The translations under genes were made by a program, and so were the position numbers. Of a stretch of 64,000 nucleotides of DNA, positions 1 through 64,000 are shown piece after piece; the first letter of the stretch is position 1, and each line of letters opens with the position of its first letter. The notes beneath the pieces are model-generated. The model made no database searches, was not told where the DNA came from, and worked only from the letters and a program-made list of their open reading frames with translations. The stretch comes from Mobula hypostoma. Taxonomy: Eukaryota. The stretch spans positions 109,120,001-109,184,000 of the forward strand of contig NC_086105.1 in assembly GCF_963921235.1 (NCBI RefSeq). The letters run 5' to 3'.

Positions 1-819
1 AAGCAAGAGCTTAAAATTCCACTCTATCTTTTTAGAAGACGAAGCAAATCAAACTTGATGGTCACCAGAAAGAAGGAAAAAGAATCTACCACTTGATAAC
101 AGGTTCAATGAGTTAATTACTTTGAATTGTTATTCAGGCTGCATGATCCAAAACTTTTCAGTATATGCTATTACCCAAGATTATTTGTGACCCAAGTTTA
201 TTTTGAATATAACTGGTTGCATTTAAACTTTCCCAAGAGACTAAATGACACATTAGATACAGCATAGGACATGTTGAAAAACTTTAATCTGATGCATTTT
301 TATTGGTGTTAGAGTCAATCTTTCCAAATCTGGCTATAATTTGTAAACTAGTTTATTTTTATTAAAGCAAGCTAAACCTAAAAGTAAAGCAAATAGGTTA
401 GTCTTGTGACCAGACAATTCTCTTCTCCACCACCCCACCCCACCCCCCCGCATTTGCATTTAATTACTTTCATTATTCAACAAAAGTAACCTTTGTGGTC
501 CAGTTACAGTCTACATGGTCCAAGTGATGCTCTGATCTCTTCCTGCCTCTGCCATCCTTTTCAATTAGGAGCATTCACTGTTGGTACAGGCATGTTATTA
601 TACTAAATTTTAATTCTTTTCTGCAATTAAATATTTCAAGTGTACTGAACATTTTTTTCAATCATATTTCAACCCAAATAAACACTAATCACAAGTGGAC
701 ACGAGTGAATGCAATAAAGTGAAAATCTGTACTTTGGTCTTTGAGAATTGAATTAGTTATTAAAATATTCAATAATCAAGTCAATTTACTTTTTTAGCTA
801 CCAAGGAGTTACTTCACAG

Positions 820-2416
820 GAACACACACAAGATGTTGGGAGTAACTCAGCAGGCCAGGAAACATCTATGGAAGAGAGTGCAGTTGACATTTCAGGCCAA
901 GATCCTTTAGAACTGGAAAAAAAGATGAGTAGAGTTAAAAGGTGGTGAGAAACAAAGTGATAGGTGAAACTGGGAGGGGGAAGGGTGAAGTAAACAACTG
1001 GGAAGTTGATTGATGAAAAAGATGCAGGGCTGGAGGAGGGGAAATCTGACAGGACAGAGGCCATGGAAGATAGAAAAGGAGAGGAGCACCAGAGGGAAGC
1101 AATTGGACAGGCAAGGAGATAAAGGACGGAAAAAGGGGACGGGGAGTGGTAAGGGGGCGGGGCATTAGCAGAAGCTCAATCAATGCTTATGCCATCAGGT
1201 TGGAAGCTACCCAGACAGAATACAAGGTGTTGTTCCTACAACCTGAGTGTGGCCTTATCACAACAGTGGAGGAGGCCATGGATGGACATATTGAAATGGA
1301 AGTGGAAGTAAAATGAGTGGCCAGTTGAAGATCCCACTTTTTCTGGTGGATGGAGCATTGGTGCTTGCAAAGCAGTTTCCCAATCTACATTGGCTCACAG
1401 ATGTACCAGCCACACCGCTAGCACCAGACACTGTACATAACCCCAACACTCACAGGTCAGCTTACGAGGACCTGTTTGGGGCCCTGAATGGTAGTGAGGG
1501 AGGTGGTGTAGCTCTTGTTCTTGCTGGGAGCAGAGATCAATGCAGAGGGAGGAATTGACCAGGGAATTGCAGAAATCAGAAAGTGGAGGGGTGGAGGGAG
1601 GAAGAGGGAAAGATGTGCTTGGTGGTGGAATTCCATTGGAGATAGCAGTTATGGCCAATTATGTGCTGGATGTGGAGGATGGTGCAGTGGTAGGCAAGGA
1701 CAAGAGGAAACCTATCCCTTGTAGGGTGGTGGGAGGATGGGGAGAGCAGATGTGCATTAAATGAAAGAGACATGGTTGAGGGCAGCATTGATAGTGGAGG
1801 AAGGTAAGACCCCTTCTTTGAAGGACATCTTCATTATGGAATGAAAAGCCTCATCCTAAGAGCAGTTGTGGGGACAGAGGAATTGAGATAAGGGGATGGT
1901 GTTTTTAAACAAGTGAAAGGGTGGGAGTTATAGTCCAGGTAGCTGTGAGTCCATGGGTTTACAATAGACATCACTAGATAAGCTGTCTCCAGACAGATTG
2001 AGAAAGGGGAGGGAAGTGTTAGAAATCGACCTGGTAAATTTGAGGGCAGGGTGCAAATTGGAGGCGAAGTGGATGAAGTCAATTAAGTTCCACATAGATG
2101 CTTTAAGTAGCACCAATGCAGTCATCAATGTAGCATAGGGAAATTGTGGGACAGCCATGTTGCCAACAAACAGGCAGGCATGGTCACCAATCAACTTTCC
2201 AGCTTTTACTTCACCCCCCTCCATCTTTCACCTATCTTGTTTTTCTCCGCAAACCCCCCCCCCCACACCCTTTAACAACTTCTCAGCTTTCTCCTCCAGA
2301 AGGGTCTCAGCCCAAAACGTCAACAGTACTCTTCCATAGATGCTGCCTGACCTGCTGAGTTCCTCCAGCTTTGTGTGTGTTGCTTGGGTTGTCAGCATCC
2401 ACAGATTTTCTCTTAT
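820..2416 (-). mobile_element. Penelope-like retroelement, degenerate, with inverted terminal repeat (~2185-2416 on +)
   Basis: Broken RT/GIY-YIG-like ORFs on the minus strand similar to 37409-38137. The terminal 'gatgctgcctgacctgctgagttcctccagc' module occurs in both orientations. Confidence 0.8.
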
Positions 2417-3261
2417 CTATTGTGATTGAATTACTTCTGAACAGCATGTAGATGCCAACTACATTTTGAAAGCTAGTTTCATGTACCACAATGATTAGCT
2501 CTAAAAGACTCTGGTGTTCTAAAAGTGTTATAGCACTACTTCTGAACATCCGTATCCCTACATTCTTGCTTGAGAGTCGATACTTAGGATATTGCCAATA
2601 AAACTTGTGGTTTGACAAGTTTAGAACACTTGGAAAGGGATCCAACAGACACTTCAGAGCTGAAGTCCATTTATTCCATCACCCCAGCTCTGCATGATCT
2701 AATAACAGATTTAGGCACCTGGCTTTCAACTGTCAAGTACCAAAGTTTTATTTCATTCCCAAGCCATAGCAAAATCATTGTGATTGTCAAGCATTCCATT
2801 GTATTAATGCAAAGCAAAAAAAACCTTCATGTGCCCAATATTTGAAATTAAGCAGAAAATGATCAGAAACATTATGGTCAAGCAACACTCAATTTATATT
2901 TGAAACACCTGACATCTCAACAAACACCTTTCCTCAGATTATGAACAGTTCTTTATATATTAAAAAAGTTTGTCAGAACAGAGCGACAAAGTGCAATCAT
3001 TCCTTCCCACATTAGTCAGAAAACCAGAAAGAGAAGCAGCAATGATAGTATTAATTCAAGGTCATTTTCTAATGTGGTCAAAAGATAGTGCTCAATTGAA
3101 AGAATAATGACAAAAACATCAAGCTATTCAATATATCCACTATCGTTTTATTTCACTTCTAACAGCTAACATATTTCACCTAATCTCAGTACAAGTCTCT
3201 AATTTAGTTTTAAGAGCATTATACAATTCAGGAATGGTAAATATACTGTTTCAATATCCAC

Positions 3262-3695
3262 CCAGGTGTGGAACCCAGTGTAGTCTTCCGATGCTGTAAC
3301 CCATCCACTTCAAGATTCAGTGTGTTGCATGTTCAGGGATCCCTTCTGCACATCACTGTTGTAACAGCTATTTGAGTTACTGTTGCCTTTACATCCGCTT
3401 GAACTAGTCTGGCCAATCTCCAGACCTCATTAACAAGGCATTTTCACCCACAGAACTGCCGCTCAAAGGAGGTTTTCTGTTTTTCACACCACTCTTTATA
3501 AACTCTAGAGACTGTAGTGCGTGAAAACCCCAGGAGATCAGCAGTTTTTGAGATACTCAGACCACTCAGCCTGGCCCCAATAATCATTCCACGTTCAAAG
3601 TCACTGAGATCACATTTTTTCTCCATGCTGCCGTTTGGTCAGAACTGTACCTCTTGACCATTAAAAGTGTACCAAACAAAGTGGCCACTGAGTGT
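3262..3695 (-). mobile_element. Non-autonomous Tc1-like element (present in all three copies)
   Basis: ORF 3444-3626 DLSDFERGMIIGAR...LLGFSRTTVSRVY (Tc1 HTH); terminus CACTCAGTGGCCACTTT. Confidence 0.8.
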
Positions 3696-3805
3696 GATGA
3701 TGTTCCTGTGAAAACAGTGAGCACACTTCAATCCATTAAAGTTCAGACCTGTAACAAGAATGAAAAAAAGGTAAGTACTTCTCTTCAAATTACAATTTAA
3801 CAATT

Positions 3806-4031
3806 CACCCAAAGTGGTGGGTATGTGGAATGCTCTGCCCCAGAAGGCAGTGGAGGCCAAGTCTCTGGATGTTTTCAAGAAAGATGGATAGAGCTGTTAA
3901 AGATAGCGGAATCAAAGGTTATGGGGATACGGCAGGGACTGGATACTGATTGTGGATGATCAGCCATGATCACAGTGAATGGCGGTGCTGGCTCAAAGGG
4001 CCAAATGGCCTACTCCTGCACCTATTGTCTA
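3806..4031 (+). mobile_element. CR1 LINE 3' end, specific to copy 1
   Basis: CR1-type ORF2 end and 3' UTR flanked by a TAACAATT duplication; the site is empty in copies 2 and 3. Confidence 0.75.
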
Positions 4032-5329
4032 TAACAATTAATCAGACCTTGTGTACAATGGAATCCAGAGTTCAAATGACCTTATAACCTTGCACTTTAT
4101 TTACCTGCACTGCACTCTGTAACCGCAACACTAATCAGTACTGTTATTGCTTTTCCCTTGTACTAATTTAAGGTAATTATGCCATGGACTTGCCTGTATA
4201 GATGGCCTCCAACAGCAAACGTGACAATAAACCAATTTAAACTGCTGAATAAAAAAGTGCAACACAAGTGCTCAACAGGTCAAGGAAAATCAGAACAGAG
4301 TTAACATGACTCTGGGAAGGGAAAATAAAGTTACAGAGGATGGAAGGACAATAGACTCTTGTTTCTAATAGTGCAAGGCTCAGGTCTTTGAAATTCCAAG
4401 AGACTACCCAGTCAAATTAACAGGTGCAGTTAGAAAGAGCACAGAAGCTATGAATAGGGCAGCAAGAACAAAGCACAAGTTGGAAAATTGTGAATTTTTT
4501 TCAAGTGTGAAAATAACAATTGCATTTTAAAGGTGAACAGATAATCTAACCTGGTGTGGGGCAGTGCAATAAGGTCAACACTAGTGGCAGTAATGCAGGT
4601 GGTGTGAAGAGTCACACCTCTGGAACAGAGAACACAGTTTGCATTAACATACTGGGTAAAACTACAAGGGCGTGGAGAAAACGAAGCAAGCATATAAATT
4701 AGCAAAGGAGAAATGAAAACCATTTAAAGTGAAATAAAAAAAGTGGATAAAACAAAGAAATGAAGAGAGAACAGGAACACATTTATAATATCCAGAAAGA
4801 GGTGGGATGGTTGAGAAATGTGGGAGGGGGTTAATATTAAGTTTGAGGTTTGGGTGCATAAAGAAACACAAGAAAGTCTGCATTGGCTGGAAATCCAAAG
4901 CAACACACAAAATACTGGAGGAGCTCCAGTCAGGCAGCATCTATGGAAATGAATAGTCAAATGTCAACCATCTGTTCATTTCCATGGATGCTGCCTGACC
5001 TGCTGAGTTCCTCCAGCACTGAGTTGGGTTAAATAGTACATTGTTTCTAATAAACAATGGCAGGTGCAAGTACTGTAATCAACAGTTGAGTATGTACTGA
5101 TAGTATCAATATAATCAAGAGGATGCTTGATTTTAAAGTTATTATGGAATAGAACACTAACAGCATTTTGCAGAAAGGATCTCAGGATCATTGCTTTAAA
5201 TATATAGTGCAGTTTTTAAAGAATACAGGTTTTTTTTAAAATATAGAATTTGATTCAAATAAACATAGGATTTAGATATCCTGACCCACACTCCAGTTCA
5301 GAAGGTGGCACTAAGATTGTAGGACTTAC

Positions 5330-6665
5330 AGCCAATTGTCAGTTGTGAAAGCCAGGAACCAAGTAACCAAGTAACTGTACACAAAAGAACAGTATGAGGG
5401 ACAAGAACAGGGCTGGACGACCAAGAGAAAATTAGGCCCACAACCAGGACAGTGTCCAGCAAGTTCAGAAATTTAGATGGAAAGAAGGATATTTGATCAG
5501 CAATAGATCAAAAGGGCTGCTTCTGTGCTGCCAAATGTAAAACATTTGTTGTCAGTTCTGATAGAATTCATTAATCTAAAACATTAAAGCCATTTTCCTA
5601 TCATCACTTGGGTTTTTGACATTTTTTGATTTTTCAACATCCGTTCCCTAATGTCCAATTATTGGTATGCAGGTTTTATCAGCCACAAATAAGAACAGTG
5701 GGCAATAAGCTTAGCATACCAGTTAATTTTGGCACACTTATCTTACCAACAACAATAGATAATGCTGTTGGTAACTTTCAGAGTATGCCACACTCAAACT
5801 GGTAAGCCACTCACTGTAAACAATGACAGCACCATGAAACACTGCTTATTGTCCTTTTAGTCACTGCTGATATCAACCCAAAATTTGAAGTACCCACATA
5901 CACAGTAGCTTGTAAAAAGGTATCAACACCAGGTGGGAGGTACCAAATGATAGCACTCCATTTAATGTACTTCATATTAAATCAAAATGCTGAAATCTGG
6001 AGCAGGAATTTGCTGGAAGAACTCAGCGGTTCATGCAGAATGCCTGGGAGAAAAAAAAAATCCACCACCTTTCAGGTCAAGATCCTTTATCGCTCTTCCA
6101 ACAGATTGCTGCTTAAGGCGGTGGTATTGATCATTAAGGACCCTCATCATCGGGGATGTGGCCTCTTCTCATTTCTACCATCGGGGAAAGGCCCACACTC
6201 AACAATTAAAAACAATCGCATTCTTCCCCCCCACACACACACACACTATCAGATACCAAAATTCATGGATATGACTTCGTTTTGTGCTACACTATTTTGT
6301 AGTTCAGAACAATACTCTGTACCTTTAAACTGCATTATTACCGTAAAATGAAGGCTTTCACAACTACATCATAGATAACAAAGAGAATATATTCTTTAAT
6401 TAAAGCTCAACAGGTGCAAACACTCACACTGTAATCTTAAGATTTAGAAAAAAAATCTCCCCCATTAAATTTTGAACTGCTCGTGATTATTCTGCACTAT
6501 TTTGTAATTTAACGTATTAAACATGTTCGTATACGCAGCACCTCATACTGCAAATAAGCGTGTTCGATAATGAGGTGTACTACTACAAAACCACTACAAT
6601 TTGTAGTTTTATACCGTGAATTATCAGACATTTACCTCACCTTCCTTAGACTGCGACACAAAAGG
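5330..6665 (-). ncRNA. Putative 5'TOP non-coding transcript, copy 1
   Basis: Exons 6665-6641, 5813-5747 and 5374-5330, with AG acceptors and donors GTGAGG, GTAAGA and GTAAGT. Confidence 0.5.
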
Positions 6666-6895
6666 CCGCAGCACCGCCGAGCTACCGATTTATACCACTA
6701 CAGCGTCGTCACCACACCTCGTTACCCACCCCAACACTGAATAACACATTAATACAAGCTTGTTTGAGACCGTTGAATTGCTCCATGCTCGGTCTGGGCC
6801 AGATAATCTCGGTTGGTTAATCTCGCGAGATCTCAGAAGCTTTAATAGTGGCGCGCGCCGCAGCTCGGCTTTCTGTGGAAAATTATCAGGTAATT
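6586..6895. promoter_or_regulatory. Bidirectional promoter, copy 1, with RPS2 exon 1 (6869-6889)
   Basis: TCTCGCGAGA at 6821-6830; minus-strand TATAAA at 6694-6689; CTTTCTGTGGAAAATTATCAG|GTAATT keeps a GT donor. Confidence 0.75.
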
Positions 6896-7044
6896 AGGTT
6901 GTTGGGAGATCCTCGGTAATTGGTGGCTCAGGCCGGGAAGCAACCTTCTCCAATTAATAAAGCTTATTTTGTCCCCAATGCGAATCTAATCGATGGCGAG
7001 GAGTTTAATACTGGCCGAGTTCTGGGGCTTCTATACCCCGATTA

Positions 7045-8678
7045 TGAAAAATTACTTGGACCTACAATGTTCTTCTTAATTTCTGGTTTTTCGCCTCGAT
7101 TGTCTTCAAAGAATTCCTGAATATACTCAGTCCATTTGTTCATAATCTCATCTTTTGCCATGATAATGGTACCGTCCTTTGCTTTCAAACATCCACCTGA
7201 AGAACAGAGGAGCTTTTTACCAGTGATATTCTTGAAGTTGGTAATGCAATAAATACGATGAAGAAAGGAAAGGCAGCAGTTCTTGATTATCGCATTTGAA
7301 GATTACGGAATTGAAAAACTTACTGATTTATTCAACGACATTAATGAGACTGGAATAATACCAGAAGAGATGAAAAAATCAGTATTTATTACTCTTTCTA
7401 AGAAACATGGAGCAATAGAATGTGAATTACATAGGACCATAAGTTTAATGAGTCATATCACCAAGATACTTCTAAGAATTTTGATGACAAGGGCTAAAAG
7501 TAAGATACAAGCTGAAATAGGTAAAGAACAATGTGGTTTTGTGAAAGACAAAGGTATAATGAACACGATATTGATGTTAAGGATACTATAAGAACGAGCT
7601 ATTCAAGTGCAAAAAGATTTGTTTGTTTTATCGACTACACAAAAGCATTTGATGAAGTGAAGCACAATAAGTAATTTGAAATATTACAGGAAACTCTAGA
7701 TCTAGGTTTGAAAAACCTCCGACTAATCAGAAATCTGTACTGGGAACAAACTGCCGCTGTAAGAATAGATGGAGAAGTGAGGCAGCTTACGAAAATCAAG
7801 AGAGACCTTAGACAAGGGTTTGTTTTCTCCCCTGATTTGATTAATATGTACAGTGAAACAATATTACAAAAAATAAGAGACATCTTGGGGATCAAACTTG
7901 GTGGTGAAAACAATAATTTCAGATACGTGGATGACAAGTACGGAGGAAGAACTACAAAACTTAATATAGTTGTTGAAGAAAGTGCAAAAATGGGTCGGTC
8001 TATCAATCACAAAAAGACAGAATGTATGGTGATATCCAAAAAGAAGGAGAATCCTATCTGCAGGCTGAAAATAAATGGGGAAGACATAAAACAAGTACAG
8101 AATTTTTGCTACTTAGGAAGCTGGGTGACATCAGATGGCAGGTGCGACATGGATATCAAAAGAAAAATAGGGATGGCATTTACGAGAATGAAGAGTATAC
8201 TGACCAATACTAAACTAGGCATGACAACCTGCCTCAGAGTACTGAAATGTTACGTTTATCCAGTTATGTTATATGGATCAGAATGTTGGACAATATCTAG
8301 TAACATGAGGAAACAAATTGAAGCAGCAGAGATGTGGTTTTTGAAGAGGATACAAAGAATATCATGGACGAAATGAATATCTGACAAGGATGTCATGAAC
8401 AGAGCAAGCACAAAAAGAGAACTAATGTATGAGATCATGAAAAGGCAACGTAACTTCATTGGACATGTGATTAGGAAAGAGGAGTTAGAGTGCACGGTAA
8501 TTATGGGAAAGATTGAAGGGAAGAAAGCAAGAGGAAGGCAAAGACAATTGACATTGGAGCCAGCAGCCAGAGAGCTGGAAATGAATACCAATGGATTGAT
8601 CCACTTGTCTCGAAACAGGAGTGTGTGGGCCATGGCAGTCAAAGCTCAATCTGGGCATGGCACCTGATAATGATGATG
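7045..8678 (+). mobile_element. RTE-clade LINE, 5'-truncated, with 5' inversion
   Basis: RT fragments in ORFs 7283-8667 (EQCGF..., RQG..SP.L.N.Y.E, RYVDD); (TGA)n tail; TSD ATACCCCGATTA 7033-7044 / ATACCCTGATTA 8679-8690; empty site in copies 2 and 3. Confidence 0.92.
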
Positions 8679-11600
8679 ATACCCTGATTAGGCCAAGAGC
8701 CGGACTGGACTAGCAACCGCGTTTATTTCCATACAGTAGTGGATTGTATTTGTTTTCTTGCGTGAAAAACAGTTCACAGCCCTAACCTTAAAGAGAATCA
8801 AATTTCACTTAAGATTTATGAAGAGAGTCTGAGTTATTCACATGTAGCTAGGCTTCAGTAGAAAGATGCATCAAAGGAAATTGAGCTGTAAAATCTTTGA
8901 TTTCACTTGAATCAACTTCACATCCACATCTTTATTAACATATTAAGGAACTGTGATGAGACGACGCTTTATGCTTTTGCAGTTGTTAGCATTTTGTTTA
9001 AAAATACAAAAGCGCGTTTGAGTACAAAGTGCAGTGATTACAGGTGGAATTGGTATTGGTGTCATGCTCGATGTTTAGCCCTCCGTGATAATTGATGGTG
9101 CAACCAGCTTGGTTGTGTATTTATTGTAATGAGTGGGAATTTTCAGTAAGTAAATTGGCTGCTGTTGTCTATGATAGAATAGTGACACAGGCAAATAGTT
9201 TTTAAAGTGATTTCATTAAAATCTTTGAGGTCCATTAATAGTCGGGCAGTACTTCATCCATTGGTGACTGAAAATTCTAACCCCTTGTATTTTTTTTTAC
9301 TGTACACCGACCATAGAGACACTCCCTTAGAGTGTGGGAGTTTTGAATCTGTTTCTTTAGTGAGAAACATAAAAAAGGAATAGTAACCAGAGTTTTGTAA
9401 TAGTGGGTGATGATTTGATAGTGAGGTACCAGGATGTGATTTATAATATGATCAGGGAATGCTATACTAGAACAATTTTATTTATGTAATGAGGCATATT
9501 AATTGGTTTATTACTGTGGGCAATTATTGAGTATATTACTTTATTAAAATTTCACTTTAATATTTCTGTTTCATTATTATCTAACTTGTACTAATTTACA
9601 TGATATTTTAAAAGTATGATGAGGCGGTTAGCTATTGCTTAATGTGATCCTTCTGAAATTTGGCATTTTCACTAATCTGGCACTCCTCAGGTTCCAGTGG
9701 TGCTGGATTATAGAAGGTCGACCTGTATTACCAGGTTCAAGGACAGCTCCTACTCAGCTGTTACAAAAATCATGAGAGACTCTTCACCTCACATTCTAAT
9801 TCATTATGATCTTGCACCTTATTGTCTATCTGCACTGCACTTTCTCTGCATTCTGTTAATATTTTACCTTGTTCTATTTCAATGTATTGTGTAGTGATTT
9901 GATCTGTATGAACAGTACGCAAGACAAAATTTTCACTACCTCGGTACATGTGACAATAATAAACCAATTCCATTCATGCCACAGGAACTTAGGTCTATCC
10001 AAATGACCAATTGAGGTCTCAGTTTGGTGTTGTATAGTATTCACTCAATACTGTTAATGTATCAATGGAAGACTATTATCCTTATAGTGAACTCACAATC
10101 TTCTGACAAGTGTTAGCTTTGGCTTAATTAGTAGAATACAAAGTCAATGAATTCTACCAATTAAATCATAGTATGTGAAATCTTGGCCATTTTTCAAATA
10201 AACACTACTAAGGCTAATTATGCATCTTCCACACTGCAAATTATCTAACGTCCCTCTCAGTGATATTCCTTCAGAAATAATTCATTGACTGCAAGGCATT
10301 TTATAGGAGTCAAAAGAGTGAAAGGCTTTGAACTGTGAGGTCTGGAGTATAAGAATTGAAAGAGGATTACTAATTACTGTTTAAGCAAAAATCTGTGATG
10401 GAAAAAGCATCATATTTACCTTTAATCACAACCAGTACTGTCTGGGGCTGGTCCAAAGAGATGGCTAATCCTAAAGCTTTCAAGTATTTTCGCTCATGCA
10501 ATAAATTAGATAATTCTTGTTGTCAGGAATAGAAAGGTTTATTTTGATTAATCAAAGAACTATTGTAACACTAAGAAGAGCACCCAAGCTTAGTGTTCTA
10601 ATAAGAATAAAGAGACCAGAAAAAATACACATTTTTTACAGTATCATTTAAAGGATCTCATACCTGTTATCACTTCCAATAGTAACAACACCAAAAGTGA
10701 ATACTTTCATCTTTGCTGTTTTCTATAATTTCAGACCAAAGAATTGATGGACCAATTCAACTATCTTTCTCAGACTTGGTTAGTATGCTATATTGATGTT
10801 AAGTTTAATAAGGCTCCTTATTTGGAGCAAAAATCACTTTAACAAACATAGCATTTCTTAATAATACCATAATTTGTGCCAATTTTTAATCCAAGTTTAA
10901 AAGATACCTCCTATGTGATAATGAATGCTACAGCACTACAAAAATAAGGGCCAACCAGAGCATTTAACTCAATCCTTCAAATGTCTCTGCAAAATGCAGT
11001 GATGTTGCCTCCAACCTAATCCTTACACAGCACATGATGCCTGAGGCCCTGGAGCAACTGGCAAATCCATCCCGTTCTCAAATGCTGGTCCGCATGTACA
11101 GGTTGTCCTTAAATCAGGCATTCATAATCGAGGGAGGACCTGTATATAAATAATACAAAACAAAAAAGAATTGCAAGTGAATAAAAGGTTGTCATAAAGT
11201 GCTTTACAAACAAGTGAAATACAGCATTCTCTAAACTGCAGTCTCTGTTGCCGTCTAGAAAACATGACTTCCTATTTTTCCCCTAAAGAAAACTGAAACA
11301 AGTTGCAACAAAATAAGTAGCAAAATCATTTTGCATCTTAGGTGTTGGTTAAGGAGTAAAAGTTGTCTAGGTTATGGTAGAACTCCCTCCTTCCTCTCCC
11401 CATTAACGTTGTCCAGCTGAAAGCAATGGAAGATTGCAAAACAGAAAATAATAGGTTTTATAACACATAACCCTTAAAAGTTTAAAAAACAATGTAGGTA
11501 CGTGAAATTATAGATTGGCCATGATACACTTCATATCAGAACTGGCTCGATTGGGATTGTATTATCTAGTCCATGTACCAAAGAACGAAAACTCATTTAA

Positions 11601-12370
11601 TCACAATACCTTTCTAAACATAGATGTGTTTTGCCTTTTATTGCAGTCAGCTTCCAGCGCAATCGGTTCTAGTTTAGTGTGTCCACGACTGGCCCGTGCC
11701 ATTCAGCTCTTTTTGATTACAATTCCATTCACTCATTACAATTTCTCTGCACTCCATAGGCTTCTACATTGTTGGTTTGTTTTATAGTACAACCCCCCCA
11801 TTCTCAGCTCAGCAACTGTGTTCGCGTGCCTACAGATAGAAGTATCCTGCGTGTTACAAAGGATTTTGTCAGCGAAACGTGCCTTGTAACAGATTAATCA
11901 AGCTTCCACATATATAATTGGAGGTCGAGGCGTAACAACTTGATCAGGGAGAGACAGAATTTGCTTTTTATCCAGTTGAAATACAGTTATTGACGTTTCA
12001 CCAGAATGGAATTGGCTGAGGACCAGGAGCCGGAACAGGTAAGGGGCTGTAGTGTACTATGACTGTAAAGAAGTTATGTACTCTTGCATATATGATTTTA
12101 TGTGTTAAATTTATTTTAAAATAGAAGGTACTCATAAACTGACCTGTCGAATTGAGCTAACTGTAAAAAAAAGTCTGAGGTGTTTCGTTAGATGGTCTCC
12201 AGCATTCTGTGTATGTTTCCCTACTAAATGACTATTTCCATTTAATGCGATTTTTATGTTTTTTTATTGTGGTTAAATATTACTTTTCAGTGTTTCAGTG
12301 TACTGACCGTGATATAAATGAGATGTTCCTCAGTCTCTTTATCAGGCGTCCTCAATCATCAGAGGCAAAG

Positions 12371-12565
12371 GCTTCCCTCATAGGAACAGATTGTGGCTCA
12401 GGCTGTTTGTTCATCAAGTACTTTATTATCTACTTCATGCTCCCGCCGCTCCTCTGCCTTCCCTCATAGGCACAGATTGTGGCGTACCGACATGATGGCT
12501 CAGGCCATTTGTCCATCAAGTACTTTATTATCTCGTTCATTCTTCCGCTGCCCCTCTGCCTTCTC
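12371..12565. repeat. Diverged ~100-bp direct repeat
   Basis: 'tggctcagg...catcaagtactttattatct...ctctgccttc' occurs twice. Confidence 0.7.
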
Positions 12566-13490
12566 TACAAGCCCTTGCCCACCTTTTGCTCTACACTATA
12601 TTGCTTCAACTTCTTTCGCGTGTTTATCCCTCCATCTGTTGTCTTCGCAAAAATCCAGAGACTTTTTCTCAGGGTGAAAATGACAAATGGGCCGGGGGAG
12701 TGATATAATTTTAAGCTGACAGTAAGGTATGGGGGGGTATCAGAATTAAGTTTTGTACATATGTGTGTGGGATATGAGCGCAAGGGTGGTGGTAGAGGCA
12801 GACACATTACGGACAGTTAAGAGGTTCGTAAATAGGTGAACGAAAAATGGAGACTATGTGGAAGGGAAGGGTAAATTGAGGTGAAAGTTCGGCATAACAT
12901 CTTGGGATGAAGGGTTTGCACTGTGGTTGTACTGTTTGTTTATTCATTGAGTTACCACACGGAATAGGCGCCGCCCAGCAATCCACCCCCCCCCCCGCTT
13001 GATTTTACAGACTTTTGGTTGTGTATATTTTTGATGTTTGCCTCAAATGCTTAATTTTCCATGACCAGATTTGTTCTGTGCCTAATCCACTCGCAAAATT
13101 TCTGTGTTACACCACGTGGTAGATATAACTTGTTTCCAGTGTCTATGATACTTCGACCAATTCTATCTGATTATTTTTTGTTTGAAGTTTCTGACTTATG
13201 TATTTCAGTTTCTCAGTATTGATGTGAGCATTTTTATCTTTTCATTCTTCTGTAGCCATTCTTTTTTAAGGCCTGAAGCTGAAAGGCGAACGTGTTCAGC
13301 ATCTGTGGAGCAGAAACCAGACTTATCATTGCCAGCACAGACCTTTCATCTAGTTGAAATTAGAAGCCATTGATTGAAAATCTGAAGTTTGTTTCTTTCT
13401 CTTGTATTGTCTGACCTGTTAACATTCAACAGTATTTTTCTTTCAGTTTCAAACTTACAATTTTGTCATTTCTATTTTGGTTTAAAATAG

Positions 13491-13636
13491 GATTTTGGAT
13501 ACGATGTCGAGCTATTTGTAAATGCACCAGATCCTGAATTCATCTGTACTATCTGCCACGGTGTGCTCAAAGGTCCTGTAGAGCTCTCCTGCCAACATGT
13601 CTTTTGCAAAGGCTGCATTTCAAGCTGGCTTGTGAG
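13491..13636 (+). CDS. RNF151: RNF151-like RING-domain exon (open frame, intact splice sites)
   Basis: C3HC4 pattern CTIC...C-x-H-x-FC-xx-C; aaatag| acceptor and |GTAAAA donor. Confidence 0.8.
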
Positions 13637-14529
13637 GTAAAAACTATTTGATAATTTTAAAATTGTCTTCAAAATTATTTATAAATGGTTTTAAACCTAT
13701 GGGGAAATAAAAAACCTGGAGATATCTAGACATTTTTTGAAGACTTATTTGGGAAAATGTTTTCCCTTTTTAGTCACGTATTTCATATTTAACAGTAAAG
13801 AGTTTGTCAATATTATCAGGATGTATTTGGTTCCTTGGTTCCTTTGTTCCTATATGTATTCTAACTCTAACATGGTGTTTCTGGAGGAAATGCCTCCGCG
13901 TAACTTGAAGTGTTTCTGTTGTCTTATACCCATATGACTACGTTTTGAGTATCTTCCCTTTTCAACTTTCATCCCCTCTTGCTTTAATCCTAGTAAAAGA
14001 ATTGTTTTGATCGTTATGAAATCACATTCACATATTTTTGGTAAAACAATGTGCAAGAGGCTTTGGTATATTTATCGTTGAACACAGATCCTTCCATAAG
14101 AAAGAGTAGCATTTTTCTGTGTCTTTGCTTAATATTGTAGTATATTCTTCTGAATAGAAATGTACAATAGTTTTTCCCTCGTTCCCTGTATGGAATTGCT
14201 AAATTCTGGATAATTTTGTGTTGTGGTCAGTCATATTTTAAAAATGGGTTCAGAGGGAATAGACAGTGAAATGTTTCATCAAATTTGTTTTAAGTTCGAC
14301 TTCAGTATGTTCCACTTGATGCACGTTATAAAATGCTCATCTTTATAACTTTAAAAATTGGACTCTCTCTTGCAGATGTACATCCATGAGATTTTGGAAT
14401 ACAGATATTTGCTTAAGTGTTTACTTTGATGCCATTATAAAGTCCCACTTCAGATTTGTCTATGACTTTGTATCACATCTGTAATATAGTTGTTTCTCTA
14501 TTCTTAGCACCAACTTGATTGGGATTCTT

Positions 14530-14800
14530 AAAACAGAAACACAGAGAATGGCAACATGTGCCCGGAGACTCACCTTGAATACTGTCCATATGCTGTAAAA
14601 ATGAGCCTGTTTCTCCCGTGATCAGGAGTGTTTTCCCCCTGGGTGCTCCGGTTTCCTTCCATATCCCAAAAAATATATATACTGGTTAGTAGGTGAAATG
14701 GCTTCTGTAAGTTATCCATAGTGTAGGTGGATAGCAGGAGAAATAAGGGAGTTGATGGGGGTATGTGAGAAATGAGTTAATAAGTATTAATTGGAGAAAT
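14530..14800 (+). mobile_element. Degenerate SINE (HE1/V-SINE-like core)
   Basis: 'gggtgctccggtttccttccatatcccaaa...ggttagtagg' core motif; boundaries approximate. Confidence 0.55.
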
Positions 14801-15199
14801 GGAATTGCTCATAACTGATATTAACTTGATAAGATGAATAAGCTGTTTTCAGGGAGACAGCTAAATAAACAGTCTCAGTATGACTGCTATTCAGTCACTT
14901 CTTCGGTAAAGGTTATAGACAAAGGAGGTAGTTTATTTCTATTTATGTTTGAATGGTTTCATGATGCTGACATACCCAAATGTCTGGCAGGCTGCTATTA
15001 TTTTCCAATTACAAACGTACAAGACCATCAAGAAGGACATGAGGGCATTAGGAGGAATGGCTTTCGGTCTGTTAAGTAACTTTGTATCATTAAGAAGGTA
15101 GGGTAAAACAACAATTGTATTTACAGTATTTGTGTTTTTTTAAATGGAAGTGATTTTAAGAGCTTATCAAGAGTTTTGGGTAGGGCACCAGCTGTTGTC

Positions 15200-16040
15200 C
15201 TTTTGACAAGGTTCCATATTATAATAATAGGCAAGGCTGGAAGGTTAGATCACATGATATCCAGTGCAAGCTAGCCAACTGTCATAAAATCGGTTATGTG
15301 GAAGGAGTCAGAAGGTGGTAGTGGAAAGTTGTTTTTCCAGTTTAAAGGCACGTGCTCAGTGGTATACTGCAGGGATTGATGCTGGGTCCTCATTTGTATA
15401 TCATGTATAATAACAATTTTGATGAGAGTGCTGGTGGCTTGATTAGTATAATCCACTGACATCAATAGGGGTGGTGGGATGGTCAACGAAGGAGGTTGTT
15501 TAAGGATGCAACCAGATTTAGATTTCCAGCATGTACAAAATCTCGTGAGTTTGCTCTCATAGGAAAGGAGATTGGGCCCAGATCTAAGATCTCATGTTGC
15601 AGCTGTACAAAGTAGTGATAGTGATCTGAAATATTGTAAGCATTCCTAGTTTCCAAACTATAAGAAGGATGACATGAAACTAGAGGGTGAAGAAAATGTT
15701 ATTGAGACTAGAGGACTTGAATTACAAAGCTTGAAGGATATTGTTAGCCTTTTCTCCTAAGGTAGGGAATTCTAAAGATAGAACACATAGGCTTAAGGTA
15801 TGGGGGGGGGCGAGTAGAGTTAAAGGGGACCCGAGAGGTCTATTTTTCAAAGGGGGGGGGTTAGTGGATATATGGGATGAGTGGCAGAAGTGATAAGGAT
15901 GGGGACAATTATAATGTTTAGATGGTTAGGAAAACTTTAGAATATTAGCTAGAAACAGTCCAGTGAGACTAACTCAGGAGGATACCGTGTTGGCATTAAT
16001 TGTTTGGTCTGATTGATCTGTTTCCATGCTGTATAACTCT
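15200..16040 (+). mobile_element. Old CR1 LINE fragment
   Basis: Degenerate similarity to the RT and 3' end of the CR1 at 23851-27692. Confidence 0.6.
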
Positions 16041-16616
16041 GATACAGATAAATATTATACCTACAAGCTGTACTACAAGAATACCATATTTATAAACCAA
16101 AGATTTAATCTCCCTCTTGAAAACAGGCACTCAGCTGATTCAAACCAGTGTCACTTTTTTCAGTATTAAAATTATTACTCTGGGCCATCAGGAGAATTCT
16201 AAGCCTAGGTAAACCATGTAAGCATGTTTCTTTCATGCGCTCTCTCTCTCGCTCTTTTGTGCAGGTTCAAGGGTAGCTTAAGTGTTGCATATCTGCAGAT
16301 GTTTTCGTCCTCTGCAGGACATGCATGAGGAAATCAACAGTGATGCATTGGAATCCCTGTGATAAAATTGATGGCGGCAGTTGGCTGAGTGGGAGTCCTG
16401 ATATTTCCACTCTTGCTTAAGACCAAGAATCTTATTACCACCCTTTTAGATAAATACAAGCCAGTTTTTCTAGTCAGAACTGCTATTATGTAGAAGGTAC
16501 AAGCAACTGCTCTGTAATAGAAAGCCAATGAATGGGTCACATTCTGCATACTGAATGCGATATATTTGGCAATAAATCACAAACATCCTTGCGCTTAATG
16601 TAATATTGTCTTCTAG

Positions 16617-16713
16617 GAAGCATGATTGTCCATGTTGCAGGAAAAAGGTGAAAGGTGTGACTCGATCTGTGATTCCTATGATTCACAACATGATTGGACG
16701 ATTAATAATGAAG
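16617..16713 (+). CDS. RNF151: RNF151-like exon completing the RING (CPCCR)
   Basis: 97 nt; phase-2 start matches the previous exon; donor AAG|GTAAAT. Confidence 0.8.
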
Positions 16714-17129
16714 GTAAATTATGGGTATTACTGATTAAGGTATAACTGAAAGCTAATCAGTTGAAATTCTCATCCTGAAGCTAGGGTAGTATACAGAGGG
16801 CTTCTGTGAACAGATATTGGTTTCTGTGTATATTCCTGAAGCATGCTGCTAGAACGATACTGAAGTTAGAAGTGGGTGTGGGAAGGGTGAGTGGAAACAA
16901 AAATTAGAAGGCCTCTAGATTTCTTCCTTCATTTTGGTATGTACAAAAGAGATTTAGAAATAATCTTTAAACCAAGAGTAGGAACTGTTTAAGAATTCTT
17001 ATCAATAACTCTTCCAAAGCAAAGGACTCATTTGCTTCTTGATAAACAAATTATTGATTCTGCCTCTGCTCTTTTTGAAAAGAACTTAAACATGAGATAA
17101 TTTTGTCTCATCTGTGTCTTAAAAAAATG

Positions 17130-18725
17130 TTTATACTTAATCCTTAAAAATAAGCTGGGGAATGCAGAAACAATCTCCAAAAACACCAAAACAAAAAAAA
17201 TTAAACAGAGAAGAATGCCTATGTAATCTCTAACGAAGAAAAATCAGCGCCAATTTCCATTTAACTTTCATGACCAATGAAAAACTGTTTTTAGAAAAAA
17301 ACTAAATATCTATCTACTAAGCACTCCCAACTATTTATATATAAGTTAAAGTCCTTATGAACTATGAAAACTATCACTTAATTAATGAAAAAAAAGAGGA
17401 TAAAAACAAATAATCAAACTGGTTAACAATCTGTCCACTGTGTTAATTTGCTCAGTAAACCAAACAGATTTCGGAAAAGTCATTCATCAGTCACATCAAA
17501 AAGTTCACATCTTCTTTAAATAGTCCATCGATCAAAGGACATCTTAAGCAAATCAAAAATCTTCAAAGCTTGTTTTCTTTCCGAAATAACAATTATTCAG
17601 CAGACCTAAAACCATTCAAACCTTGGCTGCAACCAAAATAGAGTTAACATAGTCCAATGCCGCTTTGGAATCCAGAAAGACAGTGGAGTCGAATCTTTGG
17701 GAAATAATTTTAATCGGGCTGGATAGCGAAGTGATGGGAATAATCCCTTATCATAGGCTATCTTCATGGTTGGAGCGAATTTAGACCACAGGTCCATAAC
17801 TTCCCGTGGATAATCTTCATAAAAACAAATCTTGGAGCCCTTGAATTTAAAAACTCTGTGTTTCCTTGCATATTTCATGATTTGGTCTTTAACTTTGAAA
17901 CGAAGAAAGCAGACCTAAACTGACGTTGTTTTATACAGATCCTGAGATTTCGAAGTGAAAATTCTATGCGCTCTTTCAATATCGGGAGGTTGAGGTAAAA
18001 TATCTGGAAACAGAGACTGAAACAAGTTAGCAAATTAGTCCAATTAATCCCCACTCTCAGATCTTTCCTTCAGTCCAACAATTCGAACAGTATTCTGACG
18101 AGATCTTGCTTCCAAATCGATAATCTTATGTTGAGAGTTTTCCAAGCGGGCTGAAATATCCGCTATCTGACGCTTTGTCTCTTTAAGATCAGAATTCAAT
18201 GAGATAATATTTTCCTGCACAAATTGAAAACTGTCTAGTAACGACTTCATCTCAGAAGAGGTAGCATCAAGTTTTACCGTGTTGTTGTCTATTTTCCTGT
18301 CGAGAGCCATCAGTGTATGTTCTAAACGCTGAGCCCAAACAGGCATATCCTCTGATTTTCCTTCCGAAGTTTTCCCCTTTCCATTGCTGGATTCAGGAAG
18401 CTGATTTCCACTTCTTAAAGCTTGTGACATAACAATATATTTCCCTTAAGATCTGACAAATAAAAGTTAAAAATTCAAAGTTTAAACTGGGGAAGAGGAA
18501 GAATTAATCGCAGCTACACAAAATGTGTGTCACTCCATTGGGCAGTAGGCAGTCGGAGACTGTTAAATGTTATATATTCATCCTTTTCTAAGACTCCCCA
18601 GTGTGTTGTCTCTCGATGCTGAAAAGGCATTTGACAGAGTTGAATGGAAATACTTATTTAAAGTTTTAGAGAGATTCGGCTTTGGTATTAATTTTAATAA
18701 GTGGATCGGAATTATATATATATAT
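17130..18725 (-). mobile_element. L1-clade LINE fragment: 5'UTR and ORF1 on -, short ORF2 RT piece on +
   Basis: ORF1 pieces 18430-17606 (LEARSRQNTVRIVGL, FYEDYP...YPARL); RT motif [14 protein letters not shown] at ~18604-18645 on +. Confidence 0.9.
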
Positions 18726-19427
18726 ACTTTTCCACTCAAACAGTATGAAAAGCACAAAGCTACTTGTGAATATCGAATAGTGAGCTGCAGGTATGAAGGG
18801 TGTGCCACTGAAATGTTTCATAAGAACATTGCTGCTCACAAATAAGTTTGTGAACATTGGAACCAGCCATGCAGGATGGGATGTGGAGTCCAACTTAGCC
18901 GGAACCAGTTAGAGGAGCACAACTGTTACAGGGACACTAAAAGAAAATACAAGGGAAAGATTACAGTTCTTAAAAGCTGCTTGAGTAGTATGCACCATCA
19001 TCTAGAGTTAGTAGAAGAAACTCCGCAGAGTTTGACTGCCGACAATCACTTGCAGCTGTTGGAATCGTGTGTTTGTGAAGATGCTGGTGAGTAATTGCAA
19101 ATTATTGCAGAATAGATTAGATTCTGAGCATAGTTGCAAAAGAGCAACGAGGATTGAGTTTAAATTTTGTGTAAGGTAGCGTTTAATACTTTAAACCATA
19201 GAAACCGCTAAATTTTCTGTCATATCATGCTGGGGAGACAGTAAACTCAATGTTTTTCACATAATTTTGTGGCAATTTATTTGCATTGATTTAAATGGAA
19301 GATTGGAAATCCTAGCTTTTAATGAGAGAGGAATGTATAAAGGTCTTTTTTTTAATCTCTCATTTGCTTTTAAGTTCTTTCCCAATATGTAACATAGACT
19401 GTTTTTTTCTGACAGCTGCAGAATGTA

Positions 19428-20510
19428 TTAGATAGATACTTCATTGATCCTAAAGGAAATTACAGAGTCACAGTAGCATTACAAGTGCACAAATATACAC
19501 ATATTAGAAAAGAATCAAGAAAGAATAAAAAAAATACCTCAAACAGAAAGGATCATCACTTCCCCGGCTATAGGTTGAATCTGTATAGAGCCTAATGGTC
19601 AAGGGTAAGAATGACCTCATATAGTGCTGTTTGGAGCAGTGCAGTTGTCCGAGTTACTAAATGTGCTCTTCTGTTCAGCCAAGGTGGCATGCAAAGGGTG
19701 AGAAACATTGTCTAGAATTGCTAGGATTTTCTGTAGAGTCTTTTGTTCTTCCACAGCCTCCAGTGTGTCCAGTCTGACTCCAAAAACAGAACCAGCCTTC
19801 CTAATCAATTATTGTGCCTGTTGGCTTCACCCATATTGATGCCATTGCCCCAGCACACCACCACATAGAAGATTTTTCTGGTGACACCAGACAGGTAGAA
19901 CATGTGACGTTGAGTCCTGTTTACTCCATAGGACCTCAGTCTCCTCAGGAAGTAAAGGCGACTCTGGCCTTTCTTGTAAACAGCCTCTGCACTCAAGTCT
20001 ATCATCCAGGTGCACCCCCAGGTACTTGTAGATCCTCACCACATCCATGTCCGTACCATCAATAGGGAGCAGTGCAGGCTTAGTCTTAAAGTCCACACCA
20101 TCTCCTTTGTCTTACTGATGTTGTGCTGCAGATGATCCAGCTTGCACCATTTGTCAAAGTCCTCCACCAGGGCCCTGTATACATCCTCCTGTCCTCCCTT
20201 AATACACCCAACTATTCCTGAGTCATCAGAGAATTTCTGCAGATGACACGACTGAGTGTGGTATCTAAAGTCTGAGGTATACAGGGTTAACAGCAAGGGA
20301 GCCAATATAGTTCCCTGTGGGGCCCCAGTGCTGCTTATAGCCATGTCTAACACACAGCTCTGAAACCACACACCCCGTGGTCTGTCAGTCAGCTAGTCCA
20401 TTATCCAGGATACAATGGAAGTGCCAACCTGCATTGAATGGAGCTTTTCCTAGCGATTGAAGGCACATGAGAAATCAAAATACATGATCCTCACAATGGT
20501 GCCTCACAAG
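19428..20510 (-). mobile_element. Rex1/Babar-like LINE, 5'-truncated
   Basis: STGAPQGTILAPLLLTLYTSD...KFSDDS, YKYLGVHLD, QSRLYFLRRLRS; (TATC)n tail. Confidence 0.88.
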
Positions 20511-21004
20511 CTTGAAGACATGAAGACAAGAATGATTGACTGGTTTGGGGTAACAGCTGAGCCAAGATGCAATACAAACTATTAAAGGCAGTGATTACAG
20601 AAATTATTTTTGTTACAGCATTGTAATGTTTCAAATGCATTGTGACCACAAGAACCACAACTAAAGAAGATGGATCACTAGTAGTGGCAACTAACCCAGT
20701 AAATCTCTCTGAAATCCCATGAAATTGTTCACCGAATTCAAACAGCACACCTGCTAGCCTGTGGACTAGGACCAGGATAAATGACCATGAAAGTTGCTGC
20801 TTTATTTATCTTAAGTTTGACTGATTTGTCTTTGGGGGAATTGCATGTACCACTTTGACAGAAGTTCTTGACTCATAATCTGTATTGCATTAAATTTATT
20901 TTTGTTGACTTCTAACAAAAATGGCTTTGTAAAGTCATAGGTATATAACAATCCACCTGGAATGCTAGCAAGGTGCAGTAAATTTGTCTTGTCAATGTAA
21001 CCAT

Positions 21005-22243
21005 TGTCATGGTCCGGTCTGTGGACTCCGGACTCCAGGTCTTCCAGCTGTCCCCTGTTTCAGTTGGGCTTAATCATAGGCACCTGATGCTCACCTTGGG
21101 GCTGGGAATATAAGTGGCCCTGGGTTCGAGTGTGGTTGCTGGTTCATCTCGTCAGTATCCTGTCCTCACCTCCATGGGGTAAGTCAGGCTGTCTTTGCCG
21201 TTGCTCTGAGGCTGGACTGTTCCTTTCCTTTCCCTTCCTTCTGAAGCCTTGCCCCGCAACCTTGTCAAGTTCTACCACCGGAGCGAGACTGGAGCCTTGC
21301 TGTGTCAAGATAAGGAACCGTCTGTGGCTATGCCTTCGCTAGGTAGGTCCAGCTGTTTGCCGCTACCTAGTGTCAGGAACTTTCTCGTCGTGTTCAGCAT
21401 TCTGTGTAGTGCCCCGGCCCCAAGTCCTGTTCCCAAGGAGGGGTCTGGGCTCTGTATTCCATGTACGAGTCCCAGCCCTAAGTCCTGTTCCCAAGGAGGG
21501 ATCCCGGCTCTGTGTTCCTGTCTGTCAAGTCCAAGGCTCCGTGTTCCCATGTTCTAGACCAAGGCTCTGTGTTCCTGTCCTCCCCAAGACCAAGGCTCTG
21601 AGTTCTGCGTTCCTGTCGTCCCAAGTCCAAGGTTCCAAGGTTCCGAGGTTCCTGTCATCCCAAGTCCAAGGCTCGGCTGTTCCTAAGTACCAAGTCAAGG
21701 CTTCGTGTTCTCATCCTATCCATGTGCTTCGTCCTGTGCTGGCGTTCCCTCACCCTGTAATGGAGTTCCCTCGTCTTGCCCAGGAGTCTCTCGTTCTGTC
21801 CTGTAGCCTTGCCTAGTCCTGTCGCCCAAGACCACGTCATGTCTTCACCTAGTTCCAGAGTCCGAACCCGAGTCAAGACCCAGGTTTTAGGTCCTTGTCC
21901 AGTTTTTGGCTCGGAGTTCGAACCCAAGCCTCTTCATGTCCTCGCCTCGAAGAACCCAAGCCATGTCCAGCCCTGTAGCCATGTCATGTCCTTGCCTAGT
22001 TCCGGGGTCCGAGCCCGAGTCAAGACCCATGTTCTGGGTCCTTGTCCAGTCTCCGGCTCGGAGTCCAAGCCCAGGCTCCTAGTTCCCAGTCCCTTGTCCT
22101 GGTCCCACTTGCCTAGCCAATGTCCTAGCCCAAGTCTGTGTTCTTGTCCCAGCTCTCTAGTCAATTCCTGTTCCTAGTACTTCAGTGTCTGTGTCTTGCA
22201 TTTGGGTCCGCTCCAGCGTGCCTCCCCCCACCCCGTTATGCCA
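21005..22243. mobile_element. Solo LTR (Gypsy-like) with internal CCAAG-rich tandem repeats
   Basis: TGTCAT...ATGCCA termini; 5-bp TSD ACCAT at 21000-21004 and 22244-22248. Confidence 0.82.
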
Positions 22244-22831
22244 ACCATCTTAAATTTTTTCATGCAACTTTTGGATAGTAGATGGCATCCCAGAAAAGGA
22301 TGTTCCTTGAAACACTGAGATGGAAGCAGACCAAAGATCAAAATTAGAAATGTGATTGAAGTCTGTTTAATGCAAATTGTACCTGAATAAAATACTTGAA
22401 GAGATCAAGTTTATTGAGGTTACTATTCACTTCTAGAGAATGCATTGTCTTTGAGCACAATGAGTGCAGGTTATAATTACTTTCCTTCAGTAAACTTGCT
22501 TTATTGTAAATTGTGCTTTATAAAAATAAAATAATTTGCAATTTTTAAAAATTCAGTCATTTAACTTTTCAATGCCAGTACTAAATTGAACCATGCATAA
22601 TAAATTACATTTTTAGTTAACTTCTAGTTAATACACGGAGGGTCTCGGCCCGAAACGTCGACTGTACCTCTTCTTAGAGATGCTGCCTGGCCTGCTGCGT
22701 TCACCAGCAATGTTTATGTGTGTTGCTTGAATTTCCAGCATCTGCAGATTTCCTCGTGTTTGCATCCTTTGCTCCTGCCAGATTTACAAACTTGCTCTCT
22801 GCTTCACATTCACAAATACTGTTCTGTGCAA

Positions 22832-22892
22832 GTGTTATACCTAGTTATACATATGTGCCTATGTGTTATACCTAGTTATACATATGTGCCTA
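22832..22892. repeat. ~31-bp tandem duplication
   Basis: gtgttatacctagttatacatatgtgccta occurs twice. Confidence 0.85.
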
Positions 22893-23290
22893 TGACCTTT
22901 GAACAGTACTGTTAAGTACTGGGAATATTGTTTTAGGCGAGGAAGTTGCCCATCATCCCAGTCCTCGGGGAAGATTTTGTGGAAATAGTTATTAGCAGAA
23001 TCTTCTGGTCTATAATGACCACTTAACCAGTATTTAAAATGCAAACACACTAATGAACAAGAGAACATCTGCAGATGCTGGAAATCTAAGCAACACACAC
23101 AAAATGCTGGAGGAACTCAGTAGGCCAGGCATCTATAGAAAAGAGTACAGTCGATGTTTTGGGCCGAGACCCTTCATCAGGACTGGAGAAATAAAGACGA
23201 ATCATTATGAAGATAGGGGGAGGAGAGGAAGAAACACAAGGTGGTAGGTAAAACTAGGAAAGGTGAAATAAAAGAGCTGAGAAGTTGATT

Positions 23291-23604
23291 TTAAGGCATC
23301 CGTTAGTCTTGTGAGACCATGGATCTGCACCTGGAAAGTCTTCACTCTCCAGGGCGCAGGCCTGGGCAAGGTTATATGGAAGACCAGCAGTTGCCTATGC
23401 TGCAAGTCTCCCCTCTCCACACCACCGATGTGGTCCAAGGGAAGGGCATTAGGACCCATACAGCTTGGCACCAGTGTCATCGCACAGCAATGTGTGATTA
23501 AGTGCCTTGTTCAAGGACACAACACGTTCCCTCGGCTGGGGCTCGAACTCACGACCTTCAGGTCGCTAGTCCAATGCCCTAACCACTTGGCCACGTGCCC
23601 ACAC
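23291..23604 (-). mobile_element. tRNA-derived SINE
   Basis: Head carries an A box (TGGCCAAGTGG) and a B box (GTTCGAGCC); TSD AGAAGTTGATT at 23280-23290 and 23605-23615. Confidence 0.85.
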
Positions 23605-25603
23605 AGAAGTTGATTGGTGAAAGACATAACAGGGCTGAAGAAGAGGGAACCTGATAAGAGGACAGAAGGCCATAGAAGAAAGAAAAGGGAGAGGAGCCAC
23701 CAGAGGGAGGTGATGGGCAGGTAAGGAGATGAGATGAGAGAGTGAAATGGTAATGGTGAAAGGTGGGGGGGCGGGGGCGGGTGGTATTACCAGAAGTTTG
23801 AGAAATCAATGTTCATACTATCAGGTTGGAGGCTACCCAGACAGCATATAACTATATAACAATTACAGCACAGAAACAGGCCATCTCGGCCCTTCTAGTC
23901 CGTGCCAAACTCTTACTATCACCTAGTCCCACCAACCTGCACTCAGCCCATAACCCTCCATTCCTTTCCTGTCCATATACCTATCCAATTTTTCCTTAAA
24001 TGACAATATCAAACCTGCCTCTACCACTTCTACTGGAAGCTCATTCCACACAGCCACCACTCTCTGAGTAAAGAAGTTCCCCCTCGTGTTACCCCTAAAC
24101 TTTTGCCCCCTAATTCTCAACTCATGTCCTCTTGTTTGAATCTCCCCTACTCTCAATGGAAAAAGCCTATCCACGTCAACTCTATCTATCCCCCTCATAA
24201 TTTTAAATACCTCTATCAAGTCCCCTCTCAACCTTCTACGCTCCAAAAAATAAAGACCCAACTTGTTCAACCTTTCTCTGTAACTCAGGTGCTGAAACAC
24301 AGGAAACATTCTAGTAAATCTCCTCTGTACTCTCTCTATTTTGTTGACATCTTTCCTATAATTCGGTGACCAGAACTGTACACAATACTCCAAATTTGGC
24401 CTTACCAATGCCTTGTACAATTTTATCATTACATCCCAACTCCTATACCCAATGCTCTGATTTATAAAGGCCAGCATACCAAAAGCTTTCTTCACCACCC
24501 TGTCCACATGAGATTCCACCTTCAGGGAACTATGCACCATTATTCCTAGATCCCTCTGTTCTACTGCATTCTTCAATGCCCTACCATTTACCATGTATGT
24601 TCTGTTTTGATTAGTCCTACCAAAATGTAGCACCTCACACTTATCAGCATTAAACTCCATCTGCCATCTTTCAACCCACTCTTCTAACTGGCCTAAATCT
24701 CTCTGCAAGCTTTGAAAATCTGCTTCATTATCCACAATGCCACCTATCTTAGTATCATCTGCATACTTACTAATCCAATTTACCACCCCATCATCCAGAT
24801 CATTAATGTATATGACAAACAACACTGGACCCAGTACAGATCCCTGAGGCACACCACTGGTTACCGGCCTCCAACCTGACAAACAGTTATCCACCACTAC
24901 CCTCTGGCATCTCCCACTGTTGAATCCATTTCACTACTTCAATATTAATACCTCACGATTGAACCTTCCTAACTAACTTTCCATGTGAAACCTTGTCAAA
25001 GACCTTACTGAAGTCCATATAGACAATATCCACTGCTTTACCCTCGTCAACTTTCCTAGTAACCTCTTCAAGAAATTCAATAAGATTTGTCAAATATGAC
25101 CTTCCACGCACAAATCCATGTTGACTGTTCCTAATCAGATCCTGTCTATTCAGATAATTATATATACCATCTCTAAGAATACTTTCCATTAGTTTACCCA
25201 CCAATGACGTCAAACTTACAGGCCAATAATTGCTAAGTTTACTCTTAGAACCCTTGTTAAACAATGGAACAACATGAGCAATATGCCAATCCTCCGGCAC
25301 CATCCTCATTTCTAATGACATTTGAAATATTTCTGTCAGAGCCCCTGCTATTTCTACCCTAACTTCCCTCAAGTTCCTAGGGAATATCCTGTCAGGACCA
25401 GGAGACTTATCCACTTTTATATTCCTTAAAAGTGCCAGTACTTCCTTTTCTTTAACCATCATAGTTTCCATAACTTCCCTACTTGTTTCCCTTCCCTTAC
25501 ACAATTCAATATCTTTCTCCTTAGTGAATACCAAAGAAATTGTTCAAAATCTCCCCCATCTCTTTTGGCTCCACACATAGCTGTCCACTCTGATTCTCTA
25601 AGG

Positions 25604-27431
25604 CAGGGGTCCCCAATCTTTTACCTTTTTCGTACTGCGGACCGGTTTCATATTGACAATACTCTTGCGGACCGGCAGACCAGGGGGGAGGGGGGTATGG
25701 TTGCCAACGTACAAGAGTAGCAGTCAAATACGTTGGGTTTACCCCGAGAAAGACAACAATGACCATGAAGTCTTGCGCGGGCACCAGTGCGCATGCGTTT
25801 ACGTGCTGATTTCTTAAAAGCAGGATCTCCCAGTGGCCACACATTTTAATTCCACATCCCATTCCCATTCTGACATGTCTATCCACGGCCTCCTCTACTG
25901 TAAAGATGAAGCCACACTCAGGTTGGAGGAACAACACCTTATATTCCGTCTGGGTAGCCTCCAACCTGATGGCATGAACATTGACTTCTCTAACTTCTGC
26001 TAATGTCCCACCTCCCCCTCGTACCCCATCCGTTATTTATTTATATACACACATTCTTTCTCTCACTCTCCTTTTTCCCCCTCTGTCCTTCTGACTATAC
26101 CCCTTGCCCATCCTCTGGGTTTTCCCCCCCTCACCCTTTTCCTTCTCCCTGGGCCTCCTGTCCCATGATCCTCTCATATCCCCTTTGCCTATCACCCGTC
26201 CAGCTCTTGGCTCCATCCCTCCCTGTCTTCTCCTATCATTTTGGATCTCCCCCTCCCCCTTTCAAATCTCTTACTAAACCTTCCTTCAGTTAGTCCTGAC
26301 GAAGGGTCTCGGCCTGAAACGTCGACTGAAACTCTTCCTAGAGATGCTGCCTGGCCTGCTGTGTTCACCAGCAACTTTGATGTATGTTGCTTGAATTTCC
26401 AGCATCTGCAGAATTCCTGTTGTTAACTTTTATGTGTGTTGCCCGATTTCTTAAAAATTGTTTTTGCCGATTCTGTTGGCGGCGGCGGCAGCGGGGCGGT
26501 GTGTTAATCACGACCGGAATATAGGTGATAAGTGGCTAATACACTCAATTTCATTTCTAAAAGGGTTTATCTAACGAATTTAGTATTAAACACCAGCGCA
26601 TATTTTCCTCGCATGAATATAGCGATAAGACAATTATCAGGGGAGGACAGGGGAGCTTGAAGTGTTGAACGAACTTCCAGTAGAAGTGGTAGAGGCAGGT
26701 TCGATATAATCATTTAAAGAAAAATTGGATGGGTATATGGACAGGAAAGGAATGGAGGGTTATGGGCTGAGTGCAGGTCGGTGGGACAAGGTGAGAGTCG
26801 CGTTCGGCACGGACTAGAAGGGGCGAGATCGCCTGTTTCCATGCCGTAATTCTTACATGGTTATATAAGTCACTTATAATAGCATCATAACATTTTAAGT
26901 AACGTTTGGATATCAAACACACAGCACATATTTTCCTCATATGAAAATATAAAATTATTGCAACGCACCAATATCGCTGAATCAGTGGGAGCCCTGGGCT
27001 TGTTTTCCTGCAACAAGACGGTCCCATCGAGGGGTGATGGGAGACAGCGATACTCGAAGGGGGTTCCTTATGTCCAGTCTATTCTGCAATTTAGTTTTCG
27101 TTGCATTCATTGCAGAGATATGTTGGAAATGGAAGCAATGTTTTCTGTGCTTTCCTGACTATCTCCGGATATTTAGCCTTGACTTTGATCCAGAATGCCG
27201 GCAGAGATGTTATATCAAACATACTTTTCAGCCTGGCGTCATTTGCAAGCTCAAGGAGTTGATCTTCTTACCGCCCTGACATGGATGACGCGCGGGTAAT
27301 GACCTCGCGTGCGTAATGGCTCAACAGTGGGCGTGACAGGGAATGAGGAAAGGTGCAGCTGACTCCTATCGCCAAATCATATCGTTTCCTCGCAGCCCGG
27401 TAGCGCCTGCCTTGCGGGTTGGGGACCGCTG
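25604..27431. mobile_element. hAT (Charlie-like) non-autonomous element containing a Penelope 3' fragment and a CR1 3' end
   Basis: TIRs CAGGGGTCCCCAA / CAGCGGTCCCCAA; 8-bp TSD CTCTAAGG at 25596-25603 and 27432-27439. Confidence 0.9.
26290..26329 (+). ncRNA. Minimal type I hammerhead ribozyme motif in a Penelope terminal repeat
   Basis: TTAGTC-CTGACGA-AGG(gtctcgg)CCT-GAAA-CG-TC-GACTGA: helix I TTAGTC/GACTGA, intact CUGANGA and GAAA boxes, GUC cleavage triplet. Confidence 0.7.
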
Positions 27432-29259
27432 CTCTAAGGGACCAATTTTATCCCTCACTATCCTTTTGCTATTAATATAACTGTAGAAACCTTTTGGATT
27501 TATTTTCACCTTACTTGCCAAAGCAACCTCGTATCTTCTTTTAGCTTTTCTAATTTCTTTCTTAAGATTCTTTTTACATTCTTTATATTCCTCGAGCACC
27601 TCATTTACTCCATGCTGCCTATACTTGTTGTAGATGTCTCTCTTTTGCTGAACCAAGTTTCCAATATCGCTTGAAAACCATGGCTCTCTCAAGCGTACAA
27701 GGTATTGCTCCTCCAACCTGAGTGTGCCCTCATCATAATAGTACAGGAGGCCTTGGGCTGACATTTGGAATGGGAAATGGAATTAAAATGGGTGGACACT
27801 GGGAGATCTCACTTTTTCTGGTGGTGCTCGGTGAAGTGGCCTCCCAATCTACATTGGGTCTCACTGATATACAGATGACCCCAACATAATTCAGGTTAAG
27901 TGTTACCTCGCCTGGAAGGATTGTTTGGGGCCCTGAATAGTAGTAAGGGAGGTATAGCACTTAATCCACTTGTAAGGACAAGGGCCAGGAAGGAGAGCAG
28001 TAGCAAGGGATGAATGGACAAGGGAGTCATGTAGGGAGCAATCTCTGTGGAAAACAAAAAGTAGGGAGGAGGAGGAAGGGAAAGATGTGCTTGGTGGTGG
28101 GATTCTGTTGGAGTTGGCAGAAGTTAGAGAATTAAGTGCTGGAGGGGAGCCTTGTAGAGTGGTAGGTGATACTCCAGTTTGTGGAAAGCAGACCTTTCAA
28201 TATTGTTTATCATTATAAACTGGACTTCACAATGCTGACATGTTGGTGAAAGAAAAAGCCAAATCTATTTTTGATAGACTGGACCAATTAAAAAATGAAA
28301 TTTGCAACTGATAATTAGAGATAACCTTTCTCAGTGTTTGTTTGTACCAAAGTGAATATTTAAATGCTTTGCAAATTGAATGCACTTTCACCCCCCCCCC
28401 CATATTCCTGTCCACCTAGGAGATTTTGTCATGAAGCAAGAGCTTAAAATTCCACTCTACCTTTTTAGAAGACGAAGCAACTCAAACTCAGTAATTTTCC
28501 GAAGACGACACCAAATCCAGCTATGCTCATGGTCATCAGAAAGTAGGGAAAAAACCTTCGACTTGATAACAGCTTCAATGAGTTAATTACTTTGAATTCA
28601 GGCTGCATGATTTGAAACTTTTCAGTATATGCTATTACCCAAGATTATCTGTAACCCAAGTTTATTTTGAATGTAATTGATTGCATTTAAATTTTTCCCA
28701 AGAGACAAAATAACACATTAGGTACAGCATTGGACATGCAGAAAACCTTTAATCTGATGCATTTTATTGGTGTCAGGATCAATCTTTCCAAATCTGGCTA
28801 TAATTTGTAAACTAGTTCATTTTTACTAAAGCAAGCTAAACCTAACAGTAAAGCAAATAGGTTAGTCTTGTGACCAGGCAATTTCTTCCTCCTTGTTTGA
28901 ACTTGATTAGTTTCATTATCCAACAAAAGTAACCTTTGTGGTCCAGTTACAGTCTACATGGTCCAAGTGATGCTCTGATCTCTTCCTGCCTCTGCCATCC
29001 TTTTCAATTAGGAGCTTTCACTGTTGGTACAGGCATGTTATACTAAATTTATAATTCTTTTCTGCAATTAAATATTTCAAGTGTACTGAACATTTTTTTC
29101 AATCATATTTCAACCCAAATAAACACTAATCACAAGTGGACACGAGTGAATGCAATAAGGTGAAAATTTGTACTTTGGTCTTTGAGAATTGAATTAGCTA
29201 TTAAAATATTCAATAATCAAGTCAATTTACTTTTTTAGCTACCAAGGAGTTGCTTCACA

Positions 29260-30860
29260 GGAACACACAAGATGTTGGAGTAACTCAGCAGGCCAGGACA
29301 TCTATGGAAGAGAGTGCAGTTGACATTTCAGGCCAAGATCTTTTAGAACTGGAGAAAAAGACGAGTAGCGTTAAAAGGTGGTGAGAAACAAGGTGATAGG
29401 TGAAACTGGGAGGGGGAGGGGTGAAGTAAACAACTGGGAAGTTGATTGATGAAAGAGATACAGGGCTGGAGAAGGGGAAATCTGACAGGACAGAGGCCAT
29501 GGAAGATAGAAAAGGGGAGGAGCACCGGAGGGAAGCAATTGGGCAGGCAAGGAGATAAAGAAAGGAAAAAGGGGACGGGGAGTGGTAAGGGGGGGGAGCA
29601 TTACCAGAAGCTCGAAATCGATGCTCATGCCATCAGGTTGGAAGCTACCCAGACAGAATACAAGGTGTTGTTCCTACAACTGGAGTGTGGCCTTATCACA
29701 ACAGTGGAAGAGGCCATGGATGGACATATTGAAATGGAAGTGGAAGTAAAATGGATGGCCAGTTGCAGATCCCACTATTTTCTGGTGGATGCAGCATTGG
29801 TGCTTGCAAAGCAGTTTCCCAATCTACATTGGCTCACTGATGTACCAGCCACACCACTAGCACCAGACACTGTACATAACCCCAACACTCACAGGTCAGC
29901 TTACGAGGACCTGTTTGGGGCCCCGAATGGTAGTGAGGGAGGTGGTGTAGCTCTTGTCCTTGCGAGGAGCCAAGATCAGTGCAGAGGGATGAACAGACCA
30001 GGGAATTGTGGAAATCAGAAAGTGGAGGGGTGGAGGGAGGAAGAGGGAAAGATGTGCTTGATGGTGGAATCCCATTGGAGATGGCAGTTGTGGACAACTA
30101 TGTGCTGGATGTGGAGGATTGTGGGGTGGTAGGCGAGGACAAGAGGAAGCCTATCCCTTGTAGGGTGGTGGGAGGATGGGGAGAGCAGACGTGCATTAAA
30201 TGGAAGAGACATGGTTGAGAGCAGCATTGATAGTGGAGGAAGGGAAGTCCCCTTTTTTGAAGGACATCTTCATTCTGGAATGAAAAGCCTCATCCTAAGA
30301 GCAGTTGTGGGGACAGAGGAATTGAGATAAGGGGATGGTGTTTTTAAACAACTGAAATGGTGGGAGGTATAGTCCAGGTAGCTGTGAGTCCATGGGTTTA
30401 CAATAGACATCACTAGATAAGCTATCTGCAGGCAGACAGATTGAGAAAGGGGAGGGAGCTATTAGAAATGGACCTGGTAAATTTGAGGGCAGGGTGGAAA
30501 TTGGAGGCGAAGTGGATGAAGTCAATTAAGTTCCACATAGATGCTGTAAGTTGCAGCAATGCAGTCATCAATGTAGCATAGGGAAATTGTGTGACAGCCA
30601 TGTTGCCAACAAACAGGCAGGCATGATCACCAATCAACTTCCCAGCTTTTTACTTCACCCCCCTCCATCTTTCACCTATCATCCTGTTTTTCTCTGCAAC
30701 CCCCCCCCCACCCTTTAATAACTCCTCAGCTTTCTCCTCCAGAACAGTCTCAGCCCAAAACGTCAACAGTACTCTTCCATAGATGCTGCCTGACCTGCTG
30801 AGTTCCTCCAGCTTTGTGTGTGTTGCTTGGGTTTTCAGCATCCACAGATTTTCTCTTGTC
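29260..30860 (-). mobile_element. Penelope-like retroelement (paralogue of 820-2416)
   Basis: Same structure and flanks as the copy-1 element. Confidence 0.8.
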
Positions 30861-32125
30861 TATTGTGATTGAATTACTTCTGAACAGCATGTAGATGCCA
30901 ACTACATTTAAAGCTGGTTTCATGTACCATAATGATTAGCTCCAAGTCCCTGGTGTTCTAAAGTGTTATAGCACTACTTCTGAACATCTGTATCCCTACA
31001 TTCTTGCTTGAGAGTCGATACTTAGGATATTGCCAATAAAACTTGTGGTTTGGCAAGTTTAGAACACTTGGAAAGGGATCCAACAGGCACTTCAGAGGCT
31101 GAAGTCCATTTATTCCATCACCCCAGCTCTGCATGATCTAATAACAGATTTAGGCACCTGGCTTTCAACTGTCAAGTACCAAAGTTTTATTTCATTCCCA
31201 AGCTATAGCAAAATCATCGTGATTGTCAAGCATTCCATTGCATTAGTGCAAAGCAAAAAAACCTTCATGTGCCCAATATTTGAAATGAAGCAGAAAATGA
31301 TCAGAAACATTATGGTCAAGCAACACTCAATTTATATCTGAAACACCTGACATCTCGACAAACACCTTTCCTCAGATTATGAACAGTTCTTTATATATTA
31401 AAAAAGTTTGTCAGAACAAAGCAACAAAGGGATCATTAAGACAAAGTGCAATCATTCCTTCCCACATTAGTCAGAAAACCGGAAAGAGAAGCAGCAATGA
31501 AAGTATTAATTCAAGGTCATTTTCTAATGTGGTCAAAAGATAGTGCTCAATTGAAAGAATAATGACAAAAACATCAAGCTATTCAATATGTCCACTATTG
31601 TTTTATTTCACTTCTAACAGCTAACATATTTCATCTAATCTCAGTACAAGTCTCTAATTTAGTTTTAAGAGCATTATACAATTCAGGAATGGTAAATATA
31701 CTGTTTCAATATCCACTCAGGTGTGGAACCCAGTGTAGTCTTCTGATGCTGTAACCCATCCACTTCAAGATTCAGTGTGTTGCATGTTCAGGGATCCCTT
31801 CTGCACATCACTGTTGTAACAGCTATTTGAGTTACTGTTGCCTTTACATCCGCTTGAACTAGTCTGGCCAATCTCCAGACCTCATTAACAAGGCATTTTC
31901 ACCCACAGAACTGCCGCTCAAAGGAGGTTTTCTGCTTTTCACACCACTCTTTATAAACTCTAGAGACTGTAGTGCGTGAAAACCCCAGGAGATCAGCAGT
32001 TTTTGAGATGCTCAGACCACTCAGCCTGGCCCCAATAATCATTCTACGTTCAGTCACTTAGATCACATTTCTTCTCCACGCTGCCGTTTGGTCAGAATTG
32101 TACCTGTTGACCATTAAAAGATGTA

Positions 32126-33854
32126 CAATGGCATGCAAAAGTTTGGGCACCCCTGGTCAAAATTTCTGTTACTGTGAATAGCTAAGCGAGTAAAAGATGA
32201 CCTGATTTCCAAAAGGCATAAAGTTAAAGATGACACATTTCTCTAATATTTTAAGCAAGATTACTTTTTTATTTTCATCTTTCAGTTTCAAAATAACAAA
32301 AAAGAAAAAGGGCCCGAAGCAAAAGTTTGGGCACCCTGCATGGTCAGTACTTAGTAACACCCCCTTTAGCAAGTATCACAGCTTGTAAATGCCTTCTGTA
32401 GCCAGCTAAGAGTCTTTCAATTCTTGTTTGGGGGAGTTTTGCCCAGTCTCCTTTGCAAAAGGATTCTAGTTCTGTGAGATTCTTGGGCTATCTTGCATGC
32501 ACTGCTCTTTTGAAGTCTTTCCACAGATTTCTGATGACGTTTAGGCTGGGGGACTGAGAGGGCCATGGCAAAATCTTCAACTTGCCTCTTGAGGTAGTCC
32601 ATTGTGGATTTTGAGGTGTGTTTAGGATCATTATCCTGTTGCAGAAGCCATCCTCTTTTCATCTTCAGCTTTTTTAAGATGGTGTGATGTTTGCTTCCAG
32701 AATTTGCTGGTATTTAATTGAATTCATTCTTCCCTCTACCAGTGAAATGTTCCCCATGCCACTGGCTGCAACACAAGCCCAAAGCATGATCGATCCACTC
32801 CTGTGCTTACAGTTGGAGAGGTGTTCTTTTCATGAAATTCTGCACCCTTTTTTCTCCAAACATACCTTTGCACATTGTGGCCAAAAAGTTCTACTTTAAC
32901 TTCTTCAGTCCACGGGACTTGTTTCCAAAATGCATCAGGCTTGTTTAGATGTTCCTTTGCAAACTTCTGACACTGAATTTTGTGGTGAGGACACAGGAAA
33001 GGTTTTCTTCTGATGACTCTTCACTGAGTCATATTTGTGCAGGTGTCGCTGCACAGTAGAACAGTGCACCACCACTCCAGAGTCTGCTAAATCTTCCTGA
33101 AGGTCTTTTGCAGTCAATCGGGGGTTTTCATTTGCCTTTCTAGCAATAATACGAACAGTTCTCTCGGAAAGTTTTCTTGGTCTCCCAGACCTCAACTTGA
33201 CCTCCACCGTTCCTGTTAACTGCCATTTCTTAATTACATTACGAACTGAAGAAACGGCTACCTGAAAACGCTTTGCTATCTTCTTATAGCCTTCTCCTGC
33301 TTTGTGGGCATCAATCATGTTAATTTTCAGAGTGCTAGGCAGCTGCTTAGAGGAGCCCATGGCTGCTGATTGTTGGGACAAGGTTTGAGGAGTCAGGGTA
33401 CGAAGGTCTACTGCAGTAAAATGGGGGTTGTGATTTGCCTTTCTAGCAATCCTACGAACAGTTCTCTCGGAAAATTTTCTTGGTCTTCCAGACCTCAACT
33501 TGACCTCCACCGTTCCTGTAAACTGCCATTTCTTAATTACATTACGAACTGAGGAAACGGCTACTTGAAAACGCTTTGCTATCTTCTTATAGCCTTCTCC
33601 TGCTTTGTGAGCATCAATCATTTTAATTTTCAGAGCACTAGGCAGCTGCTTAGAGGAGCCCATGGCTGCTGATTGTCGGGACAACGTTTAAGGAGTCAGG
33701 GTTTTTATAACGCATGAAATTTGCATCACCTGGCCTTTCCTAACGATGACTGTGAAAAGCCATAGCCCTAACAAGCTAATAAAGGTCTGAGACCTTTGGT
33801 AAAAGTTATCTGAGAGCTCAGATCTCTTGGGGTGCCCAAACTTGCATCCCACTG
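32126..33854 (-). mobile_element. Tc1-family transposon, defective, with duplicated 5' coding part
   Basis: TIRs containing GCAAAAGTTTGGGCACCCC; TA TSD; GRPRK HTH region and QQDNDPKHTSK catalytic motif; frameshifted. Confidence 0.93.
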
Positions 33855-35618
33855 TACCTAACAAAGTGGCCACTGAGTGTGATGATGCTCCTGTGAAAAC
33901 AATGAGCACACTTCAATCCATTAAACTTCAGACCTGTAACAAGAATGAAAAAAATATCAGGTAAGTACTTCTCTTCAAATTACAATTTAACAATTAATCA
34001 GACCTTAGAATCCAGTGTTCAAATGACCTTATAACCTTGCACTTTATTTACCTGCACTGCACTCTGTAATCGCAACACTAATCAGTACTATTATTGCTTT
34101 TCCCTTGTACTAATTTAAGGTAATTATGCCATGGACTTGCCTGTATAGATAGCCTCCAACATCAAACATTACAATAAACCAATTTAAACTGCTGAATAAA
34201 AAAGTGCAACAGAAGTGCTCAACAGGTCAAGGAAAATCAGAACAGAGTTAACATGACTCTGGGAAGGGAAAATAAAGTTACAGAGGATGGAAGGACAATA
34301 GACCCTTGTTTCTAATAGTGCAAGGCTCAGGTCTTTGAAATTCCAAGAGACCACCCAGTCAAATTAACAGGTGCAGTTAGAAAGAGCACAGAAGCTATGA
34401 ATAGGGCAGCAAGAAACAAAGCACAAGTTGGAAAATTGTGAATTTTTTTCAAGTGTGGAAATAACAATTGCATTTTAAAGGTGAACAGATAATCTAACCT
34501 GGTGTGGGACAGTGCAATAAGGTCAACACTAGTGGCAGTAATGCAGGTGGTGTGAAGAGTCACACCTCTGGAACAGAGAACACAGTTTGCATTAACATAC
34601 TGGGTAAAACTACAAAGGCGTGGAGAAAACGAAGCAAGCATATAAATTAGCAAAGGAGAAATGAAAACCATTTAAAGTGAAATTAAAAAAGTGGATAAAA
34701 CAAAGAAATGAAGAGAGAACAGGAACACATTTATAATATCCAGAAAGAGGTGGGATGGTTGAGAAATGTGGGAGGGGGTTAATATTAAGTTTGAGGTTTG
34801 GGTGCATAAAGAAACACAAGAAAGTCTGCATTTGCTGGAAATCCAAAGCAACACACAAAATACTGGAGGAGCTCCAGTAAGGCAGGATCTATGGAAATGA
34901 ATAGTCAAACGTTGATAACGCAAACAACAGGAATTCTGCAGATGCTGGAAATTCAAGCAACACACATCAAAGTTGCTGGTGAACGCAGCAGACCAGGCAG
35001 CATCTCTAGGAAGAGGTACAGTTGACGTTTCAGGCCGAGGCCCTTCATTGGTAGATAATGCTGTTGGTAACTTTCAGAGTATGCCACACTCAAACTGGCA
35101 AGCCACTCGACTAAACAATGACAGCACCATGAAACACTGCTTATTGTCCTTTTAGTCACTGCTGATATCAACCCAAAATTTGAAGTATCCACATACACAG
35201 TAGCTTGTAAAAAGGTATCAACACCAGGTGGGAGGTACCAAATGATAGCACTCCATTTAATGTACTTTATATTAAATCAAAATGCTGAAATCTGGAGCAG
35301 GAATTTGCTGGAAGAACTCAGCAGTTCATGCAGAATGCCTGGGAGAAAAAAAACCCAACAACCTTTCAGGTCAAGATCCTTTATCGCTCTTCCAACAGGT
35401 TGCTGCTCAAGGTGGTGGTATCGATCATTAAGGACCCTCATCATTGGGGATGTGTCCTCTTCTCATTTCTACCATCGGGGAGAGGCCCACACTCAACAAT
35501 TAGAAACAATCGCACTCCCCCCCCACACACACACTATTAGATTTCCGAAGTTCATGGAGATGACTTCGTTTTGTGCTGCACTATTTTGTAGTTCAGAACA
35601 ATATCTGTACCTTTAAAC

Positions 35619-36635
35619 CAAGGGTAACCAACCTTTTACATTCCATGCATTAATTTTTTCACGCACGAGTTCAGATGCGCCATACAACTCTTGTACCCCC
35701 ATTCAATTCTTGTAAAAATGTTAATATAGACATATTTAGCACATTTTTACATATATTGATTTTATATAAAAAGATAAACATTACTTACCTTAATGAGACT
35801 TTTAACAAATATTTTGTCTTCTTTTGATTTCCTTTTTCTAAATCACATATTCTTTCCGTAATTCAGACCCAAGCACTAGCTTCAGTTTTCCTTCTATTTC
35901 AGTCTGATGTTGTGTTTTATAGTGTCTATTAAGATCATGTCTTCTATTGTGTGAAAGTGTTTTCACAAACAATGCACAACGGTTTTCCTGACGGACCCGC
36001 TATAAATAAGAACTGATTTTTCCACTGTTTATTGTATTCACGCTTACGATCACTTCCTGATTTTCTTTTGCTCATTTTCTTTTGCACTGTGATGGGTAAC
36101 TGAATGTAAAAACAAGGCTTAATTCCAAAGAGTATAAAAGTGCAAATGTTCACAAAGGACGAACAAAGCACAACTCCGCAACGCACGAGTGTCAATTGTA
36201 AACTGACCGGCGAAAACCTGCGACGCTCCGCTGGTGCAGACACCTGGCGCCTCAGGATCAAGCAAGTACAGTATCAAACGTGTATTGAATAGGTATGGAA
36301 CGACTGGAGAACGAAAGTTCTTCTTTCCTGGTTTGATTCATTGAACATTTTTTTTTAAAACTGAAAACAGATTAATGTGAAAACAGATAGCATTCGCCAA
36401 AAGATGTGCACAAAATAATTAAATCGCTAAAAATAATTGCTAAATTTTAGATTTATTCTCAGTAAAACCCATTTCTAGCTCTAAGCTACTTGAATTCCTG
36501 TTACAGTTTTTTTCTACAAATCGGTTTTTGGTTGACTTTTGCAGGAGTTGGCTTACTTTTATATTGTTATATCGCTGGGGTGCAATGCGCCACTTTCGGC
36601 GCATGCGCCCTGGCTTCCCCGTCCCTGCGCCATTT
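35619..36635 (-). mobile_element. hAT (Charlie/SPIN-like) defective element
   Basis: Begins CAAGGGTAACCAACC; ORF piece REYNKQWKNQFLF...KPLCIVC typical of hAT N-terminal zinc fingers; absent from copies 1 and 3. Right end unclear. Confidence 0.7.
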
Positions 36636-36854
36636 CATTTAGATAATGAACAGAACTGATTTTTTAATTAAAGCTCAACAGGTGCACACACTCACATTGT
36701 AACCTTGAAAAAATTCTCCCCCACCATCAAATTTTGAACTGCTCGTCAATATCGTTCTGCACCATCTATTTTATAGTCTAACATGTTAAACATGTTTGTA
36801 TGCGCTACACCTGATACTGCAAATAAGCGTTTTCGACAATGAGGTGCACTGCTG

Positions 36855-37018
36855 CAAAACCACTACAATTTGTAGTTTTATACCGTGAATTATCAGACAT
36901 TTACCTCACCTTCCTTAGACTGCGACACAAAAGGCCGCAGCACCGCCGAGCTACCGATTTATACCACTACAGCGTCGTCACCACACCTCGTTACCCACCC
37001 CAACACTGAATAACACAT
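36855..37018 (-). promoter_or_regulatory. Minus-strand TATA/TOP promoter and exon 1, copy 2
   Basis: Identical to 6586-6749 and 60198-60361. TATAAA at 36963-36958; exon 36934-36910. Confidence 0.7.
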
Positions 37019-37024
37019 CAATAC

Positions 37025-38137
37025 AGGCAACACACACAAAATGCTGGTGAATGCAGCAGGCCAGGCAGCATCTATAGCATACAGTCATCGTTTTGGGTTG
37101 CGACCCTTCGTCAGGACTAACTGAAAGAAGAGAGGGAAAGAGATTTGAAAGTGGGAGGGGGAGATCTGAAATGATAGAAGACAGGAGGGGGAGGGTTGAA
37201 GCTAAGAGCTGGAAAGTAGATTGACAAAAGGGATACAAGCTGGAGAAGGGAGAGGGTCATGGGACAGGAGGCCTAGGGAGAAAGAAAGGGGAAGGGGAGC
37301 AACAGACAAAGATGGAGAACAGGCAAGGAGTTATTGTGAGAGGGACACTGAAAGAAAAATATAAATAAGTAATAAATTAGGGATGGGGTAAGAAGGGGAG
37401 GAGGGGCATTAACAGAAGTTAGAGAAATCAATGTTCATGCCATCAGGTTGGAGGCTACCCAGACGGAATATAAGGTGGTGTTCCTCCAACCTGAGTGTGG
37501 CTTCATCTCGACAGTAGAGGAGGCCATGGATTAACATATCAGAATGGGAATGGGATGTGGAATTAAAATGTGTGGCCAGTGGGAGATCCTGCTTTCTCTG
37601 GCGGACAGAGCGTAGGTGTTCAGCAAAGCGGTCTTCCAGTCTACATCGGGTCTCGCCAATATATAGAAGGCCACATCGGGAGCACCGGACGCAGTATATC
37701 ACCCCAGCCGACTCACAGGTGAAGTGTTGCCTCACCTGGAAGGACTGTCTGGGGCCCTCAATGGTGGTAAGGGAGGAAGTGTAAGGGCAGGTGTAGCACT
37801 TGTTCCGCTTGCAAGGATAAGTGCGAGGAGGTAGATCAGTGGGAAGGGATGGGGGGACGAATGAACAAGGGATTTGCGTAGGGAGCGATCCCTACGGAAA
37901 GTGGGGGGGAGGGAAAGATGTGCTTAGTGGTGGGATCCCGTTGGAGGTGGCAGAAGTTATGGAGAATTATATGTTGGACACAGAGGCTGGTGGGGTGGTA
38001 GGTGAAGACAAGGGGAACCCTATTCCTAGTGGGGTGGCAGGAGGATGGGGTGAGAGCAGATGTGCGTGAAATGGGAGATGTGCATTTGAGGGCAGAGTTG
38101 ATGGTGGAGGAAGGGAAGCCCCTTGCTTTAAAAAAGG
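37025..38137 (-). mobile_element. Penelope-like element with GIY-YIG endonuclease, inserted in the copy-2 bidirectional promoter
   Basis: ORF 37409-37735 GVIYCVRCSRCGLLYIGET...RFAEH; empty site 'aatac|aagcttg' in copies 1 and 3. Confidence 0.93.
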
Positions 38138-38554
38138 AAGCTTGTTTAAGGCCGATGAATTGCTCCATGCTCAGTCTGTGCCTTCACATCCCTTCTGCTC
38201 CGTTTGGGCCAGATAATCTTGGAAGCTTTCATAGACGTGCGCCAGAGTTCGCCCTTCTGTGGAAAATTATCACATAAGTAGGTTGTTGGGGGATCCTCGA
38301 TAATCCCTGGCACATCCCAGCCATCTGCCCTTCAGGCCGGGAAGCACCCTTCTCCAATTAATAAAGCTTATTTTGTCAGCCTTTTTTGTGCCCGATGCGA
38401 ATCTAATCATTGGCAAAGAATTTAATACTGGCTGAGTTCTGGGGCTTCTATACCCCAATTAGGCCAAGAGCCAGACTGGACTAGCAACCACGTTTATTTC
38501 CGTACAATAGTGAATTGTATCTGTTTTCTTGTGTGAAAAACAGTTCCCAGCCCT

Positions 38555-38960
38555 GCACTGAGAGCAGTAAGCATAAAGGAGTTGGGTGCTTATTGTTCTG
38601 GCTAACAACAGATGGTGCAATCTGGGGCATATTATGATTGAGGAACGTGTTTGCAGACTAGATATTGAACTTTTTACTGTTGGACTTCGGCCACATTCCA
38701 CCGTGATACAACACTTGGCAGCACGGGAGGTCGTTCCTGCCCGTGGCCATCGAACGAGCAGCTCCTCCCGTGGAGGGTCAGACACCCTGAGCCAAATAGA
38801 CTGGTCCTGGACTTATTTTCCATCTGGCATAGTTTGCATTTTGTTGTTTGATTGTTGGGGTTTTTTTGTATTGCTATATTTACGCTCTATTCTTGGTTGG
38901 TGCAGCTGTAACGAAACCAAATTTCCCTCAGGATTAATAAAGTATATCTATCTATCTATC
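38555..38960 (+). mobile_element. Internally deleted Rex1-like LINE piece
   Basis: Endonuclease-like NNRWCN...ELFTVGLRP fragment joined to a 3' end with AATAAA and (TATC)n; absent from copies 1 and 3. Confidence 0.65.
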
Positions 38961-39170
38961 TTAAAGGGAATCAAATTTCACTTAAGGCTTATGAAGAGAG
39001 TCTGAGCTATTCACATGCGGCTAGGCTTCAGTAGAAAGATGCATCAAAGGAAATTAAGCTGTAAAATATTTGATTTCACTTGAATCAACTTCACATCCAC
39101 GTCCACGCCTTTATTAACATATTCAGGAACTGTGATGAGAAGAAGCTTTATGCTTTTGCAGTTGTTAGCA

Positions 39171-41523
39171 TCTATGTACTACTAAAATTCTCATGCTCTG
39201 TTTGTCTGTTTGTGACCTCCAATTAGCCCAAATGGTGCATTACAGCAGCATTTTTTTGACTAAATCGACTTAAAATGCACTAACTTACAGAATGCATGCG
39301 AAGTTCAGGGTTATATATTCATATAAAATTGCTCACTCATCAATCAACAGGCCCCGCTTTCCACAACCCGAGCTGATTCCACCCTTCATGGAAACCGCGA
39401 CACAACACCACGATGCATGCGCAAGGCCAGCCTCAGCAGCACCTCATGATGCTCACAGCAGCGATGCCAACCGCACCAAAAGGGCAGGGCTATCGTGTCT
39501 ACTTAGGAGAGTGCCAACCACATCATCAGGAAAAATCAGCATCCTGGAGACTTTGGTGTTAACTGCTTCTTATCTTCTATCAAGCATTAGGGTAAAAAAA
39601 ATATGGACAGCCTAATTATGCCGCGTGGAAAGAGAAGGGGGACATTATGGTCAAGAGATTATGCCAAACGTCTTCGGGAAGCAGCATGGAGAGGGAGTCA
39701 GATGAAGACAATCAGATGAAGCCAGGGCCGCACAACTCCAGGTTCAAAGAGTCAGGACAAAAAAGATGAGAGGAGAAGAAGAGACAGAGGAGGAGAGGCA
39801 TGCATGTCTCCAAAATGACAAGGGGCATGGAAGGAGGAGAGAACAAGAATCGGATCAGGCCAGGGCCGCACGACTCCAGGATCAGAGAGGAAGAACAAAT
39901 GGTAGAAGTGATGAAGAGACGAAGGATGAAAGGGCTGCGCTTCTCCAGAATGACAAAAACAGGCAGAGAAGGAGGAGAGAGGAAGAGACAGAGGAGAAAA
40001 GGAAAGATCAACTCGAGAATATGCGGCAAAGAGTACCCTATTGAATAATGAGCAAAGAGAAGTATATGAATATGTGTGCGACCGCATGGAAAGGAATCTC
40101 TCTTCAATGATTTTCACTAATGCACCAGGAGGAACGGGCAAGACATTTATCATCAACTTGATCCTCGCTAAATTAGGGGAGATGGAGGTGTTGCTATTGC
40201 TGTAGCATCATCAGGTATTGCAGCAACATTGATGCCTGGTGGTAGGACAGTGCATTCAAGATTCAAAATACCCCTCAAAGTCAATGAAGATGCCCTTTGT
40301 AACATTGATAAAAACACCAATACTGCAAATTTACTCCAAAATGCAAGCTTATTGTCTGGGATGAGAGCCCCATGATTAGCAGGGAGGGCTTCGAAGCCAT
40401 GGAGGACTCTACGTGATGTATGCGGCAAGAATGAAGCCTTCGGGGGTATTTTAACCATTTGCTGTGGCAATTTCCATCAGCTTCTAGCAGTTGTGAAATG
40501 CGGAAATGATGCTGATGTGGAGAATTCATGCATAAAAAAATCCTACTTATGGAGAAGCTTCATGAAGTTTCAATTGAAGAGAAACATGCGATTGAGTGAG
40601 GGAGAAGGATGATATTCTGAGTTCTTATTGGATGTTGGAAAAGACAACATTGAGAAAATGAAAACGATAAAATCGAATTATCTGAAGATATGATTCTGCC
40701 AGCAAAAACTATGGAAGAACGCATTAATTTCATCTTTCCGACATTCGACAATCCTGCAGAACTGTTCACGAGGAATTCAATCTTGGTTCCTCTCAAAGAA
40801 ATGATGCAAAAAATAAGCTTCACGTGCATTAGACGCTTCCTTGGAATCATGAAAGAATACTGTTCCTTCAATGCTGTAAGTGAAGGAGCTAACGCCACTC
40901 ATTTTCCAACAGAGCTCCTTGATTCAGTCGAACTACCTGGATTGTCACCACATAAACTGGAATTGAAGAGGGGATCTCCCATCATTTCAATGAAGAACTT
41001 GGATCCACCAAGGCTTTGCAATGGAATGCGAATGATGGTGGAAGAACTGCACGACAATCTCATTGTATCAAAGATAAACATTGGTGCGTTCAAAAATGAC
41101 ATTGTCATGATCCCAAGAATTACTCTCAGTTTATCAGAAGGGGAAGATGTCCCTCTTCAATGGAGCCAGTTCCCGATACAGTCATGCTTTGCCATGACCA
41201 TACATAAGGCCCAAGGCCAAACCATGGAGAATGTGTTGATTTATCTGGAGAAACCGCTATTCCAGCATGGTCAGCTGTATGTAGCTTTAAGCCGGGGAAA
41301 AAGAAATGAAAACGTTCAAGTACTCTTGAAGGGTGGCAGATCAACCAGAAATGTTGTCATCAAAAGTGTCCTTCATTAAACAAGGAGGAGCTATATTTGT
41401 CTTGCTACGCGTCTTTCTTCTTTAATAAACTGAGTTTTTCTTCTTTAATTTCCAGAGCACATCACATCAGACTGCACTACCTTTCTCTCAAAGGCTGCCC
41501 CAACGGGTCAACGGGTTGTCTAA
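39171..41523 (+). mobile_element. Helitron, internally deleted, with PIF1 helicase remnants
   Basis: A|TC ... CTAA|T termini, no TSD; empty site GCATTTTG in copies 1 and 3; motifs APGGTGKTF, LCNGMR, FAMTIHKAQGQT, HGQLYVALSR. Confidence 0.95.
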
Positions 41524-41710
41524 TTTTGTTTAAATATACAACAGCGTGTTTGAGTACAAAGTGCAGTGATTACAGGTGGAATTGGTATTGGTGTCGTGCT
41601 CGATGTTTATCCCTCCGTGATAATTGATGGAGCAATCAGCTTGGCTGTGTATTTATTGTAATGAGTGGGTAAATTTTCAGTGAGTAAATTGGCTGCTGTT
41701 GTCTATGATA

Positions 41711-44700
41711 CAGGGGCGGCGCTAAGGTGGTGCTAGCTGGGGCTATAGCCTCAGCAGAAATTGCAATAGCACCACCATAGCACCACCAAGAAATTAACTG
41801 CAGCTGCTTTGCTTTCTCTGTATAGTTTTGAATACAGCTTGTTTCTCCAATTGATCTAGTGAAACAGCGCCCCCAATTACCATAGCACCCACGCAGCAAT
41901 AAAGTTATAAACTCTGTCAGATCCACTCTACACTTCTGCTTATTCGTTCGTTGTCAATGTCTTGCCATTGCTGTCCTCAGATCAGTTAAGCTGATCTAAG
42001 ATCACTTAAGGTGGTGATGTCACTCACTCACTCACACGAGAGATTGATCGTATACATCCAGGCGCAGATCCGTGGTCTCGCGAGACTAACGGACGCCACA
42101 TGCGCACGTTGTGCTTTTACAAGCAAGCGTGGGCTTGGCACGTGCATTATTTTGGCCAGTGTGAAAAATGGATCGATTTTTAGTCAGAAAACGACCTCAT
42201 CCAGAGGAATCAGTGGTGTCTCAGCCTGAGCCTGTCTTAATTGAAAGTGACATGCAGAAGGAAGTAAGTTGGGATGAGGACGACAGCAGTTCATCGAAGG
42301 AGTGTGAGGGCGAAGTAGAGGAACAAGAAATGGAGCGGAATTCGGAAGAGAACATGGATGAAGCTGCTCTTAGTGCGAGTGGGAATACTGTTGGCGATGT
42401 TAGCCAGCAGTCTGAGGAAGGACCCTGTCGGCCAGCATTGAAAAAGTACCCTTCGCAACAGTTTGGCAATCAGCAAAGGAGTATGAGTGGCTGGTTTGAC
42501 CTGTACTCCTGGCTGGAATATTCAATCACAAAAGATGCTACATTCTGCTTCGCATGCAGGCATTTCCTGCGTGGAGGACATGGGTTCCATTCTGAGTCTA
42601 CCTTCACTGTCACCAGTTATCGCAACTGGCAGAAAGCTACAACAGTTTTCAAAACCCACCATGTAAGTGCAGCTCATAAGTTTGCTATGGAGGCACGGGC
42701 CGAATTCAGATTGAGAAAACAAGACGGTTCAAGATTGGGAAATGTGCTTGATTAAGGACATGCAAAGATTGTCCAAGAAAATCGTGAGTATATGAGAGCA
42801 GTGATTGAGTCTCTACACTATACTGCGTGCCAAGGTATTGCCCAGCGAGGACACCGGGAGAATGATGGATCTGGCAATAGGGGAAACTTTGTTGAGTTGC
42901 TCAGTGTAATTGGGAAATTTGATAAGACTGTAGCTAAAAAAAAGAGGACAATCCTGGAAATGCAAAAAACACCCATCACGATATCCAAAATGAAATTATG
43001 GGCATTATGGCAGATATGGTCAGACGTCAAATAAGTGCAGAAATCAAGCAGGCTGGATATTTTGCCATCATGGTGGATGAAAGTAAAGACTTGAGTAAAA
43101 AGCAGCAAATATCAGTGGTGGTGCGGTATTTGAATAACAAAACAGTGCTTGAAGAATTTGTGCACTTCACTCCAGCAGAAGGGTTGGACGCAGAGTCGCT
43201 TCTTAAAAGCATTGAACAGACACTCGCCCAGTGTGTTATTGATAAGAACGCGTGTATAGGTCAGTGTTATGACGGGGCAGCAGTGATATCCGGGTGCAAT
43301 AACGGGGTACAAGAGAGGTTCAGGAAAGAGGTCCCGCATCCCGCAGGCATTATATATACACTGCCATGCTCACAGACTTAACCTTGTTTTAGTGGATGTT
43401 TTGAGCAATGTACCACAAGCGGGTGAGTTTTTTGAAACTGTGCAGCTGCTTTACAACTTCTTTTCAAACTCTGTTGCCCACGATCTTTTCATGAAGAAAC
43501 AGAGAGAACTGGAATCAACCTGTGGAGTTGAAGAAATTGTCAGATACACACTGGGCATGACAGTATACAGCTTTGTGGGCTATAAGGAAATCACTCCCTG
43601 CTAATCTAGCTACACTACCAGATATTATGGGTCAACCAAATGCACGGAGGAAAACGGAGGCCAGAGTTGTAAATGGACTGATTGACAAGCAGTTTGCTTT
43701 ACTTCTCACTCTGTTTGAGGATTTATTCCGAGTCACCAAGTTCATGTCAAACCAGCTACAATTTCCCAGTTTGGAAATTTCATCCGCTGTGGACTTGGCT
43801 CAGTCTGTTATCGATGCACTCTCAGCAAAATGGGGAGAGGAATCATGGAGTGAAATTCAGTCAAGAGCTAGGGACCTGTGCGTCAAGGCCGGTATACAGA
43901 GCAGAACATATGAAAGGAGACAGGCCCAGCCACCCCGCCGCCTACGTGATTTTGGTATTGAGGCCCAGACTGAACGCACACCTGTCACATCCTCTGATGA
44001 CCTTCGCAACCACTGTTTCTATCAAGTTATAGACAGACTTCTGACTGAAATGAAAAGACGGTTCTCAGTTGAGACTGGGAGTGTTCTGACTGGAGTCTCA
44101 GCATTGAGTCCCAAGCACAAGTTCTCCCTAGACATGAATTGTCCTTGGCCAATGGCCCAATACTGTGGAGTGACTGAAGTGAACCTGACTGCAGAGCTAC
44201 ATCAGGTTCGGCGTCTGCTGGAAATAAAACAAAAGCAAGGACAGACAGTGAATGACACAGTGGAATTTCTAGCTCTAATGAGACCCTACCATGATGCATT
44301 TATAGATTTATACAAACTAATCTGCATATCATTGACTCTGCCTGTTACATCTACCTCATGCGAACGGAGTTTCTCTTGCCTCAGACGCGTCAAAAACTAC
44401 TTAAGGAATAGCAGCGGCGATGCTCAGAACAGCCAGTTGGCCGTGTTGGCCATAAACAGCCGGAGGACCAAGGCACTTGACATCCAGAAAATCATTGATG
44501 CTTTCACCACCAATCGCAACAACAGACGGATTGCGCTTCTCTGAAAACATTAATGGTGAGTGCAGTTGATTTTTTAAAAAAATTTGGGCCAAGACTAATG
44601 CTGATTATTATTATTATTTTGTGTTGGATACCCCATAGTCCTTATGTTTTCTGCAAATCCTAAAATATTACGTTTACTGCTATTAAGCCTACTGGTTTTG

Positions 44701-45264
44701 CTTAGACTTCCAAGCGGTGATTCTGTTGATTTTTGTTTTAAATTCAGTAGCCGAATTAATTGAGGTATTGCATGGTCAGAGTACGATTTGACCAACTCCT
44801 GGAAAAGCCTTGCATCTGTTGCTTGCCTTATTTGACTTTAATAACTGTGTATCTTTTGGCATTGCTGTCTATGTAATGCAAATAGCAGTGGGTTTGTGTT
44901 GTGTTTTTCAGTTGATAAGCACGCATTTGAGGCTGATTGCGGGATTGGTGCGTGATTCATGTTGTCCGCTGTTGCTCGGATGCTCTGTTTGTTTTTTTTT
45001 GTTTATGCTCCGTGTAGCCCAGGTTGCCGCTGATGCTGTTGACACTGTAACAGTTCACTTCTTTATTAGATCTATCAATTGCAGTTGCTTGTGAATCAAC
45101 AGAGGCATTTATAGTAGGCACATAACACTTGAAACTGACTTTTTAATGCCGCGCATCTGGCCTTGCGAATACATATTACCATACAGTGCATCCCTCAGCA
45201 CCATCACTGAATAATTCAGCCCCTCCGTAGCACCAGCAAGAAGAAACCTCTGGCGCCAGCACTG
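41711..45264 (+). mobile_element. hAT transposon (Tip100/ZMYM1-like), near full length, broken transposase
   Basis: 8-bp TSD CTATGATA at 41703-41710 and 45265-45272; imperfect TIRs. ORFs 42168-44544 carry a TTF-type zinc finger, RGH..NRGNF and CERSFS motifs, interrupted by stops and frameshifts. Confidence 0.95.
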
Positions 45265-47589
45265 CTATGATAGAATAGTGACACAGGCAAATGGTTTTTA
45301 AAGTGATTTCATTAAAATCTTTGAGGTCCATTAATAGTAGGCCAGTACTACATCCATTGGTGACTAAAAATTCTAACCCTTTGTATTTTTTTACTGTACA
45401 CCAACCATAGAGACACTCCCTTAGAGTCTGGAAGTTTTGAATCTGTTTCTTTAGTGAGAAACATAAAAAAGAAGGAATAGTAACCAGAGTTTTGTAATAG
45501 TGGTGATGATTTGATAGAGAGGTACCAGGATGTGATTTATAATAAAATCAGGGAATGCTATACTAGAACAATTTTATTTATGTGATGATGCATATTAATT
45601 GGTTTATTACCGTGGGTAATTATTGATTTAGATCTGTCTAGAATGTAGATTTTACTCTGCTTTTGAAATCTGAATGTGTTGCTACTACACACTGATTTAT
45701 TTTTTGCTTTACAGCAAATGGCGGACGACGCCGGTGGTAGAGGAGGATTTCGTGGTGGGTTTGGTTCTGGCGGCCGTGGGCGTGGTCGAGGCCGCGGTAG
45801 GGGTCGTGGTCGAGGCCGGGGTGCACATGGTGGTAAAGCTGAAGATAAAGAAGTAAGATTCACAATTGAGTAAATGAAATAATTCTTGACTTTTTTTGTG
45901 TACATGCACAAACTTGTTGTGGGGTTAGTTCTGAAATGTGTTCCTTACATCTCCGCAGTGGGTACCAGTAACAAAGCTTGGGCGCATGGTAAAAGATGTG
46001 AAGATCAAGACTCTGGAAGAAATTTACCTTTTCTCCCTTTCTATTAAGGTGAAGTCCTGACAATTTCATATTCTTACTATGACACATTTTTATAATTACT
46101 CATGTGAAACATTGTCCTGAGTTTAAAGCTTGTTTTTGTATAGGAGTCTGAAATCATTGACTTCTTCCTGGATTCAGCCTTGAAGGATGAAGTTCTCAAG
46201 ATCATGCCTGTGCAGAAGCAAACCCGTGCTGGCCAGCGCACAAGGTTCAAGGTCAGGGCTTTTGTCTCTAGATTACTATTGTACAAAGTGAATTATGTTA
46301 CTTATTTGAGAAGTAAATTTTAAATTTCCATTTAAAAATTTTCAGGCTTTTGTTGCTATTGGAGATTATAATGGCCATGTTGGATTGGGTGTCAAATGTT
46401 CAAAAGAAGTAGCCACTGCCATTCGAGGAGCTATCATTCTGGCAAAACTATCTATCATTCCTGTACGACGTGGTTATTGGGGTAACAAAATTGGAAAACC
46501 ACACACTGTACCTTGCAAGGCAAGTTCACGTACTGATTTAATTCTTCATTTAATGTGGTAAGGTTTCAGTTATATTTGTGGTTCTGTGAAGACAGTGATA
46601 TAGCAAATACCTGACACAACATAAATAATTAATTCAGACAATTGTTTGGAATTTTGGCTGCATTAAGTGTATGTATAAGGGTTAATAAAGGGGTATGTAT
46701 GGATCCAAGTGGCTGTTCTACCATTAAGAGAGTTGCATGTACTTTCTCCCTTTAGGACAGAGAAAAGGAATGATACTCTGGTATGGAAAGATAATTGACA
46801 TGACATGTATTATAATGTAATTTTAAGCAGTGTTACCTGCATATTATTTTTATATAGCCCTCTGTCCAAAGCCATTGTATCTTTTGCACGCTATATTACA
46901 GGCATATTGCTCACCATTTTCATTGTAGTCTGAACAAAACTTTGCATAACTTTGTTTAATGCCAGGTCTTTGGGTAGAAAGGCCAGCATTTCTAGCTTTT
47001 TTTGATTCAGTCCCTGCCAATATTTTAATGTGTACGCATGTTAAAAGTCCATTTTAAAATGGACTTTTTCTGCCCTTTTCAGTTCCTTAGTGGTTGCCTT
47101 CTGCAGTCTGTTCCGATGAAGGAACTTTTCCCTGAAATGTTAACCTTTTTGCTCTTGCCACACATGCAGCCTGACAGGATTATTTTGTGGTTTTATTTCT
47201 GGTGTGTCACTCTCTGGCTGTTCACCTGCATTGGTCCTAAACATAAAAGGCGCTGACTTCTGACAATGATTCTTAGTCTGTAGAGGTTGCATGTTTTCAA
47301 ACAGTATCTGTCTTGCTGTGGCCCTGGTGCGAATTGCACCAAATTGAGTCCGATTTATGCGAAACCTGTTTTTGTGGTGCACTTTCTGCCTGTGCCAGTA
47401 TGAATGCCAGTGTCACAATGTTTCTTAGCCATTTATTCATCTGCTTATCCCAAATGCTAGTTGCCATGTGGCAGTGGTAAACAAAATGCAGGCAATATCT
47501 CAAGCCTGCTGTAAAATGTAGGAACTCGCATCCAAAGTAATGACAACTGTGTCTTTCCAATCAAATGTACTTTCTATATGGCTTGAAGT

Positions 47590-49770
47590 ATTCTATATGC
47601 TGACACTAGAGCAGTTTATGGTCAAGTCCATCAGGGAAAAAGTGATTCTAGATTGGGTGTTGTGTAATGAGTTAGATTTGATTAGGAAGCTTAAGGTAAA
47701 GCAACCTTTAGGAGTCAGTGATTATAATATGATAGAATTCATCCTGCAGTTTGAAAGGGAGAAGCTACAGTTAATGCTTCAATGGAATAAAAAGCATTGC
47801 AGAGGCATGATAGCGGAGTTTGCTAAATTTGTTTGGAAGGGGACATTAAGGAATGATGGGTGGAGTTTCTGGAGGCAATTTGGAAGCCACAGGATACATC
47901 CTAAAGATGAAGAAGTATCCTAAGGGAGGAAGAACACCATGGCTGACAAGGGAAGTCAAAGACAGCATAAAAGCATATGAGACAGCATGTAATATAGCAA
48001 AAATTAGTGGGAACTTAGAAGATTAGGAGGCTTTTGAAAATGCAACAAAATGCAACTAAGAGAAAACAAGAAATATAAAGGTAAGCTAGTCAATAATATC
48101 AAAAGAGGATACCAAAAGTTTTTTTTATATAAAAAATATATAAAGGATAAAAGGCAACAGTGCATATTGGATTGCTAGAAAATGATGCTGGAGAAGTAGT
48201 AATGGGGGACAAAGAAATGGCAGATTAATTTAAGTACTCTGTGTCAGTCTTCACTATGGAAGACAAAAGCAGTATGTGAGAAATCCGAGTGTCGGGGCGC
48301 AACAGTGTAGTTGCTATTACTAAGGAGAAGGTATTTGGAAAGCTTGAAAGGTCTGTAAGTAGGTAAGTCACCTGGACTATATGGACTACACCCCATGGTT
48401 CTTAAAGAGGTTTTGGAGGGATTATTAATGATCTTTCAAGAAGCACTAGATTCTGGTATGTTTCCAAAGGACTGGAAAGTTGTAAATGTCACTCCACTCT
48501 AAGAAGGGAGCTAGGCAGAAGAAAGGAAATTAGAGGCCAGTTAGCCTGACTTCAGTGGTTGGGAAGATGTTGAAGTTCATTATTAGGGATGGGATTTTGG
48601 GGTACTCGAAGGCATATAACATGCGAAAGTCAGCATGGTTTCCTTGAGGGGAAATCTTGTCTGACAAATCTGTTGGAATTCTTTGAGGAAATAACAGGCA
48701 CGGTAGACAAAGGAGAGTCTGTAGATGTTGCTTGCTTAGATTTTCAGAAGGCCTTTGACATGGTGTTATAGGAAAGATACGAGCATGGATAGAAGATTGG
48801 CTGACTGGCAGGAGCCAAAGAGATAAAACAAAGGGGCCTATTCTGGTTTGCTGCAGAAGATTAGTGTTCCACAGGGGTCAATATTGGGAGCACTTTTTAC
48901 CTTGTATTTCAATGATTTAGATGGAATTGATGGCTTTGTGGCCAAGTTTGCAGATGATACATGGATTGTTGAGGAAGCAGAAGGACAAGCAGATAGGGAG
49001 ATTGGGAAAAGAAGTGGTAGATGGAATATTGTGCAGAGAAGTGTATAGTCATGCACATTGGCAGAAGGAATAAAGGCATAAAATGGGGAGAAAATTCAAA
49101 AATCAGGTTCAAAAGGACTTGAAAGTTCTCATACAGGATTCACTTGCAGGTTGAGTTAGTGGTAAGGAAGGCAAATGCAATGTTAACATCCATTTTCAGA
49201 GGACTAGAATATAAGAGCAGGGATGCGATGCTGAGGTTTTATAAGACATTAATGAGATAGCACTTGGAATACTGTGGGCAGTTTTGGGCTCCTTAGATAT
49301 GTTGGCATTGGAGAGGGTCCAAAAGAGGTTCACAAGAATGATTCTGTGAATGAAAGGGTTAATATACGAGGAATATTTGGCTCTGGGCCTGTACTTGCTT
49401 GAGTTTAGAATGACGGCTTATGTTTAAACCCGAGAGAATATTGAAAGGCCTGGATAGAGTGGATATGGACAGCATGTTTCCTCTCGTGGGTGAGTTTAGG
49501 ACTTGTGGGTAGAGCATCAGAATAGAAGGATGCAGAAGAGGATTTCTATAGCCAGAGGGTGGTGAATTGGTGGAATGCTATGCCACAGACAGCTGTGGAG
49601 GCCAAGTCATTGAGTATATTTAAAGTAGTGATTGATAGGTTCTTGGTGGTCAGAGCATCAAAGGTTACGAGGAAAGGCAGAGAATGGCGTTGAAAGGGAT
49701 AGTAAATCAGCCATTATGGAATGGTGAAGTAGAATTGATGGGCTGAATGGCTTCATCTGCTCCTATGTCT
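47590..49770 (+). mobile_element. Degenerate CR1 LINE
   Basis: SQHGF..KSCLTNLLEFFEE, VPQGSILG, KFADDT; many indels. Confidence 0.88.
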
Positions 49771-50359
49771 TTGGGCTACTTGTAAAAAGGTATAGTGAAT
49801 GGGACTTTCAGTTCTGTTGACAAGATACTGTAATTATGAAAGCTTCTCAAATTGTCATACCATGCTTCCTTTTCCTCACTCCGAGAGCCTCAATATATTT
49901 GATAAACCAGCAATTTAAAACAGTTCAGCCAAGGTTCTTTCTCTTCCTCTAGATCAGTGGTTCCCAGATCTTTTTGGGTTGCCGGCTCCTTGCTCCCAGA
50001 CCACATCCCCAGTGTTTTCTTCTCCCTTTCTGGACATCATGTAAATACTATAAAATATTTTTATTTATGATACAGTGAAAGAAAATTCAAAGTAGTGACA
50101 AATAATCAAATCAATTTGTTCTGGTGCCTCTGCTAGTCAAGGTCAACCATAGAAATCCTAGCTATCTATATTCGATAACCCAAGCCAGGGCAGTATGATC
50201 TGGCGAGCAAGCTGATGAATCCAATGGAATGCAGAGACCCATACAGTTTGGCACCAGCAGCGATGTAGGAGTTGCCAATTGGCATTAAACTCAACGCAGG
50301 ACTGCCTCAGATTTTCCTTGGAATATATTCCCAAAACTTTTACCATAAGTAAGGAGGGG

Positions 50360-50920
50360 GAGTAGAAGATGGTGGCGCGACACAGCCTGTGCGGCCGCTC
50401 CGAAATAATATCGGTATTTGTACCATGCACAATCCTGATTTGATGGAGACAGACATGACAAGCACGGAGGAACATCTAGAGAAACATCTGAAATGCCTGC
50501 TTCACTGCCACTGCTACTGTGTGATCAAGAATCTCCAGAGGGGAAGGCCCCAAATCCTCGGCTTTGCCTATTGCCTGTTGCCAGGGCTGGGGTCGAAGCG
50601 CTTGGTGCTCAGTATCGAAGGCTCGAAGTTTTTGGACGGACTCAAGAGTCGGCTGTGGTTGGGTGCTTCCAGGGTGCTGCATCGGCAAGTTTGCGGTGCT
50701 GGAGGTTCATGGCAGGGAGAGTTTCTCAAATTATGGTATTGCTTTGCACTGTTGTAACTATATGTTATAATTACATGGTTTTTGTCAGTTTTTTTAGTCT
50801 TGGTTTGTCTTGTGTTTCTGTGATATCATACTGGAGGAACATTGTATCATTTCTTAATGCATGCATTACTAAATGACAATAAAAGAGGACTGCGTGTCCT
50901 CATAATCTAATCTAATCTAA
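50360..50920 (+). mobile_element. Non-autonomous retroposon with (AATCT)n tail, copy A
   Basis: Similar to 51290-51950; AAGATGG start; AATAAA then taatct repeats. Confidence 0.7.
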
Positions 50921-51289
50921 AAAATCTAAGTGGATATACATGCAAGGTAGCAGTGGTTTGAGCTCTGTGTTTTCCTTCTAGATGAGCTACCAACCATGGC
51001 TGACGAGCTCTATCTGCCCAGAGTGACTGTTTTTAAGACACTAGTAGCCTGCCTTTGCCCCTTCAGTAGGAACGCTTCCGCCAAGCTTAGTAGCTAAGCC
51101 ACACATGAAGGCCGGGAACTGGACTAGGTTATCAGAGGCTATTTAAGATACATTACATTGGAAACATTTAGTAGTTTATCTCCCCCCTCTGCTATGACAG
51201 CTTAAGGAACCTCAAATATTGTACTGTACTACAGTAGTGAACAGATAGAAAGCATAGGCTGGGCCTGGAAAAAGACAGATCTCGGGAGG

Positions 51290-51950
51290 TTGGGAGGAGA
51301 AGATGGCGGCGCAACGCAGCTTGCAGCGGCCACTCTGCTGAATGATATCTGTTATCTGACAAGTATGATGCCATGCACAATTCTGATTTGATGGAGACAG
51401 ACGTGAGAGCACAGAGGAACATCTGGTGAAACTTCTGAAATGCCTGTTTCGCTGCCGCTGCTACTGTGTGATCCAGAATCTCTGGAGGGGACGGCCCCAA
51501 GTCCTCGGCTTTGCTTGTTGCTTGGCGGCCAGGACTGGTTCGAAGCGTTCGGCAGAGATGGTGCTCGGTGCTCGGTGTCGGAAGCTCGAAGTTTTCGGAC
51601 AGACTCAGAGTCGGCTGTGGTTGGGTGCTTCCAATGCATCAGCAAGTTTGCGGCGCTTGGAGGTTCATGGCAGGGAGAGTTTCTCCCTTCTACTGTCTGC
51701 GTGAGATGATGGGGCTATCGGGACTTGAGACTTTTTTTTACTGTGCCCATGGTCTGCTCTTTATCAAATTACGGTATTGCTTTGCACTGTTGTAACTATA
51801 TGTTATAATTATGTGGTTTTGTCAGTTTTAGTCTTGGTTTGTCCTGTGTTTCTGTGATATCTTTCTGGAGGAACATTGTATCATTTTTTAATGCATGCAT
51901 TTCTAAATGACAATAAACGAGGACTGAGTGTCCTCATAATCTAATCTAAT
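51290..51950 (+). mobile_element. Non-autonomous retroposon with (AATCT)n tail, copy B
   Basis: Starts AAGATGGCGGCG; same body and tail as 50360-50920. Confidence 0.7.
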
Positions 51951-53105
51951 CTCTTCAGTCCAGGTTTCTCGTGATATGCCAAATACTGAAAAGTCGCTTT
52001 GCTTTTCAACTATAATGCGAATAAACTCTTCTTGGGCTTCCAGCCGGAGGCAGCTATTGATTATAATCAATGTTTCGATGACAAGCTCTGCCATCTTCAT
52101 CCCTGAATAAGAGTTTATTTGTCATATACACCTTTTTTAACTGTAAAGTGTTTTGACCAAAGTCTTAAGAGAATGGTGGGTTAGCAGGAGATTGGGTGAT
52201 TGCACGTTCATTGTAATCAATAGAAGCACTGAAGATCAAATATATTAAAGTCATTCACTTCTTAAATTAAGCCTGTAATTCTTCAGTTGCTCCCTTGCTA
52301 CCAAGCACACACTCACCACCCCCTTAATTTTTATTGGCTTCTTAGAAGCTCCCACCTCCCCCAGGGATGTGTCATCACCTGTTTTGGGAACCACTGCTCT
52401 AGATCATTAATCGGACTAAACTGTTTCTGAAGGAACACAAGGGACTGCAGATGCTGAATCTGTGGCAATAAACTATCTGCTGGAAGAACTTAGTGGGTTG
52501 AGCAGCATCTATGGGGGTTGGGGAGGAATTGTTGATGTTTTGGGTTATAAACTTGATTCTGCTCATGTACAACTTTGACCTGAAACATTGACAATTCTTT
52601 TTGCCCACCAATGCTGCTGAGTTCTTCAGATTGTTTGATGAACCCTATTCTGATCTTGCATTTATTTGCAAAGTGTGACAGGTCTCAATTAAACTCTTCA
52701 GCATCACTGATGTCAAAGCCAAAGATGCTAGTACTGAGCAGGGTCACTTGGAGCAATCTTGCTCTCTGCAGTTCAGTCGAATTTTTGTTTGTGATATTAG
52801 ACTTAGTTTTACACAATGCTGCATAAAATCTCCTGGAGCCCACTAACTTGAACAAGAATTTTGCACTATAAAAATGTTTTCTGTTTTTGTCATTGAGAAT
52901 TGACTAAAATGTGAACTGTCAATTTTTCATTGAGTATCTTGTAAAATTAAGTGTTAGAGTTTAGTGTTTTTAAAAACAAAAATTTAGTGTTCCATTTACA
53001 TTTTGAAAATAAAATGTTACTTGTTAAATGTAGTCTATACAGGTGACAGGCCGATGTGGTTCAATTTTGGTTCGCCTGATCCCTGCCCCATGTGGTACTG
53101 GTGTA

Positions 53106-53936
53106 CAGGCAGTCCCTGGGTTACGAACGAGATCTGTTTCTAAGTCTGTCTTTGTCGAGTTTGTAGGTAAGTCGGAACAGGTACATACAGTTCTTAATTA
53201 GCGTCAGTTAGTCAAATGTTTGTCTTAGTATATAGTATGTATTTTATCATTCCATGCAGAGCTTTTCTTTTTCTCATCATAAATGGCCTTGTAGCAGCTG
53301 AGGCCCTTGGTAACTGTACGGTAAACTTTGGTGAACCTTTCTGTATTAGGATCTTGCTCCTCTAACTTTGCCATCCCTGCTTCAATGAGACGAAAGGCTT
53401 CAGCTATCAAAAACTTTTTCAGTTCTGGAGTTTTTAGGTCCCAGTCTTCTTCCTCAGATGCTATCAACAGTTTATCCTTTAAAATTGTTCCGATCGTTGA
53501 CCGACTGTAGCCTGATGCTTTTCCAATGACCGATGGCGTTTCACCTCTTTCCGATCGCTTTATTATTTCCACTTTATTTTCAATTGTGATCGTTTTCCTG
53601 TTCTTTGCATCACCAGCACTTGCATCGGATTTACGCTTTGGAAGCATGGTCACAAGTGTAAATAAGAGAAAAAATGAAGCCAAATCAAAGTTACACACTC
53701 AACACAGTGTTAACGGCAACATGATCTGACTTAAAATAGCAGATGGCTTTCTCCTTCCTCAGGCCAACGAACTGCTGAAGCCACACATTGTCTTCATGAG
53801 CATCACAAAGTAGTGCGTGCATTCGTTGTTACGAACCATTGTATTTAACTAAAATTTTTAATATAATAGGCTTTATGGCAGTCCGTTCATAAGTATGAGT
53901 CAGCCGTAAATTGGCCGTTCATAACCCAGTTGCCTG
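53106..53936 (-). mobile_element. Tigger/pogo non-autonomous transposon inside RPS2 pseudo-exon 6
   Basis: TA TSD at 53104-53105 and 53937-53938; TIRs CAGGCA..TGGGTTAYGAACG; CENP-B/psq-like HTH ORF (RKTITIENKVEII...STIGTILK). Confidence 0.93.
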
Positions 53937-54408
53937 TAGTCTCAGCACTGGTACCCAAGAAACTACTCCAGATGGCTGGTACTGATGATTGCTACACCTC
54001 AGCCAGCGGCTGTACAGCTACACCGGGCAACTTTGGCAAGTCAGAATCCTGATCTTGGCAATAGCATTTCTGTTTATTTTTATGTGTAACTTTTGTGGAA
54101 AAAGTTGTGAATCACTTGGTGTTGGAGTTGTAATTGTTTGAAGGTAGAACAATATGAAATTCAAGCAAACAACAGGAATTCTGCTAAATTATTTGTTTAC
54201 TGGCACCAATGTTAGTAGTAGTTGGAAACCATTATAAATTATGTGACTTTATCACTTAGTTATGCTCAGTATAAAATATTTTTTGTGTGTCTTAGTTCTA
54301 CATAATTTAAGCTGCTGGTCTGTAATAGTGAGAGAGGGAAATGGAAAAAAAATGTTTTTTTTAAAAGGTGAACACTGAATTTCAAGTTTCATTTTTGAAA
54401 CTAACTGA

Positions 54409-54555
<147 letters not shown>

Positions 54556-56848
54556 TGAGAGGTTCTGATATGTGTATAAAGTCACGAGTTTGTTTTAGTA
54601 TTATTGACTTAAACTGAACATGATTATAAAAATAAAATGATTTGCAATTTTTAAAAAATTCAGTCATTAACTTTTCAATGTCAGTACTAAATTGAACCAT
54701 GCATAATAAATTACATTTTTAATTAACTTCTAGGTAATACACTTTCATTTGTATTTAGTGTTGGTATCTGTTTCATTGGTCAGCATTGCCAGCTTTCAAA
54801 TATTTGTTTTTCCTTTTTAGAAGTTCACTGATCACCTGGCCAAAACTCACACCCATGTGTCTGTTCAGAGGTCCCAGTCTGCAGTTGTTCAAGCAACATA
54901 AGCATTTATGAAAGAACTGATCTTGTGTTACTGTGTTCTGATATGATGTAATAGATTTTGAATGAAGTATGTAGGAAGTTATAAATTACTTGCCAAATTA
55001 TTTTTATATGGCATGGGTATACAGGTAATATCAAATGTAGTTGCATTTTATATAATACCCTTTGGCTCTGTTGGGTGTCAATCAGGAGTTGTGAAAGGAG
55101 TCTCTGTCCTCCCTGTGGAATGCAAGGGTTTTCTCTGGTTTCCTCCCACAGACCAAGTGATGATAAACCTGATTCAGATATGGGTCTTTTTTTCTACTGA
55201 GTGGAAAGGGGAATTATGGTTGGGAAAAGGGGGAAGAGTGGGAAGCACCAGAGAGGCATCCTGTAATGATCAATAAACAAATTGTTGGAAATCCAATTTT
55301 CATGTGATTATATTTCTTTTAGTTGAATGGCAGTTATTGAATTTGCAAACTTTAATAAAACAATTTTATAGGTTGTATTTTGTAATAGATCTATGACCAG
55401 GTGCCCTGCATCAGCATCCTGATGATCCATACAAGTTCCTTGGTTTATGTATATTCATCTTTACTGTGCAAAATGTAGAATTCAGTGTATAGAATTGATC
55501 TGCAAACCCGCTGAAGCTCCATTTAATTATTTATTGACCTACAATGTGGAGCAGGCTCTTCTAGCCACACTGCCCACTAATTTTCTTGTCTATTGTAATT
55601 GAATTACTTCTGAACAGCATGTATATGCCAACTACATTTTGAAAGCTGGTTTCATGTACCACAATGATTAGCTCTAAAAGACTCTGGTGCTCTAAAGTGT
55701 TATAGCACTACTTCCGAACATCTGTATCTCACATTCTTGTTCGAGAATCAATACTTAAGATATTACCGATAAAACTTGTGATTTGACAAGTTTAGAACGC
55801 TTGGAAAGGGATCCAACAGGCACTCCAGAGGCTGAAGTCCATTTATTCCATCACCCCAGCTCTGCATGATCTAATAACAGATTTAGGCACCTGGCTTTCA
55901 ACTGTCAAGTACCAAAGTTTAATTTCATTCCCAAGCTATAGCAAAATCATCATGATTGTCAAGCATTCCATTGCATTAGTGCAAAGCAAAAAAACCTTCA
56001 TGTGCCCAATATCTGAAATTAAGCAGAAAATGATCAGAAACATTATGGTCAAGCAACACTCAATTTATATCTGAAACACCTGACACCTCAACAAACACCT
56101 TTTCTCAGACTATGAGTAGTAGTTCTTTATATTATTAAAAAAAGTCAGAACAGAGGGACAAAGGGAACATCAAGACAAAGTGCAATCATTCCTTCCCACA
56201 TTAGTCAGAAAACCAGCAGCAATGAAAGTATTAATTCAAGGTTGTTTTCTAATGTGGTCAAAAGATAGTGCTTAATTGAAAGAATAATGACAAAAACATC
56301 AAGCTATTCAACATGTCCACTATTGTTTTATTTCACTTCTAACAGCTAACAATTTCACCTAATCTCAGTACAAGTCTCTAATTTAGTTTTAAGAGCATTA
56401 TACAATTCAGGAATGGTAAATATACTGTTTCAATATCCACTCAGGTGTGGAACCCAGTGTAGTCTTCTGATGCTGTAACCCATCCACTTCAAGATTCAGT
56501 GTGTTGCATGTTCAGAGATCCCTTCTGCACATCACTGTTGTAACAGCTATTTGAGTTACTGTTGCCTTTACATCCGCTTGAACTAGTCTGGCCAATCTCC
56601 AGACCTCATTAACAAGGCATTTTCACCCACAGAACTGCCGCTCAAAGGAGGTTTTCTGCTTTTCACACCACTCTTTATAAACTCTAGAGACTGTTGTGCA
56701 TGAAAACCCCAAGTCAGCAGTTTTTGAGATGCTCAGACCACTCAGCCTGGCACCAATAAGCATTTCACATTCAAAGTCACTGAGATCACATTTCTTCTCC
56801 GTGCTGCTGTTTGGTGAGAACTGTACCTCTTGACCATTAAAAGATGTA

Positions 56849-57527
56849 CAGCGACATGCAAAAGTTTGGGCACCCCTGGTCAAAACAGGACTTTCCCCCC
56901 CAAAATGCATCAGGCTTGTTTAGAAGTTCCTTTGCAAACTTCTGACACTGAATTTTGTGGCGAGGATGCAGGAAAGGTTTTCTTCTGATGACTCTTCCAC
57001 GAGTCATATTTGTGCAAGTGTCGCTGCACAGTAGAACAGTGCACCACCACTCCAGAGTCTGCTAAATCTTCCTGAAGGTCTTTTGCAGTCAAACGGGGGT
57101 TTTCATTTGCCTTTCTAGCAATAATACGAACAGTTCTCTCGGAAAGTTTTCTTGGTCTCCCAGACCTCAACTTGACCTCCACCGTTCCTGTTAACTGCCA
57201 TTTCTTAATCACATTACGAACCGAGGAAACTGCTACATGAAAACGCTTTGCTATCTTTTTATAGCCTTCTCCTTCTTTGTGGGCATCAATTATTTTAATT
57301 TTCAGAGTGGAAGGCAGCTGCTCAGAGGAGCCCATGGCCACTGATTGATGGGACAAGGCTTGAAGCGTCAGGGTATTTATAAAGCTTTGAAATTTGCATC
57401 ACCTGGCCTTTCCTAACGCTGACTGTGAAGAAGCCATAGCCCTAACAAGCTAAAAGGTCTGAAACCTTGGTAAAAGTTATCTGAGAGCTCAGATCTCTTG
57501 GGGTGCCCAAATGTTTGCATGCCACTG
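56849..57527 (-). mobile_element. Tc1-family transposon, internally deleted (same site as 32126-33854)
   Basis: Same TIRs, TA TSD and flanks; the catalytic domain is deleted. Confidence 0.92.
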
Positions 57528-58930
57528 TACCTAACAAAGTGGCCACTGAGTGTGATCATGCTCTTGTGAAAACAATGGGCACACTTCAATCCATTAAACT
57601 TCAGACCTGTAACAAGAATGAAAAAAAAGGTAAGTACTTCTCTTCAAATTACAATTTAACAATTAATCAGACCTTGTGTACAATGGAATCTCAAGTTCAA
57701 ATGACCTTATAACCTTGCACTTTATTTACCTGCACCTTGTAATCACAACACTAATCAGTACTGTTATTGCTTTTCCCTTGTACTAATTTAATGTAATTAT
57801 GCCATGGACTTGCCTGTATAGATAGCCTCCAACATCAAACATTACAATAAACCAATTTAAACTGCTGAATAAAAAAGTGCAACAGAAGTGCTCAACAGGT
57901 CAAGGAAAATCAGAACAGAGTTAACATGACTCTGAGAAGGGAAAATAAAGTTACAGAGGATGGAAGGACAATAGACCCTTGTTTCTAATAGTGCAAGGCT
58001 CAGGTCTTTGAAATTCTAAGAGACCACCCAGTCAAATTAACAGGTGCAGTTAGAAAGAGCACAGAAGCTATGAATAGGGCAGCAAGAACAAAGCACAAGT
58101 TGCAAAATAGTGATTTTTTTTTCCAAGTGTGGGATTAACCATTACATTTTAAAGGTGAACAGATAATCTATCCTGGTGTGGGACAGTGCAATAAGGTCAA
58201 CACTAGTGGCAGTAATGCAGGTGGATTGAGGAGTCACACCTCTGGAACAGAGAACACAGTTTGCATTAACATACTGGGCAAACCTACAAGGGCATTACAA
58301 AGCAAGCAGATAAAACAGCAAAGCAGGCAACAAGATGAGAAGTGTATATCTAAATTACAGTAAAGGTGAAACAAAAATCATTAAAAGTGAAACAAATAAG
58401 TAGATAAAACAAAGGAATGAAGAGAACAGAAAGACATCTTTATAATATCAAGTAGTGGGAAGGTTGAGAAATGCAGGAGGGGGTTAATATTGAGTTTGAG
58501 GTTTGGGTGCATAAAGAAACACAAGAAAGTCTGCATTGGCTGGAAATCCAAAGCAACACACAAAATACAGGAGGAGCTCTGGTCAGGCAGAATCTATGGA
58601 AATGAATAGTCAAATGTAAACTATCTGTTTATTTCCTTGGATGCTGCCTGACCTGCTGAGTTGCTCCAGCGTTTCTGTTGTTTCTAATAAACAAATGGCG
58701 GGTGCAAGTACTGTAATCAACAGTTGAGTATGTACTGATAGCATCAATATAATCAACAGGATGCTTGATTTTAAAGTTATTACGGAATAGAACACTAACA
58801 GTATTTTGCAGAAAGGATCTCAGGATCATTGCTTTAAATATATAGTGCAGTTTTTAAAGAATACAGGTTTTTTAAAAAAATATAGAATTTGATTCAAATA
58901 AACATATAGGATTTAGATATCCTGACTCAC

Positions 58931-60277
58931 ACTCCAGTTCAGAAGGTGGCACTAAGATTGTAGGACTTGCAGCCAGTTGTCAGCTGTGAAAGCCAGGAAC
59001 TAAGTGACTGTACACAAAAGAACAGATGAGGGACAAGAACAGGGCTGGACGACCAAGAGAAAATTAGGCCCACAACCAGGACAGTGTCCAGCAAATTCAG
59101 AAATTTAGATGGAAAGAAGGATATTTGATCAGCAATAGATCAAAAGGGCTGCTTCTGTGCTGCCAATTATGTAAAACATTTGTTGTCAGTTCTGACAGAA
59201 GTCATCAATCTAAAACATTAAAGCCATTTTCCTATCAAGACATCACTTGGACTTTAACTTTTTTGACCTTTCAACATCGTTCCTTGCTGTCCATTTATTG
59301 GTATGCGGGTTTTATCAGCCACAAATAAGAACAGTGGGCAATAAGCTTAGCATACCAGTTAATTTTGGCACACTTATCTTACCAACAACAATAGATAATG
59401 CTGTTGGTAACTTTCAGAGTATGCCACACTCAAACTGGTAAGCCACTCAACTGTAAACAATGACAGCACCATGAAACACTGCTTATTGTCCTTTTAGTCA
59501 CTGCCGATATCAACACAAACTTTGAAGTATCTACATACACACTACCTTGTGAAAAGGAAGCAACACCAACAGGGAGGTACCAAATGATAGCACTCTATTT
59601 AACGTACTTCATATTAAATCAAAATGCTGGAAGAACTCCGCGGTTCATGCAGAATGCCTGGGAGAAAAAAAACAACCACCACCCTTCAAGATCCTTTATC
59701 ACTCTTCCAACAGATTGCTGCTGACGGCGGTGGTATTGATCATTCAGGACCCTCATCATTGGGGATGTGCCCTCTTCTCATTTCTACCATGGGGGAGAGG
59801 CCCACACTCAGCAATTAGAAACACTCTCTCCCCCTCCCCCCCACACTATCAGATATCCAAAATTCATGGATATGACTTCGTTTTGTGCTGCACTATTTTG
59901 TAGTTCAGAACAATACTCTGTACCTTTAAACTACACTGTTCCCGTAAAATGAAGGCTTTCACAACTATATCATAGATAACAAAGAGAACAGATTATTTTA
60001 ATTAAAGCTCAACAAGTGCAAACACTCACACTGTAACCTTGAAAACGATTTAGAAAAAAAATTCTCCCCACCATCAAATTTTGAACCGCTCGTCAATATC
60101 GTTCTGCACCATTTTATAGTCTAACATGTTAAACATATTTGTATGCGCAACACTTGATACTGCAAATAAGCGTTTTCGATAATGAGGTGCACTGCTGCAA
60201 AACCACTACAATTTGTAGTTTTATACCGTGAATTATCAGACATTTACCTCACCTTCCTTAGACTGCGACACAAAAGG
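58931..60277 (-). ncRNA. Putative 5'TOP non-coding transcript head-to-head with RPS2 (SNHG9-like position), copy 3
   Basis: Exon 1 60277-60253 (CCTTTTGTGTCGCAGTCTAAGGAAG|GTGAGG). Exon 2 59450-59383 (tttacag...|GTAAGA). Exon 3 from 59007 (cttttgtgtacag) to 58971 (GCAAGT) or 58931 (GTGAGT). No ATG in these exons. A possible terminal exon lies at ~56069-55900 with ATTAAA. Confidence 0.55.
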
Positions 60278-60505
60278 CCGCAGCACCGCCGAGCTACCGA
60301 TTTATACCACTACAGCGTCGTCACCACACCTCGTTACCCACCCCAACACTGAATAACACATTAATACAAGCTTGTTTGAGGCCGTTGAATTGCTCCATGC
60401 TCGGTCTGGGCCTGATAATCTGTTGGTTAATCTCGCGAGATCTCGGAAGCTTTAATAGACGCGCGGGCCGGAGTCCGTCCTTCTGTGGAAAATTATCACG
60501 TAAGT
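60198..60505. promoter_or_regulatory. Bidirectional CpG-rich promoter, copy 3
   Basis: TCTCGCGAGA palindrome (BANP/'Kaiso'-type motif common in ribosomal protein promoters) at 60431-60440. Minus-strand TATAAA at 60306-60301, 29 nt before CCTTTT at 60277. The divergent starts are ~200 bp apart. Confidence 0.8.
60479..60499 (+). other. RPS2: RPS2 non-coding exon 1 (pyrimidine start)
   Basis: CCTTCTGTGGAAAATTATCAC|GTAAGT. A short pyrimidine-initiated exon spliced to CAAATG resembles vertebrate RPS2. The exact TSS is inferred. Confidence 0.8.
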
Positions 60506-61597
60506 AGGTTGTTGGGGGATCCTCGGTAATCGGTGCCATATCCCAGCCATCTGCCCTTCAGGCCTCCCGTCTAGGCTGGGAAGCATTCTTCTCCAATTAA
60601 TAAACTTATTTTGTTGGTCTTTTTCGTGTCCGATGAGGATCTAATTGATGGTGAGGTGTTTAATACTGACCGAGTTCTGGGGCTTCTATACCCCGGTTAG
60701 GCCAAGAGCCGGACTGGACGAGCAACCGCGTTGATTTCCGTACAGTAGTGGATTGTATCGGTTTTCTTGCATGAAAAATAGCTCACAGCCCTAACTTAAA
60801 AGGAATCAAATTTCACGTAAGATTCATATGTGACTAGGCTTCGGTAGAAAAATGCATCTAAGTAAATTAAGCTGTAAAATCTTTGCTTTCACTTGAATCA
60901 ACTTCACATCCACGCCTTGGTTAACATATTCAGGAAGTGTGATGAGACGACGCTTTATACTTTTGCAGTTAGCATTTTGTTTAAAAATACAACAGCGTAT
61001 TCGAGTACAAAGTGCAGTGATTACAGGTGGAATTGGTATTGGTGTCATGCTCGATGTTTAGCCCTCCGTGTAATTGATGGTACAACCCCAGCTTGGTTGT
61101 GTATTTATTGTAATGAGTGGGAATTTTCAGTAAGTAAATTGGCTGCTGTTGTCAATGATAGTGACAGGCAAATAATTTTAAAAGTTATTTCATTAAAATC
61201 TTTGAGGTCCATTAATAGGGCAGTACTTCATCCATTGGTGACTGAAAATTCTAACCTCTTGTATTTTTTTTACTGTACACCAACCGTAGAGACACTCGCT
61301 TAGCATCTGGGAGGTTTGAATCTGTTTCTTTAGTGAGAAACATAAAAAAGAAGGAATAGTAACTAGAGTTTTGTAATAGTGGGTGATGATTGGATAGTGA
61401 GGTACCAGGATGTGATTTATAATAAAATCAGGGAATGCTATACAAGAACAATTTTATTTATGTAATGATGCATATTTATTGTTTTACTGCTGTGGGCAAT
61501 TATTAATTTAGATCTGTCTAGAATGTAGATTTTACTCTGCTTTTGAAATCTGAATGTGTTGCTACTACACACTGATATATTTTTTGCTTTATAGCAA

Positions 61598-61732
61598 ATG
61601 GCGGACGACGCCGGTGGTAGAGGAGGATTTCGTGGTGGGTTTGGTTCTGGCGGCCGTGGGCGTGGTCGAGGCCGCGGTAGGGGTCGTGGTCGAGGCCGGG
61701 GTGCACGTGGTGGTAAAGCTGAAGATAAAGAA
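61598..61732 (+). CDS. RPS2: 40S ribosomal protein S2 (uS5), exon 2 (first coding exon, RGG repeats)
   Basis: Acceptor tttatag|CAAATG; translates [45 protein letters not shown]; donor GTAAGA. Confidence 0.97.
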
Positions 61733-61813
61733 GTAAGATTCACAATTGAGTAAATGAAATAGTTCTTGACTTTTTTGTGTATATGCACAAACTTGTTGTG
61801 GGGTTAGTTCTGA

Positions 61814-61936
<123 letters not shown>

Positions 61937-62022
61937 TGACAATTTCATATTCTTACTATGACACATTTTTATAATTACTCATGTGAAACATTGTCCTGAG
62001 TTTAAAGCTTGTTTTTGTATAG

Positions 62023-62193
<171 letters not shown>

Positions 62194-62225
62194 TAAATTT
62201 TAAATTTCCTTTTTAAAATTTTCAG

Positions 62226-62399
62226 GCTTTTGTTGCTATTGGAGATTATAATGGCCATGTTGGATTGGGTGTCAAATGTTCAAAAGAAGTAGCCACTGCC
62301 ATTCGAGGAGCTATCATTCTGGCAAAACTATCTATCATTCCTGTACGACGTGGTTATTGGGGTAACAAAATTGGAAAACCACACACTGTACCTTGCAAG
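62226..62399 (+). CDS. RPS2: RPS2 exon 5 (gene continues beyond the window)
   Basis: [58 protein letters not shown]; followed by the non-canonical donor AAG|GCAAGT. Confidence 0.96.
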
Positions 62400-63131
62400 G
62401 CAAGTTCACATACTGATTTAATTCTTCATTTAATGTGGTAAGGTTTCAGTTATATTTGTGGTTCTGTGAAGGACAGTGATATAGCAAATACCTGGCACAA
62501 CATAAATAATTCAGACAATTGTTGGGTATTTTGGCTGCATTAAGATGAATAAGTGTATGTATAGGGGCAAATAAAGGGGTATGTATGGATCCAAGTCGTT
62601 CTGCCATTGAGAGTTGCGTGTACTTTGTCCCTTTAGGACAGAGAAAAGGAAAGGTATTCTAGTATGGAAAGATAATAGGTTTTCCATGTCTGATAATGTA
62701 ATGTTAAGCAGTGTTACCTGCATATTATTTTTATGCAGCACTCTGTCCAAAGCCATTGGATCTTTTGTACTCCATATTACAGGCATATATATTCCTCACC
62801 ATTTTCATTGTATTCTGAACAGAACTTTGTATAACTTTGCTTAATGCTAGTTCCTTAGGTTCTCTAGCTTTGTTTGATTCAGTCCCTACCAACATTTTAA
62901 TGTGTATGCATGTTAAAAGTTCATTTTAAAATGGACGACATCTGCCCTTTCCAGTTCCTTAGTGGTTGCCTTCTGCAGTCTGTTCCGATGAAGGAACTTT
63001 TCCCTGAAATGTTAACCTTTTTGTTCTTGCCACGTATGCAGCCTTACGGGAGTGTTTTGTGGTTTTATTTCTGGTGTGTCACTTGCATTGGTCCTGCATA
63101 TAAAAGTGCTGTCTTCTGACAGGGACTCTTA

Positions 63132-63648
63132 AGGCTGATTTATACTAATGCATCAAATTGATGCCGTAGGTACAGCGTAGCCACGAACCCTACGCAGGGC
63201 CTACACGGACCCCTACGCTATAGTCTGACGCGCACCTCTCCCAAAATGTAACTACACGTCATGGCAACACAGACCGCAACAACTGCGATTGGTCTGCTTG
63301 GTAGCATCGCATTTCCTCCTACACTGCAATAGCTTCCCATTGGCGACTGAAGGGCAGGGAAGGAGCGCTGGCTGCAATGCTTTCCATAAAGCTTTACAGA
63401 CCTCTGAAAGTATGGAGGACACATTTTGCTTTTACGATAAAAGATGCTTGCTTTAAACTTGTTTACCCCGGGAAGGACTACCATGATCATGAAGCCTTGC
63501 ACGGGCAGGTGTGTGCGCATGCGCGACATGCCCGAATTGCAGAGCAGTGATGCAGACACACCAACGCACAAGTATAAATGCTCATAACGCGCGTAGGCCA
63601 CTTGCGTAGGTTATGGCATCCGTTGGTCGCACAAATATAAATCAGCCT
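63132..63648. mobile_element. PIF/Harbinger-type MITE in RPS2 intron 5 (copy 3)
   Basis: TIRs AGGCTGATTTATA; 3-bp TSD TTA; empty site 'ttcttagtctg' in copy 2 (~47270). Confidence 0.85.
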
Positions 63649-64000
63649 TTAGTCTGTAGAAGTTGCACGTTTTCAAACAGTATCTGTCTTGCTGTGGCCC
63701 TGGTGCGAATTGCACCAAATTGAGTCCAATTTGTGCGGAACCTGTTTTTGTAGTTCACTTTCTGCCTGTTCCAGAATGAATGCCAGTGTCACAATGTTTC
63801 TTAGCCATTTATTCATCTGCTTATCCCAAATGCTAGTTGCCATGTGGCAGTGGTTAACAAAATATAGGCAAAATCTCAAAAGTCTGTTGTAAAATGTAGG
63901 TCCTCGCGTCCAAAGTAATAACAACTGCGTCTTTCCAAACAAATGTACTTTCTACATGGCTTGAACTATTCCATATGCCGACGCCAGAGCAGCCCACTGA

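Follow-up and report, generated by a model that had tools for sequence, protein, structure and literature searches.

An invariant promoter core in three tandem copies

The promoter core of a divergent gene pair is preserved letter by letter in all three copies of a tandem array in Mobula hypostoma, within the window analysed here (64,000 nucleotides of contig NC_086105.1, assembly GCF_963921235.1). The reading that we favour, at slightly better than even confidence, is that this block comprises the core promoter, first exon and start of the first intron of the counterpart of SNHG9, which would share a divergent promoter of about 200 bp with RPS2. Short-tract gene conversion would have homogenised the block between the copies, and selection would also act on copies 1 and 3. 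The coordinates of all features are collected in Table 1.

The block measures 164 bp and is found at these three sites only in the whole 3.5-Gb genome. Direct comparison of copies 1 to 3 bore out the identity claimed by the initial annotation, including the retention of all 9 CpGs in every copy, as well as its count of 6 differing positions between copies 1 and 3 in the 45 nt beside the block (6541-6585). The flanks of the block differ between copies at 12-20% of positions, and at the corresponding event rate of 0.12-0.20 per site the probability of no change in 164 positions is at most 5e-10. Nowhere is the array more diverged than in the flanks closest to the promoter, and the flanks kept few CpGs (4 of 9 on the left and 3 of 25 on the right). 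On the intron side the edge is sharp: after 55 nt of identical intron, 4 of the following 24 nt differ. Letters of intron 1 that tell the copies apart lie beside the block at 6585, 6582, 6578 and 6562 for copy 1 and at 36837 for copy 2. The block and the promoters of copies 1 and 3 have a CpG observed/expected ratio of 1.1-1.3. Other long runs exist, and the block is the longest three-way perfect run in the array. Between copies 1 and 3 alone, the two longest perfect runs measure 183 bp, at the promoter block, and 142 bp, at the snoRNA; that these two elements head the list is what selection would predict.

Table 1. Features of the three copies of the array, with strand and remarks (window coordinates unless stated otherwise)
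Feature	Position	Strand	Remarks
Invariant block, copy 1	6586..6749	-	TATAAA 6694-6689, CCTTTT from 6665, donor after 6641
Invariant block, copy 2	36855..37018	-	TATAAA 36963-36958, CCTTTT from 36934; repeat insertion ~8 bp to the right
Invariant block, copy 3	60198..60361	-	84 bp upstream of predicted start, TATA box, 25-nt exon 1, 55 nt of intron 1
TATA box, copy 3	60301..60306	-	23 nt upstream of pyrimidine-run start CCTTTT
Predicted exon 1 of SNHG9-like gene, copy 3	60253..60277	-	CCTTTT start, 25 nt, without ATG, then GTGAGG; donor at 60252
Palindrome ACTACAAATTGTAGT, copy 3	60205..60219	-	in predicted intron 1, beside a second TATAAAA
Candidate exon 2, copy 3	58931..59007	-	pyrimidine tract and CAG before, GTGAGT after
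ACA64 (SNORA78) H/ACA snoRNA, copy 3	59293..59422	-	Rfam RF01225, 69 bits, model positions 1-128
ACA64 (SNORA78) snoRNA, copy 1	5657..5786	-	Rfam 66 bits; differs from copy 3 at 5658 and 5671
snoRNA stump, copy 2	35052..35089	-	5' 31-38 nt only
RPS2 exon 1, copy 3	60478..60499	+	CCTTCTG start, non-coding; GT..AG joint 60499>61595 in run X5
RPS2 exons 2-5, copy 3	61595-61732, 61838-61925, 62021-62128, 62224-62399	+	intact; GT..AG joints, depth up to ~25,000
RPS2 exons 6 and 7, copy 3	68091, 69591 (extended coordinates)	+	beyond the window
Orphan RPS2 exon 1, copy 1	6868..6889	+	GT donor kept
Decayed RPS2 exon 1, copy 2	38252..38273	+	donor GT>AT
RPS2 exons 2-5 pseudogene, copy 2	45715..46519	+	exon 5 (46344-46519) inside 195-bp perfect run with copy 3
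TCTCGCGAGA motif between the two starts	60431..60440	.	kept in copy 1 (6821) and copy 3, lost in copy 2
Interspersed-repeat insertion, copy 2	37026..38137	.	splits the bidirectional promoter
Second-longest three-way perfect run, 142 bp	3338..3479	-	Tc1/mariner-like transposase fragment; comparison only

A predicted non-coding gene on the minus strand

Read on the minus strand, the block looks like a TATA/TOP core promoter together with the first exon of a non-coding snoRNA host that runs divergently from RPS2. The anatomy that the initial annotation had described, with TATAAA, a 23-nt spacer, CCTTTT, the exon border GGAAG/GTGAG and a palindrome, is present in the sequence as claimed. Neither the predicted exon 1 nor the candidate exon 2 contains an ATG, and the predicted start lies about 200 bp from that of RPS2 in head-to-head orientation.

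Coverage by RNA-like runs is consistent with these two starts. A contig of run X5, which is unstranded, ends at 60273, only 4 nt from the predicted start of the minus-strand gene, and the depth across 60300 drops from 12-22 to below 1 in runs X1 and X4. Both sides are covered while the interval 60278-60478 is not, a gap bounded by the two predicted starts. Over the candidate exon 2, the depth rises slightly in the bin 58901-59100 in runs X2, X4 and X5. Contigs of copy-1 type and of copy-3 type both occur in the RNA-like runs; one contig of run X1 has the copy-1 letter at 16 of 16 sites, and 4 of these letters are incompatible with copy 2. Among the joints listed (15 of 67), none starts from the predicted exon 1 or lies on the minus strand; the host transcript would nevertheless be expected to run on the minus strand and to be spliced at the predicted donor. 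In a related organism, the entire contig depth of runs X4 and X5 carries a 3-bp deletion at 60205, inside the block. When 13 words of the block were sampled, 3-4 were found in RNA-like runs, and all 13 in DNA runs of the source sample only. Words of the block were also found in four other organisms, which could mean constraint across species. A pol III (U6-type) reading of the TATA box and an upstream element was rejected on the grounds that TTTT follows 2 nt after the predicted start and that no RNA family matched.

The probable cargo of this gene is an ACA64 snoRNA. In both copy 1 and copy 3, Rfam places a match to the full model (positions 1-128) on the strand of the predicted gene, about 0.85 kb below its predicted start and far above the gathering score of 35 bits for RF01225; no other full-length SNORA78 sequence occurs in the genome. 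The two differ by 2 changes in 130 nt (5658 and 5671 in copy 1, 59294 and 59307 in copy 3), and selection may well be acting on both. At the position of the model's ACA the alignment has AUA, and the hinge at the H box is A-rich. Copy 2 lacks the stretch equivalent to 4964-5756 of copy 1, and with it both the likely exon 2 and all of the snoRNA beyond the stump. ACA64 was the only snoRNA that Rfam detected in the window, in 1-6700 at a permissive threshold and in 20 kb of flanking sequence.

ACA64 is the same RNA as Snora78 (PMC12289781), and in mouse Snora78 lies within Snhg9, adjoining Rps2 (PMC10688608). Since SNORA78 is the cargo of SNHG9 in mammals, the minus-strand gene is, as judged from its sequence, the predicted counterpart of SNHG9, head-to-head with RPS2. 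The proposal of the initial annotation, a divergent non-coding snoRNA host with a TOP-like start, thus agrees with the same-strand SNORA78 matches of copies 1 and 3 and with the RNA-like contigs that stop at the predicted start, and probably holds. We also considered ACA64 as SNORA64, with a switch of host from RPS2, its host in human and chicken, and rejected this because the literature equates ACA64 with SNORA78. The Rfam family named ACA64 and U64/SNORA64 are different RNAs.

RPS2 is intact in one copy only

On the opposite strand, RPS2 is intact in copy 3 only, and the truncation in copy 1 and pseudogene in copy 2 described earlier were both recovered. Copy 1 consists of exon 1 and intron 1 alone and ends at 9530, 90 bp short of exon 2; the CpG observed/expected ratio over 6586-6900 is 1.14. 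In copy 2 the donor of exon 1 is mutated from GT to AT, exon 6 is split and exon 7 is frameshifted, and exons 2-5 carry 5 non-synonymous changes. The CpG observed/expected ratio on its RPS2 side has fallen to 0.48. Protein searches for orthologous loci with the exon 5 open frame returned RPS2 fragments from many eukaryotes, none with the intron-coded flanks.

The initial annotation had further suggested that the array is retained for the non-coding gene. SNORA78 in copies 1 and 3 and the decay of RPS2 in copies 1 and 2 speak for this idea, but in copy 2 the snoRNA is a stump and the likely exon 2 has been deleted, so that the suggestion holds only in part and fails for copy 2.

Signs of exchange between the copies

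Interlocus gene conversion between tandem duplicates, as in the globin genes, is a known form of concerted evolution, and the array carries clear signs of such exchange. The copy that is the odd one out varies along the array (chi2 121, df 22, p 1e-15) and switches across the block itself, from copy 1 on the left to copy 2 on the right. Although RPS2 is dead in copy 2, a perfect run of 195 bp shared with copy 3 spans exon 5. Over exons 2-5, copies 2 and 3 differ by 1 synonymous and 5 non-synonymous changes, while their introns differ by 5.3%; 6.7 synonymous differences would be expected where 1 is observed (probability of 1 or fewer, 0.009). The block of copy 2 is likewise perfect despite the loss of the snoRNA and of the likely exon 2.

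The initial annotation had named perfect runs of similar length in neutral parts of the duplication, and evidence of a conversion tract, as findings that would speak against its view, and both have been found in part. The perfect runs lie in an exon of the dead gene (195 bp) and in a transposon fragment (142 bp). The latter cannot serve as a neutral control that refutes the finding: divergence around it is only 2-4%, which makes it a much weaker outlier than the block. As to conversion, the signs of exchange are clear and the block in copy 2 is flawless though its snoRNA is lost. Taken together, the perfect runs in the dead exon and the transposon and the signs of exchange make a conversion tract the better reading of the identity, and conversion is probably its cause. 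A literature search on promoter gene conversion gave nothing of use.

The array resembles globin-type conversion in its short perfect tracts with diverged flanks, its shifting relationships and its homogenised pseudogene exons. It differs in that the tract comprises a promoter and a first exon in three copies, one of which is dead on both strands.

Explanations for the identity of the block

In the sequence of events that we propose, a tandem segmental duplication would have produced three copies of the SNHG9-like/RPS2 unit, in which RPS2 survives in copy 3 only and the snoRNA gene in copies 1 and 3. Short-tract conversion between the copies, a case of concerted evolution, would then account for the three-way identity. 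It may have centred on a promoter core already held similar by selection, dragging the dead copy 2 along, and purifying selection on copies 1 and 3 would act in addition. Conversion of this kind requires at least two recent events overlapping the same 164 bp, which leaves some room for purifying selection alone, by which all three minus-strand promoters would be kept and the array retained to supply the snoRNA host gene. We consider selection alone unlikely. It would explain a block of zero changes with 9 intact CpGs between flanks that diverge by 12-20%, the near-identity of the only two full snoRNA copies in the genome, the copy-1 and copy-3 contigs in RNA-like runs and the block words in other organisms. 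It does not explain why copy 2 holds a perfect block with neither snoRNA nor likely exon 2, and a complete lack of change over 164 bp, 55 nt of intron included, exceeds ordinary promoter constraint when the snoRNA itself has accumulated 2 changes in 130 nt. The related organism, moreover, tolerates its 3-bp deletion within the block, and conversion is demonstrably active in the array.

A low mutation input alone appears highly unlikely; on this view the promoter core, free of methylation and nucleosomes in the germ line, would mutate slowly and need neither selection nor conversion. The retention of CpGs (9 of 9 inside the block as against 7 of 34 outside) fits this idea, as does the contrast between the high CpG ratios of the block and the copy 1 and 3 promoters and that of the silenced RPS2 side of copy 2. 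However, CpG losses make up only 15 of 103 copy-specific substitutions; as most changes in the flanks are of other kinds, CpG protection cannot bring 146 non-CpG positions to zero, and the most diverged sequence of the array lies right beside the promoter. It is very doubtful, too, that the block is kept for the plus strand, in copy 3 by lending RPS2 an upstream promoter element and in copy 1 by driving a transcript that enters the RNF151-like gene downstream. The block does lie 118-281 bp upstream of the RPS2 start, and in copy 1 the exon 1 donor, the TCTCGCGAGA motif and the character of a CpG island are all retained. Yet copies 1 and 3 are about 10% divergent between the block and the RPS2 start, core included, the plus-strand promoter of copy 2 has decayed and is severed by an insertion of 1.1 kb, and the centre of the block is the TATA box and start of the minus-strand gene. 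An artefact of assembly or polishing, in which one version of the block was copied to three places, is extremely improbable. Consensus polishing can create exact identity in repeated DNA, and the full set of 13 sampled words came from source-sample DNA runs only; against this stand flanks that are strongly and specifically diverged, insertions private to each copy, the recovery of copy-1 and copy-3 contigs from the runs of another study, and the sharp limits of 164-183 bp, which such an artefact would not be expected to leave.

Comparison with known host genes

Genes that host snoRNAs start at pyrimidine-run (TOP) sites, and 5'TOP hosts such as GAS5, UHG and U17HG have non-coding exons, carry their product in the introns and yield a spliced RNA at low steady-state level (PMC6954239; Smith and Steitz 1998 and Pelczar and Filipowicz 1998, cited by PMC2653536). 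The minus-strand gene appears to share with GAS5, UHG and U17HG a predicted start at C plus a pyrimidine run, predicted exons that lack an ATG and an intronic snoRNA. Unlike them, it has a canonical TATAAA at -30 and a promoter in common with a ribosomal protein gene.

Its likeness to mammalian SNHG9/SNORA78 seems closer, with RPS2 as divergent neighbour, an intronic ACA64, short ATG-less predicted exons and a pyrimidine-run start (PMC10688608, PMC12289781). It departs from mammalian SNHG9 in its predicted intron of about 1.2 kb, as opposed to a few hundred bases, and in that the unit is present three times, twice with the snoRNA. Another H/ACA snoRNA, U64 (SNORA64), resides in intron 5 of RPS2 in chicken and human (PMC2653536, PMC9454646), so that both systems tie an H/ACA snoRNA to the RPS2 locus. 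No U64-type snoRNA was detected by Rfam in the RPS2 introns, in the window and 10 kb beyond.

Implications of the duplicated pair

The head-to-head pair of SNHG9/SNORA78 and RPS2 is old and can be recognised from sequence alone, and the array amounts to a natural experiment in which one promoter exists in three copies with different genes surviving on each side. As a tentative possibility, the duplicated bidirectional pair may have been resolved in opposite ways, with the dosage-sensitive RPS2 reduced to one copy and the SNORA78 host kept in two working copies, while the core served as an exchange hotspot, leaving even dead copy 2 with a pristine promoter that may still fire. Were SNORA78 made from copies 1 and 3 and RPS2 from copy 3 alone, the array would be an example of dosage constraints sorting the two halves of a duplicated bidirectional pair, and of gene conversion maintaining a promoter after the loss of its genes. 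The RNF151-like neighbour is oriented opposite to the human arrangement. In kind, the gene pair is as familiar as concerted evolution, of which the array is most likely a tidy but ordinary case.

An invariant block in a three-unit duplication

Self-comparison of the window with 20 kb on each side revealed a tandem segmental duplication of three units, the first of which ends 90 bp before RPS2 exon 2 (Table). Sequence comparison bore out the initial annotation of three identical 164-bp blocks, each with all 9 CpGs, as well as the six differences from copy 3 that it had counted across 45 nt at 6541-6585 of copy 1. An assembly-wide search (3.48 Gb) returned these three copies and no others. The identity reaches 55 nt into the intron of the minus-strand unit and ends abruptly, with four differences in the next 24 nt.

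Features of the array, in window positions
Feature	Position	Strand	Remarks
Unit 1	about -17144 to 9530		RNF151-like gene, minus-strand unit, promoter, RPS2 exon 1 and most of intron 1
Unit 2	10938 to about 55156		most complete of the three, yet riddled with insertions
Unit 3	55581 to about 70225		without the RNF151 part; sole intact RPS2
Block, copy 1	6586-6749		
Block, copy 2	36855-37018		
Block, copy 3	60198-60361		
TATAAA, copy 3	60306-60301	-	followed by 23 nt
CCTTTT-led 25-nt segment, copy 3	from 60277	-	predicted first exon; ATG-free, ends in GGAAG
GTGAGG donor, copy 3	from 60252	-	from sequence
Second TATAAAA with palindrome ACTACAAATTGTAGT, copy 3	60219-60205 (palindrome)	-	from sequence
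ACA64 H/ACA snoRNA, copy 3	59293-59422	-	Rfam, full length, 69 bits
ACA64 H/ACA snoRNA, copy 1	5657-5786	-	Rfam, full length, 66 bits
Orphan RPS2 promoter and exon 1, copy 1	6821-6891		
Insertion, RPS2 intron 1 remnant, copy 1	7045-8678		reverse-transcriptase-like open frames, 7262-8664
Insertion (6.7 kb), RPS2 intron 1, copy 2	within 38555-45264		long open frames resembling a Pif1/Helitron-type helicase (39954-41376) and a hAT-type transposase (42165-44541)
RNF151-like gene, unit 2	18567-19091	+	TRAF-type zinc-finger exons
GCAAGT after RPS2 exon 5, copy 3	62400-62405		
GCAAGT after RPS2 exon 5, copy 2	46520-46525		

No other three-way perfect run is as long as the block. Divergence among the copies within 200-350 bp on either side amounts to 12-20% of positions (substitutions plus indel events), and from this flank divergence the probability of no change in 164 positions is at most 5e-10. 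All 9 CpGs are retained in the block, versus 4 of 9 in the left flank and 3 of 25 in the right. The initial annotation had named similar perfect runs in neutral parts of the duplication as evidence against its reading. Two other long runs were found. A three-way run of 142 bp (3338-3479) lies in a Tc1-like transposase fragment; it is a far weaker outlier than the block because local divergence there is only 2-4%. The other, of 195 bp, is shared by the copy 2 pseudogene and copy 3 across RPS2 exon 5.

A putative snoRNA host gene beside RPS2

Both full-length matches to ACA64, the former name of SNORA78 (PMC12289781), score well above the Rfam gathering score of 35, and in copy 3 roughly 0.85 kb separates the predicted start from the snoRNA downstream. 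In mouse, Snhg9 exons flank Snora78 and adjoin Rps2 (PMC10688608), the same position and the same cargo as in the minus-strand unit. Because position and cargo agree, the minus-strand unit is, judged from its sequence, the counterpart of SNHG9. A C within a pyrimidine run is the characteristic start of snoRNA host genes (PMC6954239; works cited in PMC2653536). Position supports, short of proof, a reading of the block as promoter core plus predicted first exon, both belonging to the SNHG9/SNORA78 host gene; this gene would share a divergent promoter with RPS2.

Full snoRNA copies occur in the genome only in copies 1 and 3, and a comparison of these two snoRNAs shows 2 differences in 130 positions. 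In copy 2 the snoRNA is reduced to an exact 31-nt stump; this copy lacks the stretch matching copy 1 at 4964-5756, and has so lost the rest of the snoRNA and candidate exon 2; intron 1 of its minus-strand unit carries a 1-kb insertion. The proposal that the non-coding half persists is consistent with copies 1 and 3, where the snoRNA is kept, but not with copy 2.

State of RPS2 in the three copies

The RPS2 decay described earlier is correct, given the state of the gene in each copy: copy 1 is truncated and copy 2 is a pseudogene. In copy 3, GT..AG joints, the deepest at about 25,000, connect exons 1-5 in contigs of the RNA-like runs (those containing spliced RPS2), and exons 6 and 7, outside the window, read correctly. 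In copy 2 the exon 1 donor has changed from GT to AT, the TCTCGCGAGA motif is gone, a frameshift disrupts exon 7, exon 6 is split and conserved residues carry five non-synonymous changes; CpG observed/expected on its RPS2 side is 0.48. Elsewhere in the genome, the ribosomal S5 domain has a single match, which lies on a different contig and contains a stop.

In copy 1, the orphaned promoter and exon 1 of RPS2 retain the TCTCGCGAGA motif, the GT donor and CpG-island character (observed/expected 1.14), and they are directed towards the RNF151-like gene of unit 2. Behind the GCAAGT that follows exon 5 in copies 3 and 2, the next exon begins in phase after CAG, suggesting a GC-AG type intron of about 5.7 kb.

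Coverage around copy 3 in RNA-like runs

Four sequencing runs, which include RNA since they contain spliced RPS2, were aligned as unstranded contigs to 56301-62300. Coverage from 57657 to about 60273 was low, continuous and unspliced (depth about 5-40), and RPS2 intron 1 was covered at similar depth. A coverage gap at 60278-60478 is exactly the interval separating both predicted divergent starts; across 60300 the depth in runs X1 and X4 falls from 12-22 to under 1, and a 1479-nt contig of run X5 stops at 60273, just 4 nt into the predicted first exon. Sampled block words numbered 3-4 of 13 in RNA-like runs versus 13 of 13 in DNA runs, as expected if the transcribed half alone is present. One X1 contig (depth 11) carries copy-1 letters at 16 of 16 positions, four of which exclude copy 2, so that sequence downstream of the promoter in copy 1 is represented too. 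Among the contigs listed none was of copy-2 type, and among 15 joints listed of 67 in these unstranded contigs none was a minus-strand splice joint.

In SNHG9 intron 1, a short element at 59760-59830 (around ...CCCCGATGGTAGAAATGAGAAGAGG...) attracts contigs at depths of 800-2400; at 59791 these contigs show the letter of copies 1 and 2. The element is probably not an exon but a dispersed repeat.

Conversion, selection and other possible sources of identity

Short-tract gene conversion is the better explanation of the perfect identity; it would act on a core previously kept similar by selection. Several results point to exchange between copies. The odd-one-out pattern varies strongly from one part of the array to another (chi2 121, df 22, p 1e-15): the usual outlier is copy 3, but directly left of the block it is copy 1 (23:9:7) and directly right it is copy 2 (11:37:16), and copy relationships therefore switch at the block. 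Across RPS2 exons 2-5, dead copy 2 differs from copy 3 by five non-synonymous and one synonymous change, where 6.7 synonymous differences are expected (127 synonymous sites; probability of one or fewer, 0.009) and intron divergence is 5.3%. Such a pattern marks recent homogenisation with subsequent drift rather than long purifying selection. The copy 2 block is perfect, yet neither adjoining gene can work. In a related organism, whose contigs otherwise diverge from copy 3 by about 3%, a 3-bp deletion is present at 60205, inside the palindrome, so that this end of the block is not strictly required; the abrupt break in the intron likewise argues for exchange.

Selection as the account of block identity is favoured by some results: of the perfect runs between copies 1 and 3, the two longest coincide with the promoter block (183 bp) and with the snoRNA plus flanking sequence (142 bp), and four other organisms also carry block words. 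Protection of CpGs by hypomethylation cannot be the sole cause, because CpG losses account for just 15 of the 103 copy-specific substitutions in the flanks. A polishing artefact, raised in the initial annotation, is improbable: the insertions and diverged flanks are particular to each copy, and copy-specific contigs were found in an independent study. The locus cleanly illustrates known processes, a conserved pairing of a snoRNA host with a ribosomal protein gene combined with concerted evolution, rather than a new kind of element.

The related organism's contigs also have a 26-bp insertion at 59751 relative to copy 3. A low-depth contig from run X2, another individual, shows patches of copy-1-type letters alternating with patches of copy-3-type letters at 57580-58096, reflecting either segregating conversion between copies or an assembly chimera. 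Within about 200 bp directly left of the block (6464-6585), copy 1 has 22 substitutions of its own, and several of these sites are CpGs that copy 1 keeps and both copies 2 and 3 have lost; beyond this stretch to the left, divergence between copies 1 and 2 is just 2-3%. These substitutions may represent an older duplication layer or conversion from another source.
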